From a virus (taxonomy: Duplodnaviria; Caudoviricetes), in the IMG/VR virus record IMGVR_UViG_3300033070_001371, positions 55,216 through 119,215 of that record: a stretch of 64,000 bases of DNA, one strand, 5' to 3'. Positions 1 through 64,000 of this stretch are shown here, piece after piece. Every line of letters begins with the position of its first letter. Position 1 is the first letter of the stretch. Made by a program: the position numbers and the translations under genes. The notes beneath the pieces are model-generated. The model was not told where the DNA came from and did not search any database. It worked only from the letters and a program-made list of their open reading frames with translations.

Positions 1-4
1 GCAC

Positions 5-2929
5 ATGATCGTGCCGACCGCGCCGGTCGCAGGCACGGTGGCGAAGGTCGACGACCAGTTTGTGTACATCAAGCCGCACGCCGAGAAGCGGAGCGCAGCG
101 GGCGACGCAGCCCTGGTCAAAGTGCCCTACTACGAAAAGTTCCCGTTTCCGTCGAAAACGTTTCTTGATCACGCCGTTGACGTGAAGGTCGGCGACAAGG
201 TCGAAGAGGGTCAGCGCCTCGCGGAATCGAACTACACGCGCGACGGCGTGCTCGCGCTCGGCAAGAACCTGCGCGTCGGCTACCTGCCGTACTACGGGTA
301 CAACTCCAACGACGCGGTCGTGATCTCCGACGCGGCGTCGAAGAAGCTGACCAGCGAACACATGTACCGCGAGGTCTTCCCGCTCGGCACGGGCATCGAG
401 CTGAACCGCGCGAAGCACCATCTCTACTACGGCGCGAAGTACCCCGCGCAGATGTACAGCAAGCTCGACGAGGGGGGCGTCATCAAGAAGGGCGCGAAGG
501 TCGACCCGAAGGACCTGCTTGTCGCGGGCCTGATGAAGCAGGCCGTGACCGGCACCGACGCGATGCTCGGACGCCTCGGCAAGTCACTCGTCAAGCCGTT
601 CAAGGACATCGCGCTCGTGTGGGACCACGGCGTGCCAGGCGAAGTCGTGGACGTGGTGCGCGCGAGCGGCCAGATCACGATCCTCGTGAAGACGCGCGAG
701 GCCATGCAGGTCGGCGACAAGCTCGCGGGCCGCTACGGCAACAAGGGCGTCGTCGCAAAGATCGTCCCGGACCACGAGATGCTGCGCGACGAGCAGGGGC
801 ACCCGCTCGACCTGCTGCTCACCTCGGCCGGCGTCGTCTCACGCATCAACCCGGCGCAGGTCATCGAGACGGCCGTGGCGAAAGTCGCGGACAAGACCGG
901 CAAGCCGATCGTTTACGACAACGCAGCGGGGCATAACGCCGTAAAGTGGGCGCGCAATCTGATGCGCGAGCACGGCGTCAAGGACAAGGAGGAGCTCTAC
1001 GACCCGGTGCTCCAGCGCAAGGTCGTGGGCGCGGACGGCAAGGGCGTGCTCGTCGGCAAGCAGTACATCTACAAGCTGTTCAAGAGCACCGACACCAACT
1101 TCGCCGGGCACGGCGTCGGGCCGTACGACCTCAACGAGCAGCCACTCAAGACCGGCGGCGACGAGAGCGCCAAGGGCCTCGGCAAAATGGAGTTCGACGC
1201 GCTGCTCGCGCACAACGCACGCAACTTCCTGCGCGAGGCCGCGACGGTGCGCGGCCAGAAGAACGACGAGTACTGGAAGGCCGTGCAGACGGGGCTACCG
1301 CTGCCGGCGCCAAAGCCGTCGTTCGCGTTCAACAAGTTCCTCGGGCTGCTCGAAGGCTCAGGCGTCAAGGTCGACAAGCGCGGCTCAAAGTTCGCGCTCC
1401 TGCCGATGACCGACAAGGACGTGCTCGCGCGCAGCGCGGGCGCGATCGAGCACGGCGCGACGGTGCGCGCGAAAGACCTCAAGCCCGAGACCGGCGGCCT
1501 GTTCGACCCGCGCAAGACCGGCGGCACGCAGGGCACACTCTTCGCGCACATCGACCTGCACGAGCCGGTGCCGAACCCAGTGTTCGAGGAGCCGGTGCGG
1601 CGCCTGCTCGGCATGACCGAGACGAAGTTCAAGGAAGCGCTCCGCGAGCACGGCGGCACTTGGTTTCGTTCGGAGCTCGCGAAGATCGACGTGCCGCGAA
1701 AGCTGCGCGAGCTGCGCGAGCAGCTCAAGAACGCCAAGGGCCCCGCGCTCAACGACGTGGTCAAGCAGATCAAGTACCTCGAAGCGCTTCAGGCCCACAA
1801 GCTCGGACCCGCCGAGGCGTACGTGATCAGCAAAGTGCCGGTCATCCCTCCGGTGTTCCGTCCAATTCAGCCCGGTGTGCGCGACCCTTCGCAGCTGATG
1901 GTCGCCGACGCGAACAAGCTCTACGGCCAATTGTTCGACTCGAACAAAACGCTGAAGACGACGGCCGTCGCATCCGACTTGGGCAAGCACCGCCAGGACC
2001 TCTACGAAAAGATGGAGGAGCTGTACGGCACGACGCTGCCGCACGATCCCAAACTCCAGCAACAGAAGGTCAAGGGGCTGCTTGCATCGGTAGCCGGTGT
2101 TGGCTCGCCGAAGGGTGGCTTCTTTCAGCGCAAGCTGATGCGCCGCACGCAGGACGTCTCGGGACGTGGCACCGCTGTGCCTGACTCAAACCTTGGGATG
2201 GACGAGGTCGGCATCCCCGAGCCGATGTTGTGGCAATCGCTCGACAAGTTGATCGTCGCGCGCCTGATCCGCACCGGTTACCCCGCGCTTCAAGCGCGCG
2301 AGATGGTGAACGCGAAGGCGCCAGCCGCGCGCGACGCAATGCTCGCCGAGGTGCGAGACCGCCCAGCGATCATCAACCGGGCGCCGACGCTGCATCGAGG
2401 CTCGATCGTCGCCGCGTACGCCAAGCCCGTACCCGGCAAGACGATCCGCGTCTCGTCGTTCACCGAGAAGGGCATGAACCTGGACTACGACGGGGACACC
2501 TTGCAAGTGCACTTCCCGATCGGCGCTGAGGCTGTCGAGGACGCCAAGAAGATGACGCTGAGTAACATGTTGCTCAGCGACCAGCAGCGGGACAAGCTGA
2601 TGGTGTTCCCGCAGCACGAGGCGATCATCGCGTTCACGCTGGCAGCGAAGCACACGACGCCGACGGGTCCTGTACGGAAGTTCAAGACCCGTGAAGACGC
2701 GCTCGCAGCGTATCGGCGCGGAGAACTGAAACTCTCCGACGCCATCGAGATCGAGAACGAAAAGCGCGCCGAAGCCGAAGCGCTTGCAGACGGCTTCGGA
2801 ATGGGCGCGGAGCTCGATGTACCGTTCTATCCCGTCGAGCCCGACGAAGCGCTATCCTACTTCCCGCCAGAGCTGCTCACGGGCGAAGGCGACGAGGACG
2901 AGGACCCCGATGTTCGACTTCTTGAATGA
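5..2929 (+). CDS. rpoB/rpoC-like: Phage multisubunit RNA polymerase: fused beta C-terminal half + beta' N-terminal half (catalytic); may be 5'-truncated by the window edge
   Basis: beta motifs GYNSNDAV, GDKLAGRYGNKGVV, SRINPAQ, GKMEFDAL; then beta' motifs FAHIDL, VPVIPPVFRP, SGRGTAVP, NRAPTLHR and catalytic NLDYDGD (cf. NADFDGD). Confidence 0.95.
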   Translation: MIVPTAPVAGTVAKVDDQFVYIKPHAEKRSAAGDAALVKVPYYEKFPFPSKTFLDHAVDVKVGDKVEEGQRLAESNYTRDGVLALGKNLRVGYLPYYGYNSNDAVVISDAASKKLTSEHMYREVFPLGTGIELNRAKHHLYYGAKYPAQMYSKLDEGGVIKKGAKVDPKDLLVAGLMKQAVTGTDAMLGRLGKSLVKPFKDIALVWDHGVPGEVVDVVRASGQITILVKTREAMQVGDKLAGRYGNKGVVAKIVPDHEMLRDEQGHPLDLLLTSAGVVSRINPAQVIETAVAKVADKTGKPIVYDNAAGHNAVKWARNLMREHGVKDKEELYDPVLQRKVVGADGKGVLVGKQYIYKLFKSTDTNFAGHGVGPYDLNEQPLKTGGDESAKGLGKMEFDALLAHNARNFLREAATVRGQKNDEYWKAVQTGLPLPAPKPSFAFNKFLGLLEGSGVKVDKRGSKFALLPMTDKDVLARSAGAIEHGATVRAKDLKPETGGLFDPRKTGGTQGTLFAHIDLHEPVPNPVFEEPVRRLLGMTETKFKEALREHGGTWFRSELAKIDVPRKLRELREQLKNAKGPALNDVVKQIKYLEALQAHKLGPAEAYVISKVPVIPPVFRPIQPGVRDPSQLMVADANKLYGQLFDSNKTLKTTAVASDLGKHRQDLYEKMEELYGTTLPHDPKLQQQKVKGLLASVAGVGSPKGGFFQRKLMRRTQDVSGRGTAVPDSNLGMDEVGIPEPMLWQSLDKLIVARLIRTGYPALQAREMVNAKAPAARDAMLAEVRDRPAIINRAPTLHRGSIVAAYAKPVPGKTIRVSSFTEKGMNLDYDGDTLQVHFPIGAEAVEDAKKMTLSNMLLSDQQRDKLMVFPQHEAIIAFTLAAKHTTPTGPVRKFKTREDALAAYRRGELKLSDAIEIENEKRAEAEALADGFGMGAELDVPFYPVEPDEALSYFPPELLTGEGDEDEDPDVRLLE

Positions 2930-3395
2930 GTTGTTGGGCGCGCACGCTTCTGGCGCGCCCCCGAAAAGTGCGCCGTCCGGCAGCGAGCACGTAGCGTGTC
3001 TCCAGGCGATCCTCGCTAAGAAGTACGCGCTGCTGCTCGCCTACGTTTCGTACGGCGATCAGCTCCGGTCGATCTGCCGGGACGGCGTGTTCGAGCACTT
3101 TCAAGAGCACATCAAGGAAGAACGCGACGCCATCTACCAACTCAACAAGAAGATCACGGCGCTCGGCGGTGATGCTGTCGTATCTCCAGGCCATGTGCCT
3201 TCCGTGCCGCTCGACCAACCTCGCGCCGTGTTCGAGGCAGTGCTGAACTTGGAGCAGGCCGTCGTCGCGCTGTGGTCCGATTTGTTCCACAAGACCCCCG
3301 ACGACGTGCCGCTCAACGCGATGGCGCAAGATGGTGCCCTCGTCGACCAGCAACACGCCGACGACATGCGGCGCTACCTTCGGAGTGAGTGCTGA
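2910..3395 (+). CDS. Ferritin/bacterioferritin-like four-helix protein
   Basis: EHFQEHIKEERDAIYQLNKKITALGG and LEQ...DQQHADD resemble ferritin-like helices; ATG 2910 overlaps the RNAP gene end. Confidence 0.7.
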   Translation: MFDFLNELLGAHASGAPPKSAPSGSEHVACLQAILAKKYALLLAYVSYGDQLRSICRDGVFEHFQEHIKEERDAIYQLNKKITALGGDAVVSPGHVPSVPLDQPRAVFEAVLNLEQAVVALWSDLFHKTPDDVPLNAMAQDGALVDQQHADDMRRYLRSEC

Positions 3396-3772
3396 TGCCG
3401 GACCTCAAGGACATCGCGCGCGGCGTAACGACCCGCCTCAAGAAGCGTCAGCGAGGTTTTCACTTCGACAAGGAGCCGGGTTTTTACGGCGTAACAAAGA
3501 GCTTCGGCGACGCCGCCAAGCAGAAACTCGCCAGCGAAGCGCGCGCTCGTGCGATCCGCAAGGTCGCGGCGAAGTACGCGCTGCTTGACGAGTCGGGCGA
3601 ACCTGTGGAAGCGCTCGCGAAGCTCTTTGCACAGAGTAACTTCGGTTACGGCGACGCGCCCGTCGCCCCGAAGCGTACCGGCGACCCCCTCTGGGGCGCG
3701 TCGATGGGTATGCCGGCGGAGCCCGGCGACCGCAATGGGCTGAGCCGCAATCTCACGTACGGAGGAGTTTGA
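3395..3772 (+). CDS. Hypothetical protein (K-x-A motifs, probable virion protein)
   Basis: TGATG-coupled ORF; QKLAS, RKVAA. Confidence 0.65.
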   Translation: MPDLKDIARGVTTRLKKRQRGFHFDKEPGFYGVTKSFGDAAKQKLASEARARAIRKVAAKYALLDESGEPVEALAKLFAQSNFGYGDAPVAPKRTGDPLWGASMGMPAEPGDRNGLSRNLTYGGV

Positions 3773-4110
3773 TGATCACGAAGGAAGCGCTCGACGCCGC
3801 GCGGTCGCGCGGTGCACAGAAGATCTTGGCTCGCTACGGCCTCGACAAGGTCAGCGGAATCATGTCGACCCTCGGCAGCGCGGCTACGCGCGCGCTCGGC
3901 GCCGGGACCAAGGCGTACCAGCACGGCGGCGGCAGCATGATGCAGAACGTCGGCAAGGGCATCGCGGCCGGAGCCAAGGGCTTCCAGCGTGCGGGCGGCG
4001 TGCCGGCGGCGGGCAAGGCGCTCGGCGTGGCCGCAGCGGGAGGGGCGGCAGCGTACGGCGCGGGACGCGCGTTCGGCGCCGGGCAGGCCGCGTCGCAGCA
4101 GCAGCAGTGA
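3769..4110 (+). CDS. Small Gly/Ala-rich protein with hydrophobic glycine-zipper-like C-terminus
   Basis: GGAG SD; ALGVAAAGGAAAYGAG. Confidence 0.65.
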   Translation: MMITKEALDAARSRGAQKILARYGLDKVSGIMSTLGSAATRALGAGTKAYQHGGGSMMQNVGKGIAAGAKGFQRAGGVPAAGKALGVAAAGGAAAYGAGRAFGAGQAASQQQQ

Positions 4111-4142
4111 CACACGGGCGCGAGGCAGCGTAACCTTTCGCC

Positions 4143-5942
4143 ATGCCCACGACGGTCGGCCAGTTCCTGATCAATGACGTGATGCCCGAGGGTTACAAGA
4201 TCTCGGGTCCGCTCACGAACAAGGCGCTACACGACCACGTCGTCGGTCTCGCCAAAGCGGACCCTCAGAAATACGTCTCGACGGTGCTCGCGCTCAAGCG
4301 GCGCGGCGACGAAATCGCGACGCTCGAAGGCATCTCGGTCGGGCTCGATGACATTGAGCCCGACTACGAGGCGCGCGACGCGATCGTGCGCCCGGCGCTC
4401 GCGAAGCTCGACAAGCTCAAGGACCCGGGAGCCCGCGAGCGCGTGATCGTCGAGACGCAGGCGCAACTGCTCGCGCACACCAAGCAGCACCCTGGTTCGA
4501 TGACCCACATGGCGCTCTCAGGAGCGCGCGGCAATCCGGCGCAGCTCATGAAGATCGTCGCCACGCCGCTCGCGACAGTGAATCCAAAGCACGGCGTGGT
4601 TCATCAGCTGATCGACCGCTCGTACTCCGAAGGCCTGACTCCAGCCCAGTACTGGTTGACAGGACCAGAGATCCGCGAGAACGAGGTCAAAGCGCGCATC
4701 TCCGTCTCGGAGCCGGGAGAGATGGCCAAGGTTCTCGTCGCCAACATGATCTCTAAGGTCGTCACGACGACCGACTGCGGGACCATGAACGGCGTAAAGA
4801 TGTCGATCGACGACGGACACGTGCTCGATCGCTTCACGCAGGCTGACCACGGCTTGCCGCGAAACACCCTCGTCACGCCGCAGCTCGTCCAGCAACTCAA
4901 AGCGCGCCACGTGGACCGTGTACTTGTGCGCTCGCCGATGACATGCGTCGCGCAACACGGGGTCTGTCAGATGTGCCAGGGTCACAACGAGAAGGGACAA
5001 CCGCACCCGATCGGCATGACTGTAGGCGTGCGTGCCGCGCAAGCGATGGCTGAACCGTTGACGCAGATGGCGCTTTCGTCGCGCCACGGCACGCTCACGG
5101 TGAAGGCCACGGACAAAGCGCCGACCGGCTTGAAGGGTGTGCGCCAGCTGTTGGAAGTTCCTGCCGCTTTCCGCCACGAAGCGGTGCTGGCGCCAGAGCA
5201 CGGCACCGTGACGAAAGTCGAGAAGGCGCCGCAAGGTGGCCACTATATCTACCTCGGCGCCAAGAAGGTCTACGCCGGGCCTGACCTGACGCTGCGCGCG
5301 AAGGCGGGAGACGTGGTCGAGCGCGGCGATGCGCTGACCGACGGCGTGCCTCACCCTGCGAAGGTCGTCGGCTACAAAGGACTTGGTGCCGGTCGTGCGT
5401 ACTTCGTAGACGCACTGCACAACTTATACAAGAATGAAGGGATCAACCTTGATCGCCGCCACTTGGAACTTCTCGCCAAGAGTGAGATCAATCACGTACG
5501 GCTACTCGACGCTGATCCCGACCACCCAGAGCTGCTCAAGGGCGACATCGTCAACTACAACGCCTTCCGCGAGGCGTACCAGAAGGGCTCCGCTCGCGTG
5601 CAGGTAGATGACGCTGTAGGGAAGCGGCTGGGGCAAGAGGTGTTGCATCACACTGTCGGTACACCCGTGACGCCTGCGCTCGCCCGCGATCTCAAAGCGC
5701 ACGGGGTTGCTGAGGTCTATGTCAACCGGTCTATGCCTCCGGTGGAATTCGTCATGAAGCCGTTCACAATGAATCCTCTGCTGGAGAAGGACTGGATGGC
5801 CCGCCTCGCGCACCGCTATCTCAAGAGCACGATTCAGGAGGCGGCACACTTCGGCGAGACCGCCGACATCCACGGAACCCACCCCGTACCGGCGTATGCT
5901 TTCGGCGCGGAACTTCACCATGGAGCCGGCGGTGCATTCTGA
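4143..5942 (+). CDS. rpoC-like: RNA polymerase beta' C-terminal subunit
   Basis: TTVGQFLIN (cf. TTVGR), SGARGN, EGLTPAQY, DCGT, VRSPMTC...GVCQMCQG zinc site, GVRAAQAMAEPLTQ trigger-loop region, GLKGVRQLLE. Confidence 0.95.
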   Translation: MPTTVGQFLINDVMPEGYKISGPLTNKALHDHVVGLAKADPQKYVSTVLALKRRGDEIATLEGISVGLDDIEPDYEARDAIVRPALAKLDKLKDPGARERVIVETQAQLLAHTKQHPGSMTHMALSGARGNPAQLMKIVATPLATVNPKHGVVHQLIDRSYSEGLTPAQYWLTGPEIRENEVKARISVSEPGEMAKVLVANMISKVVTTTDCGTMNGVKMSIDDGHVLDRFTQADHGLPRNTLVTPQLVQQLKARHVDRVLVRSPMTCVAQHGVCQMCQGHNEKGQPHPIGMTVGVRAAQAMAEPLTQMALSSRHGTLTVKATDKAPTGLKGVRQLLEVPAAFRHEAVLAPEHGTVTKVEKAPQGGHYIYLGAKKVYAGPDLTLRAKAGDVVERGDALTDGVPHPAKVVGYKGLGAGRAYFVDALHNLYKNEGINLDRRHLELLAKSEINHVRLLDADPDHPELLKGDIVNYNAFREAYQKGSARVQVDDAVGKRLGQEVLHHTVGTPVTPALARDLKAHGVAEVYVNRSMPPVEFVMKPFTMNPLLEKDWMARLAHRYLKSTIQEAAHFGETADIHGTHPVPAYAFGAELHHGAGGAF

Positions 5943-6564
5943 CTTCGCGGATCGACTGAACGCCGTAAAGACAGCGGCCCGGGCGCGCGTGCTCGGACGG
6001 TACGGGCTTAAGGACCTGTTCCGCGAGCACACCATCGCCCCGGCTGCGCCCGGTGTCACCAACAAGGCCAAAGCATTCGGCAAACACGTCGCAGAATTCG
6101 GACGCGAGGCTGTCTTCGGTAGTCCGATCACCGTCGCAAAGCAGCTCGCTGACCGCTACAAGCAAACCGGTAGCGTCGCCCGAGCGATGGGCGGCCACGC
6201 CAAAGACTTCTACCTCTCACCCGGATCGCCGACATGGCTGAAGGCCCTATCCCTCGGTATGCCCGCGATGGAGCTCGGTAACATCGCGCTGCGCGGCGAC
6301 CCAGAGACTCGCAAGGGCGACATCGCACACGCGATCTCGGGCATGGCGGCTGCGCCGTTCACGGCGCGACTCGGCCTGCTCGGCATCCCAGTCCAGGGCG
6401 CGGTACAGGGTGCCGCGCGCTACTTGGGGTCGAAGTTCGACCCGAAGCCTGCCCCAACACCCACGCCCGAAAATATCGAGCTGGACGTACCGAAACACCT
6501 GATGCGCGCGTGGAAGAGCAACTCTCCGCTCGCGCTGAGCGACGACAACCCCGCTGCGACCTAG
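5920..6564 (+). CDS. Hypothetical protein (probable virion internal protein)
   Basis: Overlaps upstream stop; VKTAA motif; hydrophobic Gly-rich segment. Confidence 0.6.
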   Translation: MEPAVHSDFADRLNAVKTAARARVLGRYGLKDLFREHTIAPAAPGVTNKAKAFGKHVAEFGREAVFGSPITVAKQLADRYKQTGSVARAMGGHAKDFYLSPGSPTWLKALSLGMPAMELGNIALRGDPETRKGDIAHAISGMAAAPFTARLGLLGIPVQGAVQGAARYLGSKFDPKPAPTPTPENIELDVPKHLMRAWKSNSPLALSDDNPAAT

Positions 6565-6595
6565 ACTACGCACTGGAGCCAAGGAGCACCCCCCA

Positions 6596-8203
6596 ATGAC
6601 GACGACTCTGTTCACCCGCACGCTTCTCAAGGGCATGGCCGACGGCATGTCCGACGCCGGGCGCATGGCGCCCTTCGCGAACGACGACCTCGCCATCGGG
6701 GTCTTCGACAAGATCGCGACCGACCTCGGTCTGCCGCAGGTCCTCGAAGAGCCGCTGCCGAACGACACCTACGTGAAGATGGGCCAGTGGCTCATCGACG
6801 CTTCGGAGACGGCCGTGGCGAGCGGTCACGCTCCCTCGGCGTCGCTCCAGGCGATGGCGAAGCAGGCGTCGCACATGCCGCTGGAAGAGCGCGCGATGAA
6901 GATCGCCGCGTTCATGATGCACAAGACGGCGGAAGAGGCGTCGCTGAACGGCACCGGGTCGAACACCCCGGAGAGCGCGACGCAGACCAGCGCGGTCGCC
7001 GCGCTCGACCAGAAGAACCGGTCGTCCCTCCAGTACCTCGTCGGCATGGGCAAGACCGACATGCCCGAGGGTGGCGTGCTCGGCAAGCAGATGCCGCACC
7101 CGATGGCGCCCCAGGGTCCGGCGATCAACAACAGCCTCACCCACCTCGACAAGCAGGCCAGCGAGAAGATCGCGCGCGCCGCGACGTTCGTGCAGGGCCT
7201 CGCCAAGCGCGGCGCGGCGGTGACGCCGAAGACCGTGCTCGCGTCAGCAGCCCTCGCCGAGGGTGGAGCGGCGGGTCTCGAAGTGATGGCGCACATCGTG
7301 TCGACCGTGAAGACCGCCGAGGAACTCGACGGCATGCTCGACCACGTGATGGGCGCGCAGCAGGCGCACGGCGCCGAACCCGATCCGGCGCTCGTCGCCG
7401 CGATCGAACAGGTGCTGATGGAGCATGGCCTGCTCGGCGACGACGACGGCGACGAAGGTGCGCCGCCGAACGGCGACGACCAGGAGCCGCCCAACGCGGG
7501 CGAAGGCGACGGAGATCCCAAGGTCGCGGCCATGAAGGACGTGATGAAGGGACTCAAGAGCAAGGCGCGCGGCGCGGGCAAGTCCGTGAGCGGCGCTGCG
7601 GCGAAGGCCAAGGGCGCGGTGGGCGCGGCAGCCTCGAAGGCGAAGGAGAAGGCGAGCGACGTCGGAGCCTCGATCGCGGACGCAGCCAAGAAGCACGGAC
7701 CGGGGGCCGCCGTGGGCGCGGCTGTAGGCGCGGCCGGCGGCACGGCGGCGATGCACGCCGCCAAGAAGGACAAGGGCGAAGACAAGGAAGCCGCACTGCT
7801 CGCCGTGCTGAAGGCGGCAGCAGACGGCTCGCTCAACGAAGTCGGCGAGAACACCCCGGAGAGCGCGGCGAAGGACAACGCCAACGCCAAGCTCGACGAG
7901 GAGAACCGCGCGAAGAACGAGTACCTCAAGGGCAACGGCAAGACCGACATGCCGAACGTCGGACACGTCGGCGCCTCCATGGATGCGCCGAAGGGCCCGG
8001 AGAAGGTCAACCCCGACACGACGCCTGCACGCGAGACCAAGAGTGCGAGCTTCGACGAAGCGGTGAAGGCAGCGGCGGCTCAGTGGGGCGGCAAGCTCCC
8101 TGCGACGATGGGTCAGAACGAGAAGCGCGCCCACGTGATCGCGCTCGCCGGCATGCCGGAAGAGCTGCGCGAGGGCTACGTCGACCAGTTGCGACGGAGC
8201 TGA
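6596..8203 (+). CDS. Ala-rich head/internal protein with a duplicated ~45-aa motif
   Basis: AAGGAG SD; many K-x-A motifs; SLN..G.NTPESA...LD..NR...YL.G.GKTDMP occurs twice. Confidence 0.75.
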   Translation: MTTTLFTRTLLKGMADGMSDAGRMAPFANDDLAIGVFDKIATDLGLPQVLEEPLPNDTYVKMGQWLIDASETAVASGHAPSASLQAMAKQASHMPLEERAMKIAAFMMHKTAEEASLNGTGSNTPESATQTSAVAALDQKNRSSLQYLVGMGKTDMPEGGVLGKQMPHPMAPQGPAINNSLTHLDKQASEKIARAATFVQGLAKRGAAVTPKTVLASAALAEGGAAGLEVMAHIVSTVKTAEELDGMLDHVMGAQQAHGAEPDPALVAAIEQVLMEHGLLGDDDGDEGAPPNGDDQEPPNAGEGDGDPKVAAMKDVMKGLKSKARGAGKSVSGAAAKAKGAVGAAASKAKEKASDVGASIADAAKKHGPGAAVGAAVGAAGGTAAMHAAKKDKGEDKEAALLAVLKAAADGSLNEVGENTPESAAKDNANAKLDEENRAKNEYLKGNGKTDMPNVGHVGASMDAPKGPEKVNPDTTPARETKSASFDEAVKAAAAQWGGKLPATMGQNEKRAHVIALAGMPEELREGYVDQLRRS

Positions 8204-8236
8204 TCGCCTCCGACTTGATAGTCTTGCGCTAGGTCA

Positions 8237-8280
8237 GAACGCCTGCTGCCGTATACTTCGGTAGCAGGCGTTCGCCTTTT
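8237..8280 (+). terminator. 15-bp stem hairpin with TATACTT loop, followed by GCCTTTT
   Basis: GAACGCCTGCTGCCG-TATACTT-CGGTAGCAGGCGTTC in the intergenic gap. Confidence 0.55.
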
Positions 8281-8296
8281 GAGGAGACCCACCCCG

Positions 8297-10891
8297 ATGA
8301 CCATGAACGGCTTCCCCCTCTCGCAGTCGCCCCGCACGCAGGGCTTCGCGCAGCCCACGAGCCCCGACGACGAGGAGGAGCTCTTCTCCAAGGGCTTCTC
8401 GGACCTCGCGTACCGAGCGTTCCAGAAGACACACCCCGAGCTCTACGGTGACCTCGTCTCGTTCCGTGTGTTGGCAACCGACGCGCCGAACGGCGAAGGC
8501 GTCGGCGCGTTCATTCTCAAGCGTGGTCCCGAAGTGTTGTTCGTCCCGTCGGTGATTGCGGATAACGCCGTAAAGCCGCTCGACATGATGTACGTCCGGT
8601 CCAAGGACCGCTTCTATCCGCTGACGTCCGAGTGGATCGAGAAGGCCACCTCGGGCGGCGTGAGTTCGCTCGGACAGGGCATCGAGCCTCCGAAGGACCT
8701 CAACACCGACGTGGACATCCGCAACGTCGTGGTGCCGCCGACGACGGGCCGCTACAGCTACGCCGACGAGTTCGATCCTGCGTCAGTGCGCGACGACGAA
8801 CTGCTCGACGTGTTTCGCGCGGCGTACGCCAACGAGAAGCGCGCAGCGAACGACGCCCCGCTCGTCTTCCCCGAGCTCGTGAGCCGCATGCCGGACACGA
8901 TCAAGACGGCGTTCGCAAAGTGGCTCAGCAAGCGACCGCAATACTTCCGCAAGATGGCTGAGGTCTACGGTGCGCGCGTACTGCGAGACGCCTTCGCAGT
9001 GCACGAAGCCCCTGCCAAGACGGCCGCCGGGTTGCACGACGAGGTCCCGCTCAAGCACGACGTCTACCTCGCTGTCGCGGGTATGCCGCTTCAGGAAGTT
9101 CGCAAGGAGATCGCACCGGGCGACGTACCCGAGGCGTACAAGGCGCTGCGCTACCACGGCTTCTACATCAAGGATCGGCGCGGCGCCGCGCTCAACGACG
9201 TCGCCGTCGGCGACGAAGAGACGCTCGCACTGACGGCCCCGGAGCACCCGGGTGTCTACCGCGTCTACCTCGCGGACGGCACGAGCGCGAAGGCGCTGGT
9301 TGTCCCGCACCCGGTCTGCGTGGCTCCTCCGAAGACCGACCATCAGGCAATGGCCTACGGCGCCTACGACCGCAAGACGATCCGCGACGTGACGCCGCCG
9401 TACAGCAGCGGCGACAAGAAGTACCTCGTGCTCCTCGCCGACGGACGCGGTGGTTGCGTTTCGGAACTCGTCGCTGAGCCCGTCGTCGCTGACTCATTCG
9501 ACGAAGTGGCGGCGATGCTCAAGTCGATGACGCGCGAAAGCCCGCAGGCCAATCAACATGGCGTGTTGATCTCGGCCGACGACCTGACGCTGCGCGCGAC
9601 GGAGCCCTTCTTCGCCGACCAGCCCACCTCGCGAGGCGACATGGTGTCGTTCGGCGCCGGGTACAACATGACCGCCGTGATCTCGAAAAAGATGCGCGGC
9701 TCGAAGGTCGTGGCGCCGCCCGCGCAGAACGTCATGGTCTTCCCGAACAGCTACCGCTGGTTCCCGATCAAAGAAGACATCTCTGAGCGTGATCTGCTCA
9801 CGCGTCCCCAGCTGATCGGGCGCGCGATCGAGGCGAAGATCGAGAAGACTGGCGCTGCGCGCATCAAGGTCGCCCGTGACCACGATGGGTTCCGTGTAGG
9901 CGAAGATCGCGCGAAACTCTCGCCGATCGAAGCCGTCGTGAAGGTCGCAAACCTGTACGGCGTAAGCGTCCCTGACGCCTCGCGCATCGTCGAAGCGGTG
10001 GCGAACGGTTTGGCGATCAACGCATGGGCGACGCCCAAGACTGCCGCGCCAAAGGGCGGCGGCGACGAAGCAGCGGCCGACCCGAGCCAGGACCCGAACG
10101 CGATGACAATGGACCCCAACGCGATGGCAGCTATGCAAGCGCCGCCGCAGCCGACGGGCATTGATCTCGCGATCTCAGAGAAGTTGCAGCTGATCGACCA
10201 ACAGCAGCAGAGCCTGGATCAGATGCGCCAGATGCTCACCGAGCTTCAGGGGCGTGCTCAGGGCATCGACCAAGGTGGCGGCGCAATGGCGGCCCCGATG
10301 GGTGCCGCTGGCATGATGGCAGGTCCCGCGCAGGCCGTGATGGGACAGCCTGCGATGGCACCGGTGCCCGGGATGTCGCCGCAGCAAGCGCCTCCGCAGG
10401 GCCCGCCGCAGGGCGCGCCCATGGAGGGCGGCGCTCCGATGCCCGGAGGCGATCCCAACGCGATGGCGATGCAGGGCGGCGATCCCAGCATGATGCAGGG
10501 ACAACCTCCTCCGCAGCCGGTCATGCCGAAGGAGCCCAACCCGGCTCTCTTCAGCGAACAGATTGCGCCTCAATTTTTGAATCAGGCGATGGAGCTCGAT
10601 CAAGACGGCGTGTTCGACGCGTCGGCCGTGGCATCGCTTGCGAACGTGCGCAGCATCCGCGACCTGCTCCAGAACTACACGCCCAGCCTCGACAACGCGC
10701 TCGACCGTCTCGGGCGCACGCTCTTGCTGCTCTACGTGAAGAGCAAGCAGATCCGTGAGCGAATCGGCGAAGAGGCGTACACCTCGCTGGAACAGGTCGT
10801 GCGTGACGTGTTCCGAATGCTGGGCGACGCGGTGCTGTCGCTGGAGCAGTACGGCGATCAACTGTTGCCCAGCGGTGCGCGCTCGGCATAA
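8297..10891 (+). CDS. Large head-module protein with Pro/Gln/Met/Gly low-complexity region
   Basis: GAGGAG SD; long ORF with GC3 bias; EKRAA, AKTAA, PKTAA motifs. Confidence 0.75.
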   Translation: MTMNGFPLSQSPRTQGFAQPTSPDDEEELFSKGFSDLAYRAFQKTHPELYGDLVSFRVLATDAPNGEGVGAFILKRGPEVLFVPSVIADNAVKPLDMMYVRSKDRFYPLTSEWIEKATSGGVSSLGQGIEPPKDLNTDVDIRNVVVPPTTGRYSYADEFDPASVRDDELLDVFRAAYANEKRAANDAPLVFPELVSRMPDTIKTAFAKWLSKRPQYFRKMAEVYGARVLRDAFAVHEAPAKTAAGLHDEVPLKHDVYLAVAGMPLQEVRKEIAPGDVPEAYKALRYHGFYIKDRRGAALNDVAVGDEETLALTAPEHPGVYRVYLADGTSAKALVVPHPVCVAPPKTDHQAMAYGAYDRKTIRDVTPPYSSGDKKYLVLLADGRGGCVSELVAEPVVADSFDEVAAMLKSMTRESPQANQHGVLISADDLTLRATEPFFADQPTSRGDMVSFGAGYNMTAVISKKMRGSKVVAPPAQNVMVFPNSYRWFPIKEDISERDLLTRPQLIGRAIEAKIEKTGAARIKVARDHDGFRVGEDRAKLSPIEAVVKVANLYGVSVPDASRIVEAVANGLAINAWATPKTAAPKGGGDEAAADPSQDPNAMTMDPNAMAAMQAPPQPTGIDLAISEKLQLIDQQQQSLDQMRQMLTELQGRAQGIDQGGGAMAAPMGAAGMMAGPAQAVMGQPAMAPVPGMSPQQAPPQGPPQGAPMEGGAPMPGGDPNAMAMQGGDPSMMQGQPPPQPVMPKEPNPALFSEQIAPQFLNQAMELDQDGVFDASAVASLANVRSIRDLLQNYTPSLDNALDRLGRTLLLLYVKSKQIRERIGEEAYTSLEQVVRDVFRMLGDAVLSLEQYGDQLLPSGARSA

Positions 10892-10900
10892 TCACTCATC

Positions 10901-11605
10901 ATGCGGCCTGCTATCGCGCCATGGCACAAGTACGAGGAGATCGCGGCGCTCGCGGAGAAGACGGGCGTGGAACCGCCATCGGACGCGCTCGACCTCGCGC
11001 TGTTTCGGCTGCTGCGCGGACAAGCCGAAGACGTCGTCGTGACAACGGCGTACGAGATCTTTCGGTCTTCGTACCGCCACGTCATGGATGCGCTGTGCTT
11101 GTGTGTCGCAAAGGACACCGAAGTCGAAGCAGCGTTGGAGTTGAAAGCGGGTGTTTACGCCGTTTACCGTACGCTCTTCTTCGATCGCACGGTGTTCGCC
11201 AGCGTGTTCGCGATGCGGCAATACGTCCAGCAGTTGCGACTGACCAAAGAAGAGCGAGAGATCTACGAGCTGGCATTGGTGGAAGGCGCGCCACGCCTGC
11301 TCGATCGCTATCGCCTCACGCCCCGCACGTCGCCGGACCCGCAGGAAGTGCTAGAGGACATGATGGGCGAAGCTCACAGCCGCGCGTTCGAGCATCGCGG
11401 CAAGCCCATCACCAGCAAGGTCGCGCAAGAATCCTTCAAGTGGGGACGCGCCGCCGCCGCAACAGCCGCCGCGATCAAGACATCGTCGTCGGCCAACCGC
11501 ATCTCTGACGCACTCGCGTCGCTGGAATTCGCGCTAACAAGCAAGAACTCAACGAAGACCCCCGAGGAGCTCGGCGTGGAACGTGACGAGATCATCAAGG
11601 GTTGA
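10901..11605 (+). CDS. Hypothetical protein
   Basis: ORF collinear with the operon. Confidence 0.65.
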   Translation: MRPAIAPWHKYEEIAALAEKTGVEPPSDALDLALFRLLRGQAEDVVVTTAYEIFRSSYRHVMDALCLCVAKDTEVEAALELKAGVYAVYRTLFFDRTVFASVFAMRQYVQQLRLTKEEREIYELALVEGAPRLLDRYRLTPRTSPDPQEVLEDMMGEAHSRAFEHRGKPITSKVAQESFKWGRAAAATAAAIKTSSSANRISDALASLEFALTSKNSTKTPEELGVERDEIIKG

Positions 11606-11633
11606 AAAGGCCCCTTACCTTTGAGGCACGCCG

Positions 11634-12485
11634 ATGGCTACATGGGATAACGCTGACTTCGACCGCGAGGCGACTGCTATCGCGCGCGCTTACTGGGCCG
11701 GCCGCGAGCAGAACGGCGCCGCGCTCAGCGAGCTCGCGACGAAGACCGCGCGCGACAACGGCCTCAACCCCGAACAGATCCGGCGCCTGTGCCGTAACGC
11801 CAACACCAAGGCGTTCGAGCAGAAGCACGCTGCCCTGAAGGGAGAGCCCGACCGTACGCCCAACTTCGAGCTTGCCGACCCTGAGTCAGTGATCGCCAGC
11901 CTCCACCAATCGGTGGCGTTGGCGCACACGAAACAAGCATCGGCCGAGTATCCTGATCTGCGGGACGAGTTCGCGCCTGCACTCGACCCGTCACTCTTCG
12001 CGCAGGAGAAGATCGCAGCGCTCACGCACGAGATCGACGGGTTCCTGGGACCGCGACGCTCCCCGCTGATTGAACTGCGCCGTGCGGAGAAGCTGGCGAG
12101 CGAGCTGGCAATCGAGCGCCACGCCCTCAACTTTGCGTGGGACGACGCGCTCAGCGTCATCGCGGCGCAGGCAAAGTTTCAAGGCTGGCGCCACGACGAC
12201 TTCGAGAAGAACGCCGTCGCGCTTTTCGGCGCCGACGTGCTCCCAGAGCTAAACGCCGTGCGCCACCGCTGCCGCCTCGGCGCACTCGGCGACGGCGCCG
12301 CCGAGGATGAAGTTGCGGCGAAACTCGCCGCGTTGCAAGACACGTGGGTTGGAGTGCCTGACGCGCTGACGGCGAAACTGAAGGAAGCCATGGACGTGCG
12401 CGCCAAGTTCGCGTCGCTCGTCGCGCGCCAAGAGGAGGTCGCGACCACGATTGCGAACCTCAAGAAGGTCGTGCGCCATGGATGA
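11634..12485 (+). CDS. Hypothetical head-module protein
   Basis: TKQAS, EKIAA, EKLAS, AKLAA motifs. Confidence 0.7.
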   Translation: MATWDNADFDREATAIARAYWAGREQNGAALSELATKTARDNGLNPEQIRRLCRNANTKAFEQKHAALKGEPDRTPNFELADPESVIASLHQSVALAHTKQASAEYPDLRDEFAPALDPSLFAQEKIAALTHEIDGFLGPRRSPLIELRRAEKLASELAIERHALNFAWDDALSVIAAQAKFQGWRHDDFEKNAVALFGADVLPELNAVRHRCRLGALGDGAAEDEVAAKLAALQDTWVGVPDALTAKLKEAMDVRAKFASLVARQEEVATTIANLKKVVRHG

Positions 12486-13791
12486 TGCCGTCGCGAAGGA
12501 AGTTCTCGCGCACATCGACGTCGCGCTAGAGAAGAACGCCAACATCTTTCACCAACTCGGCGCCGGCCTGCGCGGCCTCCGCACTGGCGCGTCCCAGGTT
12601 GCGCACAACCAGAAGTCGCGCGCGGCGCTCCAAGGCGCGGTCAACACGCTCCATGCGCACGGCTCGTTGCCGATGAACGTCACGCACGGTGTCGTTCAGC
12701 CGTTGCCGATGGGTGTCGGCGTTGGCGACAAAGCTCCCGGAGTATTCGCGCGCGCAGGCGAGAAGCTGCGCGGCGCGCTGGCGGGTGCGAAACAAGAGTT
12801 CGGAGCTACGCGCGCCGCTGACAAAGCTGTCGAACGTTTCCGACAGGTGCAGCAGGGTGAGTCCGAGCTGCGCAACGCTGCGCAGGTCGCGCAGCAGCAC
12901 GGCCTGCACGCTGATCCACTCAAAGGCCACCTCGACTACTCGAAGATGTCGCCTGAGCAGTACCTCCAGATGCACGGCCACGCGGTGCCCGCGCACCACC
13001 AGACGCCGCGCCCTGCGCCCGCCACCCCAGCCGCCACCCCTGCGGCAGCTGCACCTCCTCCGCAGGTACCAGCCCCACAAACAGCCGGGCCCCAGGCGCC
13101 GGGAAGCAGCGCGATCCCTGGGTCCAGCGGCGCGCCGTCCGGCGTTCCGTACGGCGTAAACCCTCCTGCACAAGAGAGCTGGGTGTCACGCAATGCGGCG
13201 CCGCTCGCGCTCGCGGCTGGCAGCGCGGCGCTCGGTACGTCTATGCTCCGAGGAGGACCGGCTGCGGCCGAGCAGGACGCCCGGATGCGTGACTACATGA
13301 GAAACGCACAGCAGAACATGACGACGCCAATGCCGTCGATGGCTGTCTACGCCAGCTACGACCAGTTCGCCGAAGAAAAGCGCGCAGCGTATGCGCCGGT
13401 CTACCCGACGATGCAAGGCGCGATGGCGAACTCCTTGGCCAACCAGCTGGCCACGAAGTTCGTCGGCGAACCGATCGACGCCGTGCAGAAGGTGCTGAAG
13501 AAGAAGCTCTACGACGAGCCGAAGCACCGCGAGGCGTTCCAACAGGCGCTGGAGGGCGACGAGATGCTCCAGGCTGAGCATCGCGACAATCCACAAGGTC
13601 TCGCTGACACGTTCCACACGCTGAAGACCTTCGCGCCTTCGATCGCCAAGAACCCGCTCGCGACGCGTACGTTCTTGCGGCAGGCCACGATGTCCAAGAT
13701 GCACGGCACCGGACCGGACTTCGCGACGATCCGACTCATGACCGAAACCGAGAAGTTCATTCAGAACGCGAAGGGACGCGGCACGCCATGA
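12478..13791 (+). CDS. Hypothetical protein (Pro/Ala linker, hydrophobic segment)
   Basis: Overlaps upstream stop; EKNAN, EKRAA. Confidence 0.7.
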   Translation: MDDAVAKEVLAHIDVALEKNANIFHQLGAGLRGLRTGASQVAHNQKSRAALQGAVNTLHAHGSLPMNVTHGVVQPLPMGVGVGDKAPGVFARAGEKLRGALAGAKQEFGATRAADKAVERFRQVQQGESELRNAAQVAQQHGLHADPLKGHLDYSKMSPEQYLQMHGHAVPAHHQTPRPAPATPAATPAAAAPPPQVPAPQTAGPQAPGSSAIPGSSGAPSGVPYGVNPPAQESWVSRNAAPLALAAGSAALGTSMLRGGPAAAEQDARMRDYMRNAQQNMTTPMPSMAVYASYDQFAEEKRAAYAPVYPTMQGAMANSLANQLATKFVGEPIDAVQKVLKKKLYDEPKHREAFQQALEGDEMLQAEHRDNPQGLADTFHTLKTFAPSIAKNPLATRTFLRQATMSKMHGTGPDFATIRLMTETEKFIQNAKGRGTP

Positions 13792-14018
13792 ACATCAACA
13801 CGCTCGTCTCACCGCGCCTGCGCGCGGCGCTGCGCACTCACGGGTGGTCGAAGCTCGCGTTCGAGGTCGTCCACCTTCAGGGAGGCTACCCGCCGTCCGC
13901 GCCGACGCTGCCGGAGGTCGTCAAGGCCCTGTCCGTGAAGATCGCGGTCGACCATGTCAATCAAGGCATCGTCCGCGACGGCATCGCGGCGTACAAGGAG
14001 CTGCACGGTGAACGCTAA
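13788..14018 (+). CDS. Small hypothetical protein
   Basis: ATGA coupling; SKLAF, VKIAV. Confidence 0.55.
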   Translation: MNINTLVSPRLRAALRTHGWSKLAFEVVHLQGGYPPSAPTLPEVVKALSVKIAVDHVNQGIVRDGIAAYKELHGER

Positions 14019-14760
14019 CGCCGTAAAGACCCGCGAGGCGCGGGCGCTCTGGGGTGCCGTGAAAGCGGCTGCGGTGCGTCGCGGACCTGCGCTGCTCGAC
14101 GGCCTCGCGTCCCTCGCGCTGGAAGCGTGGGCGACGAGTGACGCCGGCACCAAGCTCAGCGAAGACCGCGCGACGCGCGAGGCGTTCGTCGCGTCGCTTG
14201 TCGGTGCCGCCCTTGTCGACGCAACGCTCGACAAGCTGGCTGCCGAAGGCGCGTACACCACACCTGAAGTCGAGTTCTTGCGGGACCTGAACGCAGAAGC
14301 TGCTCTACGTGATCTCGCCCGCTTCCAGAAGAACGCAGGGTTCGCGTCGAGTCTGCTCGCCGCAATCAAAAGCCACCCTGCCGCTGTAGGTTCGGTCGGA
14401 GGCGGTCTCGCGGGTGCGGGATTCGGCGCCTACGCCGATGACGACGATCGCCTGCGAGGCGCACTGCGCTTCGGCCTTCCAGGCGCAGCAATGGGTGCGA
14501 TGCTCGGACACGGGGCAGGACAACTCAGCGCCGAGATGCGCGAGGAGCGCGCCGCTGACGCCGCAAAGGCACTCGAAGGTACTCGCGCACAAGAACTGCA
14601 CGCTGCACGGCTCAAGGCGCTCGCACAGCAGGCGAAGGATCGCAAGCGCACGGCCGTCGAGATCGCGCGCGACGCAGAACTTCATGCGGCGCGACTGAAG
14701 CTCATGAAGGCGCAGACCGAAGCCGCGAACCGCGCAGGCAAGTCGCGCGTTCGTCCCTAG
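14008..14760 (+). CDS. Glycine-zipper-containing protein
   Basis: GTG start inferred; GSVGGGLAGAGFGA and GLPGAAMGAMLGHGAG. Confidence 0.6.
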   Translation: MNANAVKTREARALWGAVKAAAVRRGPALLDGLASLALEAWATSDAGTKLSEDRATREAFVASLVGAALVDATLDKLAAEGAYTTPEVEFLRDLNAEAALRDLARFQKNAGFASSLLAAIKSHPAAVGSVGGGLAGAGFGAYADDDDRLRGALRFGLPGAAMGAMLGHGAGQLSAEMREERAADAAKALEGTRAQELHAARLKALAQQAKDRKRTAVEIARDAELHAARLKLMKAQTEAANRAGKSRVRP

Positions 14761-14796
14761 TACGTCGCTGCCCAGCAGTCGTATCTTTCCCTCGCG

Positions 14797-16704
14797 ATGG
14801 ACAAGCTCCTGGAATTGGACGAACGCTTCCCCAAGACAGGGGAGCCAACGGTGCAGCTGGTCGCGTGGCGCGGAGCGCGCGGCGGCCTGAGCATCGAGAA
14901 GCGCGCATTCACCGAGAGCCGTTCACCGCTCTACGACTTTCTCTCCACGGTGCAGCCTGAAGCTGGCGTCTCGTACATCCTCGTCAACGCGCTCGGCGCG
15001 TACGAGTTCTACGACGACAATCGCAACGGCGACGGCTTCCCGAACGCGCCGTACAAGGTCGGCGAGCTCGCGGCGTGCGGGCATCCAGAGTGCACTGGAT
15101 CGCTCGACGGCTGGATCGCAGAGCCCGAGACGCTCCACCACCACTACCAGTCGTTCGAGAAGCACGGCGGCATCTACAAGCACCACGTCAACAAGGACCC
15201 GACGAAGTCGCTGGGCTGGATCAACAAGGCGCTGCTCAACCCGTACATGCACCGGGTCGAGCTGCTGCTGAAGTTCGTCAACGGCCGCGACCCGGAGATC
15301 GCCCAGCGCATCGGCGACGGCGACTTCCCCGCCGTGTCGATGGGGTGTCACGTGCGCTGGGATGTCTGCACGATCTGCGGACACCGCGCCCCGACGCGCG
15401 CGCAGTACTGCGAGCACGCGCTGCGCATGCTGCGACGGGTGTTGCCCGACGGTCGCAAGGTCGCGGTGCTCAACCCGAGCCCGAAGTTCTTCGACATCAG
15501 CTTCGTTTTCCGACCGGCGGACCCCACGGGCTGGATGATGAAGAAGGTCGCGGGCGAAGCGCCGCTGCGCTACAGCGCCGACCTCGGCGAGCAGCTGCGC
15601 GCGTACGAGGCCCGCGCGATCAAGATCCGCACCGGTCGCGAGAAGACGGCCGAAGCCCTCGGCGGATCTTACGGCGTACAGGCCGCGAGCCTAGTGCGCG
15701 AGTGGCCGCGTCTACCAGACGCCGTCTACGCGGCAGCCAAGACGGCGGGCGTGACGAGCACGCTGGCGTCGCTCGCGGCGTGCGGCGTCGTGCTTGCGAC
15801 GGGTGAAGTTATCGACCTGTTCGCGAAGTCGGCGGGCGTCACGCCGACCGATGCCGACTTGGACCGGCTTGTCGCACTGGAGCCTGTGCTGACCGAAGTC
15901 GTAGCGCGCTACCCCGAGGTCGAAACGAAGCTCGGCTCGCTGGTCGCGTTGCGCGTCGATGCCGTGCGAGACGAACTCGTTGATCCGCTCGGAGGGTGGG
16001 TCGAAAAGCGCGGGGGCCTCGCCGACTACCTCCGCCAGCATGCGTACGCGCCGAGCGAATTGGGGCAGCTACCGATCGGTCCGGGCGCGTACTACCGCGC
16101 AACCGAGCCGGCGAAGACCGATATGTTCACGCTCTCCGATCCGTATACAGGTCGTCAGTACCAGACGACGCGGGGCGCAGCGATGGCGGCGCACGACGAG
16201 GACGTGAAAGCACAGCTCGGCTCGACCGCGCTGCTCGGCGCGCTCTACGCAGGCGGCCTGCGCGCCGCGCTCGGCCCTGGAGCCGGTGTGTGGTCGCTGC
16301 CGGCGGGCCTCGCGGCGGGGTACGCAACGCATCGCGCGCTGCGCAAGCGCTTCCGTCCCTACCGCTACAGCCGATACATCACCGACCAAGGCGTCCCCGT
16401 GTCGGGCGGAACGGAGTTCGTGAAGGTCTCGGCGTTCGAGCGCCCCGCGCGCGCCGACGTCGTGCACAAGGCCGCGTTTGACCTCGTCGAACGTGTCGGC
16501 CGTGCGGACTACGACGCCTTGCTGGCAAAGATTGCCCGCGACGGCGGCGCTGCTTACGCGCGGTGGCTCGCGGAAACCCCGCTGAGTGAAAAAGTCGCCG
16601 CGCTCGTCGCGGGTGCGGAGATCGAAACCGGCGACGCGCACGGCGCGCCGGGTCTGAATGTCGCGCGACTCGTCTCGAACATCAGTCGCTGCGTTTGGCG
16701 CTGA
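14797..16704 (+). CDS. Putative prohead (capsid maturation) protease with C-terminal extension
   Basis: NRNGDGF, YKHHVNKD, VSMGCHVRWDVCTICGH...YCEH, FFDISFVFRPAD match the Zn-finger-containing phage maturation protease pattern; lies upstream of scaffold and capsid genes. Confidence 0.7.
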   Translation: MDKLLELDERFPKTGEPTVQLVAWRGARGGLSIEKRAFTESRSPLYDFLSTVQPEAGVSYILVNALGAYEFYDDNRNGDGFPNAPYKVGELAACGHPECTGSLDGWIAEPETLHHHYQSFEKHGGIYKHHVNKDPTKSLGWINKALLNPYMHRVELLLKFVNGRDPEIAQRIGDGDFPAVSMGCHVRWDVCTICGHRAPTRAQYCEHALRMLRRVLPDGRKVAVLNPSPKFFDISFVFRPADPTGWMMKKVAGEAPLRYSADLGEQLRAYEARAIKIRTGREKTAEALGGSYGVQAASLVREWPRLPDAVYAAAKTAGVTSTLASLAACGVVLATGEVIDLFAKSAGVTPTDADLDRLVALEPVLTEVVARYPEVETKLGSLVALRVDAVRDELVDPLGGWVEKRGGLADYLRQHAYAPSELGQLPIGPGAYYRATEPAKTDMFTLSDPYTGRQYQTTRGAAMAAHDEDVKAQLGSTALLGALYAGGLRAALGPGAGVWSLPAGLAAGYATHRALRKRFRPYRYSRYITDQGVPVSGGTEFVKVSAFERPARADVVHKAAFDLVERVGRADYDALLAKIARDGGAAYARWLAETPLSEKVAALVAGAEIETGDAHGAPGLNVARLVSNISRCVWR

Positions 16705-16728
16705 CTACCCTACGGAAGGAGAGCCACC

Positions 16729-17325
16729 ATGAACCTCGAAGACACGCTCCACAAGAAGATGCCGAAGAACGCCAGCGCGCAGCCCACCGCTGCGCCCGAC
16801 GGCAAGCCTGCCACCAAGACGGCGAGCGCAGTGGCCGACGCGCTCGCGTCCGTGACGCAGCCCTCCACCAAGACGGCGGCCGAGACGAGCCCGGCGGGTG
16901 CGGCGGCCCCTCTGTTCGACAAGCTCGCGGCAGAGCTCGCGGCGCAGGACCAGGAGGGCTCGCTCAAGCTGGCTCAGCTCTACGGCGCCAGCATCGCAGA
17001 CGGATTCATGTCGCAGCTCGGCATGTACGAGAAGGTCGCCGAGAGCCTCGTCTCGCAGCAGGCCGAGAAGGTCGCAGGCGCGGCGGGCACGCGCCAGGGT
17101 GACGTGTATCTCGACCCCGAGATGGTCGCGCTCGTGAAGGAGGCACAGGAGAACCCGCGCGCCTTTCTCGCGCGTGTGCAAAAGGCGGCCGAAGCCGAAG
17201 AAGCACAGCTCAAGGAGGCCGAGGACAAGGAAGCCGCCGAGCTGGAGCAGGTGGTCCAGGTCAAGGCCGCCGAGCACTACGCCCACGGCTACGAGATCGG
17301 CAAGCTCTTGGTGGGCGCGGGATGA
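16729..17325 (+). CDS. Scaffold-like coiled-coil protein
   Basis: AAGGAGAG SD; Ala/Glu-rich; about 9 K-x-A motifs; between protease and capsid. Confidence 0.6.
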   Translation: MNLEDTLHKKMPKNASAQPTAAPDGKPATKTASAVADALASVTQPSTKTAAETSPAGAAAPLFDKLAAELAAQDQEGSLKLAQLYGASIADGFMSQLGMYEKVAESLVSQQAEKVAGAAGTRQGDVYLDPEMVALVKEAQENPRAFLARVQKAAEAEEAQLKEAEDKEAAELEQVVQVKAAEHYAHGYEIGKLLVGAG

Positions 17326-17510
17326 ACGCCGAACGCCGCCAAGCGCTGATCGAGGCGCACCGCGACCTGCGCAAGGAGGCGTTCGAGGCCGTCGCTCCGA
17401 AGGTCGCGGAGTACTTCCGTGACGCCGAAGCCGCACTCGGAGAAGCGAAGCACGCTTCCGAGAGTGCGGCCTTCGATCCCACCCTCCGCCGCCACCTCGT
17501 GGAGCCGTAG
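17322..17510 (+). CDS. Small hypothetical protein
   Basis: ATGA coupling; RKEAF, PKVAE, AKHAS. Confidence 0.55.
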   Translation: MNAERRQALIEAHRDLRKEAFEAVAPKVAEYFRDAEAALGEAKHASESAAFDPTLRRHLVEP

Positions 17511-17891
17511 ATGCCAACCCTCGACGAAACCCTGCGCACGCTGCCCCGGGCGTCTCGCCCGACAACCAAGACCGCTTCCGTGCTACCGGAGTCGCTCGCG
17601 GGACAGGTGCGAGCCCTGGCTGGCGCGCTGCGCGACCTGCCCGAGCCTCGAATCACGTGGGGGAGCCTGAACGCCGTAAAGATGGCAGGCTTCCGCTCAC
17701 CGCCGCCCGCGCCCCCCGCGCGAGAGGTACCGGAGGACGACGACCGTCCCAGTGCGCCGCTGCGAAAGTTGGCGCACGCCGTACGGAGCGCCGAGGACTT
17801 GCGTGCCGTACAGCTCTTCGAGAAGTCCGCCCTCGCGCTGCGTGCGGTGCGGGGTCTTACACTCCTTCGCGAACGGATCTCGTCGCCATGA
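17511..17891 (+). CDS. Hypothetical protein
   Basis: Abuts upstream stop; TKTAS, VKMAG, RKLAH, EKSAL. Confidence 0.6.
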   Translation: MPTLDETLRTLPRASRPTTKTASVLPESLAGQVRALAGALRDLPEPRITWGSLNAVKMAGFRSPPPAPPAREVPEDDDRPSAPLRKLAHAVRSAEDLRAVQLFEKSALALRAVRGLTLLRERISSP

Positions 17892-18274
17892 CCACCGCGC
17901 TCACCAAGATCGCCTCCGCCCTGGACCTGCTCGCTGATGAACTCGACGCGCAGCCCGTCGCGGCGCCTCCGGCCGCAACGCCGGAAGCGAAGACTGCCAG
18001 CAGCGTGGACCTCATGCGCGAGCTGTACCGACAGCACACTGGCGAAGACCTTCCTGCCGCTGTACGGGACAAGCTCGCGGCGGCCGACGACCCTGAGATG
18101 CAATCTGTCTTCGGCAAGATGTTGAAGACGGCTGCGCCTGAGCGCCCGACGCCCCTGGGCGCGCCGAGTGAAACGCGTGCCCTCGACGCAGCGCCCGCAA
18201 ACAGCGCCGAAGCCACCAAGCTGGCGTGGGACGCGTTCGAGGACACCATCCTCAACGGGACCGACAACGACTGA
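17888..18274 (+). CDS. Hypothetical scaffold-like protein
   Basis: ATGA coupling; TKIAS, AKTAS, DKLAA, LKTAA, TKLAW. Confidence 0.6.
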   Translation: MTTALTKIASALDLLADELDAQPVAAPPAATPEAKTASSVDLMRELYRQHTGEDLPAAVRDKLAAADDPEMQSVFGKMLKTAAPERPTPLGAPSETRALDAAPANSAEATKLAWDAFEDTILNGTDND

Positions 18275-18333
18275 AGCGACGACCCGCGCCGCGCCTCCGC
18301 GACGACTAACATCCACGACGAGGTAGTGATCCA

Positions 18334-18852
18334 ATGAAGCTCAACTCGAACTACGACCTGATCTCCGCAGAGCCGAACCCGGGCGGCCGTGCCGCGCTGT
18401 GGATCTCGGACGCTCTTGCGCAGGAAGCTGCCACCGCGATCGACGCAGGCATCGGCGTCACCACGCCCGACACGCAAGGCACCCCCCAACCGGGTACCGT
18501 GGTGCCCGGCATGTGCGTGGCGCTCAACGGCAACGGCTACTGGGACCTCGCGACGTCGCCGACGCTCGGCACGCCCTCTCTGCCCCTCGCGATGGGCTTC
18601 GTGCACGGCGGCGACGACGACTACGACGGCGCCATGCTCGGCAAGCTCGTCGTGCTCACCGGCACTGCTGAGTTCCTGACGGACCAGTTCAACGGAGCGA
18701 GCTTCCCGCCGGGCACCCCGCTGGTCGCGAACGCCGGCAAGTTCGAGGCGAAGACCAACGCCGCGTCGACCCTCCAAGTCGTGGGCTTCGTCGGCAACCG
18801 TGGTCTCGCCAATGGCGTCCTCCACGTGATGTTCTCCGGGCTGCGAGGCTGA
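18334..18852 (+). CDS. Putative capsid decoration/cement protein
   Basis: GAGG SD; small Gly-rich beta-type protein directly upstream of the capsid gene. Confidence 0.55.
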   Translation: MKLNSNYDLISAEPNPGGRAALWISDALAQEAATAIDAGIGVTTPDTQGTPQPGTVVPGMCVALNGNGYWDLATSPTLGTPSLPLAMGFVHGGDDDYDGAMLGKLVVLTGTAEFLTDQFNGASFPPGTPLVANAGKFEAKTNAASTLQVVGFVGNRGLANGVLHVMFSGLRG

Positions 18853-18922
18853 TCGCGCGCTCGCGCGGTCGACACACAATCGAGGGCACTAACCTCTACA
18901 ACGAGATCGGGAGACGACGACG

Positions 18923-19846
18923 ATGTACAACACCGAGACGGTCCAGGCCAACGCAACGGCGTTGAACCAGAAGTTCGTGAGCATGCTCAGCTCCGGCAAC
19001 ACCAAGCTCGCGGAGGAGGCCGGCACGGCGTTCATCCGCTCGATCGTCCGCCAGGAAGCGGCGGTCCGCATGGTGCTGCCCCCGCAGCCCCTCCAGGACG
19101 ACGAGATCGACCGCGACGTCGACTCGGACGAGCCGCGCAAGATCGTGGAGAAGGAGCCTGACAGCTCCGCCACGTACGTGCAGTTCGACGGCACGCCGCG
19201 CGCGCGCTGGTTCCGTGGCAAGCGCTACGTGGTCTACTTCGGCAAGACCCAGAGCGACTTGTTCACGAAGAGCAAGTTCAAGCTGATGTCGTACCAGAAC
19301 GACATCCGCAAGATCTTGGCGGACAACTCGGTGAAGGACCTCGCCGACCAGGAAGACCTGTACTTCCGCCGCACGTGCCTCACGCTCGTGAACCGCAACT
19401 CGGCGAACCAGCGTACCAGCGTGGGCGCGTTCACGAACGGCGCGTTCGTGAAGGGCTTCCAAGCGATGGACAACCGTCGCCGCCCCATCGGCAAGATGCT
19501 CATGACCAACTCGCTGTACCGGGAGGCGATGAACCTCCCGGCCACGCTGATCGGCGACTCGATCGCGCGGAAGCACTACGAGGAGGGCATCGACAAGGAA
19601 GAGCGCCTCTGGGGAATTCCGGTCATCACGACCGCGAAGACCGACATCTACAACCCGCGCGAGTGCTGGATCTTCAGTCCGCAGAACTTCCTGGGGAACT
19701 TCTTCCTCCTCCAGGACGCGACGCTCTTCATCGAGCAGCGCGCGGACATCATCACGTTCTTCTCGTACGCCGCGCCCGGCATCGGCATCGGCAACGCCGA
19801 GTCGATGCAGCAGCTGGTGTTCGACACCCCGCCCTCCTCGATCTGA
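18923..19846 (+). CDS. Major capsid protein (HK97-fold, inferred)
   Basis: 307 aa; strong high-expression codon bias; follows protease/scaffold/decoration genes; N-terminal TKLAE site. Confidence 0.75.
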   Translation: MYNTETVQANATALNQKFVSMLSSGNTKLAEEAGTAFIRSIVRQEAAVRMVLPPQPLQDDEIDRDVDSDEPRKIVEKEPDSSATYVQFDGTPRARWFRGKRYVVYFGKTQSDLFTKSKFKLMSYQNDIRKILADNSVKDLADQEDLYFRRTCLTLVNRNSANQRTSVGAFTNGAFVKGFQAMDNRRRPIGKMLMTNSLYREAMNLPATLIGDSIARKHYEEGIDKEERLWGIPVITTAKTDIYNPRECWIFSPQNFLGNFFLLQDATLFIEQRADIITFFSYAAPGIGIGNAESMQQLVFDTPPSSI

Positions 19847-19884
19847 TCGCTGAGCCGCTGAGGCCGTAGGGCTATCCTTCGGGT

Positions 19885-20265
19885 ATGCCCTACGCCTCCG
19901 ACCGCCAGCGTCGCTTCTTCCACACCGCCACCGCGCGAAAGCACGGCATCACGCCCGCCATGGTGCGTGAATACGACGAGGCGTCGCGCGGCAAGGACCT
20001 CCCCGAAAAGGCCGAGAAGAAGGCCGAGGGCGCCTCCGACGGCGCGACAAGCGGCGTCTCGACGACCGTTGCAGCGCCAAAGCCGCCGTCGTCGAGCGGC
20101 GCGCCGCAGTACAAGAGCGAGGCTGCGAAGGGTGGCCCGCTCCGATTGCCGTGGCCCGGCGACTACAAGCAGAACTTTCTCGAATCCTCCGCGTCGGCGG
20201 CGCAGCGCTCAACCGCCGACAAGTTCCAGGACGGCGAACGCACGACGATGCCGGTGACGCGATGA
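19885..20265 (+). CDS. Hypothetical protein
   Basis: MPYASDRQRRFFH N-terminus typical of small phage virion proteins; TATCCT box 6 nt upstream. Confidence 0.6.
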   Translation: MPYASDRQRRFFHTATARKHGITPAMVREYDEASRGKDLPEKAEKKAEGASDGATSGVSTTVAAPKPPSSSGAPQYKSEAAKGGPLRLPWPGDYKQNFLESSASAAQRSTADKFQDGERTTMPVTR

Positions 20266-20939
20266 CGCCCACCGAGCGCCGCGTCCGCCACCTCGTGCCC
20301 GTGGCCGAGGGAACCGGGGCCGCCTACCCGGCGAGTCGCTCCAACGGAGCGTCGCGCAAGGAGCAGGTGCCCCTGGAGGTCGGCACGTCGTTCGACGCCA
20401 ACGACTTCTTCAACTGGTATGACCGCCCCGTCGACGAGGGGCCTCCATACGCCGTAAAGGGCGCCGCCCACGCCCACGACCGCATGGAGGAGCGCACCCC
20501 GTTCGCGCGCAGCAACGTCCGCCCGCTCCAGCGCGCGGTCGACGCCCTCGGGCTACCGCCGGGCAGCTACCACGTGCCGTTACGCGGCCAAGACGGAACC
20601 GTGCTCGGTTACGCCCAGTTCAAGGCTGTACCCGGGCGCAACCACCCAGTGCTTGCGACAGTGCTCGGGCGCGAGATGAGCCCGAGCGGAGCCGACGTAA
20701 CGACCCTCGTAAAATCAGCAGGGCCTACGCCTGAAACGAATGTCGCACCGATAGCCGAGGGCAAGTTTGACACCGACCACATCGACCCTCGTCCCCCGGA
20801 GTCACGCGCGTGGAACCTCGCGCACCGTCTGGCGGGCCGCGACGAGACGAAGCGCTACGCAATCCGGCGGGCCTTCGACCATATGGCCGAACCGACGGGC
20901 GACGCGCAGGAGTCGCCGGTGGAGTCGCCACAACCATGA
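20262..20939 (+). CDS. Hypothetical protein
   Basis: ATGA coupling; VKGAA, VKSAG. Confidence 0.55.
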   Translation: MTPTERRVRHLVPVAEGTGAAYPASRSNGASRKEQVPLEVGTSFDANDFFNWYDRPVDEGPPYAVKGAAHAHDRMEERTPFARSNVRPLQRAVDALGLPPGSYHVPLRGQDGTVLGYAQFKAVPGRNHPVLATVLGREMSPSGADVTTLVKSAGPTPETNVAPIAEGKFDTDHIDPRPPESRAWNLAHRLAGRDETKRYAIRRAFDHMAEPTGDAQESPVESPQP

Positions 20940-21760
20940 ACCTCAAGATCACTCGCTTGAGCGCATTGTTCCCGTACGGATACTTCGTGCAGTGGACGAT
21001 CGACGACGTCACGCCCTCCGAGAGCGGCGTATTTCAGTTCTCGCTCTACCGGAGCGGCGGCCCCGAAGGCCCGTGGGAGTTGTTGTTCAGTGGAAACGAT
21101 CAGTACTCGTTCAACGACAAGTTCAACGCGGTCACATCCACGTTTGACGAGCTTCAGCCAAACTCGCTACGACTCTTCCAAGAGGTCCACTATCGCGTTG
21201 TATGTCGCTTGCCGTCAGGCGCGACGCTAGAGACAAAGGAGGAGACTGGGCCTGTCTTCACAGATCGAAAGATGTCTCAGTACCTACGCAAGACGCAGCG
21301 CGACTTCCGACTCACCTTGAAGTTCAACGGCACCCGCGTCGTGCTGCTCAAGAAACGGCGCTGGGGCGTACGGTGCCTGAAGTGCACTGACAAACGCACC
21401 AAAGAGGTCGTACGGCCGAACTGTGCGGAGTGCTGGGGAACCGGCTTCGTCGGCGGCTACTGGTCGCCGTTCGTGACGTACGCCCGCAGCAACGTCACGG
21501 CCAACACGTCGTCCGTCGGTCCGAACCAGAAGAGCGACGCCAACGACGGATCGTTCTGGCTGCCCGACTACCCAACCCTGGAGCGCGACGACATCCTCGT
21601 GCGGCTATCAGACAACCGCCGCTTCCGCCTCGACCAGCAGGTCGAGACCCAGATCCAGCTGAACTCCGCGCACCAGGAGGTCTCGGGCCAGGAGCTGCCG
21701 CACGACCACGTACTCTATCGGTACCCACTGAACCCCAACGCCATCGAGCCGCTGTACTGA
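20936..21760 (+). CDS. Head-closure/neck protein with Zn-binding CxxC...CxxCWGTG
   Basis: RCLKC...CAECWGTGFVGGY; position between capsid and tail genes. Confidence 0.6.
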   Translation: MNLKITRLSALFPYGYFVQWTIDDVTPSESGVFQFSLYRSGGPEGPWELLFSGNDQYSFNDKFNAVTSTFDELQPNSLRLFQEVHYRVVCRLPSGATLETKEETGPVFTDRKMSQYLRKTQRDFRLTLKFNGTRVVLLKKRRWGVRCLKCTDKRTKEVVRPNCAECWGTGFVGGYWSPFVTYARSNVTANTSSVGPNQKSDANDGSFWLPDYPTLERDDILVRLSDNRRFRLDQQVETQIQLNSAHQEVSGQELPHDHVLYRYPLNPNAIEPLY

Positions 21761-21761
21761 C

Positions 21762-22463
21762 ATGACCGACGTCCGACCCTTCTTCGGCACCGCCCGCGTC
21801 GACGACCAGCACCCCGACATCTTCCCTGGGTCGCCGATGGCGCTCGTCGCCGTGTTCACCAACTGCCTCCAGGCGCGCTTCAGCGGCGCGAACGCGCACG
21901 ACAACCCGTACGTCTGGGGGCCTGACGCGCAGCCACTGCGCCCCGAGGACGGACAGACCCGGATCTACATCGAAAGCCAGTACACCGATGAGCCCGACGC
22001 GCGCGACCGTACACCTGCGCTACTCGTCGAAAAGGGCGTCACGCAACCGCAGCAAGTCGTGCTCGGTAACCGCGCTGACATCGACCGCCCGTCGATGACC
22101 GAGCTGTTCATCGCGTGGGCCAACGTGCCGATCTCGGTCCTGTGCACAGCAGAGAATCGCGGCACGTCAGCGACGCTGGCGGACGTGGTGTTCGCATTCT
22201 TCTTCGGGTCGAAGAACCACATCCGACAGGCGTTCAACATCCACGACCTCTCCTCGCCGACGATCAGCGACACGCAGCCGTACCGTCCGGCGAGCAGCAA
22301 CGTCGAGACGTGGGTGACTACCGTCACGATGACCGCGATGATCAAGTTCGCGTGGCGCACACGCCCGATCGCACCCCTGCTCAAAGAGATCGCCGCGAAG
22401 ATGGACTTCGGCAACGGCGATGGGTTCGAGCTGCGCGCCCTCGACCTGCGCAACGCGCGATGA
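21762..22463 (+). CDS. Putative tail completion/terminator protein
   Basis: Immediately upstream of sheath; size and synteny only. Confidence 0.5.
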   Translation: MTDVRPFFGTARVDDQHPDIFPGSPMALVAVFTNCLQARFSGANAHDNPYVWGPDAQPLRPEDGQTRIYIESQYTDEPDARDRTPALLVEKGVTQPQQVVLGNRADIDRPSMTELFIAWANVPISVLCTAENRGTSATLADVVFAFFFGSKNHIRQAFNIHDLSSPTISDTQPYRPASSNVETWVTTVTMTAMIKFAWRTRPIAPLLKEIAAKMDFGNGDGFELRALDLRNAR

Positions 22464-22517
22464 ACCTCACGCCGTAAAGAGATCCTATCTTTCAGCCGAC
22501 ACCGGAGAGGACACCAC

Positions 22518-25500
22518 ATGGCACGGCCCCTCGTTCTGATCTTCCAGGAGCTCGCGTCGCCGCAGGCGACGCCGAACACCCCCGACCTCAACACCATCGT
22601 CGTGGGTCCGGCCTACGACCTGTTCGACTACCCAGACGACGCGGCGACGATCCTGCTGCCGTCGACGTACGGGCAGCTGGAGGCGCGCGCCGGTAACGGC
22701 ACGTATCCCGGCTACCAGCCGCCCGCGACCGGCGCCGACGCCGTCACGGTGCTCGACGGCGGATACCCCGGGCAGAGCGCCGGGTCGAAGGTCGACCACG
22801 CGTCGATCAAGGCGGTGCTCCGCCTGCCGCGCGTCGTGCTCGGCTCGACGTACCTCGGCGCAGGGGTCGCCCCGGTGTTCGGTGGCGGCGTCACCACGAC
22901 GACCGCCGACCGCACACTCGTGACGATCACGGGCGGCATCACGACGGACTTCGTCGCGGCAGGCATCCAGCCGGGCGACCGCGTGATCCTCACGTCGTCG
23001 CAGGCGGGCGTCGAGCAGACGGTCGTGCGCGTCGTGCAGAGCGTCGGCGAACCGAACGGCTCGGGCCTCGTCGCGCCGGGCAACGAGGGCAAGCTGCGCC
23101 TAACGCAGCAGTTGCCAGACTCGGGAGCGGGCCTTGGTCAGTGGACCTACGACGCCAACACCGAGATTCGCGTCGAGCGCACACTCGCGACCCAAGACCT
23201 GCTCGATCCCACCGACTCGATCGTGACTTTCCCCGAGCCCGGCTCCGACAAGCTGGTGATCAAGGGCGGTGTCACGCTGTCGGTGGCGTTGACGCCGGTC
23301 GCAACTGTCGCGGTGCCCGCCCCGGCCACGTCGACGGTAGCGCGCACGCTGTCGTACGCCGAGGTCTACCTCGCGTACCGCGCGCTGCGCCAGGACCTCC
23401 AGGAAGTCGGCTCGGTCACGTCGGACGACATCCGCGTGGTCGGGGGCGTCTCGACGCTGGTCGGCCTGGGCAAGATCGACGCACGCAACCCGCTGGCTGT
23501 CGGTGCGTTCCTCGCGCTCCAGAACGGCGGGACGGTGCCAATCTACTACTTCGGTGTCGCCACTGACGACGCCGCAGGCCACACGGCTGCGCGTGGCGCG
23601 ATGTCGAACCGTCGCGATCTGTACTGCTTCGTACCGCTGACGCAAGACCTGAACGTTCACGCAGCGTACAAGGCCGAGTTCGACCAGATGGCGGACCCGA
23701 ACTTCGCGCAGACCAACGGCGTGATCCAGAAGTTCCGCATCGTGCTCGGGTCGATCCCGCTCCCGACGACGGAGACGATCTACTCCGGTTCGATCTCCGG
23801 CGTCGCGCAGGCCCCGACCGGAGTCAACACCAACCGCTACCGCACCGTCTCCATCGCCGCCGTCTCGACGGGGTCAATCAGCGTGCGTGCAGTGCTGCCG
23901 GGCGACACCGTGACCTTCGGACTGACTCCGAGCTCCTCGGATTGGCAGAGCCGGCGCGGCACGCACACCGTGAGCCACATCAACAGCTCGAAAGACTACC
24001 CGAACCCGGGTGATCCGAGCGCTTTCGAGGTCGTGCCCGGCTCGTCCCGCTGGGACGACTCGGCAGGCGCCGTCGCAGGCGACATCGAGCTGTTGATCCG
24101 TGCGCCGGACGGCACCGTCAAGGTGTCGAACCTTTCGCAGGTCGACATCTCCACGGGCGCTGGCGGCACGCTCGGCACAGTGCGCTACGCGATGAAGAAT
24201 CCCACGGTGGTCGGAGGCCCGTACACGGTGCTGTACGCGGCGAGCCCTGGCCTGCCCGCTGTGACGGTTACCGTCGCAGGCTTCGCGATCACTGTGACGG
24301 TCGACGGCACGTCCCACACCCACACGCAGGTCGTGAACGCCGTAAACGCCCACCCGGTGGTGTCGTCTCTTCTGCTGGCCTCGGTCCAGGGAGGCGGAGG
24401 AAACATCGTGCTCCCGGATTCGCAGGATAAACGCGATCCCATCAGCGGTCAGACCGGCGCAGCAGCGAACATCGTCGTCGGCGCGGCCGTGGGCAACATG
24501 CGCGTCACTGGCCTCACGGGCATGACAGCGCTGAGCGTCGGGAACTACCTGACGATCAGCGGTGCGGCCTCGGTCGCCAACAATGGCACGTTCTTGATTG
24601 CGGCGTTCAATAACGCCAACTCGGTGGACGTAGTCAACGCGGGCGCCGTCATCCCTGACGCAAACAACGGTGCGCTCGCGTGGATCGAGCGGCGCCCGTA
24701 CACCTCGATCGTGCCGGTCGTCGGGTCGTGCACCGCGACGGTCGCGCTGAACGACGATCTGTACAACCGCCTGGAAGATGGCAGCGCGACTTTCCTCGCG
24801 GCGGGCGTCCTGCCGGGCGACACGATCGAGTTCCCGCTCGACCCGAACAACTACGGGCCGACGGCGTTCGAGGGGCGCGTGCTGTCCTACAAGGTCAGCA
24901 CCGTGCAGAACGAGAACCGCCTGCTGATCGCGAACGGCGAAGACGACACCGGCTCGGTCGCGAAGGAGTTGCCGCACTTCTTCGCGCGCGACCTCCAAGA
25001 TCGCTACATCGACAACACGACACCCAACGCGCAGAACTACCGCATCCTGCGGGCGCTTTCGCTGGAAGACCAGATCCTCGCACTCGTGACCATTGCGCAG
25101 TCGGTGCGCTCGAAGCGCTTGACTGTGATGTGGCCTGATCAAGTCGAGGTCTCGGACTTGCGCGATGGCGCACTGCCGCGCGCGGTGCCATCAACGCGAA
25201 CGCTCGCGGGACTCCAACCGAGCTTCTACCTCGCGTGCGCGGTCGGCGGCGTGATCGCCGGCATCCCGCCCCAGGCAGGTCTCACTAACGGCACGTTCAT
25301 CGGCTTCACCAAGCTGGTGCACGCGCAGGGCTACTTCAGCGAGCCGCAGCTGTCGCGCCTCTCGGACGGCGGCCTGTTCGTCTGCGTGCAGCGCACGCCG
25401 GGCGCTCTGCCCGAGTGCATCCACCAGCTGACGACGGACCCGACGGCCATCGAGGTCGGCGAGCTCTCGGTCGTGAAGAACGTCGACTTCTTGTCGAAGT

Positions 25501-25757
25501 TCTTCCAGGACATCCTGGAGACCTTCATCGGCCAGTACAACGTGCTACCCGAGACAATCAACGAAATCTCGCGCGCGGTCTCCGACGGCGCCGAGCAGCT
25601 CAAGGGACGCCGCGTCGCCCGCTTCGGCCCGCCGTTGCTCGAAGGGTCGATCACCTCGATCGGCGTGAGCGAGTTCTCGGCGGACCGCATCGAGCTGTTC
25701 TTCAACGGCAAGGTGCCGAAGCCCTTGAACACGGTGGCCTTCCACCTCGTGGTGTGA
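22518..25757 (+). CDS. Contractile tail sheath protein with large insertions
   Basis: 1079 aa; C-terminal sheath-like core (YLACAVGG...HQLTTD...ELSVVKNVDF...VPKPLNTVAFHLVV); precedes tube. Confidence 0.8.
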   Translation: MARPLVLIFQELASPQATPNTPDLNTIVVGPAYDLFDYPDDAATILLPSTYGQLEARAGNGTYPGYQPPATGADAVTVLDGGYPGQSAGSKVDHASIKAVLRLPRVVLGSTYLGAGVAPVFGGGVTTTTADRTLVTITGGITTDFVAAGIQPGDRVILTSSQAGVEQTVVRVVQSVGEPNGSGLVAPGNEGKLRLTQQLPDSGAGLGQWTYDANTEIRVERTLATQDLLDPTDSIVTFPEPGSDKLVIKGGVTLSVALTPVATVAVPAPATSTVARTLSYAEVYLAYRALRQDLQEVGSVTSDDIRVVGGVSTLVGLGKIDARNPLAVGAFLALQNGGTVPIYYFGVATDDAAGHTAARGAMSNRRDLYCFVPLTQDLNVHAAYKAEFDQMADPNFAQTNGVIQKFRIVLGSIPLPTTETIYSGSISGVAQAPTGVNTNRYRTVSIAAVSTGSISVRAVLPGDTVTFGLTPSSSDWQSRRGTHTVSHINSSKDYPNPGDPSAFEVVPGSSRWDDSAGAVAGDIELLIRAPDGTVKVSNLSQVDISTGAGGTLGTVRYAMKNPTVVGGPYTVLYAASPGLPAVTVTVAGFAITVTVDGTSHTHTQVVNAVNAHPVVSSLLLASVQGGGGNIVLPDSQDKRDPISGQTGAAANIVVGAAVGNMRVTGLTGMTALSVGNYLTISGAASVANNGTFLIAAFNNANSVDVVNAGAVIPDANNGALAWIERRPYTSIVPVVGSCTATVALNDDLYNRLEDGSATFLAAGVLPGDTIEFPLDPNNYGPTAFEGRVLSYKVSTVQNENRLLIANGEDDTGSVAKELPHFFARDLQDRYIDNTTPNAQNYRILRALSLEDQILALVTIAQSVRSKRLTVMWPDQVEVSDLRDGALPRAVPSTRTLAGLQPSFYLACAVGGVIAGIPPQAGLTNGTFIGFTKLVHAQGYFSEPQLSRLSDGGLFVCVQRTPGALPECIHQLTTDPTAIEVGELSVVKNVDFLSKFFQDILETFIGQYNVLPETINEISRAVSDGAEQLKGRRVARFGPPLLEGSITSIGVSEFSADRIELFFNGKVPKPLNTVAFHLVV

Positions 25758-26293
25758 TGATGGACGCGAAGCAGAAGATCGCCTTCTGGGGCGCCATCGC
25801 GCGCATGGGCGGCGGCCTCGCGCGCGGCGCCGGCAACTTCGGCAAGGGGTTGCTCGGCATGGGCGCGCTCTCGTCGGCGGGCAAAGCCGGCAAGGCGATG
25901 AACTTCGCGGGCAAGGCCACGGGCGTGGTCGCGCCCGTGGCCGGCGCCATGAGCGCAGGCCAGGGTGCGTCGTTCATGGGCATGGGCGGCGCCCCGAAGA
26001 CCGGCTCGCTCGTGCTCGACCGCGTCGCGACGAAGGTCGCGCGCCTCGGCCCGAGCGACCTCGCCGACATCGCGAGCTACGGCAGCTTCATCGGCGCCAA
26101 GCTCACCGACCCTCACACCCATCCGCGTCTGCACGCCGCGCTCGACGCGGCGGGGCTGCTCGGACTCGGCGCCACCACGGCGCACAGTCTCGCGACGAAC
26201 CCTGCCGACCGCGCCCCGTCGGCGAAAGACCTCATCGGGCTCGCCCTCATGGGCTCGGCCCTCTACGACCGCGCGAAGACGCACGGGCACTGA
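25757..26293 (+). CDS. Gly/Ala-rich hydrophobic protein
   Basis: TGATG coupling; QKIAF, PKTGS, TKVAR. Confidence 0.6.
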   Translation: MMDAKQKIAFWGAIARMGGGLARGAGNFGKGLLGMGALSSAGKAGKAMNFAGKATGVVAPVAGAMSAGQGASFMGMGGAPKTGSLVLDRVATKVARLGPSDLADIASYGSFIGAKLTDPHTHPRLHAALDAAGLLGLGATTAHSLATNPADRAPSAKDLIGLALMGSALYDRAKTHGH

Positions 26294-26328
26294 ACCTGGA
26301 CCCCTATCCTACGGAGTAGAGAGAGCCC

Positions 26329-27114
26329 ATGCCCACGTACCCGATCGGCGTCACCAAGTCCCTCGCCACGTGGTCCCTTCAGCGGAACCACGTCGAGCGC
26401 ATCCTCGACAACGCGACGTACGACGCCGCGCACCCGGACGACACGCTGCTGCTCGCCGGTCCGGCGCGTCGTTCCGTCGCCCGCCCAGAGCGCAACACGC
26501 CCCGCACGCTGATGGCGCTCGGGATGTTTACGGCGTTTGGGGTGCAGACCCAGGCGCCCGTCACACCGATGATGTCGATCGGCTCCGGCCGCTCGTACTT
26601 CCTGCGCGGCAAATCGCAGTCGTCGTGGAACGTGCAGCGCGTCATGATCAACGGGCGCAACTTGCTGCGCGCGCTGTATCACAACGCGGTCGAAGTCGGC
26701 GGGCTCAACCCTGACCAGTTCGACGACCCGGCCGCGTTCGAGGGCGCGCCGAACTCGCAATTCTTCATCAACCTGGACAGCGAGCTGTTCTACATCCCCT
26801 TCGGCATGGCCGTGATCATGCGCACCAAGAGCCGCACGCTCGTCGCGAGCTGCTACCTGGAGCTCTGCATGATCAACTCGTGGGGCATGCAGATCGGCGC
26901 CGGGCAGGCGATGGTCATGGAGCAGGTCTCCGGCTTCTGCGACCGCATCTTGCCCTATCAGGCATCGGACGCAATGGAGGTCCCCTCCGTCGGTCGCGCA
27001 CTCATGGACGCGGTGCTCGGCCTCGCGCCCAACGTCTTCCCAACGCCGACGTACAACCGCATGGGCGCGTTCGGCGATACCGGCCTCGGAGACTCCACCG
27101 TCAACGCGCTGTAG
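26329..27114 (+). CDS. Tail tube protein
   Basis: Follows sheath; SIGSGRSYFLRG and YLELCMINSWG beta-rich pattern. Confidence 0.65.
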   Translation: MPTYPIGVTKSLATWSLQRNHVERILDNATYDAAHPDDTLLLAGPARRSVARPERNTPRTLMALGMFTAFGVQTQAPVTPMMSIGSGRSYFLRGKSQSSWNVQRVMINGRNLLRALYHNAVEVGGLNPDQFDDPAAFEGAPNSQFFINLDSELFYIPFGMAVIMRTKSRTLVASCYLELCMINSWGMQIGAGQAMVMEQVSGFCDRILPYQASDAMEVPSVGRALMDAVLGLAPNVFPTPTYNRMGAFGDTGLGDSTVNAL

Positions 27115-27128
27115 CGTACGCTTCGGGC

Positions 27129-28598
27129 ATGGCAGCCCGTCGCTCTCCCGCCGCCCGGCCCTCCAGCCGCCTCAACTCCCAGCCAGACCCGCTCATCCCG
27201 CAAGGCATGGCCGACCCACGCGGTGCAGGCCCTCTTGCCGGCGCGACCGGCGTAGGCACGCCTCACATCGAGCGCGGCACGATCCTCAGCTGCGATGCGC
27301 GCGGACAGGTCTATCGCGTCGCGCTCAACTCCGGGCGAACGATGCAGATGGGCCGCATCCGCGCCCACCCCGGTGATGCGACACTGCTGCCTCCGCGCAC
27401 GATCGTCGTAGTGACGTGGGCGCTTGGGCTGCCGTACATCATGGGCGTACTGCCTCCCGAAGTCGCAGTCGTCGACTCCGAAACGCCACAATCAGTCACC
27501 GACGTGACAGGGCACGGAGGCGACGACCCGATGCTCCAGCGTAACCTCGGGGCCAACTCGCGCGCGCCAAACGAGCCGCGCGACATCTTGCCGGGCGACT
27601 TCGTCGGCAGGAGCGCCGACGGTGCGTCTGTCGCGGCGCTACACGGCAAAGTGGCGCAGCTACGCGGCGGTCCACTCGCAAAGGTGCAGACGTTCGGCGA
27701 AAGCGACCTCGTGCAGATCGTAACGGGTTTGTACCGCATGGTCTCGTGGATGGGCGAAAGCCGAATCATCAACGAAAACGGCAAGACGTCGTTCATCTGG
27801 CGCGGCGGTACTGACCAGATCACGCAAACGGGTGCCGACGAGGAGAACTACACGATCCGCCTCGACGTAGGCCACACCGGCGACGTGGTCAAGCTGGAGG
27901 TCACCAACCGCGAAGGGCAAGCGCTGTTTCGCTTCCACGTGAGCGCGACAGGCGCATGCGAGATCTTCGCTGCGGGCGGACTAAACCAGCACGGCGGCGG
28001 CGCCGAGAAAGACGTGCATCCTGTACGTTTCTACGGGCGACGTGAGACCGAAGTCGAAGGCAGCAGCGACGAACGCGTCAGCGGTAACGCCACGATGCGC
28101 CACGAAGCCAACCTCCAACACGACGTAGGCAACAACGTGACACAGAACGTCGGTGGCTCGCACTCGACGTACGTCACACAAGACCAGACTGTTCAAGTCG
28201 GCGGCAACGCCAGTGAGACCGTCGCCGGTCGGCGGACGGTCATCTCGCGCGGTCGAATGCGGTTCGAGGTGCGCGACCGTCAGCTTTACGCGGTACAGGC
28301 GCTTGGCGGGAATATCGAGTTCACACCCCAAGGCTCAACCTTCAAGGTCATCACGGCACAGCCAGACGCAGTGCAGCTCGGCCCGGCCGGCAGTCACGCA
28401 ACGAAGTACGAAGAGCTCAGCACCGCGATGTCCGCGTTCAAAACCCAACTGGACCTCTTGCACGGACTCGTGGCGACACACATTCACCCCCCGTCTGGAC
28501 CCACGTTCACCGCACCGTCACCGACCCTCGCGCCACTGGCCAACCCCCTGACGCTGGACCTGTCTTCCGCGCGCTGCACCACGACGAAGGTCGGCTGA
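27129..28598 (+). CDS. Baseplate central spike (gp5/VgrG-like)
   Basis: OB-like N-terminus, beta-helix repeats (VGNNVTQNVGGSHSTYV...VGGNASETVAG), C-terminal HIH metal motif. Confidence 0.7.
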   Translation: MAARRSPAARPSSRLNSQPDPLIPQGMADPRGAGPLAGATGVGTPHIERGTILSCDARGQVYRVALNSGRTMQMGRIRAHPGDATLLPPRTIVVVTWALGLPYIMGVLPPEVAVVDSETPQSVTDVTGHGGDDPMLQRNLGANSRAPNEPRDILPGDFVGRSADGASVAALHGKVAQLRGGPLAKVQTFGESDLVQIVTGLYRMVSWMGESRIINENGKTSFIWRGGTDQITQTGADEENYTIRLDVGHTGDVVKLEVTNREGQALFRFHVSATGACEIFAAGGLNQHGGGAEKDVHPVRFYGRRETEVEGSSDERVSGNATMRHEANLQHDVGNNVTQNVGGSHSTYVTQDQTVQVGGNASETVAGRRTVISRGRMRFEVRDRQLYAVQALGGNIEFTPQGSTFKVITAQPDAVQLGPAGSHATKYEELSTAMSAFKTQLDLLHGLVATHIHPPSGPTFTAPSPTLAPLANPLTLDLSSARCTTTKVG

Positions 28599-28646
28599 CT
28601 ATAATCTCCGCGCCGGCTCTACTAACAGGGCCGCCAGGAGCTCACC

Positions 28647-29927
28647 ATGTACGCAGAGATTACCGTCATCGCCAACGCGCCCTCCGTCGCGCAAGACGTG
28701 CTCGGGTTGGAAGCATCGACGCCCGAAGCCCAGTTCACGCGGTTGTCCGTCGACGGCGGCGACACCGTCATCGTGCGCTGCTCTGGCGCAGTCTGGGACC
28801 GTCTTCGTCCGCAGCTGCGCAAGCTGACGCAGATGCGCATCCCCGCGTTGGACACCAACGGCGCGGTGATCCCAAACCACACGCGCCCGGCGATCTCTCA
28901 CACGATGGAGTGGGTGCCCGGCGACCGTCCACGCATCCATCAAGTCGAAGGCTCGGTCTCGGTGGCCGGCGGCGCTGCGCTCACAGTGCGCGGCGAGAAC
29001 CTGATCCCCGGACTCAAGGCCACGCTCAACATCTACCGCGAGCGTGTGAACCTCGGCTCGTTCGGCGCGGCGGGAAAGACGCCGCTGTACAACAAGCCTG
29101 AGCTGCTGCTGACGTTCACGGCGGTCCAGAAGGGCCCCGGCGGCAACAACATCGGCGTGCTGATCGCAGCAGCCTCCGGCGCTGGTTCAGTGTCCGTCGA
29201 GGAGTACGCCGACGGCAAGGTCCTCATCACCATCGTGCCAGCAGCTGGCGCGTCGGACACCACGTCGATCGCGGCACAGGTCGCAGGCTCGGCGCTCGCG
29301 TCGGTCTGGATCAGCGCGACGGCGGTCATCGCGGCACAGCAAGTCGCGCCGTTCGCGAACAAGCAGGCCGTCGTTGGCCCGAACGCAGTGCCGCAGCGTC
29401 CGTTCCGCTTCCTCGCGGGCGGCGACGGCACGGGTTCGGCGTTCGCCGACCTCCTGGTGTCGGGCACAGACCCGACCAACCGCCTTCGCCTCCAAGCGCA
29501 GCGCGCGGGCAACCAAGGCAATCTCATCAACGTGACGATCCGCATGAGCCAAGGCGCTGCGGTCGTGACCACGACGGGCAACAGCATCGTCGTCGACTTC
29601 ACGCAGGCCAACCGCACGCTCGCCCAAGTCGCTGCCGCAATCAACGGTGACGCGGCGGCATCGGCGCTCGTGCGCGCAACGGCTGTGGGCGCAGGCAACC
29701 TCGTGGACGTGGCTCGCACCTACCTCGCGTGCGGAGCGGGCGAGCAGGCCGTGGCTCAGATCGGCGGCGCTCCGGCCGCGATCACGCTGCACACCGACAC
29801 GGATCTGGTGGCGACGGCGACGGCCGGTGCTCTGGGAACGGCTGGCGTGGTGGCCGGCGAAGTGGCGGGCTTGAACCTGCTGCTCGACTACAAGGTACTC
29901 ACCGCGTCGCTCGTCGCGGTCGCCTGA
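28647..29927 (+). CDS. Virion structural protein with two sheath-insertion-like domains
   Basis: AGGAG SD; TATAAT upstream; repeated 'L..TA...G..GN.I.V...T..VAAAIN' unit. Confidence 0.65.
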   Translation: MYAEITVIANAPSVAQDVLGLEASTPEAQFTRLSVDGGDTVIVRCSGAVWDRLRPQLRKLTQMRIPALDTNGAVIPNHTRPAISHTMEWVPGDRPRIHQVEGSVSVAGGAALTVRGENLIPGLKATLNIYRERVNLGSFGAAGKTPLYNKPELLLTFTAVQKGPGGNNIGVLIAAASGAGSVSVEEYADGKVLITIVPAAGASDTTSIAAQVAGSALASVWISATAVIAAQQVAPFANKQAVVGPNAVPQRPFRFLAGGDGTGSAFADLLVSGTDPTNRLRLQAQRAGNQGNLINVTIRMSQGAAVVTTTGNSIVVDFTQANRTLAQVAAAINGDAAASALVRATAVGAGNLVDVARTYLACGAGEQAVAQIGGAPAAITLHTDTDLVATATAGALGTAGVVAGEVAGLNLLLDYKVLTASLVAVA

Positions 29928-29938
29928 TCCCGGCGGCG

Positions 29939-30892
29939 TCAGCGCAGCTTGACGCTACTCTTCCCGCTCTTCTCGTGCTTCTTGCCGCTCTCTGGGCCCT
30001 TCGTGGCGTCCGTCGTCGCGGCAGGCGCTTCGGGAGGCAGCGACTCGTTCTCGGCGGGCTGCGTCGACACGGTGAGATCATCGCTCACCGCGACGTCGTC
30101 TGCGTCGTCGATGAACTCGACTTTCGTCTCGCCAGATTCGCCGGGAGTCTCGCTGCGGTCGCGCAACTGCGCCGCGTCTGCGTGGAGCTTCTCGCCCTCC
30201 TCGGTTGACATCGGGTGTTCGTCGAGTGCGTGGATGTCCACGTCGCTGTCGACGAGAGGCTCCAACGCCCCCATCTGCCCTCCGCCCGCAAGCACTGAAT
30301 TCTTCTGGCGCTGCGCAGCCACGTCAGTGCGCATCTCGCCGATCTCTTCGTCCGACATCACGGGTTCGTGCTTCTCGCGCTCGATCTCCGCCTCGACAGC
30401 CGCGCGCTGAACCTCCTGCGCAGCGCGCTCGGCGCGGGTCTGAGGCTTCGCATCGGAAACGCGTGCGGCCTCCAACGCCGCACGCGTCACGTCCTCCCGG
30501 CGCTGCACAGTCGCAGAGTGCGGCGCATTGGGATTCGGCACAGTCGCCGGGTGCGGAGGCGTGAGCGGGTTAGCGCGCGCACCCTCGACACCCGCGCGCG
30601 TGCGATCCTGGGGCTTGAGCACGGTGGCCGGGTGCGGCGCGGCGTTCTGGCGCACGGGCGGCGCGTCCGACGGCGCGGCGGGCACGCGCAGCGTCGCGAC
30701 CACGTCGTGCTCGTCGTCGGTCTCGATCTTGGTGAGCCGGAGGTGTGCGACGTACTGCTTGCCGTTCATCATCACCCTCAGCGCATGGTGCGTCTGGCCA
30801 GGGAGGAAGCTGACGTCCATGTACATACCCGTCGCCGGGTCCGTGATGCTGATGACGGTGCCGGACGTACCGGCGATCTCACTGTGACGCAT
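29939..30892 (-). CDS. Hypothetical protein with acidic, disordered C-terminus
   Basis: AGGAG SD before ATG 30892; PHPATV-like repeat x3. Confidence 0.65.
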   Translation of the reverse strand: MRHSEIAGTSGTVISITDPATGMYMDVSFLPGQTHHALRVMMNGKQYVAHLRLTKIETDDEHDVVATLRVPAAPSDAPPVRQNAAPHPATVLKPQDRTRAGVEGARANPLTPPHPATVPNPNAPHSATVQRREDVTRAALEAARVSDAKPQTRAERAAQEVQRAAVEAEIEREKHEPVMSDEEIGEMRTDVAAQRQKNSVLAGGGQMGALEPLVDSDVDIHALDEHPMSTEEGEKLHADAAQLRDRSETPGESGETKVEFIDDADDVAVSDDLTVSTQPAENESLPPEAPAATTDATKGPESGKKHEKSGKSSVKLR

Positions 30893-31056
30893 GTGATAGA
30901 CTCCTTGTGTGACGTGGACTAAACAACCGAAACTCGTGGCGCGGGCGCACGATGTGGGGCAGCTCCTGAGCACCCTACTGCGTATCCAGACACTGGACAA
31001 GCTCGCCAATGCGCAGCGTTTGCTCGCGACGCAAACCCCCTTGAAGGAACCAACCA

Positions 31057-32841
31057 ATGCCGTGGCGGAGCCTCAACCTGACCCTTCCACCCGTCGTGCA
31101 GACGATTACACAGACGCTCGGGACGGGTCTTGACGCCGTAAAGAACGCGCTGACCCTCGTACAGACGCAGGCGCGCGCCACGCAAGCCCTCGTTCAAACC
31201 GAGGAAGGCGACCGCGTACGTCTCGTCAACGCGGCAATCCAAGCTGCCGTCGCGACGATCACGACGTTCGTGAACGAGCTGCTCGACACCACGGGCGTCT
31301 ACGTCCTAGTCGTACCGCTGCCGAAGAAGGGCCTCGTCGCGCTGGCGAGCCGCCCGAACAACCCCGACGAGCCCGGCTCAAACTTCGTGCAAGTGCCGCA
31401 ACAGAACCTGCTCAACGGGCTGCCAGCGGCCGACGCGGCGCGCGTACGACAAAGTCCGTCGTTCGCACAGATCTTCAACCCCGACGACCTGTTTCTCGGC
31501 GGCAATGCCTACTTCGTCAAGACGATCGCCGAAGCGCTCTACGACCCAGGCGACCGCAATCGTCCAAAGTTCGATGCCGCAAGCTACTGGACCTACTCGA
31601 TGCTCGTCGCGGGCGCGACGGACGTGACGAGCCTGCTGAGCGCTGCGACGTTCTTCGACCGGCTGTTCTCGACGACACGCAGCGCGAACCGCGTGAGCGC
31701 GAGCCGGGGCGTCTCGGACTTCGTGCCGCGCGGCCTGCGCGTCGGACCTTCGGGGCGCGGCTACTTCCCGGTGCTGGAGTGGGAGCGCGTGCCGCAGTCG
31801 GTCGCGCTGTTGAGCTACGACGGCGCGCGCGTAGTGCCGACCGAGTACGCAATCATCCGCTCGACAGACTTCCGTGCAAAGACCGCCACGACGATCAATG
31901 AACTATTCGACGACGTAAACCTGCGCGAAGGGCAGACCGGGCGTTTCGGCGCCCGCGTGCTCAAAGTCGCGCCGTACGACGGCGTGCTCAACCGCTTCAT
32001 CGACGCGAGCGAGCAAGTCGCCAACCATCCGTACTTCTATCACGTCGCGTTCAAGTCACGGACTGAGGCGCCCGCATCGAGCGACGGCACCGCACCCTCG
32101 ACGCCGCCCAATCGACCGAGTGGCTCGCCTCGTACCGAAGCTACGACAGCGGTCAACAATCCATACCACTTGCTTTCATCCTGCGCCGAATGGCGCCGAC
32201 CCGCTTCACGCTCACAGCTAACAGACGCACGCATGGGTGTCGCCCCGGACTGGGCTCGCACCCCGTCAGTTGCGACGATGTTTCCAGGCCTGGAACGCCT
32301 GCTCGACCGCACGCTCGAAAACTTGTCGTCCCTCAACACAGTGTCGAGCAACCTCAACGAGCGCAACAACGCGTACCTCGACATGCTTGGTCGCGAAGTT
32401 GACCGCCTATCGCGCCAGATCGCTGAGATCAACGGATACCTGTCGCAGCTCCAAGCAATCTTCGCCACGCCTGACGCCGACGTATTCTCGACGCTTCGCC
32501 AAGGGCGCGGCGGCGTCGGCTCGTTTCTTTCGGACGTAGTATTGACGATCGACGACACGAGCGACCCCAACCGCCCGTCGTTCGACACCGGAGACGAGTA
32601 CGTTACCGGCGTCGTGTTGTTGTGTGTCGGACCGGACCCTGCACCGATTGCGGCGGCATTCGCGATGCTGTCAGGCCTTTTCGGCTCACCAGCATCGAAC
32701 GACGCACTCGCCGGCATCGACTCGATCCAAACAACTCTCGCGCAAGCAGAAGCCACGATCGCCGCACAGCTCGACTCCGTCGCGTTCGGCCCGGACATGC
32801 AACCTCGACCGCCCGGCGAACCTGATGCAAGCTGCACATAG
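31057..32841 (+). CDS. Hypothetical (probable baseplate/tail-associated) protein
   Basis: AAGGA SD; 594 aa with coiled-coil segments. Confidence 0.65.
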   Translation: MPWRSLNLTLPPVVQTITQTLGTGLDAVKNALTLVQTQARATQALVQTEEGDRVRLVNAAIQAAVATITTFVNELLDTTGVYVLVVPLPKKGLVALASRPNNPDEPGSNFVQVPQQNLLNGLPAADAARVRQSPSFAQIFNPDDLFLGGNAYFVKTIAEALYDPGDRNRPKFDAASYWTYSMLVAGATDVTSLLSAATFFDRLFSTTRSANRVSASRGVSDFVPRGLRVGPSGRGYFPVLEWERVPQSVALLSYDGARVVPTEYAIIRSTDFRAKTATTINELFDDVNLREGQTGRFGARVLKVAPYDGVLNRFIDASEQVANHPYFYHVAFKSRTEAPASSDGTAPSTPPNRPSGSPRTEATTAVNNPYHLLSSCAEWRRPASRSQLTDARMGVAPDWARTPSVATMFPGLERLLDRTLENLSSLNTVSSNLNERNNAYLDMLGREVDRLSRQIAEINGYLSQLQAIFATPDADVFSTLRQGRGGVGSFLSDVVLTIDDTSDPNRPSFDTGDEYVTGVVLLCVGPDPAPIAAAFAMLSGLFGSPASNDALAGIDSIQTTLAQAEATIAAQLDSVAFGPDMQPRPPGEPDASCT

Positions 32842-32848
32842 GTAAGCG

Positions 32849-33175
32849 ATGCCAACCTACGACTACATGTGCAAAAACGATCATCACGTCGAGCACTTTT
32901 GCTCGATCTCGGCCAAGCCCGAAACGCTGCCGTGCCCCGAGTGCCCTGAGCCCATGAAGCCTGTGATCCTCACGGCCCCTCACCAGTGGAAGAACCTGTA
33001 CGTACTGGACTTCCCAGGGTCGAAGGCCCTCAAGGCGGGCTACGTGCACTCCCATGGCGACCCAGGCGTGCGTCGCGTGAGCTCCGGCGCAGGCGGAATG
33101 CTCAATCCGAAGGCGGCGCCGCTACATCCCCTGGCGAACAATGTGATCCCGGACCCCCCGAAGCGGTCTGGATAA
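32849..33175 (+). CDS. FmdB-family zinc-ribbon protein
   Basis: MPTYDYMCKNDH...CPEC signature. Confidence 0.75.
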   Translation: MPTYDYMCKNDHHVEHFCSISAKPETLPCPECPEPMKPVILTAPHQWKNLYVLDFPGSKALKAGYVHSHGDPGVRRVSSGAGGMLNPKAAPLHPLANNVIPDPPKRSG

Positions 33176-33536
33176 TCTGGAGCTTCTCGTCCAGGCCCAG
33201 CAGCTTCAATACGTAGGCGAGAAAGCCCTGGCGCTTCTTCATATCGCCGTCCGAAGGCATCGCGATGATATGCGCCGTCAAGCGCAGCCACGCGCCAAAG
33301 AGGGCCTCGACGCCCAACCCTTGATGGGTTGCGCCGTTTTGCGCGTGCAAGTACATGGCGAGGCGGTCGCCGTCCGCCATGAAGCGAATGATCACGAGGG
33401 CGTCGGCGCTGTAGCGCCCGAAGCGGTTAGCCTCCGCCTCGCTGACGCCGCCTTCGTCTTTCATGTCGCGGACGCGAAGCTCCAGCGGGCGCTTCTGCTG
33501 CTGATCGAATGCGAGAGTCGGTGCTTGCTCGGACAT
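33102..33536 (-). CDS. Hypothetical protein
   Basis: ATG preceded at 6 nt by TACGTT. Confidence 0.55.
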   Translation of the reverse strand: MSEQAPTLAFDQQQKRPLELRVRDMKDEGGVSEAEANRFGRYSADALVIIRFMADGDRLAMYLHAQNGATHQGLGVEALFGAWLRLTAHIIAMPSDGDMKKRQGFLAYVLKLLGLDEKLQIIQTASGGPGSHCSPGDVAAPPSD

Positions 33537-34020
33537 GGCCTGAACGTACCAGCTCCTGTGCCACCAGACAAAGCAGGGGACGCCACTTGGTGGGTCGCCC
33601 GGCGTACGAGCGCTCGATCTCGGCGGCCTGCCACGCCGCCTCAAACGCTTCGATCCACCGCCCCGCAAGCGCAAGGTCATGGGCAGTCTGACCGAGCAAC
33701 GTGGCCCGCCGAGCATCAACCCGCAGAGCAAGTAGCTGCGCAATAGCTTCACTCCACAGCGGTACGTACGGCGTAAAGCCGTCGAGTGTGGGCTCCGCGC
33801 GCGACGCTAACAACTGCGCGGCGTGCAGCCGCGTAAGCTCGCCGCGCTCGACCGCCTGCACAATACGGTGCGGCACCGCCGCCACCAAGACTTCGCGTTC
33901 GTCAACGCGAACAGCGGCGCGCCAGTACACCCAATTCCACTTCGCACCACGCGCGAGGGCGCGGGCGAGGCGGACTGGCAGGGAGGGGACGCGCAGAGAC
34001 ACCCCACAAAGTTGCTCCAC
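33427..34020 (-). CDS. Hypothetical protein
   Basis: ORF fills the gap; start uncertain. Confidence 0.45.
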   Translation of the reverse strand: MEQLCGVSLRVPSLPVRLARALARGAKWNWVYWRAAVRVDEREVLVAAVPHRIVQAVERGELTRLHAAQLLASRAEPTLDGFTPYVPLWSEAIAQLLALRVDARRATLLGQTAHDLALAGRWIEAFEAAWQAAEIERSYAGRPTKWRPLLCLVAQELVRSGHVRASTDSRIRSAAEAPAGASRPRHERRRRRQRGGG

Positions 34021-34057
34021 TTCAGCCGAAAGGCAATGTTTGGCTTACCCTTGCCAC

Positions 34058-34978
34058 ATGAGCATCGTATTGTTCGGGCAGAAAATCGAAGTTCCAGGTA
34101 CGGCATGCTTCCTGGACCCGCCCGAAGTCGTGCGCGCCGTCACGCGCGGCAAGAGCGCGCAGATTCCGCGCTCGACCGAAGGCATTCGTCGCGATCCGGC
34201 GACATTCTGGGTGCGGGGGCACGTCACGCACACGACGTCAGGAACGGTGCAGCGCCTCGACTCCAAGAGCTGGATCGAATCCGCGCGGGACTGGATGTTC
34301 GCCAAGTACAGCCTGAACGCCGATGAGAAGTCGTGGACGCTCACCAAGGACACAGACGAGTCGGCGATCCAAGTCTCAGACCCTGGCAGCCTCAGTTCGT
34401 GGCATGCTGGTCAAGTCAACGGCGTCGCGGACGGTTGGGAGTTGGCGCAGACGAGCGAAGGCACGCTCACACAGATGCAGCTCGACGGTTACGTACGCCT
34501 CTGCGACGAGTGGTCCTACCACTGCGGAATCCCTCGCGTGATCGCGTGGCGCGACGGCAAGCCTTTCGCTGGAATGCTCACACGCGCACTGAGCGCTCAC
34601 GGGGCTGGCGCGTCGCTGTGCTTATTCTACGGTCACCGAAACATCTGGTCGGTGAGCAAAACCACAGGGCAGCTGTACGCCGTACGCAGCGCGGGTGACC
34701 CCTCTGACTTGCCCTTCCTCGCGCTGAAGGCCGCCGGCTACCTCTGCCTCGATGTCGAGGCTGGCGACGACCTGAAGATGTGGAAAGACCTTCAGGTTCA
34801 ACTCGGCCTCGACCCAGACGGCATCCCAGGGCCGCAAACGCGCGCGGCGTTGATCCGAGCAGGCAAGCACGGGCCAGGGGGTATGCTGGTACCGCGCCCC
34901 GGCGACGATGCGCGAGGCCTGCCTGCGTGGCTGCGCGCCCGGCCGCTGGCATGGCGCCAGGGCGTCGGCCTCGCCTGA
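34058..34978 (+). CDS. Endolysin: N-acetylmuramoyl-L-alanine amidase + C-terminal peptidoglycan-binding motif
   Basis: HTTSG, SWHAGQVN..GWEL, YGHRN...DP Zn-amidase motifs; LQVQLGLDPDGIPGPQTRAAL PG-binding motif. Confidence 0.8.
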   Translation: MSIVLFGQKIEVPGTACFLDPPEVVRAVTRGKSAQIPRSTEGIRRDPATFWVRGHVTHTTSGTVQRLDSKSWIESARDWMFAKYSLNADEKSWTLTKDTDESAIQVSDPGSLSSWHAGQVNGVADGWELAQTSEGTLTQMQLDGYVRLCDEWSYHCGIPRVIAWRDGKPFAGMLTRALSAHGAGASLCLFYGHRNIWSVSKTTGQLYAVRSAGDPSDLPFLALKAAGYLCLDVEAGDDLKMWKDLQVQLGLDPDGIPGPQTRAALIRAGKHGPGGMLVPRPGDDARGLPAWLRARPLAWRQGVGLA

Positions 34979-34982
34979 ATCC

Positions 34983-35279
34983 TCAACGGTGTTTACGGCG
35001 TTCGCTGCGCGGCACCTCGACTGAAGCCGAGCCTTCGGTGACCACAGAGAGCTCTTCGACCACAGGGCGCTCTTCGACCACAGGAGGAGGCTCTGGCGGA
35101 GTGGGCGGCGTGGGCACCGCCGGGAGCGGCACCTCATCCCACGTCCGAGCGAACGTGATCTGCGAGATGTCGCCCTCGACGCGCGCCGACTGAGCATCCG
35201 CTGCGTGCTCCAGTGGAACGACGAGCGCACCGGGCACGTAGTAGAGCCGCCCCTCGCGCGAAACTGCTTTGAACGCCAT
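34983..35279 (-). CDS. Hypothetical Pro-rich protein
   Basis: ORF only. Confidence 0.5.
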   Translation of the reverse strand: MAFKAVSREGRLYYVPGALVVPLEHAADAQSARVEGDISQITFARTWDEVPLPAVPTPPTPPEPPPVVEERPVVEELSVVTEGSASVEVPRSERRKHR

Positions 35280-35307
35280 GCGTAACCTCTACCCCCTACA
35301 CTAAGGC

Positions 35308-35691
35308 ATGTCGTCCACGATCAAGCTGACGGGAAACCTGCTGGTCCAGCTCGCGGAGGGCGCGCAGCCGTCGCCTGTGCCCGTGGGCTTCGAGATGACC
35401 TACACCGAGAAGGTCATCTACGGATTCAATTACAACGCACCGGTCGCCAACCAGCCCGTGCCGGCTGGCTCAGTGACCAATCCACGCTTCGTCCTGGTGT
35501 TTCTCTACGAAGGCGCTATCAGCCTCGCGTGGAACGTCGCGGGCGATGGCGCGACGGCGCTGGCAGCGAACCCCACGCCGCCCCCCGCCGACCGCCCAAT
35601 CCTCATGCTGTTCCGCTTCAACGCTCCGGCCAGCGCTCTGTACATCACCGTGACGCAGTCCGCGCGCGGCGAGATCTGGCTCTTCGAGTAG
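35308..35691 (+). CDS. Hypothetical (beta-rich, possibly structural) protein
   Basis: TACACT 5 nt before ATG; GC3 bias. Confidence 0.6.
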   Translation: MSSTIKLTGNLLVQLAEGAQPSPVPVGFEMTYTEKVIYGFNYNAPVANQPVPAGSVTNPRFVLVFLYEGAISLAWNVAGDGATALAANPTPPPADRPILMLFRFNAPASALYITVTQSARGEIWLFE

Positions 35692-35695
35692 CGCT

Positions 35696-36271
35696 TCAGC
35701 GCGCTGTCGCCTCGGCCCAGCAGGTGCGACAGAGAGGCGCGTAGGAGTCGCGCGCCCCAACGAGAACCTGCGCGTCGTTCGCGACGAGACGGTACGACAT
35801 CGAGCCGTTCTCGCTCTTGCAGTGCACGCAGATCGCCTTGAACTTCAGGATCTCGTCGGCGTGCGCGAGCAGCGTCGGCATGATGCCGAAGGGTTGGCCT
35901 CGGAAGTCGCGGTCGAGGCCCGAGGCGAAGACCGAGACCCCGCGCGCGTAAAGCAGGTGCAGCACCTCGTCGACGGCGCTGGGCGCGAAGAACTGCGCCT
36001 CGTCGAGCGCGACGAAGCGCACGTTGGGTCGCACGCGCGCGGCGAATGCCTCGCCGGGCTCGATGACAGTGACCTGGAAGGGCACGTGCAGATCAGCGAG
36101 GTCGGTGCCCGCGTGCGAGATCAGGCGCCCCTCACGGCGCGTGTCGGTCGAGGGCGAGAAGATCTGGGCGCCCACGTCGCCGTGGAACGCGAGGCGCACG
36201 CGGCGCAGCAGCTCCTCGGTCTTGCCCGAGAACATCGGACCGCAGGCCACGGTGAGCTTGCCGGCGGCCAT
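35696..36271 (-). CDS. tdk: Thymidine kinase
   Basis: GPMFSGKTEEL P-loop, LDEAQFF, SGLDRDFRGQPF, C..C and YAPLCRTC. Confidence 0.95.
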   Translation of the reverse strand: MAAGKLTVACGPMFSGKTEELLRRVRLAFHGDVGAQIFSPSTDTRREGRLISHAGTDLADLHVPFQVTVIEPGEAFAARVRPNVRFVALDEAQFFAPSAVDEVLHLLYARGVSVFASGLDRDFRGQPFGIMPTLLAHADEILKFKAICVHCKSENGSMSYRLVANDAQVLVGARDSYAPLCRTCWAEATAR

Positions 36272-36663
36272 CAGCGGCCTCCCGCGTCGCGCTGAGCCTG
36301 CGCATCGGTCAGGGCCCGCTCGACGCTCGCGAGGTAGCGGGTGAGGTCGCCGCCGGACGCCTGGAGGCGTCGCACCTCGTCGCGCTCAGACGCCATTCGA
36401 CCGACAACGAACGAGGGGTCAATCGGGTGTGCCGCGACGGCGAAGTGCTCGTCGTAGCGCTCGTGGAAGAGCGCACGGGAGACCCAGCGGCGGAGGCGGT
36501 CGCCGTACGTCGAGAACTGCGTGACGTACTCGACGAGGACGTGACTCGTCTCGACGGCCATGACCTGCACGACGTGCGGCTCGCGCGGGTCGAGATTCCC
36601 TCCATCGTCGGCGGTTACGCCGTACAGGTCGAAGAAGGCACCGGGCTTGAGCTCATCCGACAT
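36271..36663 (-). CDS. Hypothetical protein
   Basis: TGATG-coupled to tdk. Confidence 0.6.
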   Translation of the reverse strand: MSDELKPGAFFDLYGVTADDGGNLDPREPHVVQVMAVETSHVLVEYVTQFSTYGDRLRRWVSRALFHERYDEHFAVAAHPIDPSFVVGRMASERDEVRRLQASGGDLTRYLASVERALTDAQAQRDAGGR

Positions 36664-36913
36664 GCCTATGAACTACCCCAGGTTCGGGCGTGTGGGAAGG
36701 AACGACGCGGTCCATCGCCGCATTCGAGGTGAACGCTTGGGTGATGCCGTCGCGCTGGTTCTGCCGCTCTCGGTCCTTGTCGAGCGAACTCTGGGGAGCA
36801 GGTGATCGCGCGACCGCGCCAATGGAAGCCAACGCGTCGCCGTCGAAGCCGTACTCGGCAGCAACCTTACGGATCGCGCGCAGGCGCGCCAGCCATGTTC
36901 GCGTCGACATCAT
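36653..36913 (-). CDS. Small hypothetical protein
   Basis: GGAG SD; RKVAA motif. Confidence 0.5.
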   Translation of the reverse strand: MMSTRTWLARLRAIRKVAAEYGFDGDALASIGAVARSPAPQSSLDKDRERQNQRDGITQAFTSNAAMDRVVPSHTPEPGVVHRHVG

Positions 36914-37262
36914 CAGTCTCCGTAGAGGTAAGTGCGCGCGCCGTCAGTAGACGGGACAGCGCGGCATTGCTGACGAGGCAAGAGACATAGAGCTTCGTGT
37001 TACCTTCCAAGAGCGCGGCCCCGGCGCTCGACGCAAAGTGCTGCATGCGCAGCAACGTCTGGCGCGAGTCCTCGCCGTCGCACTCCGTCGCGAACGCCTC
37101 GTATGCGTCGGCAACGGCCTGCTCGAAGTCGACACCGCTGGACCGATCGGATTCCCCGCAAGCACAGCGCGGCGTGACCGGTGTGGTGCTAAAGGCCGGC
37201 ACCACTCGCGTCTGGCGGCAACGAAGGCAGACGTCGAAGGGGATGTCGTGCATATCTGGAGT

Positions 37263-37571
37263 CTAACCCGAATGGTGCCGGTGGCGTCGATGATGAGGGT
37301 GTGTCGACGGAGAGGACAAAACTTGTCCAAGATTGCTGTTGCTCATCAGGCCCTGGTTCGACATCGTATGTTCGGCCATCAGGCCAGGAAACGCTGCGAA
37401 CTGCCGAGCCAGAGCAGCTTGCCGCTCTTGGTCACGCACAGCGCTGTAGGAGTCGAACGCCGCCGAAAGCGCTGGGAACGCACGCTGCACAAGCTCGGGA
37501 CTCGCCGTCTTGAGGTAGAGGTCGACGACGCGGCGTGCGGCGCGGACTCGCGCGAGCTTCTCCAGATTCAC
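37263..37571 (-). CDS. Small hypothetical protein with His/Arg tail
   Basis: Coupled to upstream gene; EKLAR, LKTAS. Confidence 0.55.
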   Translation of the reverse strand: MNLEKLARVRAARRVVDLYLKTASPELVQRAFPALSAAFDSYSAVRDQERQAALARQFAAFPGLMAEHTMSNQGLMSNSNLGQVLSSPSTHPHHRRHRHHSG

Positions 37572-38350
37572 AGCGTCACGCCGCCTTCGAGGGGCGTCTG
37601 CCCAATCGAAGACTCCTCGCCGGTGGGTTGCGTCTTGGCGTCGGCACGGGCGAAGACGCGCGAAAGGCGGTCGCCGATCAACGCCTCCTCCGCCGGAGTC
37701 TGGCGTCCGGTGTTTGGCAGCGCGACGACGTGCCCCCGGATCAACTTGTCGATGTCCGCTTGTTTGAGATCACTCAGCTTGTAGCGCGCGAGCACGGTCT
37801 TGAGCGCCGCTTCTTTGCGTGCCGCCGCGACCAGCCCACGCTCAGCGGCTGCGGCGCGCTTGATGCGCGCAGCGAAGTGCGCAGCCAAACCATCGAGTCG
37901 GCGCGGCGCGTCATTGCGAGTACCCCTCTGTGCCGTCTTCACGTAGCGCTCCTTCTTCTTCGGCTCGAACTTCTCCAACGCGTCGCGCAAGTGCGTCATG
38001 TCCCGAAACACCCGGCGCGCGTGAATCTCGTCGCCGTAAAGACGATAGATCGCCTCGCGCTCGGCGTTCGAGACCCCGACGAGAAACTTCGTCTCATCGA
38101 GCTCCATGCCGCCACCGTCGCGCGGCTTGAGCTTCTGAAACACCTCGTAGTGCCCGTTCGCGTCGTCACCGACGAACGCATCGAGACCCTCACCATCTTC
38201 CCCCTTCAGGCGCGGGAAGTAGCCATAGTCGCACGGGTAAACGAAGCGCTTCTCGCCCCCGTCAGGGCGCGGCCAAACCTTCACTGTGCCTTTCGGTCGG
38301 TCGATGATGAAGGTCGTGCCCTGGAACGTCTTACGCGGTAAAGCCATCAC
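37568..38350 (-). CDS. Inorganic pyrophosphatase-like domain protein with K-x-A-rich tail
   Basis: IDRPKG...YPCDYGYFPRLKGEDGEGLDAFV...DETKF matches the family-I PPase YxxxYG/DGDxLD pattern. Confidence 0.7.
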   Translation of the reverse strand: MMALPRKTFQGTTFIIDRPKGTVKVWPRPDGGEKRFVYPCDYGYFPRLKGEDGEGLDAFVGDDANGHYEVFQKLKPRDGGGMELDETKFLVGVSNAEREAIYRLYGDEIHARRVFRDMTHLRDALEKFEPKKKERYVKTAQRGTRNDAPRRLDGLAAHFAARIKRAAAAERGLVAAARKEAALKTVLARYKLSDLKQADIDKLIRGHVVALPNTGRQTPAEEALIGDRLSRVFARADAKTQPTGEESSIGQTPLEGGVTL

Positions 38351-39753
38351 ACGGACTCCTGCTCAGGCGTCTCGGGAGAGGCCGGGCGCGCGGCAGCGTG
38401 CGCCGCGCCGTACGTGCCCGCGCCGGCGAGCGCACCCGCGAGACCTCCTCCAACAGCGGCCACAGGGCGACTGTGTCGGCCGGTGAACGCGCGATGCAGT
38501 CCGACGCCAGCGAGGGGGTTGTTCTTGGCGTACAACATCCCACTGACACCAGACGGATTGGTCTCGATCGTCTTGTACTCGATCTTGCCCGTGGCAGGGT
38601 TGCGCACTGGTGCAATGTCCATGGCGAAGGTTGCACCCTGGTACTTCTTGGGCAAGTTGCCCACAATCTCGCGCGCCGCGTCCTCAGCTCCGCGCATGTG
38701 TCGGTGTCCCGTCGCGAGCATCGCAGGGTCAAATCGAGGCACAGTGGCGTGGGGCACGACTGCGCCGTTGATGACGTGTACTCGCATCTCCTTGGTCGAC
38801 GGGTTGCCCTTGAGCTTACCGACCAGCTGCCCGAGCGCCGAGCCCTGCTCTAGCGGCAACTTCTCCTGAACCATGACAAACCCTGGCTTGTTCAGCAACT
38901 TCTCGATGACGCGCCCGGAGTAAGTGTCGAAGTGCTTCGTCTTGAGCGCTTTGCGGTTTGCTGAGCCAAGACGTCCAAAGCCGCTCTCCTCCATGATCCG
39001 CGCCTTGTCCGCGTGATAGCCGGAGCTTGTCCAGCGATCGAGCAGGTCCTTGAAGTCGTGCTTCTCCGTCGGAAACGCCCCACCCGTCTCGGCCGAACGC
39101 GTGTCCTTGAGCAGGAAACCCTTGCCGTAGTCGGTGCGGAGCTTCGTCTGGAGCTTGTCGAGCATCTCCGCGCGCGCAGCGGGGTCCGTCGGAATCTCTG
39201 GGTAGCCCATGTCTGCGAGGATGTGCTTGACGTTCGCGCTGCGCCCCATCGCGCCGGGCGTCGTCTTCTCGATCAGCTTGTACTCCCGCCACTTGTCGTT
39301 CTTGAGCTTCTCGTGGATGTCCTTCGCAGCCTGATTCGACGCGAGATTCACGTCACCCGTGGCGTAGGCCGAACCGGTGCGCTTGCGGTGCATCAGCGCG
39401 CCCGAGATCTCCGGTTTGTGCCCAAGTTGATCCTTGAGCGCTTTGAGGTCCTTCTCATACGCGACGTTGCCACCGCCAGCTTCGAGCAGGCGATCAAGGA
39501 ACCGTCCGACGCGCCCACGCTCTTTGCCCGAGCCCGCAAGCACGCGCGTGAACTTACCTCCAGCCTGCTCTTGGAGCGCGCGCATCGCCGGATCAGCGCT
39601 CAAGCGCCGACGCCGCAGATGGCGGTAGGCGCCCGCACCTGCGCCGGTCGCCGCGAGAGTCGCGAGCAGCAACGGCAGTCGCCCGTGCAGAACGGAAGGA
39701 TGCGCCTCGGACTCAGGCGTAACGTCGGGCGGAGAAGGCGTCTCGTCAGGCAT
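38347..39753 (-). CDS. ATP-grasp fold protein flanked by hydrophobic Gly-rich segments
   Basis: NDKW, FLLKD, VMVQEKL, EMRVHV, FAMDI, IETNP motifs; TATAAT 9 nt upstream. Confidence 0.65.
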   Translation of the reverse strand: MPDETPSPPDVTPESEAHPSVLHGRLPLLLATLAATGAGAGAYRHLRRRRLSADPAMRALQEQAGGKFTRVLAGSGKERGRVGRFLDRLLEAGGGNVAYEKDLKALKDQLGHKPEISGALMHRKRTGSAYATGDVNLASNQAAKDIHEKLKNDKWREYKLIEKTTPGAMGRSANVKHILADMGYPEIPTDPAARAEMLDKLQTKLRTDYGKGFLLKDTRSAETGGAFPTEKHDFKDLLDRWTSSGYHADKARIMEESGFGRLGSANRKALKTKHFDTYSGRVIEKLLNKPGFVMVQEKLPLEQGSALGQLVGKLKGNPSTKEMRVHVINGAVVPHATVPRFDPAMLATGHRHMRGAEDAAREIVGNLPKKYQGATFAMDIAPVRNPATGKIEYKTIETNPSGVSGMLYAKNNPLAGVGLHRAFTGRHSRPVAAVGGGLAGALAGAGTYGAAHAAARPASPETPEQESV

Positions 39754-39763
39754 GACGAGACGA

Positions 39764-40438
39764 TTATACGCCCAGAGCACGCTCCAACGCGCGGTGCGCG
39801 CGGTAGACCCCTGGTTCGACAACGGCGTAAAGGTCGCCGGGCAAGCCGAATGGCTGCGCAAAGTGTCGGTGCGCAGTGTCTGCCACGCGCGTGACGCGTG
39901 CGCGCGCATGGCCCGCGAAGGCTCCACGCCCTCGTGTGCGATAGCTCGCAGCGAAGAGCACGGTGAGCGGCCAGTCGAGCTCCTCCAACTTCTCGCGCAC
40001 CGCGAGGCTACGCAGCGCCGGGTCGAGCAAGTAGATCGGTCCAAGGGGCACCGACGGAAAGGAGCGATCCGTCGTCGTGTCCTGCGCGTGTCGCGCGAGC
40101 AGCACCGCCGACGACCCGCCGAACGAGAAGCCAACAATCGCGGGCGCGGCGCAACGCTGCGCGCAAGCCCAGCGCGCCGCACGCCCGATCCAATCCCCGG
40201 AACGCCCCGCGCCTTCTTCGGCCTCGGGCACGAACACGGTGAAACCCTTGCGCGCCAACCGATCAGCCGTGCCACCGACAGACCAGATGCCGGGCGCAAG
40301 GCCCGAGGCCCACGCGCCCGCGTAATGCACAGGCCCCGTCGCGCCATGGAGCAAGATGATGCTCGCGTAGTTGGCTGCGTCAGGGTCCGGGTACGCTGTC
40401 AGCGTGAGCGCATCGTCGTCGTAGATCAGCTCCGGCAT
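39764..40438 (-). CDS. Alpha/beta hydrolase
   Basis: ILLHG, nucleophile elbow GFSFGG, YLLDP, C-terminal His. Confidence 0.65.
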   Translation of the reverse strand: MPELIYDDDALTLTAYPDPDAANYASIILLHGATGPVHYAGAWASGLAPGIWSVGGTADRLARKGFTVFVPEAEEGAGRSGDWIGRAARWACAQRCAAPAIVGFSFGGSSAVLLARHAQDTTTDRSFPSVPLGPIYLLDPALRSLAVREKLEELDWPLTVLFAASYRTRGRGAFAGHARARVTRVADTAHRHFAQPFGLPGDLYAVVEPGVYRAHRALERALGV

Positions 40439-40665
40439 CACGCTCCCTCCGGCTGAACGGCTGTCGTGCGCGAGCAGTTCGGGCACTGCGGGTGCAGTGC
40501 CTTAGACTCGACGCAGAACACGACGTTCTCTTCGGGCGCGCAGCTCGCGGTGAAGACGTAGTTGCAGGCGCAGCGCACCTGCTGGCACTCGCCGTCATCC
40601 TGGATGACGGTGAAGAGTGGCGCGGGCGCGCGGACGGGACCGGTGAAGTCGTTGGCGGTGAACAT
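40438..40665 (-). CDS. Small Cys-rich (Zn-ribbon) protein
   Basis: CAC...CPNC; TAAACT 6 nt before ATG. Confidence 0.55.
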   Translation of the reverse strand: MFTANDFTGPVRAPAPLFTVIQDDGECQQVRCACNYVFTASCAPEENVVFCVESKALHPQCPNCSRTTAVQPEGA

Positions 40666-40671
40666 GGAGAC

Positions 40672-40693
40672 AGTTTACCGCGTACGGTAAACT
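40672..40693. promoter_or_regulatory. Extended palindromic site overlapping a TAAACT -10-like box
   Basis: AGTTTACCG-CGTA-CGGTAAACT perfect inverted repeat; near-identical inverted copy at 47835-47855. Confidence 0.65.
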
Positions 40694-40703
40694 ACCGCAA
40701 GTT

Positions 40704-41192
40704 TCAGCCGTGGCTGCGCGAGGTGTTAAGGTAGCCAGAGCTGAGGCCGCCCCAGGCCGCCTCCATGTTGCGCTGCGTCTTCACGGCGCGGGTCATCGTG
40801 AGAAACTGGTTGCGCATCCAGTCGGCCCACTGCTGGTAGAGGGCCTGCTTGTCGTCGATACCGATCGGCTGGACGTTGCCGTCTTGCACCGTGGCTTGAT
40901 TGCGAAGTTGACGGATACCTTCGGAGATCATCAGGTGCGAGATTGCGCCGTAGAGGATCAACGGACGTGGAATAGCCGCCATGCCGAGGTTCGTCATGGG
41001 CGTCATGACGTTGTAGAGGTCAACCGCGTGCCCGAGCGCGGCGTCGATGTCTGCGTCCGAGAATTCCACGGTGTCGAGGAGGACGTTCAGGACGCCCGTG
41101 TCCTTGACCGGACCCGGATAGTCGCGCATGAAGCGCCGGACCTCAGCGCGCGTGGGGATCGTGGACGAAACCGGGTAGCCGATGACAGGCAT
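40704..41192 (-). CDS. Putative neck/head-tail adaptor protein
   Basis: EFSDADI..AL...YN..TP and NQATVQDG..GIDDK..LY pattern of myovirus adaptors. Confidence 0.55.
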   Translation of the reverse strand: MPVIGYPVSSTIPTRAEVRRFMRDYPGPVKDTGVLNVLLDTVEFSDADIDAALGHAVDLYNVMTPMTNLGMAAIPRPLILYGAISHLMISEGIRQLRNQATVQDGNVQPIGIDDKQALYQQWADWMRNQFLTMTRAVKTQRNMEAAWGGLSSGYLNTSRSHG

Positions 41193-41204
41193 ACCCCAAG
41201 AGTA

Positions 41205-41642
41205 CTACCCGCCGTAACTTGCGTCGAAGTCCTCAGATGATGGCGCATGCTGTGGCTGTGTCGCGCGATTCAGGAGGTGCCGCCCAGCGCCGTAGATCGC
41301 GAGACCACCGAGCCCAAGCCCGAGCCCGTGAAGGCCGAGACCCTTCAGCGCGGTGTTGCGCGCCGTGCGGTAGCGCTCAGCCATCGGCTCAGCGCTGGCG
41401 AGGGCAGAGTCGCGCGCGGCGTTCGCCAATCGGCGCCGACGGAGCGCGATCTCGACATCGTCCAGCAAGCCGCTCGTCTTGGGTGACGGCGGGGGCGCAG
41501 CCGTCGTCGGCGCGACAGATGGCGCCGGAGGCAGTGCGGGCGCCCCAGGGGCGTTGTTTCGCGGCGTGATAGAGGTCGGCGACTGAGCGGCGTAGCCGAG
41601 CTGCTCGTTGGCAGACTTCAGGAGATACACGTAGGAATTCAT
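41205..41642 (-). CDS. Glycine-zipper protein
   Basis: GAGG SD; LKSAN, PKTSG; GLGLHGLGLGLGGLAIYGAG. Confidence 0.6.
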   Translation of the reverse strand: MNSYVYLLKSANEQLGYAAQSPTSITPRNNAPGAPALPPAPSVAPTTAAPPPSPKTSGLLDDVEIALRRRRLANAARDSALASAEPMAERYRTARNTALKGLGLHGLGLGLGGLAIYGAGRHLLNRATQPQHAPSSEDFDASYGG

Positions 41643-41647
41643 GGTCC

Positions 41648-42508
41648 TCAAGCGTACGGGAACTCGGCGGCCCGCATCACGTCTAGGTTGAAGAAACCCG
41701 CGAGCGGTGCGCTCGTAGTCACGAGGATGCCCTGCCCGGGATGGATCAACTGTTTCACGTCGGTGTACGCAATGTCGACCGCGCTAGGAGTCAGACCACC
41801 GAAGACAAAGAGGTTGACCGCTTCACTGAGGATCGGCGTCAGATCAGGCTCCAGTCGCACGCGCGCAAGCGAGACCGTAAACGGACCTGGCAGCAACACG
41901 CTGAAGCGAGCAGAGAAGCCAAGAATCCACATTGGAAACGGGTTCTCCAGCTGCACGAAACCAGCGTTGCCGTTAGTCGGAACGGTCCAGAGAAACTGTG
42001 ACCCAATTCGTGTTGGGTCAGCCCCTCCAGTGAACGTCAACGGTCCGATCGCCGCGACAACAGTGCCTCCAGTGCCCCCTGCGCGCGCCGCGATGGCGAA
42101 GCCGGGCGAACTGTACGCGGTAAAGGCGTTGATCGCGTCCGCAACCTCTGCGGCGGTTGCGAGTACTGCGACGTTACTTCGGCGCAACAGTACACGGATC
42201 GCCGCGCCTACCTGCGTGACCGTAGTCGCGCTCACCGGCACACCTGCGCCCGCGTCGACGTACTCCACGGTCAGCGCGTTGGACGCGGTGCCGTAGAGCT
42301 TCGAAGCGAGGTAAACAATCGCGTTAGGCCCAAGGCCAGGATCGACCGTCAGACGCGCGCGACCATACTCAGTGCCATCAAAGGCACCGGAGCCGGACAC
42401 CGCGTACTGAACGAGAAACTTGTGGCCGATAGCGCTCGGATACATCTCGAAGACAAAGTGTAGCGAAGCTAGAACTTGGGCATCGCCCAACGCTGCCGCC
42501 TCGCTCAA
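41648..42508 (-). CDS. Virion structural protein (paralog of 44326-45096)
   Basis: Shared motifs G.ARL, VDAGAG, V.LRR, ATA.EV.DAIN, TGG.DP, N.N.G. Confidence 0.65.
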   Translation of the reverse strand: MSEAAALGDAQVLASLHFVFEMYPSAIGHKFLVQYAVSGSGAFDGTEYGRARLTVDPGLGPNAIVYLASKLYGTASNALTVEYVDAGAGVPVSATTVTQVGAAIRVLLRRSNVAVLATAAEVADAINAFTAYSSPGFAIAARAGGTGGTVVAAIGPLTFTGGADPTRIGSQFLWTVPTNGNAGFVQLENPFPMWILGFSARFSVLLPGPFTVSLARVRLEPDLTPILSEAVNLFVFGGLTPSAVDIAYTDVKQLIHPGQGILVTTSAPLAGFFNLDVMRAAEFPYA

Positions 42509-43119
42509 TCTTCAGAGGATGAACCAGAACCTCCGGGCTTCAGCGGACGCTGCGCAGGCAGCGCCGTATAACTCTCTCCAGTGAGTCCTCCGCTGAACTT
42601 ACGCCCCGTCATGGTTTGGAGCGAGCCCTCCATGCGCGCGAGCTTGGCGAGGACCTGCGAACTGAGCTCACGGTGCTCCTTGTCGCGGTGCTCCTGCGCC
42701 TCCTGAAACTTATCAAACTTGGTTGCCATGCCGTCGATCTTCTTGGCGAGATCAGCTTCCAACGCCGTGACCTTCGTTGTAATGTCCGTGTGAATCACGC
42801 CGTCATCGCGCCGCACTTCGTTGTCGATGACACCTTTGACGAATTCAGTGCGGATCTTGATCTGCTCAGGAGCATTGTGCCACGCCTGAACGACGGTGTT
42901 GATCTCGTCCCAACGCTTCTTGACGTTGTCCGGCTCTGCATTCATCGACACAATGAGGTCTTTAACCAGAGGTTTGCCTGTCTTGTCCCAGAACCCTCGA
43001 ACCATCAGCAAGAAGAGGACCCAGAGCACGCCGCCTGCGACGAACACTGCGGCCAGCCAACCGCCGACCATCTGCACAGTGATGTCAGCCAGCAAAACAA
43101 GCATGTGCGTTGCAGACAT
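42505..43119 (-). CDS. Membrane-anchored coiled-coil protein (possible lysis accessory)
   Basis: N-terminal transmembrane helix, then coiled coil; TACCTT 6 nt before ATG. Confidence 0.6.
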   Translation of the reverse strand: MSATHMLVLLADITVQMVGGWLAAVFVAGGVLWVLFLLMVRGFWDKTGKPLVKDLIVSMNAEPDNVKKRWDEINTVVQAWHNAPEQIKIRTEFVKGVIDNEVRRDDGVIHTDITTKVTALEADLAKKIDGMATKFDKFQEAQEHRDKEHRELSSQVLAKLARMEGSLQTMTGRKFSGGLTGESYTALPAQRPLKPGGSGSSSED

Positions 43120-43426
43120 ATCGGAAAGGTAGCGGGCAGCGCACGGACTTTTCAACAGGAAAGCGGGGCCCTTACTGCCCAGTGACTTGACGCCGTAAAG
43201 ACTGCCAAGTAAGCTGACCTCACTTTTGTCAGTGGCCTGTAGTTGCGCCGCACGACGCAGCCTCGACGACAATCAGAGCGGGAGAGTGGGCCTACAACCC
43301 CGTGAGCGCGACTGATCCGCGTAGACGTCCCAACCCCTGGGAACTGTGATCAGCGGGGTGACAGTCGGGATAGACCGGCAAGCTGCATACTTAGACAAGT
43401 CGCCCGAACGTGGTAGCTTCGTCGGC

Positions 43427-43945
43427 ATGAGCAACGCCAACGAGATCGACCCATCCCAAATCCAGCCGTTCGAGGTTCAGAACGCGCTGGTATTCATCGG
43501 CGGACCCCAGTACGACAGCGCGGGCCAGAACGCGGTCTTCGGCATGGTCACGGGCTGCCGCTCCTTCTCCCCGGGCCTGGAACGCGGCATCGAGATCCGC
43601 CGCGTCCTGACACGCGCGCCGCGCATGGAGACGCAGCTAAAGACGTTCGTCGAGAACTTGCACCGCAGCTCGCTTGGCGGCCTCGGACAAGAGCGCCTCT
43701 TCGGCATCGGGTGGGCGTTCCGCGACCAGATCGGCTGGGGGCTGGGGGTCTACTACCAGGACTGTCGCCTCGTGCGATCGTACCTGGAGACGAGCGGCGT
43801 GCTGCCCGTCGCTGAGGACGTGCTCGTCGTCTCGTACGAAAACGAGACCGACATCACCGAGCACCTCCAGCGCCGCGTGCGCGTCGCAATGCCTGGGGAC
43901 ATGCCAAAGGGTCCGCCCAGCAGCGGACGCGTCACACTCGGGTGA
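43427..43945 (+). CDS. Hypothetical protein, possibly a diverged tail-tube paralog
   Basis: ALVFIGGP and FGIGWAFRDQ...VYYQDC loosely match tube LLLAGP and FGMAVIMRT...CYLELC. Confidence 0.5.
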   Translation: MSNANEIDPSQIQPFEVQNALVFIGGPQYDSAGQNAVFGMVTGCRSFSPGLERGIEIRRVLTRAPRMETQLKTFVENLHRSSLGGLGQERLFGIGWAFRDQIGWGLGVYYQDCRLVRSYLETSGVLPVAEDVLVVSYENETDITEHLQRRVRVAMPGDMPKGPPSSGRVTLG

Positions 43946-43954
43946 CAAACCTCG

Positions 43955-44350
43955 TCAGGCGCGGACGCGTCGGCGTCTTTCGTCCTCGCGAATCGCGTGA
44001 CAATTTGCACACACGACCTCGCACTTCTTCAATTCTTGCAATACAACCCGCAGAGGGATCGCCCCGCAGCGCGCCTCACTGAGATTGAAGCGCTTGTGTG
44101 TGCCTGGGAGATGATCGAACTGCATGCAACAGATCGGGAGCACCTGTTTGCATCGCGCACAGGGTTGCTGTTTCGCACGATCCAGCAACGCCCGTATGGC
44201 TGCTTTATGTGTGCGCTGTGCGTGAGGGGCTTGACGCGACAGTGAAGTGTTTCGTTCCCGATGTCGAACAGGCACGCTTAAGCGTAAGTACTTTACGGGG
44301 TACACGCAGGAACCTACACTTAGGCATGTACTACCTGGAGAACGGATCAT
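43955..44350 (-). CDS. HNH endonuclease (start uncertain)
   Basis: CARC...FDH...KCEVVCANCH. Confidence 0.75.
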   Translation of the reverse strand: MIRSPGSTCLSVGSCVYPVKYLRLSVPVRHRERNTSLSRQAPHAQRTHKAAIRALLDRAKQQPCARCKQVLPICCMQFDHLPGTHKRFNLSEARCGAIPLRVVLQELKKCEVVCANCHAIREDERRRRVRA

Positions 44351-45096
44351 CTGTAGCGATCCAACACGTCCTCACGGGGTCCGGCACTGCAAACGGCTCC
44401 CCTCTCGGCTACGCCCGTCTTCTCTATAGTGTCGGAGGCGTACAGATTCGTTTCCGTGCTCGGCGGTTTGGATTGGCAGGCAATGATCTGAAAGTCGCAC
44501 TCGTTGACGTCGGAGCTGGATTGATCATCCCGTCTACGTCGGTCAAACTGCTGGCAGATGGAGTGACGACGCAAGTCATTCTGCGCCGTAATGGCGGCGG
44601 CATCACTGCGACAGCGCAAGAAGTTTGCGACGCAATCAACAACTACCTACCTCACAAACCGTTGCCTGTGCTCGCGGACATTGTTGCAGCAGGCACCCTT
44701 ACGGCAGGGCTTGCTGCAACAAACTTGACCGGAGGCCTCGACCCTCTCAGCGCCAAAGGAGGACTTTATCGTTTCGCTCCAGCTGCGAACGTCAACGGAG
44801 GCTTGTTTTTCTTCGAACAGAGCCGACCTTGGTACGTCGAAACAATCGAAGGGGCCTTCGATGGCGCAGCCACTCCTCTGAGCATCGAAGTCCGTGTGAC
44901 CAACGTCACAGAAGCCCTCGATGCGCGAAGCGGCGAAAGCGTAGTGAACTTTGCTGCGTCGCTGACAACGGCGCCTCTTCACTTCTCCTTGACAGACTTG
45001 CGTCTTCCTCTACTCCCAAATCAAGCCATCATCGTGACAGTGAACGCCGCCGGCGTTGTTCGCTGCACTGCGCGACCCTCCAGCGGCTGGAGCTGA
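44326..45096 (+). CDS. Virion structural protein (paralog of 41648-42508)
   Basis: GYARL, VDVGAG, VILRR, ATAQEVCDAIN, TGGLDP; TACACT 5 nt before ATG. Confidence 0.65.
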   Translation: MYYLENGSSVAIQHVLTGSGTANGSPLGYARLLYSVGGVQIRFRARRFGLAGNDLKVALVDVGAGLIIPSTSVKLLADGVTTQVILRRNGGGITATAQEVCDAINNYLPHKPLPVLADIVAAGTLTAGLAATNLTGGLDPLSAKGGLYRFAPAANVNGGLFFFEQSRPWYVETIEGAFDGAATPLSIEVRVTNVTEALDARSGESVVNFAASLTTAPLHFSLTDLRLPLLPNQAIIVTVNAAGVVRCTARPSSGWS

Positions 45097-46731
45097 TCAA
45101 GGGAAGTACGTCGTGTCGTTCAAGTTCCCCATCTGAACAGGCATGAGTGTCCGCAAGTAACGAACAGCCGCGTGATAGCCGCGATTTCGCGCGCGGATCA
45201 AGTACTGCATCGTACCGTTCGTTGTCGTACCGGTAATCGGCTCATTCAACAGAGCGACACCAGGGCCAGACTGCGCCGCCCCCAAGGCGCTCGTACGAAT
45301 GTACTCGTTCATCCGAACGAATTCATCTACGTAGTCTCGTTCTGCCGGCCGCGACAAATCGTTCACACCAAGAAACCAGGAAACAATACTGGTTGAGTTA
45401 TAGGCCTTGCCTGCCCCCCACCAATTATCGATCGTTGTCCCGCTAGGTGTTCTTTGCGAGTGGCCCGGAGAACCTCCGTTCGTACGCGTGACGTAGCCAC
45501 TTCGTGCAAAGTGAAACTTCCAAGCAGTTCCAGTCCCGTCGTCCACAGGCCCCACTGCTTGTCGCGTATAAGGGAAGCTCCCTGCTTGTACAACAGTGCG
45601 CATGTCGTTCACACCGAGAGTGACGCCCGTGATCCCGGCACCCGCCGGACGAGAGTCCCCGATTACGCCAACCCTCGCCAGCGGAAATGGCACTCCGAGC
45701 TCTGTGGCTACGCCTGCCTCCAAAACACGAAGCGCTTTGCCTGCGATGTCGTGATACGTCACATCCCCATGCGTGCCGTCTCCGAGGTGCGTGCTGGTGA
45801 TCGGCGTATCCACCGCAAACGGCAAAAAAGGAACTGTCGTTGCATCAACCCAAGTCGCTTCCAACTTCGCGAAGTCTGCGTCCGTCGTTGAACCCGCCAC
45901 GCAAGCCAACGCCGCATAAATGCGCGAAGAAGTGAATGTTGAAAGATCCGCCTTCCCGCCAAGCGTCAAGCCGTAATCTGAATCTCCAGCGTCGACTGTC
46001 CCTGTAGATGTCCCAGTTGCCGTGTACGTGGCTCCCGGGTCACCGGGCCAGCGCGGCGCCCGAACAAACTTTACGGCGTAACTTCGGTTCGAACGGTGGA
46101 TGAGTGAAGCGAACACCACATCACCTGGACGGGCCCAACCGGCCGGTGTCGATACGTTCAAGTGAACAACACCCGGACGGCTAGTCACGGCCCAAGACAG
46201 AGTCGCAGAAGAAGCGAGCCCCAAACTGGTGCCGTAGAGGCTCACCGCGTTCATGTTGCTAGTGCCAATTGTCCACGTACCCAAAACTTGTCCATCAGAC
46301 AACACGCTACAAAGGACCGCAATTGCGACTCCAGGCGCATGCAGCACTTTCGCCCGAGTCAACGCGCCAGCGGTCTCGTCTCTTGCGTACGAAGACGCAG
46401 CAGCATTGAACGCCAACGCCGGTTGGCCGTTGAACTCCCAGTGCCGCAAGTAGCCTTCTGGTTGGCGTGACGCCGTCGCATGCGTGTTCAAACCCCAACC
46501 ATTACTCGAACGGTCCGCGATGGAGGACAGAGGCCCTTCAAGCCTCGAACGATTGTCGTAGTAAAATAGCGTCGAAGGGATCGAGTCTGGTACCCAATCA
46601 GGTGTGCTCACGTACGGAGGAAACCGTCCCTGCTCTACCGTCAGTGTATTCCGCAAATACGAAAACGAATCCGCCAATCTGTACGCACGAGCAGAGCCAG
46701 TCGAAGACGAGAGCAGAGGAAAGCGGCGCAT
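45097..46731 (-). CDS. Tail appendage protein: lectin/LamG-like region + C-terminal SGNH-hydrolase-like domain
   Basis: VIGDS, HFARSG, LGVND blocks; TATACT 5 nt before ATG; lower GC than the core genes. Confidence 0.6.
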   Translation of the reverse strand: MRRFPLLSSSTGSARAYRLADSFSYLRNTLTVEQGRFPPYVSTPDWVPDSIPSTLFYYDNRSRLEGPLSSIADRSSNGWGLNTHATASRQPEGYLRHWEFNGQPALAFNAAASSYARDETAGALTRAKVLHAPGVAIAVLCSVLSDGQVLGTWTIGTSNMNAVSLYGTSLGLASSATLSWAVTSRPGVVHLNVSTPAGWARPGDVVFASLIHRSNRSYAVKFVRAPRWPGDPGATYTATGTSTGTVDAGDSDYGLTLGGKADLSTFTSSRIYAALACVAGSTTDADFAKLEATWVDATTVPFLPFAVDTPITSTHLGDGTHGDVTYHDIAGKALRVLEAGVATELGVPFPLARVGVIGDSRPAGAGITGVTLGVNDMRTVVQAGSFPYTRQAVGPVDDGTGTAWKFHFARSGYVTRTNGGSPGHSQRTPSGTTIDNWWGAGKAYNSTSIVSWFLGVNDLSRPAERDYVDEFVRMNEYIRTSALGAAQSGPGVALLNEPITGTTTNGTMQYLIRARNRGYHAAVRYLRTLMPVQMGNLNDTTYFP

Positions 46732-46844
46732 ACACAAGTATAGGGTTTTAGCCAAAAAAACGGGCAGCGCCCCCTCGAACACCCAAAGAAACAGCGCCGC
46801 CTAGACCCCGCGCACGGAGCTGAGGCGTGTCCAACGCTCACGCT

Positions 46845-47180
46845 TCAGATGACATGAACCACCCGCAGCGCCAACAGCGGGCCTGAAACCGCGAGTAGGA
46901 GCGCGAGCACCTTGGTCAAGTACCACTTGGTCTGCAACGTGAACATCACGATGCTGACGGCGCCGCTGGAACCGAGCCAGACCGCAAGAAGCACAGGATG
47001 CGGATGACCCACGCCGCCTGCGTACAACAACGGCACGATGCTGATCACGCTGAGCGCCGCACAAACCCACTGCAAAATCTGAGCTCGATTGAAGTCGGCC
47101 GCAACGGGGTCGAGCACACGGTAGAAGCGCACCGCGACGAGGATGAAGAAGAAGGCGAAGGCTGCCATCGCGTAGAGCAT
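46845..47180 (-). CDS. Small multi-pass membrane protein
   Basis: AGGAG SD; about 4 hydrophobic helices. Confidence 0.6.
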   Translation of the reverse strand: MLYAMAAFAFFFILVAVRFYRVLDPVAADFNRAQILQWVCAALSVISIVPLLYAGGVGHPHPVLLAVWLGSSGAVSIVMFTLQTKWYLTKVLALLLAVSGPLLALRVVHVI

Positions 47181-47199
47181 ATTGAACTCCTGGATGTTG

Positions 47200-47244
47200 A
47201 AAAGCCGACGGCCGCCCCGAGCACCATGCCCGAGGCGGCCGTCG
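47200..47244 (-). terminator. Rho-independent terminator downstream of tmRNA
   Basis: CGACGGCCGCCTCGGGCA-TGG-TGCTCGGGGCGGCCGTCG followed by GCTTTT. Confidence 0.7.
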
Positions 47245-47266
47245 ATCCCATCGAAGCGAACGAAGG

Positions 47267-47610
47267 GGTGGAAGCGCCGGGAATCGAACCCGGGTCCGCG
47301 AAGCGTTCGATCGGACGTCTACGTCACCTGTCCCGCGTGTCTCTTCTCCCTCCGAGCATCCCCACGGGCAGGGTCTCGTCTGGTTTGGTGCTGAGTGTCT
47401 CGCCTGCGTAGGCTGCACCGCCCGCGCTCGCTATCCCGGTTTGTTGACGCCCCTGCCGGAAGATCCAGGAGTACCTCCGGCGGGACGGTCACGCAGCGAG
47501 CTGCTGCGGGACGGACGCGTTGTCGTTCGCGTTTCTACGTAGACCGTGAGGTGGTCTATTCCTATGACGCAATCTCGACCTAGTTCTCCACGTCGAAGCC
47601 TTTCGCTCCC
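47267..47610 (-). ncRNA. ssrA: tmRNA; tag ANDNASVPQQLAA* at 47530-47489
   Basis: 5' GGGAGCGAAAGGCTTCGAC pairs with 3' CGCTTCC-A including a G3:U wobble; T-arm CCGGGTTCGATTCCCGG; canonical ANDN...LAA tag. Confidence 0.95.
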
Positions 47611-47615
47611 GTAAA

Positions 47616-47831
47616 TCAGTCCCGCACTTCTGCCACGTAACCCTGCCGCAAGCAAGCAAACTTCAGGAAGTCAGGATTGGAGGCCTCGACTTCGACGAAG
47701 CCCTCCGTGTTGATGTCGACGTCTCCATTCGGGAGACGCTTCAGCGCATATGTGCCGCCAGGGAGCGCCTTGATAGTTGCGTCAGTAGCGTTGGCTGCGT
47801 CGGGATGAGTGTTGTGCAGTTTGACCTTCAT
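47616..47831 (-). CDS. Small hypothetical protein
   Basis: ORF directly upstream of tmRNA, preceded by an extended copy of the palindromic motif. Confidence 0.6.
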   Translation of the reverse strand: MKVKLHNTHPDAANATDATIKALPGGTYALKRLPNGDVDINTEGFVEVEASNPDFLKFACLRQGYVAEVRD

Positions 47832-47868
47832 GGAACTTACCGTACGCGGTAAAGTCCAGGAAGGTCAA

Positions 47869-48549
47869 TCAAGCGGCAGCAAGTTCGCGCGCGTCGCGCT
47901 CGGGAAGCTCCTCAGCCGACTTCGCGGCCTCAGAGCTGCCGAGCGCGGCTTCGAGCATCGCTTTCTCCTCGTCGTAGCCGTAATAGCCCCAACAAGACTC
48001 GCTCGGCGTCAGTCTACTGAGGCGGTCTTCGTTCAAGTTCACGTTCTCGTAGAGCTGCCAACCGAAGACGGCGCCCGAGATGTAGTGGTCTTGAACTTTG
48101 ATCTCCGACTCCAAGACCTCATCGGCTTTTTCAATTGCGCGCTTTGTCGCACGTTTGTAGCCCAAGGCGTTGAGCCCTTCGCGCGGGTACCAGATCAAGC
48201 CAACTTGACCTGAATCCCAGCGGTCTCTGAAGTCGCTAAGAGACAACCGAAGCCCGCTGTGATCGAGCAAGAACACGCTGCGCACAGTGACTGCTTTGTG
48301 TTCTTTGTAAAGAGCGTCCGCAATGGCTCCCCAACTCTCGTGCTTGCTCGGGTCGAACAAGTCTTTGTCGAAGCGTGTGTTGAAACGCTTCACGGTGTCG
48401 GGATCACCTAACTTGTTGTAGTTCCGATGCCAGCACCACAAGATTCCGCTCTGATCCCAGTGCCCGCGCGGGTCGAGCGGGTCGATGTCGTAAGACAGGA
48501 CCACCACTTTGTTCTCGTGGCGGAAAATCTTGTAGATGTCATCGCGCAT
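47869..48549 (-). CDS. Hypothetical protein
   Basis: GGAG SD; DHSGLRLS...WDSGQVG motif seen in mobile-element proteins. Confidence 0.65.
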   Translation of the reverse strand: MRDDIYKIFRHENKVVVLSYDIDPLDPRGHWDQSGILWCWHRNYNKLGDPDTVKRFNTRFDKDLFDPSKHESWGAIADALYKEHKAVTVRSVFLLDHSGLRLSLSDFRDRWDSGQVGLIWYPREGLNALGYKRATKRAIEKADEVLESEIKVQDHYISGAVFGWQLYENVNLNEDRLSRLTPSESCWGYYGYDEEKAMLEAALGSSEAAKSAEELPERDARELAAA

Positions 48550-49036
48550 AGTCGAGCTCCACGTTCGGCGTGAGGATGTCCTGGTTCCACCACGGCGGCG
48601 TCGCTGCGATCTCTCGCAAGTAACGGTCGTAGGCGTCCAAGACGGTCTCGGTCGGCACCCCGTGCACGTTGCGGCGCGCGCACTCGACAACGATGCTGGC
48701 GCTCTCCGTGTAGAGCGCGATGATCTTGTGCTTCCACCCGTAGGCTTGCGCGAGCAAGACGTACGGCGCGACTTCGATGTTCGAGATGTTGGTGTTGTCG
48801 ATGACGATGCACTGCGAGTCACGGGCATCCAGATAGTGCATCGCCCGTCGGAAGCAGTCCCCATGCGCCTCTGCGAGCTTCGAAGGATCGAATTGGTACT
48901 CCCCCGCCTTGGTGAAGTAGTGATCGGCCGAGACGATGTCGCCTCGCGTACCTGCGAGCTCCCTAGCCTTCGTGGTTTTACCCATCCCCGACAGCCCTCG
49001 CATGATGTAGATGACTTGATTCAGCTGGCTGTTCAT
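48539..49036 (-). CDS. P-loop kinase (AAA_33 / polynucleotide-kinase-like)
   Basis: IMRGLSGMGKTT, SADHYF, IVIDNTN, RNVHGVP. Confidence 0.85.
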   Translation of the reverse strand: MNSQLNQVIYIMRGLSGMGKTTKARELAGTRGDIVSADHYFTKAGEYQFDPSKLAEAHGDCFRRAMHYLDARDSQCIVIDNTNISNIEVAPYVLLAQAYGWKHKIIALYTESASIVVECARRNVHGVPTETVLDAYDRYLREIAATPPWWNQDILTPNVELDYAR

Positions 49037-49061
49037 TCTGTTCTCCTTGTTGTGCTTGTTG

Positions 49062-49385
49062 TTACTGCGTGGAAAGTTCAGCCCACCACTCGGGGCGTGA
49101 AGCAGGGCGCTCCAAGTCGGTGTAGAGCCTGAGATTCTTCTCGAAGGCGGCGTCATGCTCCGGCATCAGAGCCTGAATAGCCTGTTTCACCTTAGAGAGG
49201 TCTCCGAGAGCTTTGATCACCACGCGTCCCGCGACGTAGTGCCAGTCCACGGGCTGGCCACTCGCCTCTGCGAGCTTCTTGACCCACGCCTCTACGTCGG
49301 TCGCGAACAATGTGTGAGTGACGAAAACAACCTCCCCTTCTTCGTAAATTTTCGGATCACACGGAGGTAGGTCCTCAGCCAGCAA
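49062..49385 (-). CDS. Hypothetical protein
   Basis: AAGGAG SD; SGQPVDWHYVAGR. Confidence 0.6.
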   Translation of the reverse strand: MLAEDLPPCDPKIYEEGEVVFVTHTLFATDVEAWVKKLAEASGQPVDWHYVAGRVVIKALGDLSKVKQAIQALMPEHDAAFEKNLRLYTDLERPASRPEWWAELSTQ

Positions 49386-49839
49386 CAGGCTCCTTGTTGA
49401 AAACGTACAGTTCGTTAAAAGTTGCGCCCCGCTGCACCCTCAACCCCATTTTATCGAGGCGCGAGAAGAGATCGTGCACTAAGTCCGGGTACTTGTGTTG
49501 ATCGAGGTATCCCAAGATCGGGCAAGCCTCGAAGTCCATGACAAGCACGATGTTGCTGTCCGGCGGACCTGGGCGGAAGATCTCTCCGCCAAGGCAGTGA
49601 TACGCAGCAAGCCACGCGCGCACTTCAGTGGCGATTTTGTGAATACGTTGTAGAGAAGCGAGCCACGTGCGCGCGATGCTCAGCGTCACCACCTCACATC
49701 GCAGCTCATGACCCGCTCGATTCTCCGGTGCGCGCAGCATGATCACGGCATAGCCATCCCCTCTGCGCTCGATGCCGTACTCTCGCCCCGTCCGCAGCAC
49801 AGCCCCTGCGGCTTCCGCGAAGGCTTCTTGATACAGCAT
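49375..49839 (-). CDS. Hypothetical protein
   Basis: Abuts upstream gene. Confidence 0.55.
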   Translation of the reverse strand: MLYQEAFAEAAGAVLRTGREYGIERRGDGYAVIMLRAPENRAGHELRCEVVTLSIARTWLASLQRIHKIATEVRAWLAAYHCLGGEIFRPGPPDSNIVLVMDFEACPILGYLDQHKYPDLVHDLFSRLDKMGLRVQRGATFNELYVFNKEPVAG

Positions 49840-50583
49840 TCAGACCCCGCATGTCCCGTCGCGCCGACAACGACCTTCCCGGCACACTGCGCCAGTGCAG
49901 CACGCCTCTCCAACACCGCCGCACGTGCAAGCCCCCTCAGCGTTGCACGAGAGGCCAACCCCGCACGTGCCGCCTGGATTGCGGGCGACGAGCATGCTGC
50001 CTCCGCTGGTCACGGTTCCAACGCCGTTGCCGCAGCACGCCTGTCCCGCACTTCCGCACCCGATACAGTACTGGAAAGTACTGCCCGCTGCCGCGACGCA
50101 CGTCAGTCCAGGATTGCAACGATTACCAGCGACGCAGCACTCAGTGTCGTTGGTGCCACAGCGATTGCAAGCGCCGCGAGCGCAGACCCCGCCGGTGCAG
50201 CCGGTGCCGTCACGAAGGTTGCGAATGCCGCACGCACCCCCTTCGCAAGTGGCTTCTTGGCATTCAGGAACGCTCGGCGCCGGACAACGCACGCACGCCG
50301 AGTTCGATCCGCACGCCACGGGCGTGGAGGGGACGCAGGTCGCGCCCAGAAAGCAGCCGTTGCAAGCTGAGGAGGCATCCTCGCGCGCGTCCGGCGCAGA
50401 AGCCGCGTCCCCCGTAGGTGCCGCGTCCGCTTGCACAGCCGCGTCGTCAGTGACGATCGGTTGAGCCTCCGAAGAGGCGTCGCCCATCTCTTCTTCATCG
50501 AGAGGGCTGGTCGCAACGCCGCAAGCGGCGAGCAACGTGCAGATGATCCAGAGGGTGAAGACCTTTTTGATCAGTGAGTTCAT
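49840..50583 (-). CDS. Cys-rich lipoprotein (myxobacterial style)
   Basis: AAGGAGG SD; signal peptide with lipobox LAAC; DA-rich linker; repeated CG..G..CC....C..GL.C units. Confidence 0.75.
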   Translation of the reverse strand: MNSLIKKVFTLWIICTLLAACGVATSPLDEEEMGDASSEAQPIVTDDAAVQADAAPTGDAASAPDAREDASSACNGCFLGATCVPSTPVACGSNSACVRCPAPSVPECQEATCEGGACGIRNLRDGTGCTGGVCARGACNRCGTNDTECCVAGNRCNPGLTCVAAAGSTFQYCIGCGSAGQACCGNGVGTVTSGGSMLVARNPGGTCGVGLSCNAEGACTCGGVGEACCTGAVCREGRCRRDGTCGV

Positions 50584-50679
50584 GTTGTCCTCCTTGGTGG
50601 GCAGGTACATTCTTGTCTATGTTCTTGTACCGCGCTGCAACCCAGGTTTACGGCGTATAAGGCGTATCTGTGCGCTTTG

Positions 50680-50970
50680 TCACAGTTCGTCCTTTGACGG
50701 AGTGGAAAAAGGGTCCGGCGTCGAACGAGAAGAGTGCCAGTCGACCACCTCCCGTGTCTCTTCGTCGATCTTCGACATGTCGATCTGCGCGTAGAGCGCG
50801 AACAGCTGATCAAAGTTATGTGGAACTGGGTGCGAAGGATCTTTCGCCGAGAGCGCCCAGCCGTTAGCACTCAACCAATCAACGAAGTTGTTGAGGCTGA
50901 CATAGTCCAAGTCCTCCTTCGCCGCGCGCAGCTTGTCTAGCTCCGGGGTACTAGGCCGTGTCGTCTTCAT
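50680..50970 (-). CDS. Hypothetical protein
   Basis: Overlaps upstream stop. Confidence 0.55.
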   Translation of the reverse strand: MKTTRPSTPELDKLRAAKEDLDYVSLNNFVDWLSANGWALSAKDPSHPVPHNFDQLFALYAQIDMSKIDEETREVVDWHSSRSTPDPFSTPSKDEL

Positions 50971-51469
50971 CGTCCTCGTCCTCTTCATCAGGTTGAAGCA
51001 ACTCGTCGATGTCGCCAAGCTCCTCGTACACGTCAGCCTGGAACGCGAGAAAAGCGGCATAAGCTAGATCAGAGCCAGCCTCTTGTGCGGCCTCGATGTT
51101 ATCTGTGTACGTCAACACACTACGCTGATTCGCAGTGTTTTGCAGCCGCGAACTGCCATCGCAGCTTTCGTGGATGAACCGCTCGATACCTCGGCGCGTA
51201 TCGAGTTCGCCACTTTTGACGCGCTCGCGGACGTCGTCTGCGATCAGCCTCACGTCCGCTTTGTAGTCCTCCTTCAACAAGGCGTGAGCCGCTTCGAGCG
51301 GAGACAACTCAATCGTCATCAACCAGCGGGGCTTCGGGCCGAATTCAGAATGATGCACCTGCTTGATCAACTCCGCCCCCTCATAACGAATGCGCTGCGG
51401 GTCACCGTTGCTGTCGCGCTCCAAAACTTCAGCCCTGACTACGTGCCCATTCAGATCAATCTTCTCCAT
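50951..51469 (-). CDS. Acidic hypothetical protein (possible DNA mimic)
   Basis: AGGAGGAG SD; Asp/Glu-rich C-terminus. Confidence 0.6.
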   Translation of the reverse strand: MEKIDLNGHVVRAEVLERDSNGDPQRIRYEGAELIKQVHHSEFGPKPRWLMTIELSPLEAAHALLKEDYKADVRLIADDVRERVKSGELDTRRGIERFIHESCDGSSRLQNTANQRSVLTYTDNIEAAQEAGSDLAYAAFLAFQADVYEELGDIDELLQPDEEDEDDEDDTA

Positions 51470-51563
51470 GTGTGCTCCTCCTAAATGCGTGTGGCCCGCG
51501 AGCACCATGCTCGCGAGCCACACGCTCGAACGCACACTTGTACCGCGTTACACGCGGGAGTTC

Positions 51564-51761
51564 TCAGGCTGTAGCGGCCTTCTCGATCTTGGCGAAGACG
51601 CCCTGGAGCTTCTTCAGGGTCGCGACGTCCTCGACCTTGCTGGCCACCTGCCGGCCGAGCTTCTTGTTGTCTGCCAACGCCCAGTATGTGACCTTGTCGC
51701 CGACCTTGGAGATCGAGTAGACGTTCTTGCCGATCTTGAGTTGGATCTTGAGTTCCAGCAT
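51564..51761 (-). CDS. Small basic protein
   Basis: AGGAG SD; Lys-rich; strong codon bias. Confidence 0.6.
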   Translation of the reverse strand: MLELKIQLKIGKNVYSISKVGDKVTYWALADNKKLGRQVASKVEDVATLKKLQGVFAKIEKAATA

Positions 51762-51893
51762 GGTGTGTAAAGTCTCCTGGTTGAGGAAGATACCTTCAGG
51801 CGTCGCCAAAAGAAAGGGACCCGTCAAGAAACATATCGAGGTAGGCCTTCAGCTCCGCAAGCGCGCAACGGTAGAACTGCTCGTTGCGCGTGA

Positions 51894-52439
51894 TCATCGC
51901 ACGAACGCCAGCTGGAGCAGGATCTTGTCACCGGCGGCCTCGACACCCATCGAAGCGTTGTGCCGATCGGCGAGTCGCGTGATCGTCTGGAAGTCGCTGT
52001 CGGTCAGGCGGTCGAGCTCAAAGACGAGCTTGTACGCCGTATAGGACTGCGGAGGTGGCGTCTTCGCCGCCTCTTCAGCGTCTACCGCGCCATCGTCGCG
52101 CTGCGCGCGCAGTGCCGCCATCAGCGCCGTCTCCGTGGGCGTAACTTCGTGGGTCTCCTTCCACAGCGACGCGGGGCCGCGCAGTGTCTCCGTCGGCGCG
52201 CGCCAGCGCAGACGCTGGCTCGTCTTCTCAGCTGGACCTGCACGGAAGTTCTTGAGGGCTTCGTCAGAAGAGAGATCGACCTCCTCGGACAACATGCCGT
52301 TGTCGACGTCTTCGTCGCGCTCCCACATGTCGCCATCGAACAGCGCGTTGAGCGCAGCGGCGCAGTGCGGGAACTCGGGCGTCACGAGGACGGAGTTGGG
52401 GTGGCGGGCTTGATAGATGGAGCGTGCTTCAGGGTTCAT
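51894..52439 (-). CDS. Hypothetical protein
   Basis: ORF; start uncertain (52439 or 52484). Confidence 0.55.
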   Translation of the reverse strand: MNPEARSIYQARHPNSVLVTPEFPHCAAALNALFDGDMWERDEDVDNGMLSEEVDLSSDEALKNFRAGPAEKTSQRLRWRAPTETLRGPASLWKETHEVTPTETALMAALRAQRDDGAVDAEEAAKTPPPQSYTAYKLVFELDRLTDSDFQTITRLADRHNASMGVEAAGDKILLQLAFVR

Positions 52440-52482
52440 GGTGGTAGTAGTTTCCGTTACGAGGTAAACTTGATCAAGTCTC

Positions 52483-53031
52483 ATGTTTGGACATCAGATC
52501 CTCCGTCCTGTACGCGTCCAGCTCCTCGCGTCTATCGCCTGCGACATAGAGTGGGACGACGTCCGCTACGTCGCCAAGGTCTTCAACGTTGACTACCCCA
52601 GCCGCGAAGCGTATCGACAGGAGTACCTCCACAAGTTCGTGGAGCATTACGAAAGGACCGAGCCCATGACGAAGGAAGACATCATCGAGCTGGCGGCCAA
52701 GACCGCACACACCATGAACAACGAGTACCGCAAGGCGCTCGACGAAGCCGTCAAGCCTGCATGGGAGGACTGCCCTGACGAGCTCAAGCGCAGCGTGCGC
52801 GCGGGCGTCGAGGGCATCCTCGCGGGCAACACGCCGGAAGCGAGCCACGAGGGCTGGCTGACGTTCAAGGCGCAGCACGGCTGGAGCTACGGCGAGGTCG
52901 AAGATCCCGTCGAGAAGACCCACCCGTGCATGCTGCCATACGCCCAGCTGCCGCCGGCCCAGCGCCTCAAGGACACGATCTTCCACAGCGTCGTGCGCGG
53001 AGTGCTGCTCAAGCACGGCCTGATGCAGTGA
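52483..53031 (+). CDS. RyR-domain protein (alternative start 52666)
   Basis: SHEGWLTFKAQHGWSYG...KTHPCMLPYAQLP...KD. Confidence 0.75.
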   Translation: MFGHQILRPVRVQLLASIACDIEWDDVRYVAKVFNVDYPSREAYRQEYLHKFVEHYERTEPMTKEDIIELAAKTAHTMNNEYRKALDEAVKPAWEDCPDELKRSVRAGVEGILAGNTPEASHEGWLTFKAQHGWSYGEVEDPVEKTHPCMLPYAQLPPAQRLKDTIFHSVVRGVLLKHGLMQ

Positions 53032-53049
53032 CCTTCACACAGGTGCCCT

Positions 53050-53439
53050 ATGCCCTCGGCTCCCATCCCAATGTCCCAATGGGGCAAAGACCACTGGTCG
53101 ACGTTCGCGTACATCGAGACGCGCATCACCGACCACAAGGGCGTGCCAAACAAGCAGCACATGCGCTGCGATCCAAAGCTGCACCCTGCGCACGCGCACG
53201 AAGGCAGCCACATGGGACCTCCGGCCCCAACGCGGCTACGCGACGGCGAGCTACCGAACCACGACGACTGGTCTTGCTTGGAGGATGCCGAAGCTGCGGG
53301 CCTGCTCACGAACAACGGCACAGGGATGTTTCCAGTGTACGTGCTCACCGACAAGGGCGGGGAGGTCACCGACGCCCTGCGCAAGCACAAACGACAAGGT
53401 GGCAGCTTCGGGAACTTCCGCTACCCTGCGCATTCATGA
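53050..53439 (+). CDS. Hypothetical protein
   Basis: WGKDHWSTFAYIE; HDDWSCLED. Confidence 0.6.
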   Translation: MPSAPIPMSQWGKDHWSTFAYIETRITDHKGVPNKQHMRCDPKLHPAHAHEGSHMGPPAPTRLRDGELPNHDDWSCLEDAEAAGLLTNNGTGMFPVYVLTDKGGEVTDALRKHKRQGGSFGNFRYPAHS

Positions 53440-53756
53440 GCGCCAAGAAGAAAGCCGTCCGTGCCGCGTTTCGTGATGCCGTGTTCAAACGAGATGAGCA
53501 TCGTTGCGTCATGTGCGGCGCTTCGGGCGTTCCGCTCGACGCGCACCACATCCACCCGCGCGAAGACATGCCGAACGGCGGCTACGTAGCTACCAACGGC
53601 ATCACGCTGTGCGACACCGAAGACGGCTGCCACGCGAAGGCTGAGGCCGTGCTCCAGGGTCGCGGGGACCATCCGGGGTATGAACCCGAGGCGCTCTTCC
53701 ACAAAATCAATTCCAGCCTCGACCAAGCACGCAGCGCTGCCGCTAAGTTGAAGTGA
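53436..53756 (+). CDS. HNH endonuclease
   Basis: RDEHRCVMCG...AHHI...NGITLC...CH. Confidence 0.8.
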   Translation: MSAKKKAVRAAFRDAVFKRDEHRCVMCGASGVPLDAHHIHPREDMPNGGYVATNGITLCDTEDGCHAKAEAVLQGRGDHPGYEPEALFHKINSSLDQARSAAAKLK

Positions 53757-53940
53757 CATGAAGAAACGCAAGCCCCGGCACAAGGATCGGCACCTCATCC
53801 CACCGGCAAACACAGTGCCGCGCGATTACGACTGCACGTGCGACTGCCACGACGGTGTAACGAAGTTTGAGTTCATGCCGTGCTGCAAGCACTGTGGCAA
53901 AGTCCGAGCGGACTGGCCTGACGGAGCAGATCGCAGCGCG

Positions 53941-54234
53941 CTATAGCTCGGTCAGCGTTTGCGCTACGTCGAACGCCTCAGCTTCATCGACATGCGCGTC
54001 GAGGCGCCTGTTCATCTCTCTCTGACGGTGGCACGTAGCGCACACCAGCTCGCACTTCAGCAACTCCGTGTCGAGCACTGCTCGTGTGCCGCTGAGCAGA
54101 TCTGAGATGTTCGCGACCTTGACGCCGCGCACATGGTCGAAGTCCATCGCGTCCGAGGGGAACGTGCCGCCACAGTCCGTGCAAGGCTCGGCCTTGAGGC
54201 TGTCAACGTAGAGCTTGTTAGCGATGCGGCTCAC
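53941..54234 (-). CDS. HNH endonuclease (same subfamily as 43955-44350)
   Basis: CTDCG...DFDHV...KCELVCATCH. Confidence 0.75.
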   Translation of the reverse strand: MSRIANKLYVDSLKAEPCTDCGGTFPSDAMDFDHVRGVKVANISDLLSGTRAVLDTELLKCELVCATCHRQREMNRRLDAHVDEAEAFDVAQTLTEL

Positions 54235-54265
54235 AAAGAGAGTCTATACGCGGTAAACTAGCTGC

Positions 54266-54613
54266 ATGTCACGCTACACCCGAGCAGTGCTGTTCTTCGG
54301 CTGCTACGTCCCCTCCGTCGACTTCGAGCGCCTTGTCCAAGTTCCAGAGCTCAAGGCATTCACGTCACAAGACTTGAAGCGCTTCTCCTGGAATTCAGCT
54401 CCAGTCGAGCACCACAGAGTCTATATCTGGAACCTCGGAGAAGACGGAGGATGGGCGATTAGCTCCACAGTGCCAGAAGAAGTAGGACCCATTGAAAAAC
54501 CGCTCGACGCATTCGCAGGTGATCGAGACTTCCTGCTGCGTGTCGCTCGCGCAGCTTACCCAGACCACGAAGTGTCATATGTTGGGTGGCAAGTCGCCTT
54601 GGGGTACTATTGA
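54266..54613 (+). CDS. Hypothetical protein
   Basis: TAAACT 6 nt before ATG. Confidence 0.55.
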   Translation: MSRYTRAVLFFGCYVPSVDFERLVQVPELKAFTSQDLKRFSWNSAPVEHHRVYIWNLGEDGGWAISSTVPEEVGPIEKPLDAFAGDRDFLLRVARAAYPDHEVSYVGWQVALGYY

Positions 54614-54628
54614 AATCAGGAGACGAAC

Positions 54629-55075
54629 ATGCACGAACCAATTCAACGCCACGCCAACATCGGAGCCCTCGCCGCCGGCTGCTTCCATCCGATCGGAAAT
54701 CGTTCAACAACAACCGGTCCGAACCTTCTCACCGTCAGCGGCGCGAAGTTCAAGGAGCTTCTGAAGAAGGGGCTGACGGCCTACCAAAAACGTACAAACA
54801 TGTACGCGGGGGCCGCAGAAGTCGAAGCAACGCCTGACGCGGGACAAGATTCGCTTCTCGATCCCACGCGCGCGATGGACGCCGCCGTTCGACGCGCAGG
54901 AGGCCGAGATGCGATGCGCGGAAGCGAAATTTACCGCAACGTGCTGCAAAACGAGATGAAGGTCGTCGAAGAACTATTCACCACGATCGACGACCTCATC
55001 AACGTCGATGAGGTGTACGTCTTGTCGATCGGACAAGTTCGCGACCTCGTCGTGCACGGGATTCTACCTACGTGA
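54629..55075 (+). CDS. Hypothetical protein
   Basis: AGGAG SD. Confidence 0.6.
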   Translation: MHEPIQRHANIGALAAGCFHPIGNRSTTTGPNLLTVSGAKFKELLKKGLTAYQKRTNMYAGAAEVEATPDAGQDSLLDPTRAMDAAVRRAGGRDAMRGSEIYRNVLQNEMKVVEELFTTIDDLINVDEVYVLSIGQVRDLVVHGILPT

Positions 55076-55500
55076 TGCCGTCCGCAGCAGGCCTCGCGCT
55101 TCTCCTTCACTTCTGGGGCGACTACGTCCTCCAAAGCGACTGGATGGCCCAGCAGAAAACCACCCAAAGCCTGCCTGCACTTGCGCACGCGTTGGTGTAC
55201 ACCGCTGCGTTCTTGCCGTTGGTGCTGTGGCTTCGGTTGCCTCACGCATGGGGCGCGCTCGCAGTCATCGGAGGGTCGCACTACGTGATCGACCGTTGGC
55301 GGCTCGCCCGCTATCTCTGCTACGCCAAGAACTTCTTGGCTCCCCGCTCAGCGTGGCCAAAGCCGTGGAAGGAGTGCTCGGCCACGGGCTACAACCCAGA
55401 CCGTCCTCCGTGGCTCGCCGTGTGGCTGCTGATCATCGCAGACAACACTCTGCACGTGACGATCAACACCGTCGCGTTGTGGTGGGCGCAATTCGCTTGA
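55072..55500 (+). CDS. DUF3307-like membrane protein
   Basis: LLHFWGDYVLQSDWMA..K, HALVY, HYVIDR, ADNTLH. Confidence 0.75.
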   Translation: MMPSAAGLALLLHFWGDYVLQSDWMAQQKTTQSLPALAHALVYTAAFLPLVLWLRLPHAWGALAVIGGSHYVIDRWRLARYLCYAKNFLAPRSAWPKPWKECSATGYNPDRPPWLAVWLLIIADNTLHVTINTVALWWAQFA

Positions 55501-55525
55501 CAGCGCAGTTTCACGCCGCCATTCT
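55497..55525 (+). promoter_or_regulatory. Sigma70-like promoter for the tRNA cluster
   Basis: TTGACA-17 nt-CATTCT upstream of tRNA-Asn. Confidence 0.45.
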
Positions 55526-55615
55526 TAGTATCCAGAGACGAAGCCATGTCCATCTCGCTCGCCACCTCGAAGAATCGCACCGCCGTGGGTTTGCCCACGG
55601 CAGCGATCCCTTCAC

Positions 55616-55687
55616 GGGGCGGTAGCTCAGTGGCAGAGCGTCGGGCCGTTAACCCGATGGTCGTGGGTTCGACTCCCTCCCGCCTCG
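55616..55687 (+). tRNA. tRNA-Asn(GTT)
   Basis: GGGGCGG/CCGCCTC acceptor, TAGCTCAG D-arm, TCGGG-CCGTTAA-CCCGA, GGTTCGACTCC; G73. Confidence 0.85.
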
Positions 55688-55752
55688 CCCAGTTCCCCGC
55701 GCAGCATCGACAGCAGTATCAGGCGCAATAGCGCTGATACTGCTTTTTGCAT

Positions 55753-55824
55753 TCCGGGGGTCGTCTAACGGCAGGACGCGAGATTCTGGCTCTCGCTGTG
55801 AGGGTTCGATTCCTTCCCCCGGAG
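55753..55824 (+). tRNA. tRNA-Gln(CTG)
   Basis: TCCGGGG/CCCCGGA acceptor (U1-A72, G73), CGAGA-TTCTGGC-TCTCG, GGTTCGATTCC. Confidence 0.85.
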
Positions 55825-55828
55825 CTAC

Positions 55829-55911
55829 GGACCAGTGCATCCGAGCGGCAAAGGGGCGTGGCTGTAAACCACGCGGCACAGCCTACGGGGGTTCGAGTCC
55901 CTCCTGGTCCA
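55829..55911 (+). tRNA. tRNA-Tyr(GTA)
   Basis: GGACCAG/CTGGTCC-A, CGTGG-CTGTAAA-CCACG, long variable arm, GGTTCGAGTCC. Confidence 0.9.
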
Positions 55912-55914
55912 TCT

Positions 55915-56364
55915 TTACGCAAGCGCCGCCTTTACGCGGTAGATCGCGCGCACCGTTACCTTGTATCTCGCTGCCAAAACACGGGCGGATACACCTTGTG
56001 CGAGTTCTGCTTTGATACTCGAACGAGGCAAGATTACACGTCCCGGTCCCGCAGTGGCTAGCGCGCGATCAATCTGTGCTTGCCTCCGCGCTCCCATCAT
56101 CGGGCGCAACACCTTCATCAAGGCCACCGCGCGAACACCGCGCAGAACAGCGACATACAGGTCTTTGTGACGAGGGTTCTTCTTACTTCGGCGCGCACAA
56201 TACACACTGACGCCACCCATCAACGCAGCGGCACGTTTCACCACATCTTCATCAGTCATCTGAAGAGAGACGCGTACAGGTCGTCGCGCAGAAGGCACGG
56301 CAGCAATAAAAGAGCCTTCTCCTTCAAGAAGACCTGCAAGCCACGCAACATTGGAATCAGCCAT
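55915..56364 (-). CDS. Free-standing LAGLIDADG-type homing endonuclease with C-terminal HTH
   Basis: AWLAGLLEGEGSF...LQMTDEDVV; ARVLAARYKVTVRAIYRV. Confidence 0.8.
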   Translation of the reverse strand: MADSNVAWLAGLLEGEGSFIAAVPSARRPVRVSLQMTDEDVVKRAAALMGGVSVYCARRSKKNPRHKDLYVAVLRGVRAVALMKVLRPMMGARRQAQIDRALATAGPGRVILPRSSIKAELAQGVSARVLAARYKVTVRAIYRVKAALA

Positions 56365-56372
56365 AGGGCATT

Positions 56373-56705
56373 CTACTTCATGCGCTCGAAGGCGACGCCC
56401 GCGAAGGTGTCGTCGCCCGTGGCGTTCACGGCGCGGAAGATCGCCACGTCCACGTCGCCAAACGCGGCGACGAACCACGTGACGTTCGGCTGTCGCACGT
56501 ACGCGATGTGCCACGCGCCGTTCTCATAGAACGAACGCCAGGGGGCGCCGCCGAAGAGCACGAAGGCGGCTTCCTCGACGTCCCAACGCCGCTCCTGCGC
56601 AGTCGAATCAGGTGTGGGAGTGGGAATGGCGGTGAAGCGCGAGCGGCCATGCAGGCCCGGACGGATGGAGTCCATACCTATCAGCGTAGGCAGAAACACA
56701 GGCAA
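56373..56705 (-). CDS. Hypothetical protein
   Basis: ORF; start uncertain. Confidence 0.45.
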   Translation of the reverse strand: MPVFLPTLIGMDSIRPGLHGRSRFTAIPTPTPDSTAQERRWDVEEAAFVLFGGAPWRSFYENGAWHIAYVRQPNVTWFVAAFGDVDVAIFRAVNATGDDTFAGVAFERMK

Positions 56706-56735
56706 AAGAAGCAGATGCGGGCCTCAGCCCTCTGT

Positions 56736-57575
56736 TCATGCGTGTGAATCCAGGGTCAAAGCCGTACGGTCGTACAAGGCCGGCGGAAGAGCGCGCTGCG
56801 CATGACTGACGATTTCGTGCGCCTTGTGTCTCTTCGAGAAGTGCATGAGCACGAGATTCTCAGTCTTCTCGAAGAGCTCGGCGTTAGCCGCGATCTCATC
56901 GAGATGGACGTGTCCATGGCTGCGCGCCTTCTCGACCGGTACGTCGGACCCAACGTACGTGCACTCCAGCACGAGAGTCTTGGCCGCACGCACCAACTGA
57001 CCTGTCACACCCTCGATGCGCGTGTCGCCGCTGTACGCGAACTCAACGGTCTCGATGACTTCGTCGACCTCAACGCCACGCCCGCGCAGCTCGCCGAGCT
57101 CGACGCCCGAAGCCGTGCGATACGCGTCCTTGAGCTTGCGCTTGGTGCTCACGATTGCGTAGCCGAACGACGGCACACGGTGCTCGGTGGGGAACGGTAC
57201 GACGTAAAGATCAGGTCGCAGGCGTACGCGCGCGCCGTCGCCGACCGCAACGACGTTACGCGCAACCTCTCCGCCACGATCCAGCGCCTCACACGCCCGA
57301 AAGTAGTCGTGCAGCGCCCCGACGAACATGTGCGGCACACCATACGTGCCGACGCGACGTGCGGCGAAGTGCTGGATCGTTGCGTGCTGCCAGATGCCGT
57401 TCATGTGGTCCATGTGCGTGTGCGACAGGAACACGTGCTGCGCGGCGAGCGAGACGTCGTCGCAGTGGCCCATGTCAAACACGACGCCGAGTCCTGGCAA
57501 CGCTACGCGCGTGCGCAGACCTGCCACCGAGATCACATCGAGCGTGCCGAGCGTTTTGCCGAGGTCGAGCTGCAT
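56736..57575 (-). CDS. rnz: Ribonuclease Z-like metallo-beta-lactamase (short tRNase Z)
   Basis: FDMG, SHTHMDH, TEHRVPSFGY, exosite KLK...G.EL..L, YSGDT, LECT, HGHVH, MHFS.RH. Confidence 0.85.
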   Translation of the reverse strand: MQLDLGKTLGTLDVISVAGLRTRVALPGLGVVFDMGHCDDVSLAAQHVFLSHTHMDHMNGIWQHATIQHFAARRVGTYGVPHMFVGALHDYFRACEALDRGGEVARNVVAVGDGARVRLRPDLYVVPFPTEHRVPSFGYAIVSTKRKLKDAYRTASGVELGELRGRGVEVDEVIETVEFAYSGDTRIEGVTGQLVRAAKTLVLECTYVGSDVPVEKARSHGHVHLDEIAANAELFEKTENLVLMHFSKRHKAHEIVSHAQRALPPALYDRTALTLDSHA

Positions 57576-57606
57576 GAGAACAACCCTACACAGCGCACGT
57601 CAAAGC

Positions 57607-58164
57607 TCAAACCGTGATCTGCGTAGGCTGACTGACGTACGCGCTCCGCTTCTCCATCAAGATGATGTAATCCATCCCGACATTCAAATACGCAGGACGG
57701 CGCCATCGACCTTGATCGTCTGTCTGTACGACGTAAACAGGTGTAGCGAAGCGCCCTGTGTCAAAGTCCGGCTTGGTGTACACCCGCACATCTGCGTCAG
57801 GAATTCCAACGCCGCTTTCTGTGACAAAGCGAAGGTTGTCCTGTCCTCCGTAGTTGTGATCGACCGCGACCTTAGACGCCGCTGCTGCCGCAGTGGGCCC
57901 AAAAGGGGAAAAGACGTCAGTCTGCCCCACGGCGACACCCAGCCCGGTCACAGCTGTGACTTGGTACACGTCGCGCGCAGTGCCTTGCGTGTCGTCGAAG
58001 AAGAACCGCTTTCGCTCCGCCGACCAATTGGGTCCAGGCACCTCGCTGGGGACGACTGCGACCAAAGACAATGGCTGCCCGATGTCCGGTGCGCGTCGAA
58101 CTTCATAGGAGGCGACATCAGTGTCGACATCCTGTTCCCAGTACACACGAACTCCAATTGCCAT
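57607..58164 (-). CDS. Virion-associated beta-sandwich protein
   Basis: GGAGG SD; FN3-like N-terminus (W...D.DVASYEVRR); VQTDDQGRW. Confidence 0.55.
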   Translation of the reverse strand: MAIGVRVYWEQDVDTDVASYEVRRAPDIGQPLSLVAVVPSEVPGPNWSAERKRFFFDDTQGTARDVYQVTAVTGLGVAVGQTDVFSPFGPTAAAAASKVAVDHNYGGQDNLRFVTESGVGIPDADVRVYTKPDFDTGRFATPVYVVQTDDQGRWRRPAYLNVGMDYIILMEKRSAYVSQPTQITV

Positions 58165-60452
58165 CAGCGGCCTCCCTTGAGTTTTTTAATCGACCTCGGA
58201 ACTACGTAAGGCGTCAAAGCGTCGCCGCCGGCTTGGAGAGCCGGCGCACCTGAAGCAAGCGACACAACAGGTTGACTGGAGCTTGCCGGAGACAAAGGCG
58301 TCCCATCTGCCTGCAAAGGTGACTCACCAGAGGCGAGCACAGCGATTGTGCTTTGTTTCAGACTGTACGCATCTACCCCAGCGTACCAACCCACACCAAC
58401 GGGCAGCAACAACTCGACCGCGTAGCGAACGTCAATCTGGCTGAACCAGACAGGTTGTTCATCGAGAAGCTGATACGCATCAAAGCGTGTCCCAAGCGCT
58501 TCAGAAACAGATTGGGAGTCGCCAACAAAAACAGCGACGTTGACCGAGCCATCAAGGCTATCCGTCAATACAACCGCGTCTGACAAACCGAGCGACGTTG
58601 CCGCACTCGTTGCTAGGGAAGACTGAACAGCTGCGGTCTCGAAAACAAAAGCTGTCGCGGCATACGCAGGCGCTAGAACAGCGAAGAGAGAACAGCCTTC
58701 AGCGAGGCCGATGATGTACCCCTTAGAGCTGGTGATGTTTTCGTTGAAAGCCCAGCTCTCGGCGACGATAGTTGCAAGAGCCGCCTGAGCTTGAGTCCCG
58801 TCAATCCACTGCCAGCTCTCAACAACCACAGCTTGTCCTGCAAACGACGAGCTGATCGCATCAGACAGGGTAACAGCGCTCTCGGCTACAACTACTGTCC
58901 GACCCACAGACGGAGAAACAGCTTCAGCAATAGACAAGGCTTCAGCCAAAGCCGAAACAACAGCAGCCTGTGCGCTAAGCGATGCGCTGAGCGAAAGCGT
59001 TTCGGACAGCGCTACGGACAGCAAGTAGCCAGCGGCCAATTGATCCGTCTGCGTAACAGTCTCAGGTAGGTTTTGAGCATATGCGCCAACGCTCTGCATC
59101 GCCTCCAAAAGCGCTGAGACCTCATTGAGCGCGACCGACAACGCAACCGAGGCAGCCAAACTCTCGCTAGAGATATTCACGGTCTCAGCCAAACTAGCTG
59201 CGTACGCGTTGCCCGCCAACAACGCAGCTGTCCAGCTGACTGCTTCTGAAAGTGTCGCTATAGCTGCCTTCGTAGCAGTCAACGACTCCACGAAACCAAC
59301 TGACTCAGCCACCCCTTCAGCCGCGCTCAGCTGCGAACTGAGCGCGTCGAGCACCGCCGCGCTTTCAGTCAGCTGAATAGTGACGGCGTGCAGCACCAAC
59401 AAAGACTCTGAAGTCGCAACAGTCTCAGCGAGCGACAGCGTCGTATTGAGCCCAGCTACCAACGACGCGAAGTAAGGTAGCGACTCACTCAACGCTGCGA
59501 CCAATACCAACTGCGCGGCCAAACTTTCAGCCAACGCCCAGCTCTCCGACAGAGAAACGACAACACCCAAAGCCGTAGCCAGAGCCTCAGCGCTGGCCCA
59601 TGTCTCATTGATCGAGACGCCTACACCTTGCGCAGCATTGAGCGTCTCAGCCGAAGAAACTGTCTCGCTGATCGAAGCGGTCGCTGCGCGAACAATTTGA
59701 ACTGCGTCCGCAATAGACAAACTCTCACTGAGCGTGGCCGCCGCTGCGTACGCCGTCGTCGGCGAATCAGTGAGCGACACCGTCTCAGTGACCGACGCCG
59801 AGGTGCCGTACGCAGCTGCCGTCGCGTCAGAGAGCGTCACAGCTTCACTGACGGCCGCCGCTGTGGCGTACGTCGTTGTCGACGCTTCTGACAACGCCAC
59901 AGTCTCACTGAGGCCTGCCACAACACCGTACGCAGCGGCAACAGCCTCAACAAGCGCCACCGCTTCGTTGACCGACGCCAAAAACAACAGCCCTGCGCTC
60001 AAGGCCTCTGAGAAAGACACCGTCTCCGAAAGACCTGTCGCCATCGCGGCTTGTGCGCCAAGCAATTCGCTTTGGGTGACAGTCTCAGACGCAGCAGCGA
60101 CCGCGCTGTATCCAGCAACGACAACGTCTGCCAACGAGAGGTTCTCGCTGAGCGTAGCGTTTACGGCGTACAGCGAAGCTAACGCATCAGAAACGGCAGC
60201 CGTTTCGTTCAGCGAAGCGAAGACATCAAGCCTCGCCAACAACGCTTCAACGATCGAAACAGTTTCAACGACGCCTTCGACGTAGTTCGAACCGCCCGTA
60301 CCCTTCATCGGCAAGCGGTACTTGTTCGTGCTCGACGCGGGGATACCCTGCGTTTGGCTAAACATGCGGCCACGCCGCTCGGCCCAGCCTACGAAGCCTC
60401 GATCGTATGTGAGCCGCGAAGCATTTCCGGGATAGCCACGAAAAATCGGCAC
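58164..60452 (-). CDS. Repeat-rich fibre-like protein (~20-22 aa SET(V)SLSEAL repeats)
   Basis: About 30 degenerate repeats, Ala/Ser/Val/Glu-rich; lower GC. Confidence 0.7.
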   Translation of the reverse strand: MPIFRGYPGNASRLTYDRGFVGWAERRGRMFSQTQGIPASSTNKYRLPMKGTGGSNYVEGVVETVSIVEALLARLDVFASLNETAAVSDALASLYAVNATLSENLSLADVVVAGYSAVAAASETVTQSELLGAQAAMATGLSETVSFSEALSAGLLFLASVNEAVALVEAVAAAYGVVAGLSETVALSEASTTTYATAAAVSEAVTLSDATAAAYGTSASVTETVSLTDSPTTAYAAAATLSESLSIADAVQIVRAATASISETVSSAETLNAAQGVGVSINETWASAEALATALGVVVSLSESWALAESLAAQLVLVAALSESLPYFASLVAGLNTTLSLAETVATSESLLVLHAVTIQLTESAAVLDALSSQLSAAEGVAESVGFVESLTATKAAIATLSEAVSWTAALLAGNAYAASLAETVNISSESLAASVALSVALNEVSALLEAMQSVGAYAQNLPETVTQTDQLAAGYLLSVALSETLSLSASLSAQAAVVSALAEALSIAEAVSPSVGRTVVVAESAVTLSDAISSSFAGQAVVVESWQWIDGTQAQAALATIVAESWAFNENITSSKGYIIGLAEGCSLFAVLAPAYAATAFVFETAAVQSSLATSAATSLGLSDAVVLTDSLDGSVNVAVFVGDSQSVSEALGTRFDAYQLLDEQPVWFSQIDVRYAVELLLPVGVGWYAGVDAYSLKQSTIAVLASGESPLQADGTPLSPASSSQPVVSLASGAPALQAGGDALTPYVVPRSIKKLKGGR

Positions 60453-60455
60453 AGG

Positions 60456-61586
60456 TCACCCCCAGGCAACGGTGACCGATCCGTCGAAGGTCGCAGCAGT
60501 CGCAGCCGGAAAGAAGGCCAAAAAAGAAAGGCAAGCGCCATCGTAGACCCGATAAAGGCCGACGAGCTGCTGCACCAAGTCAACCAACGTCGTAACGCCA
60601 GCGACTTGGATAGGAATGGTCGCCAACGGGGCACCCAAAACGAACGCCATCGTGCCCGTGTTCGCTGCTGACGTCGTGTAGTTTGCGATCAGCCGAACGC
60701 CGCCGTCTCCAGCCGCAAGCGGCATGTACGGACCTTGCGTGAGCGTCGCACCTGTGACGCTCGGAGACACGATGCGCGCGCCAAGCGTCGTAGTAGGTGC
60801 CGCAGCGCTCACGATGATTGCGTTGAACGCCGCAACAGGCATCGACTGAAGAGTCGCTCCAGCCTGATCTGTGTACTGCAACTGTGTGAAGTTTGACGCC
60901 GTCGCACCAAACACAGTTTGACACGTCGTCATGATCTTCAGCCCTGGCTGTCCTGCGCTGATGTAGCGCAGAGCAGGGAGGGTGTTGGTCATGTTTTGAT
61001 TGACGCCGGCGTTAAATGCACACGCCTCGTACGTCACCACTCTGTCATACAAAATCAGCGTCGGAGTACCTGCTGTGGAGCGCGCATCCATCGACACCAT
61101 GTGCTTGGTGTCAGGAGTCTGATTTCCTGCGTGGTACAGCGCGCCCGACGTCGTGTCATCAAACTGCCGCGCTGTCGCTGCTGATCCCGTATACGCTCCG
61201 GCTGCTGGCGACCCGCCCACTGGCCAAAGATCGTACCAGTTGTTGGCGACCGGAGCCGTCGTTGCACCCTTCGAGAACTTCGCCGAAAAGAACTTTCCGT
61301 TCTGCGTGATCTCTGAAATGATGTCGTCGTACGAGACGAAACCGGCCCACTTCTGATACTGCTCCAAGCTCAAGTCGAGCGGGCGGAACAGCACATCATC
61401 CGGGAACAGATCCGGGCGCGCAGCACATGCCCACCAAGGAGGCGCGAAAGTAGCGCCCACTACGCGCCGCCCGTGCATGACGGGCAGCAATCGGTCGATC
61501 CCTCGAACAGCTTCGATCGCCGCCACTTGGGTAGCAGTGATCGCTGAGGGGTTCATGCGGGACTTCTGCGTCGTCAGGATGTTCAT
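60456..61586 (-). CDS. Virion structural protein
   Basis: Thr/Ala/Gly-rich beta protein; TLILYDRV, PLAAGDGGVR. Confidence 0.6.
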   Translation of the reverse strand: MNILTTQKSRMNPSAITATQVAAIEAVRGIDRLLPVMHGRRVVGATFAPPWWACAARPDLFPDDVLFRPLDLSLEQYQKWAGFVSYDDIISEITQNGKFFSAKFSKGATTAPVANNWYDLWPVGGSPAAGAYTGSAATARQFDDTTSGALYHAGNQTPDTKHMVSMDARSTAGTPTLILYDRVVTYEACAFNAGVNQNMTNTLPALRYISAGQPGLKIMTTCQTVFGATASNFTQLQYTDQAGATLQSMPVAAFNAIIVSAAAPTTTLGARIVSPSVTGATLTQGPYMPLAAGDGGVRLIANYTTSAANTGTMAFVLGAPLATIPIQVAGVTTLVDLVQQLVGLYRVYDGACLSFLAFFPAATAATFDGSVTVAWG

Positions 61587-61975
61587 CGGTCCAAGCTCTC
61601 GAAAGTGTACTCGAAAGCGTACTGCCCGAGAACAGCATCCATGGTGAGCGCCGAGCTCCAAACCTCACGGGTTCCGTCCTCCCAACAGAGAACAACGAAA
61701 CCATCGGGCCATTGGGCCAAAGCGCCTTTGACCTCTTGCGACACAGTCTCCCGAACGAGGAAGCGCGGCACGCGTCCCGCTGTGTCGGGCTCGACGCTCC
61801 ACTGATCTCCGTAGGATGCGTGCAGCCCCTCGTTCAGATCGAGGGTGTCGTACATCTCGACAACGCCGTCCAGCCACCAGACGACGGTGCATCGAGTAAA
61901 ACAAACGCCGTAGCCGGCGCTACGTCCAGGCGTGCCCCCCTTGTGCAGCAATTGAAACACGCTTGGCGGCGCCAT
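61583..61975 (-). CDS. Hypothetical protein
   Basis: ATGA-coupled to next gene. Confidence 0.55.
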   Translation of the reverse strand: MAPPSVFQLLHKGGTPGRSAGYGVCFTRCTVVWWLDGVVEMYDTLDLNEGLHASYGDQWSVEPDTAGRVPRFLVRETVSQEVKGALAQWPDGFVVLCWEDGTREVWSSALTMDAVLGQYAFEYTFESLDR

Positions 61976-61978
61976 GAC

Positions 61979-62533
61979 TCAGCCCAGCGTGATGGTGAAC
62001 GTGAGCGAAAGCGTGTCGCCGTTGATCAGCGAGCGCTGCGTGAAGCCGAGGACGTGGTTCATCGTACCGGCTGCCGCCGCCGTGAACAACGCCGCCTTCT
62101 GAGCGCTCTGCGCGCCTGTCGCCGTAAAGACCTTCGCGATCGTCGTGGTGTTGGTTCCAGCCGTGTGCGAGTAGGTGCCTTGCGCCCGCCCGAGGCCGTT
62201 CAACGTGATCTCATTGGAGAGGACCGTTGAGGTGGCGGTCTCCGTAACAGCGTCGTTGGAGAGCGCGATGTAGTTCAGGCCGTTCGTTCCAAGGCCGGCA
62301 GTGCCGTACCCCTGGAGGTGCAAGTAGTCCCGGCCCGCGTTGGTGATGAGGTTCCAGACGCGCTCGACTTCCCCAACATCTTCCATCACGTAGATGGCGC
62401 CTTTACGGCGTACACGTTGATGCTTGATGTCGAGAGACGCTCGCCCCACGGGGAAGAGCTCGTTGAGAGTGTTGCGCATCGCGGCGCCGATAGCGAGCGC
62501 TGCACGGCTTCGAACGTTTTCGATCAAACGCAT
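61979..62533 (-). CDS. Tail fibre/collar-type structural protein
   Basis: AGGAG SD; NLITNAGRDY...YIALSND...LSNE...GLGR...GDTLSLTFTI. Confidence 0.7.
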   Translation of the reverse strand: MRLIENVRSRAALAIGAAMRNTLNELFPVGRASLDIKHQRVRRKGAIYVMEDVGEVERVWNLITNAGRDYLHLQGYGTAGLGTNGLNYIALSNDAVTETATSTVLSNEITLNGLGRAQGTYSHTAGTNTTTIAKVFTATGAQSAQKAALFTAAAAGTMNHVLGFTQRSLINGDTLSLTFTITLG

Positions 62534-62622
62534 GGGGCTTCTCCTGCTGGAGCAATATAAGCACAAGTAGATCGGAGCCAGCCAAAAGAAACACCAAGGG
62601 CCCGAAGGCCTCCGGGCGCATC

Positions 62623-62952
62623 TCACAGAAAGGGCGTTCGGACGACGCGAGATGCAATTCTCACGACGCGACTAACAGTTCGGACGACGCACACTGCGTC
62701 TTCACACGTAGGATCTTCGTATATGCGTCCAAAGGCGAGTCGTCCTGTAGGCGACAGAACTTGACCCCAGGCCGGCCTCACGTAGCTGATGCCGAGCTCC
62801 GCAAGGATCTGTGAGACCTGGGAGGCTTCGCACTCGCCGTAGCGCCGCCACATCGTGCCCTCTGAAAGCCCTAGCTCCGCGAGTTTGGCTTGAAACTTAC
62901 GAAGTCGCGCGCCGTACCACTGACCTTCTGTCAGCGTGACTACGACGAACAT
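62623..62952 (-). CDS. Hypothetical protein
   Basis: AGAGG SD; overlaps upstream gene. Confidence 0.5.
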   Translation of the reverse strand: MFVVVTLTEGQWYGARLRKFQAKLAELGLSEGTMWRRYGECEASQVSQILAELGISYVRPAWGQVLSPTGRLAFGRIYEDPTCEDAVCVVRTVSRVVRIASRVVRTPFL

Positions 62953-63221
62953 GGGCCTCTAAACAGGGGTTGAAGCACCGTCTCGTACCGCTTGAGCGCG
63001 TCTACGGCCGTATCGACGTCCCGCGCGTAGATTCGGATCGGGAACAGCCCTCCCTCGACCTCGATAGCGATCGGAGTCTCTCGGTCGAGCAGGTCGACGT
63101 ACGCCTCACAGCGCAGCCTGCCAACCCGCGTTACGAGCACATCCGTGCGCACCACAGGCCGCTTGTGCGCTATGGCCTTGAGCGCAGAGCAGAGCGCGGC
63201 GAATCGCGCATCTGACTTCAT
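62940..63221 (-). CDS. Hypothetical protein
   Basis: ATGA coupling. Confidence 0.55.
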   Translation of the reverse strand: MKSDARFAALCSALKAIAHKRPVVRTDVLVTRVGRLRCEAYVDLLDRETPIAIEVEGGLFPIRIYARDVDTAVDALKRYETVLQPLFRGPCSS

Positions 63222-63508
63222 GTTGACACCGCGCTATCGAGCAGGCAGTGCAATTGGTTCGCGTTGTACGCCACGTCTATGTGACTCTCGACTTTGAGCG
63301 CGTACTTTCCCGCCCGATCTACGTGATAGAGCAGCGGGGCGTGCGCTGTGCTCTTCTCCGCGTGGCAGAGATAGGCTCTGCGCACGTTGCGGACGATGTC
63401 ATTGAGGCCGACAGCCTTATCACGGAAGCTGCGCTGGAGCGCTGTCTCCAGCGTGGTGATGAGCTTGTAGTAGCGAGCGAGAGCGCTCATCCGGTCAGTG
63501 CTTTTCAC
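63218..63508 (-). CDS. Hypothetical protein
   Basis: AAGGAG SD before GTG 63508. Confidence 0.5.
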   Translation of the reverse strand: MKSTDRMSALARYYKLITTLETALQRSFRDKAVGLNDIVRNVRRAYLCHAEKSTAHAPLLYHVDRAGKYALKVESHIDVAYNANQLHCLLDSAVST

Positions 63509-63581
63509 GGTCAGTCTCCTTGGAGGACCACGACATGTGGCTCCAAGTACTTGTACCGGGTTGTGAGCACTGTTTACGCCG

Positions 63582-63893
63582 TTAAGTAACCCTTTTGAGC
63601 TCGCCCTCTTCAAGTTCACGCCGAGCCTCCACAGGCTCTTTCGCTGCGCGCAAACGCGCCCGGCGAGACGGTTCCACGTGACGCGCATCCGCGTCGTCGA
63701 GCGTGACTGTGACCTCATCGCCGACGCCCGCGATGGCGACCGCTGTCTCTGTGTAAATCACGTCGACATGGATTCCTCCGCCGACACGCACGAGCTCGCC
63801 GTCGCCCTCGGTGTGCACGCGCGGATAGCCTCGCTTGCTGTCGATCTCGGCGCGAATCGCTTCAGCGTCCGCGCGCGTGATGGTGCGCTTCAT
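63582..63893 (-). CDS. Hypothetical protein
   Basis: GAGGT SD before ATG 63893. Confidence 0.55.
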   Translation of the reverse strand: MKRTITRADAEAIRAEIDSKRGYPRVHTEGDGELVRVGGGIHVDVIYTETAVAIAGVGDEVTVTLDDADARHVEPSRRARLRAAKEPVEARRELEEGELKRVT

Positions 63894-64000
63894 CCGTACC
63901 TCGCAACTGTGTAGTCCTGGAGCCGCGCGCGGGCGGGACAGACGGGGACGGTGCGGACGCAGCAACAGGCTGTTCCGCCGAGGTTTGCTCGGGCATTGTC

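Follow-up and report, generated by a model that had tools for sequence, protein, structure and literature searches.

A family-wide, evenly spaced lattice of short DNA dyads in RNA polymerase-encoding myoviruses, with a phage ParB-family protein as its candidate reader

The genome of this large uncultured phage carries a lattice of short dyad sites that is evenly spaced, selected at the level of the DNA, family-wide and clade-specific in sequence, and the sites are probably read by the phage's own ParB-family protein. A PWM located 74 copies of a lopsided 13-bp dyad, TGTACGCCGTAAA(G), on the 119-kb contig (G000), 42 of them inside the 64-kb stretch of DNA analysed here (the window), where the unstranded lattice extends over 933..63585. 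The 13-mers of the window start at 933, 3483, 4786, 5957, 8562, 9954, 11154, 13148, 14015, 15668, 17668, 20446, 22466, 24334, 26527, 28285, 31130, 31907, 33765, 34674, 34992, 36614, 38028, 38330, 39819, 40674, 42112, 43187, 44292, 46070, 47841, 50647, 52031, 52456, 54245, 55931, 57196, 57725, 60160, 62116, 62402 and 63573. All 41 coordinates of the original prediction coincide, to within 3 bp, with PWM sites; every copy that it listed is real, and its count of 19 exact 9-mers in the window was reproduced; it overlooked a single site, at 34674..34686 on the minus strand. The PWM scores fall into two modes, and the 74 sites of the whole genome compare with the few expected from a Markov-3 background. 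The 13-bp dyad is thus real, but its description as a palindrome was idealised: a strict arm, GTAAA(G), is paired with a relaxed one, in either orientation, and while exactly one arm is perfect in 65 of the 74 sites, both are perfect in none, against 14 doubly perfect sites expected from the arm frequencies (P about 1e-7, a value partly inflated by ascertainment). The coding site at 933..945 (plus strand), for example, lies in the RNA polymerase beta/beta' gene, gives the peptide NAVK and has a word that recurs in close relatives (L037-L041, L050). The site at 5957..5969 (plus strand), directly downstream of the 599-aa RNA polymerase gene, has the highest PWM score and a position common to several relatives. 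The phage encodes a multisubunit RNA polymerase of its own in two genes (5..5942, plus strand; PHROGs), which are a marker of the family.

The sites run through the phage genes at an average of one per ~1.6 kb. Their gaps have a genome-wide CV of 0.44, compared with 0.99 for random placement, and none of 100,000 simulations was as even; short gaps and long gaps are depleted alike. Within the window the gaps range from 286 to 2845 bp (CV 0.45), whereas the largest random gap there has a median of 6.3 kb and none of 20,000 simulations kept it as small as that seen, which bears out the earlier claim of even, non-Poisson spacing with no gap above 3 kb. For 91% of bases (72% at random) the nearest site is no more than 1 kb off, and the farthest base is at most 1.7 kb away. 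Isolated sites also outscore crowded ones (pooled rho 0.16-0.24, p<=6e-6 at three thresholds). The density is flat along six complete genomes, with neither a centromere-like cluster nor a site-free zone, and a search for helical phasing of the gaps found none.

With respect to the level at which selection acts, coding sites number 56, as against 7.7+/-2.6 (at most 14) in 100 synonymous-codon shuffles; codon shuffles gave 2.3. The rare-codon usage noted earlier is equally clear, since 33 of 218 GTA codons fall inside sites that cover 0.5% of codons. Homologous genes of relatives retain the A/T-ending synonymous codons found within sites in 25 of 27 cases in G001 (10% elsewhere), 39 of 43 in G002 (52% elsewhere) and 17 of 30 in G006 (11% elsewhere); in four closer genomes with another word, in-site codons are not kept in G007, G009 and G003, and only weakly in G008. 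Shuffles and codon retention together therefore uphold the proposal of selection on the DNA itself, and on motif frequency, spacing and codon conservation, the three points on which the original prediction had staked itself, the results went its way. Three preferred frame/orientation classes do hold most of the coding sites, as might be expected if the sites were a by-product of codon or peptide bias. However, sites occur in all six frame classes, 17-18 of them lie outside coding sequence and the spacing is non-random, and we reject this explanation, which the synonymous shuffles and the conserved codons leave virtually untenable. Sites do turn over in position between relatives. Lost sites are no nearer to another site than random positions are, with no sign of a compensatory gain nearby, and for this reason a local one-for-one replacement is not supported.

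The lattice is present in 19 genomes of this family of RNA polymerase-encoding myoviruses; the word itself takes about seven forms, each specific to a clade, which track the phage tree. One word is unchanged across genomes of 49-68% GC, which suits a reader encoded by the phage. Could a host protein, such as a Bdellovibrio-type LexA or a MatP-, SlmA- or Noc-like organiser of the chromosome, be the reader instead, the phage mimicking host DNA? The site does resemble TTAC-N3-GTAA, the published Bdellovibrio LexA box (PMC8565304) to which the original prediction had pointed, and 26 of 114 sites in G006 and 13 of 34 in G005 fit it. But so do only 5 of the 74 sites of G000 and none in G007 and G003, matS-type and KorB-operator matches are absent, most sites are intragenic, and the word changes with the phage clade and withstands that range of base composition, making a host reader improbable. 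As to the host itself, the phage tmRNA had no match among phage records, and its single genome match, a 2.4-kb contig in an Enhydrobacter MAG (57% identity), was not accepted as identifying Enhydrobacter.

Evenly spread methylation sites exist (Dam GATC) and offer a precedent for the sites as methylation marks; yet none of three methylase classes (N6/N4, C5 and D12) was found in five complete genomes, and the graded information content of the site, ~19 bits, is unlike that of a methylase site. The stoperators of Cluster A phages, dispersed sites for a phage repressor (PMC4351075), are the corresponding precedent for transcription blocks, which had been among the roles originally suggested. Here the sites have no preferred direction relative to transcription (26 sense, 31 antisense) and a search of five complete genomes for tyrosine integrases found none; the stoperator role is not supported, and taken together these two readings are very improbable.

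The candidate reader is encoded by a 350-aa orphan ParB-family gene (G000:45723-46775, equivalent to L003:7726-8775; minus strand), whose position 8.4 kb upstream of the window put it out of sight of the original prediction. In Pfam it matches ParB_N and HTH_ParB, each below its curated cut-off when taken alone (HTH_ParB E 0.0017). A profile of the phage family matches Noc best (6e-29), as well as ParB, Spo0J and KorB, and the fold comparisons are tied at Z 15.2 for KorB (structure 8qa9; rmsd 3.3 A over 202 residues), 15.0 for Noc and 14.9 for ParB. For the DNA-binding domain the Z is 10.6 to Noc and 8.3 to KorB; in G006, which has the same word, the best PDB match of the HTH domain is KorB, weakly (E 0.004). 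Residues G113, R116, E148, N149 and R152 (the GxxR and ENxxR motifs) are invariant in nine homologues and align to the Spo0J/Noc boxes. In the clade with this word, the arginine equivalent to R82 of B. subtilis is replaced and the DNA-binding domain has a six-residue insert of its own. Modelling predicts C-terminal dimerisation with a score of 0.59, against 0.04 for the best control (interface 279-339, at least 70% of contacts agreeing between runs, pLDDT at least 77). Of 30 solved dimers 20 attain this mark, as does 1 of 23 single chains, and passing it may reflect likeness to solved ParB dimers. At the N-terminus, a variable and polar segment rich in Thr, Glu and Lys (pLDDT about 33 for residues 1-20), inspection revealed no Noc-type amphipathic membrane helix.

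The gene sits among replication genes and, in most genomes, a sigma-factor gene faces it; a complete copy belongs to the family core and is present in every complete member searched. The distant relatives Arash and Vibrio D181 are without ParB, and no lattice was found in the 91 and 50 kb of them that were read. It is this co-occurrence, together with the geometry of the site, that makes the phage ParB the probable reader. Its tree agrees with that of the RNA polymerase (one marker tree, obtained by a quick method), so that shared ancestry could be enough to make word and protein vary together, and the agreement does not speak independently for co-evolution. The ParB gene is covered by contigs of a ~90%-identical relative in two wastewater RNA runs, although contigs cannot show transcription.

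Not every genome follows the rule. G014 has ParB, yet a motif search of its 64-kb fragment found no lattice, and of 12 sites of its sister G013 that can be aligned to it, it retains none. A motif search of the 20-kb G023 found no lattice, and in G004 sites are enriched but not regularly spaced. The break in the ParB-lattice link in G014 favours some other phage protein, for instance an enzyme that nicks DNA at these sites, or a virion or packaging protein through which the DNA is packed or enters step by step. In the same direction, many core genes lack annotation, and in divergence between words ParB ranks 5th of 65 core genes, behind four others, a suggestive ranking for which the taxon sets differed. 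Against this, two sigma factors and ParB are the only core genes that matched a family of sequence-specific DNA-binding proteins, an XRE-type HTH gene is absent from G005, G013 and G015, sites occur in both orientations, and the structural core is shared with the lattice-free Arash. The two binders originally proposed are weak candidates: the 65-aa basic protein at 51564-51761 is present in only two of nine relatives, and the FmdB-like zinc-ribbon protein is missing from the lattice-bearing G015. We consider another phage reader unlikely.

If the phage ParB is the reader, what might it do? The explanation that we favour, by a small balance of probability, is that the sites are loading sites for this orphan clamp, spaced to cover the whole chromosome. 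By analogy with the biochemistry of KorB, Noc and ParB, a dimer would bind the dyad through its HTH domain, take up a nucleotide (probably CTP, the nucleotide used by orphan ParBs not being predictable from sequence; bioRxiv 10.1101/2025.10.10.680097), close and slide off the site. Polymerases on busy phage DNA would presumably cut this sliding short, in which case a site every ~1.6 kb would leave no DNA beyond its range. Coated by the clamp while they replicate, the genome copies would be compacted, separated, positioned or shielded. As for KorB, it did not condense DNA in vitro (PMC11790492), a point against coating.

The same ParB could, however, control genes in the manner of KorB, sliding from the sites to promoters, where a partner protein would halt it, and silencing or activating phage genes from afar. 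The action of KorB extends over distances of 45 to more than 1000 bp (PMC11790492), a range that matches the reach of the lattice, and the phage owns both an RNA polymerase and the sigma-factor gene facing ParB. Intergenic sites are also over-represented (17 of 74, in a genome with 8% non-coding DNA), with a 2-4-fold enrichment in six genomes, mostly within 150 bp upstream of a start; gene calls came from a simple in-house caller that overlooks some small genes, so that a few of these sites may be coding, and lower constraint alone could yield the excess. On the other hand, about three quarters of the sites lie deep in genes, uniformly placed and in either orientation, and long structural operons, where promoters are few, carry them at the same density. 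The evenness also survives a null model that keeps the coding/intergenic split (null CV 1.02, minimum 0.71), and Pfam scans of the G000 proteins brought no KorA-like partner to light. Coating of the whole genome is the likelier of the two, control of the KorB type being a less probable competitor.

Considering the systems already known, KorB and its operator OB of the IncP-1 plasmid RK2 share with the phage a ParB-family clamp architecture and dispersed sites that act at a distance (PMC11790492, PMC13768133). OB, TTTAGC(G/C)GCTAAA (PMC13768133), is also a dyad of 13 bp, built around a single central base and ending in TTTA/TAAA; in the phage site the inner bases are swapped (CG for GC) and one arm is relaxed, and the exact OB sequence has no match in five genomes. 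Unlike RK2, the phage has an even site per 1.6 kb, neither ParA/IncC nor a KorA-like partner was found, and the carrier is a virus in which no integrase was found, not a plasmid. Noc of Bacillus, an orphan ParB paralogue with about 70 dispersed palindromic NBS sites and a supply of protein sufficient for 1-2 kb at each (PMC4331003), resembles the phage system in these features and in having no ParA partner, but differs in its amphipathic helix, its word, its site-free zone and its scale, since the ~70 phage sites lie in 119 kb and not on a bacterial chromosome. Phage ParB shares with ParABS (PMC7333895) the three domains, the GxxR and ENxxR motifs and a palindromic loading site; however, AAA_31 and CbiA searches found no ParA in complete genomes (controls 14/14 positive), no LG[KR]GL-type ParA-binding motif occurs in 19 ParBs, and the sites tile the genome instead of marking one centromere. 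The suggested parS/matS-like partition thus holds as parS-like kinship, through the ParB-family gene, and not as true partition. VirB of Shigella and BisD of ICEclc are also ParB-type clamps working outside partition on mobile DNA, as activators of transcription (PMC13768133); the phage shows no sign of promoter activation, and a genome-wide even lattice is not described for either in that review.

Our literature search, with most subscription papers outside it, found no relevant paper on a phage ParB paired with evenly spaced sites, and the only parallel in print was the unevenly spaced dyads of Cluster O mycobacteriophages. Corndog, which has no parAB or integrase, carries 34 dispersed copies of a 17-bp dyad with a 3-bp centre, for which its authors named the ParB-like gp90 as one of three candidate binders (PMC4351075). 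Gp90 matches the phage ParB family HMM (E 8e-25). Corndog is an unrelated virus, and its dyads differ from those here in having invariant arms, in lying often between genes or near gene starts and in their spacing (CV 1.07, P 0.78). Of the structural role first proposed, then, selection on the DNA, a dimeric binder and a distance-dependent rather than single-gene function are retained, and partition and stoperators are not.

Tentatively, one might go further and suppose that a family of large lytic phages has turned ParB into an organiser of the viral chromosome, the clamp, loaded from a lattice that selection maintains, coating the whole replicating genome as a shell-less nucleoid that compacts, separates or shields it, with site and DNA-binding domain rewritten together at least six times and other phages, Corndog included, using looser forms. 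The roughly seven natural protein-word pairs would serve as a test bed for the evolution of ParB specificity and could supply orthogonal ParB/site pairs with which to label DNA. If the coating explanation is true, it would give the ParB clamp a new job, that of covering a whole viral genome and not marking a centromere; it would mean that the phage bends dozens of unrelated proteins to keep its binding sites evenly spaced, and it would suggest an answer to the question that the Cluster O dyad repeats have raised.

With a few adjustments, the evenly spaced 13-bp dyad proposed for this DNA stands up to closer analysis. All 41 positions of the original prediction are no more than 3 bp away from a site found by an iterated weight matrix, which, with a bimodal score distribution, recovers 74 sites from the contig, 42 of them inside the window; one of these, at window 34674, was absent from that list. 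The word, TGTACGCCGTAAA(G), is indeed a dyad, but not the palindrome that had been suggested: it is lopsided, with exactly one perfect GTAAA arm in 65 sites and two in 0/74, against 14 expected from the arm frequencies, a comparison inflated by ascertainment. The gaps (286-3399 bp, CV 0.44) are depleted of both extremes, short and long; none of 100,000 random placements gave a CV below 0.63, and the evenness persists under a null that keeps the coding/intergenic split. In all, 91% of bases are within 1 kb of a site, versus 72% for random placement. Within genes the site positions are uniform and the orientation goes either way (26 sense, 31 antisense), with a mild intergenic enrichment (17 of the 74 sites versus 8% non-coding DNA).

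We give practically no credence to an artefact of codon usage: shuffling synonymous codons within genes yields 7.7 coding sites (maximum 14) versus the 56 fully coding ones observed. Moreover, relatives with the same word retain in-site A/T-ending synonymous codons far above the level elsewhere, as selection at the DNA level had led one to expect (G001, 25/27 versus 10% elsewhere; G002, 39/43 versus 52%; G006, 17/30 versus 11%; G010, 20/24 versus 19%). There is no such excess in the other-word genomes G007, G009, G003 and G005, and weak retention in G008, also with another word (3/16, P 0.04). Site turnover grows with distance, the alignable sites shared being 22/25 for G001, 16/47 for G006 and 2/43 for G007. 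Among close relatives with a major capsid protein 96-99% identical to the window's (stretches L004 and L005, also G001 and G002), GC is 71% in L004 versus 50% in L005 over the same stretch, and the word and many site positions are common.

De novo searches of whole relative genomes reveal an even lattice in 19 genomes, this contig (G000) included, with CVs of 0.29-0.63 and G002 apart at 0.78; site density is flat along the complete genomes. The word is clade-specific: that of G000 occurs in seven genomes (GC 49-68%), GTACG-N-CGTAC types in G007, G008 and G009, TTCAC-N3-GTGAA in five genomes, TTCC-N3-G(G/T)AAA in G021, AACC-N-GGTTA in G013, TAC-N3-GTAAA in G005 (one per 5.4 kb) and the even-length TACGCGCGTA in G015. 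One might speculate that a lopsided word keeps affinity moderate so that polymerases are not blocked, but the TTCAC clades, unlike G000, use true palindromes. Two other repeated words also came to light. Many GCCGTAGCC repeats, probably a tandem low-complexity coding repeat, dominate the k-mer counts of G010; a promoter-like GGTATAAG word, separate from the lattice, lies upstream in G003, G005, G006, G009 and the distant Salmonella phage Arash, and did not surface in G000.

The contig itself (119,215 bp, estimated 69% complete, the window being 55216-119215) was encountered in wastewater, river and sludge runs. Its gene content is myovirus-like, with a multisubunit RNA polymerase of its own, DNA polymerase A, helicases, two sigma factors and terminase; the nearest isolates, Vibrio phage D181 and Arash, are distant (29-32% identity for the 599-aa polymerase subunit). 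RNA polymerase chains of 1514 aa (window 5-2929) and 599 aa (window 4143-5942) are separated by three small genes, one ferritin-like (window 2910-3395, E 4e-12), and Arash has a similar two-gene split. A tmRNA with an unusual tag peptide and three tRNAs (Asn, Gln, Tyr) fall at window 47267-47610 and 55615-55911, and none like this tmRNA was found among phage records. A thymidine kinase-like gene (family match, assigned by motif) and one with an inorganic pyrophosphatase domain occupy window 35696-36271 and 37568-38347.

The most attractive candidate reader of the sites is encoded 8.4 kb upstream of the window among replication genes (G000:45723-46775, 350 aa). Its ParB_N and HTH_ParB matches and its predicted fold indicate that it is a ParB-family member: a nine-sequence profile matches Noc (6e-29), ParB, Spo0J and KorB, the GxxR and ENxxR motifs do not vary among homologues, and the model (pLDDT 78.6) ties between KorB, Noc and ParB (Z 15.2, 15.0 and 14.9). 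Two modelled copies pair via residues 279-339 (score 0.59 versus 0.04 for the best control; contacts agreeing at least 70% between runs; pLDDT at least 77), a mark reached by 20/30 solved dimers and 1/23 single chains, although the pass may stem from likeness to solved ParB dimers. The gene lies tail to tail with a sigma-70-type gene (the pair at G000:44893-46775), a layout retained in most relatives, and a repeated GCTAGTCAC element of its own is present in the short divergent spacer that precedes the sigma gene.

With respect to distribution, all complete family members searched carry the ParB gene, as do 17 of the 19 genomes with a lattice, the remaining two being fragments; Arash and D181 lack the gene and show no dispersed dyad in 91 kb and 50 kb, respectively. 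A six-residue insert in the HTH domain is exclusive to the clade with the G000 word, the best PDB match of the G006 HTH domain is KorB (weakly), and G015, with an even-length word like parS, has by our reading of the alignment the most Spo0J-like motif there. The ParB and polymerase trees agree, so shared ancestry alone could explain this link between word and protein. At the changes of word ParB has long branches (0.70 and 0.74, versus 0.055 and 0.095 for polymerase), but an unbiased divergence screen of 65 core genes placed it only 5th. The low-GC members G014 (L153-L156) and G004 have an intact ParB and the weakest or undetectable lattice, possibly decayed after a shift in base composition: G004 retains 10 of 16 alignable G005 sites but was not regular in the scan, and the available sequence of the incomplete G014 shows no lattice, making G014 a counter-example to the pairing, pending its completion. 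Another phage protein might read the sites, which we consider improbable, and a host protein somewhat more so. Methylation or stoperator sites seem very unlikely; the complete genomes examined yielded no methylase (three families), tyrosine integrase or ParA, nor any ParA-binding motif in the family's ParBs.

The KorB operator, TTTAGC(G/C)GCTAAA (PMC13768133), equals the symmetric form of the G000 word in length and ends. The phage lattice would work much as KorB/OB or Noc/NBS do, yet it lacks defining features of each, and of ParABS. Among published phage examples, the closest is the 17-bp dyad of Cluster O mycobacteriophages, with 34 copies, function unknown, and the ParB-like gp90 among three candidates named (PMC4351075). 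Corndog gp90 matches our ParB HMM; the Corndog dyads, unlike the G000 sites, are unevenly spaced (CV 1.07). Our dyad screen of Corndog (L188-L189) also showed enriched spaced words in ~32-38 copies, which may be flanks of the 17-bp repeat or a second repeat. An even lattice of ParB sites in a phage was not described in the literature searched.

If the protein behaves as ParB, KorB and Noc do (PMC7333895, PMC11790492, PMC4331003), its dimer would bind the dyad, bind nucleotide, close and slide off, making room at the site for another clamp. There is enough Noc to cover 1-2 kb per site (PMC4331003), and KorB can act at distances of more than 1 kb (PMC11790492), a coverage and a reach that match the lattice spacing. 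Such reach also lends itself to KorB-like promoter control from a distance, the main rival, which we hold to be a less probable role, though not exclusive with coating. Consensus match is better in isolated than in crowded sites (rho 0.24 for 917 pooled sites; 0.16-0.21 at stricter thresholds), and the selected property looks like coverage by distance rather than single-gene control. Because no motor partner was found and there is no centromere, we lean, by a small measure, towards a clamp that would coat the copies of the phage genome during replication.

What the first reader, a model, noticed from the sequence alone, without database searches (positions are those of the whole stretch)
5..5942. 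Unusually partitioned multisubunit RNA polymerase: beta fused to the catalytic half of beta', with the rest of beta' a separate gene
Seen: ORF 5-2929 runs from beta C-terminal motifs directly into beta' motifs up to just past the active site, which is a non-canonical NLDYDGD. The Cys4 zinc-binding domain of the beta' N-terminus is missing (GLFDPRKTGGTQGTLFAHIDL). ORF 4143-5942 restarts at the TTVG motif, and three unrelated ORFs intervene. Established: phiKZ-like phages split beta and beta' into separate halves, and Helicobacter/Wolbachia fuse whole beta-beta'. This fusion-plus-split differs from both. Bridge helix and trigger loop are diverged (AMAEPLTQMALSSRH).
Basis: partly seen in the sequence, partly recalled or inferred. 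Interest (0 to 1): 0.72.

Follow-up and report, generated by a model that had tools for sequence, protein, structure and literature searches.

The report
Fused-then-split phage RNA polymerase
An uncultured high-GC phage of roughly 170-190 kb makes its only RNA polymerase from two unusual proteins (all of beta joined to the front half of beta-prime, and the back half of beta-prime on its own). The layout is shared by hundreds of environmental phages and a few cultured ones, and no paper I could search describes it.

Summary
The first ORF is cut by the window edge: the whole gene is 1515 codons and holds a complete beta fused, with no linker, to beta-prime up to just past the catalytic DxDGD. 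A 599-codon gene starting exactly at the TTVG motif supplies the rest of beta-prime. Three small genes lie between them.

This is not an artefact or a captured host gene. The same layout stands between the portal and capsid genes in 21 IMG/VR contigs, in phage-sized contigs binned into MAGs, and in Salmonella phage Arash (gp206 + gp216) and Vibrio phages D69/D148/D181.

The whole family lacks the beta-prime N-terminal zinc domain. Complete relatives show no alpha or omega homologue and a single catalytic locus, and they carry sigma-70-family genes.

The nearest relatives outside the split clade are about 57 single-chain beta::beta-prime fusions of about 2050 aa. In two quick trees the split forms are one clade, which points to a single split of an ancestral full fusion.

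In Arash, gp206 was the protein detected most in virion preparations, so this is probably an injected enzyme; that step is inferred. This scan has met the same layout on other genomes. I found no paper that describes it. It is a new variant of a known kind.

The parts
1..2929 (+). 3' 975 codons of the beta::beta'N gene. The full gene is 1515 codons and starts 1618 nt upstream of the window, at G000:C1:53597.
1..1384 (+). C-terminal part of the beta portion (Rpb2_6 DPBB and beta C-terminus). It ends at about ...GVKVDKRG, joined directly to beta'.
1385..2752 (+). beta' N-half: clamp core, clamp helices and catalytic DPBB. It ends after the conserved AYRRGELKLSDAIEI element. It matches rpoC_TIGR profile positions 163-536.
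1496..1558 (+). Site where the beta' Cys4 zinc-binding domain is deleted (GGLFDPRKTGGTQGTLFAHIDL).
2477..2497 (+). Catalytic motif NLDYDGD (DxDGD invariant in the family).
2753..2926 (+). 58-aa acidic C-terminal tail. It has K-R-A at 2762-2770 and a DEALSYFPPE motif, and is disordered in the model. Candidate propeptide or docking peptide.
2910..3395 (+). Ferritin-like 161-aa gene between the two polymerase genes. It overlaps the end of the fused gene by 20 nt and is conserved at this position in many relatives.
3389..3772 (+). 127-aa gene with no family match, conserved in closer relatives.
3769..4110 (+). 113-aa Gly/Ala-rich gene with no family match, conserved in close relatives.
4143..5942 (+). 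beta'C gene (599 aa). It starts at the TTVG motif and matches rpoC_TIGR profile positions 549-1070.
4623..4748 (+). Bridge-helix region (aa ~161-202), recognisable but diverged.
4776..4976 (+). Retained second beta' zinc site (C212, C268, C275, C278).
5037..5090 (+). Trigger-loop N-terminal arm (AAQAMAEPLTQMALSSRHG) with invariant His315.
18923..19846 (+). Major capsid protein (context). It is 40% identical to Arash gp226, so the polymerase genes lie between portal and capsid.

Best explanation
These genes encode the only RNA polymerase of a large tailed phage related to Salmonella phage Arash. It is a bacterial-type two-barrel enzyme built from two chains: beta::beta'N (1515 aa) and beta'C (599 aa).

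Shown here:
- Both catalytic barrels are present, with the DxDGD triad, bridge helix, trigger-loop His and the second zinc site.
- Beta's C-terminus runs straight into beta' with no linker.
- The beta' N-terminal zinc domain is deleted throughout the family.
- Complete relatives have one catalytic locus, no detectable alpha or omega, and sigma-70-family genes.

Inferred:
- The covalent beta-beta' link replaces the alpha-dimer assembly platform. This fits the natural beta-beta' fusions of Helicobacter and Wolbachia, which NCBIfam models as single proteins, and the tethered E. coli subunits, which as I recall remain active.
- beta'C docks non-covalently, as RpoC2 does in cyanobacteria.
- The phage sigma factors direct this core to phage promoters.
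- The enzyme is packed into the capsid and delivered with the DNA, so that transcription does not need the host polymerase.

History: the layout most likely arose once, when a single-chain beta::beta' fusion of about 2050 aa was cut in the surface loop after the beta' barrel. Other genes have since settled in the gap.
For: Domain content and motifs.

Conserved layout:
- 21 IMG/VR loci at 33-96% identity.
- Phage-sized contigs of 131-199 kb in MAGs.
- At least 120 clusters at 90% identity that all carry both Rpb2_6 and Rpb1_2; the 120th is still at 59% identity.
- Arash gp206 (1525 aa) and gp216 (606 aa), and Vibrio phages D69/D148/D181.

Synteny: sigma, ParB-like, SNF2 helicase, portal, polymerase genes, head proteins, capsid.

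Other subunits and polymerases:
- No RNA_pol_L or Rpb6 match in this contig, Arash or two complete genomes with terminal repeats; the controls rang in 14 of 14.
- One Rpb1_2 locus per genome.
- Sigma genes: a 274-aa protein reaches the sigma-70 superfamily cut-off over regions 2-4, and a 232-aa homologue of Arash gp10 has Sigma70_r3.

Virion association:
- In Arash virion preparations gp206 had the most spectra (3516). gp216 had 1210, sigma gp10 467 and helicase gp217 1148 (PMC10585845).
- Per residue (lengths) these four give 2.0-2.4, against 1.5 for the portal. This is my arithmetic.

History:
- About 57 complete single-chain fusions rank above all cellular beta' as relatives of beta'C; three were read directly (L019, L031, L037).
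- The split forms are one clade in a beta tree (SH-aLRT 96) and in a beta'C tree (100), both rooted on bacteria.
Against: There is no direct evidence of activity, assembly, promoter use or packaging for this phage.

The Arash particle proteome also holds ribonucleotide reductases, RNA ligases and a kinase. Its authors say that abundant intracellular proteins may have been carried over.

This contig is only 69% complete. Alpha or omega analogues too diverged for Pfam models would be missed.

The trees are quick searches under a simple model. They have long branches, an unresolved backbone and few outgroups.

Phage sigma factors usually redirect the host polymerase, and that use is not excluded here.

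The structure models were of low confidence (pLDDT 65 and 59).
Confidence: 0.72

Rival explanations
1. The same two-chain polymerase is real, but it is made only inside the infected cell for middle and late genes. It is not a virion component. Early genes are read by the host polymerase, perhaps redirected by one of the phage sigma factors.
For: The Arash particle proteome lists 88 proteins, including clearly metabolic enzymes, so carry-over is plausible. Phage sigma factors classically act on the host enzyme. Arash gp206 has no C-terminal tail, so the tail seen here cannot be a general packaging signal.
Against: There is a single polymerase locus per genome. The genes lie between portal and capsid across the whole family. 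gp206 has the highest spectral count in Arash, and counts per residue are similar for both chains, sigma gp10 and helicase gp217.
Confidence: 0.22
2. The two genes are halves of one gene that is rejoined, by an intron, a split intein or read-through, to give a single beta::beta' chain like that of the distant relatives.
For: Distant relatives are single chains. Inteins are common in this family.
Against: - The gap holds three tightly packed genes, of which the ferritin-like one is conserved at this position down to 33% identity.
- Rfam finds no RNA family, and so no intron model, in window 1-8000.
- beta'C has only Met-Pro before the conserved TTVG, which leaves no room for a C-intein.
- The upstream chain ends in tails that vary from 0 to 58 aa, with a stop codon in every relative.
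- The gap ranges from about 0.7 to 5.1 kb and in Arash holds genes on the opposite strand.
Confidence: 0.02
3. It is host rpoB-rpoC DNA, a chimeric assembly, or a decaying relic with no function.
For: None beyond the general similarity to bacterial beta and beta'.
Against: Scores are 3- to 17-fold below the cellular equivalog cut-offs. The genes are embedded in conserved phage synteny. The frames are intact, with invariant catalytic residues, across about 100 sequences examined. The phage clade is monophyletic against bacterial sequences. Peptides covering 100% of gp206 and 89% of gp216 were detected in Arash.
Confidence: 0.01

Closest known systems
Salmonella phage Arash gp206 + gp216 (OQ632216; PMC10585845) and Vibrio phages D69/D148/D181
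   Same: Same two-chain partition: 35% identity over 96% of the fused chain and 29% over beta'C. Same position after the portal gene, homologous capsid and head proteins, two sigma-like genes, and no alpha or omega match.
   Different: Arash has no acidic tail, reads AADYDGD, and has 4.7 kb with nine genes (several on the opposite strand) in the gap. Its paper annotates the proteins as beta and beta' and does not mention a fusion.
Uncultured single-chain phage beta::beta' fusions (about 1980-2150 aa; e.g. L019, L031, L037, P0126-P0203)
   Same: Same tight beta-beta' junction and the same loss of the N-terminal zinc domain. They are closer to this beta'C than any cellular beta'.
   Different: They are not split, so beta' is continuous across the TTVG position. 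They share only 27-35% identity with this phage. L019 has no Cys at all.
phiKZ/AR9-type jumbo-phage virion and non-virion RNA polymerases
   Same: Phage-encoded two-barrel enzymes without alpha or omega. Beta' is split after the DPBB domain. One set is packaged and injected (PMC7598289).
   Different: Those phages split beta into two or three pieces, have no beta-beta' fusion, carry two paralogous sets and have no sigma-family factor. Here beta is whole and fused, there is one set, and sigma-70-family genes are present.
Cyanobacterial and plastid RpoC1 (gamma) / RpoC2 split
   Same: Beta' is cut in the region after the catalytic barrel. The fused chain matches the rpoC1 profile at positions 188-561 of 619. 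beta'C residues 119-316 match rpoC2 profile positions 120-334, so the N-termini nearly coincide.
   Different: Gamma is not fused to beta. The gamma profile runs about 58 positions past the phage break, so the cut is probably some tens of residues away. Alpha, omega and the zinc domain are present in those enzymes.
Helicobacter / Wolbachia rpoBC fusion (NF007172, NF011417)
   Same: Beta's C-terminus is joined to beta's N-terminus in one chain.
   Different: Those are complete cellular subunits of about 2840-2890 aa that work with alpha and omega, and beta' is not split. The scores here are 312 and 267 bits against cut-offs of 5372 and 4632.
mReC phages (Weinheimer and Aylward 2020, PMC7481178)
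   Same: Uncultured tailed phages, with contigs up to about 180 kb, that encode a deep-branching bacterial-like beta and beta'.
   Different: mReC members have separate adjacent beta (about 1000-1377 aa) and beta' (about 900-1009 aa) proteins, and were required to show NADxDGD. The contigs I saw listed had 24-39% GC. Their relation to this family was not tested.

Membership tests
Two-barrel (multisubunit-type) DNA-dependent RNA polymerase, bacterial branch | Beta-type DPBB domain (Rpb2_6) with flanking beta domains | tested here: met
   Pfam Rpb2_2, Rpb2_3 and Rpb2_6 (7e-39). PDB beta chains match aa 75-~1000 at 8e-69.
Two-barrel (multisubunit-type) DNA-dependent RNA polymerase, bacterial branch | Beta'-type DPBB with the DxDGD metal-binding triad | tested here: met
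   Rpb1_2 at 1e-17. NLDYDGD is present, and DxDGD is invariant in all relatives read.
Two-barrel (multisubunit-type) DNA-dependent RNA polymerase, bacterial branch | Bridge helix and trigger loop in the beta' C-half | tested here: met
   Rpb1_5. HMMER alignments to Thermus beta' run across both elements, and H315 is invariant. Foldseek gives bacterial beta' chains at E 3e-24.
Bacterial core enzyme alpha2-beta-beta'-omega | Alpha dimer and omega subunits | tested here: not met
   No PF01193 or PF01192 match in this contig, Arash or two complete relatives; the controls rang in 14 of 14. Very diverged analogues cannot be excluded.
Bacterial core enzyme alpha2-beta-beta'-omega | Beta' N-terminal Cys4 zinc-binding domain | tested here: not met
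   The domain is deleted in every aligned family member, and the fused chain has 0 Cys.
Cellular rpoBC full fusion (Helicobacter/Wolbachia type) | One polypeptide holding all of beta and all of beta' | tested here: not met
   There is a stop at window 2927-2929 and a separate 599-aa gene. NF007172 scores 312 bits against a 5372 cut-off.
Cyanobacterial/plastid RpoC1-RpoC2 split | Free gamma subunit and a break at the rpoC1/rpoC2 boundary | tested here: not met
   The N-half is fused to beta. The break falls at rpoC_TIGR profile positions 537-548, while the gamma profile extends about 58 positions further. Scores are 107 bits against cut-offs of 976-1117. The exact offset remains inconclusive.
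phiKZ/AR9-type jumbo-phage RNA polymerases | Split beta, two paralogous sets (virion and non-virion), no sigma-family factor | tested here: not met
   Beta is whole. There is one Rpb1_2 locus per genome. Sigma70_r2 genes are present. Family features are taken from PMC7598289.
Arash-like two-chain phage RNA polymerase (unnamed family) | A beta::beta'N chain of about 1450-1530 aa (without inteins) plus a beta'C chain of about 590-630 aa starting at the TT(V/L)G motif | tested here: met
   1515 aa and 599 aa; the same boundaries appear in 20 or more loci and in Arash.
Arash-like two-chain phage RNA polymerase (unnamed family) | Position between the portal and major capsid genes, with phage sigma genes elsewhere in the genome | tested here: met
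   Portal homologue (31% to gp204) two genes upstream. Capsid (40% to gp226) at window 18923-19846. Sigma genes at C1:44893-45717 and C1:14514-15212.
Arash-like two-chain phage RNA polymerase (unnamed family) | Presence of the enzyme in virions | not testable with these tools
   The only evidence is the Arash particle proteome. Nothing is known for this phage.
mReC clade (PMC7481178) | Separate beta and beta' proteins of at least 800 aa each, with NADxDGD | tested here: not met
   Here beta is fused, beta' is split and the motif is NLDYDGD. Phylogenetic relation was not tested.

The most novel reading that the evidence does not exclude
This family is a self-sufficient, minimal bacterial-type holoenzyme: beta::beta'N, beta'C and a phage sigma, with no alpha, omega or beta' zinc domain. 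It is loaded into the capsid and injected, so a phage of about 180 kb transcribes its whole genome with one enzyme and is independent of the host polymerase. In the branch to which this window belongs, the invariant K-x-A at the start of the acidic C-terminal tail would be a head-protease site, and the tail a removable capsid-targeting or docking peptide.
Probability: 0.3. Interest if true: 0.8.

Novelty: new variant of a known kind. Interest (0 to 1): 0.62.

Why it matters
Phage multisubunit polymerases of the phiKZ and AR9 type are the only well-studied cases of a cellular-type polymerase that assembles without alpha.

This family offers a second solution, which I take to be independent: tether beta to beta' instead of fragmenting them. 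It keeps recognisable sigma-70-family partners, which could make its promoter recognition comparable with that of bacterial enzymes.

It has cultured members in Salmonella and Vibrio, so assembly, sigma use, rifampicin sensitivity, packaging and structure are all directly testable.

The family also records an evolutionary series (single chain, then split, then repeated invasion by inteins). That series bears on how subunit boundaries of this ancient enzyme move. The split lies near the rpoC1/rpoC2 break, which suggests that this loop is a generally permissive cutting point.

Tried and rejected
- **Structure prediction.** The models were poor. beta'C with 16 sequences gave pLDDT 65 and pTM 0.32. 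The window part of the fused chain with 10 sequences gave pLDDT 59. I used them only for a Foldseek confirmation of the beta' fold and to note that the tail is disordered. The second model was not searched.
- **Complex prediction.** beta'N (residues 445-925 of the window part) with the 274-aa sigma returned no verdict. It is no evidence either way.
- **Genome collection, single protein.** The scan found nothing. The alignment scan found only phage-like contigs in MAGs, so no host could be assigned.
- **Promoter and terminator scan.** It found no sigma-70 consensus site and no excess of terminators around the genes. My crude gene calling was too incomplete for an intergenic motif search.
- **Rfam.** Nothing in window 1-8000.
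- **T7-type polymerase search.** It found nothing, but its control was silent, so it is uninformative.
- **Peptidase_M23 label.** Some full fusions carry it, which looked like a virion-lysin fusion. It turned out to be a weak match inside the Rpb1_5 region (33 bits; no stretch passed the threshold on its own). I dropped it.
- **InPase label.** On inserts at about aa 570 in relatives it is below the Pfam cut-off (24.9 against 26.8) and remains unverified.
- **P0171.** This apparently unfused 1091-aa beta' nests inside the full fusions and comes from a 3.9-kb contig. It is probably a fragment.
- **Ferritin-like protein.** No PDB, PHROG or NCBIfam match.
- **Cyanobacterial break.** Its exact offset from the phage break could not be fixed from the profile coordinates alone.
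Full report
**Where the window lies, and what the ORFs are**

The window is the last 64 kb of a 119,215-bp IMG/VR virus record that CheckV rates 69% complete. In the full record it is a 1515-codon frame, G000:C1:53597-58144.

- Pfam finds beta domains Rpb2_2, Rpb2_3 and Rpb2_6 at aa 121-923. It then finds beta' domains Rpb1_1 (weak) and Rpb1_2 at aa 1009-1392.
- Against solved structures, aa 75 to about 1000 match whole bacterial beta chains. The best are cyanobacterial and Thermus chains, at E 8e-69 to 1e-67.
- aa 1091-1468 match beta' residues of about 170-580, and also the cyanobacterial gamma subunit.
- The second ORF (window 4143-5942, 599 aa) carries Rpb1_5 and a weak Rpb1_4. It aligns to Thermus and Streptomyces beta' from the TTLGR motif (Streptomyces residue 660) through the bridge helix, the second zinc site and the trigger loop.
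- A model of it, though only of moderate confidence, retrieves bacterial beta' chains at E 3e-24.
- Against the NCBIfam rpoC profile, the first chain covers positions 163-536 and the second covers 549-1070. Together they make one beta', cut within about a dozen profile positions.

- *Junction.* Beta's C-terminal element (...GVKVDKRG) runs directly into the beta' N-terminal strand (SKFALLPMTD...). There is no linker, and every relative is the same.
- *Zinc domain.* The beta' zinc-binding domain is replaced by 12 residues without Cys, again in every relative. The fused chain has no Cys at all.
- *Second zinc site.* beta'C keeps exactly four Cys, at the second zinc site.
- *Catalytic motif.* NLDYDGD is the usual form in this clade. 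Only DxDGD is invariant.
Its His is invariant.
- *Intervening genes.* Three + strand genes lie between the halves: 2910-3395 (ferritin-like), 3389-3772 and 3769-4110. They are tightly packed and overlap each other.

**It is a conserved phage feature**

- A scan of IMG/VR returned 21 loci with the same fused gene at 33-96% identity. Wherever the contig reaches far enough, a separate beta'C gene lies 0.7-3.2 kb downstream.
- The gene order around it is conserved: sigma-like, ParB-like, SNF2 helicase, portal, a 136-aa gene, the fused gene, the gap genes, beta'C, then head proteins.
- The ferritin-like gap gene is itself conserved at this position down to 33% identity.
- The protein database lists at least 120 clusters that all carry both Rpb2_6 and Rpb1_2. 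The 120th is still 59% identical, so the family is much larger.
- Cultured members exist. Salmonella phage Arash has gp206 (1525 aa) and gp216 (606 aa). Vibrio phages D69, D148 and D181 have the same pair.
- Arash shares the portal, capsid (40% identity), several head proteins, the large terminase and sigma gp10 with this contig. The polymerase genes therefore sit inside the head-gene block in both phages.
- Further copies lie on contigs of 131-199 kb that were binned into MAGs of unrelated phyla. I read this as mis-binning of phage genomes, not as host evidence.

**What the enzyme lacks and what it has**

- This contig, Arash and two complete relatives with terminal repeats (191 and 187 kb) have no match to the alpha (RNA_pol_L) or omega (Rpb6) families. 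The controls rang in all 14 reference genomes.
- Each genome has a single Rpb1_2 locus. This contrasts with the paired virion and non-virion sets of phiKZ-type phages.
- Each complete genome has at least one Sigma70_r2 gene.
- This contig has two sigma genes. A 274-aa protein reaches the sigma-70 superfamily cut-off across regions 2 to 4. A 232-aa homologue of Arash gp10 has a Sigma70_r3 match.
- The beta' clamp-helix segment, which by textbook knowledge is the docking site of sigma region 2, lies within the segment that aligns with B. subtilis beta'.

**How it most likely works**

- *Shown:* a complete catalytic core in two chains, and one such enzyme per genome.
- *Inferred from established knowledge:* in bacteria the alpha dimer nucleates assembly and omega chaperones beta'. 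A covalent beta-beta' tether can stand in for that. This fits the natural fusions of Helicobacter and Wolbachia (modelled as NF007172 and NF011417) and, from memory, artificially tethered E. coli subunits that remain active.
- beta'C would dock as RpoC2 does in cyanobacteria.
- The phage sigma factors most plausibly serve this core, although use on the host enzyme is not excluded.

**Virion association is the weakest step**

- In Arash particle preparations gp206 gave the most spectra of any protein (3516). gp216 gave 1210, sigma gp10 467 and helicase gp217 1148.
- Divided by length, these four give 2.0-2.4 spectra per residue. The portal gives 1.5 and the capsid protein 4.3. This hints at a stoichiometric complex that is not rare.
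- The same list contains ribonucleotide reductases and RNA ligases, and the authors warn of carry-over.

**The C-terminal tail**

- After the conserved AYRRGELKLSDAIEI element, this phage's fused chain has a 58-aa acidic tail.
- Among the listed homologues in which the element was found, 72 have a tail of 20-200 aa. Of these, 71 have K-x-A within the first six to eight tail residues. An acidic run and an EAL-x-(Y/F)(Y/F/W)P(P/A)E-like motif follow, while the rest of the tail varies freely.
- Twelve homologues, and Arash, end within 11 residues of the element.
- K-x-A is over-represented in several head-block proteins of this contig (13 against 3.4 expected in the 198-aa protein at 16729-17325; 9 against 2.8 at 11634-12485). 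It is not over-represented in the polymerase bodies (12 against 12.3; none against 3.9 expected in beta'C).
- This fits a head-protease site that removes a targeting or docking peptide, an idea raised by earlier notes of this scan. The homologues are related, which inflates the count. The tail-less Arash enzyme shows that the tail is not needed for whatever brings the enzyme into particles.

**History**

- Three distant relatives are uninterrupted single chains: L019 (2115 aa), L031 (1983 aa) and L037 (2028 aa). In L019 beta' runs straight through the position of the break.
- A search for longer relatives of beta'C found about 57 such full fusions of roughly 1990-2150 aa, on contigs up to 220 kb. 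All of them rank above every cellular beta'.
- In a quick maximum-likelihood tree of the beta part, rooted on four bacterial beta sequences, the phage sequences are one clade. The 21 split forms are one clade (SH-aLRT 96), with the three full fusions at the base.
- In a tree of the beta'C region with 94 rows, rooted on nine bacterial beta' sequences, the 25 split forms are again one clade (SH-aLRT 100) among several full-fusion lineages.
- Both trees use a simple model and a short search. Both have long branches and an unresolved backbone. I take from them only that one split event suffices and that a fused ancestor is the simplest reading.
- After the split, the gap took up different genes in different lineages. 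It ranges from 0.7 kb to 5.1 kb, with opposite-strand genes in Arash.

**Comparison with what is known**

- The review of jumbo-phage polymerases states that beta' of both phiKZ-type enzymes is split after the DPBB domain, at a position that coincides with the cyanobacterial split. The break here lies in that same region.
- From the profile coordinates, the cyanobacterial break is probably some tens of residues further on. I could not fix the offset.
- The mReC phages of Weinheimer and Aylward have separate adjacent beta and beta' proteins, and were filtered for NADxDGD. This family would not have passed that filter, and its relation to mReC is untested.
- Searches for the fusion in phage literature found no description. 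They covered the Arash paper, the jumbo-phage reviews of 2020, 2021 and 2026, and a 2025 paper on large aquatic phages.
- Earlier reports of this scan describe the same layout on other genomes and in other windows of this genome. I re-derived the points I use here.

**Verdict**

This is a real, widespread and apparently undescribed variant of phage-encoded multisubunit RNA polymerase, with cultured representatives in which every inferred step can be tested.

Noticed in passing
L006, L011, L014, L017, L020-L023, L033 (fused gene); P0023-P0118: Many homologues of the fused gene carry in-frame insertions at recurring sites (about aa 400, 570, 782 and 1375 of the 1515-aa chain), of about 140 or about 350 codons. 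Several have LAGLIDADG or Hom_end Pfam labels, so they are probably inteins. The window's own gene has none.
   Followed up: partly
window 2910-3395: A ferritin-like four-helix protein (Pfam Ferritin 7.6e-12; no PDB, PHROG or NCBIfam match) is kept between the two polymerase genes in many relatives, down to 33% identity. Its role is unknown. It might be a polymerase accessory or a capsid-internal protein.
   Followed up: partly
window 47267-47610 (-), 55615-55911 (+): ARAGORN calls a tmRNA (tag ANDNASVPQQLAA) and a cluster of tRNA-Asn, tRNA-Gln and tRNA-Tyr in the lower-GC right part of the window.
   Followed up: no
window 42000-64000: GC falls from about 0.65-0.69 to 0.57-0.62, and GC3-based gene calling fails there. 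This suggests a different gene module or many small early genes.
   Followed up: no
window 6596-8203, 11634-12485, 14797-16704, 16729-17325, 17511-17891: K-x-A tripeptides are 2- to 7-fold over-represented in head-block proteins (for example 13 against 3.4 expected in a 198-aa scaffold-like protein). This fits a head-protease recognition motif.
   Followed up: partly
L029, L031-L037 (contigs of 131-199 kb in MAGs labelled Gemmatimonadaceae, Dependentiae, Alphaproteobacteria, Acidimicrobiaceae and others): Whole phage genomes of this family appear to be binned into bacterial MAGs of unrelated phyla. The taxonomic labels should not be read as hosts.
   Followed up: no
G007:C9:24166-28602 (Cytophagia MAG; part held as L052): The MAG's own rpoB and rpoC matches all lie in one open frame of 2706 aa. 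This is possibly a cellular beta-beta' fusion in a Bacteroidota genome.
   Followed up: no
G000:C1:45723-46946 (-) and 48931-50976 (-), upstream of the window: A ParB-like protein (weak ParB_N and HTH_ParB matches) and an SNF2-family helicase lie between the sigma gene and the portal, conserved across relatives. An SNF2-type helicase also tracks the polymerase genes in phiKZ-type phages (PMC7824862).
   Followed up: no
P0027, P0032, P0037 and others; insert at about aa 577-635 of P0027: Some relatives carry an insert at the aa-570 site that is labelled as pyrophosphatase-like (PF18823, one also PF00719). In my scan the PF18823 match was just below the Pfam cut-off.
   Followed up: partly
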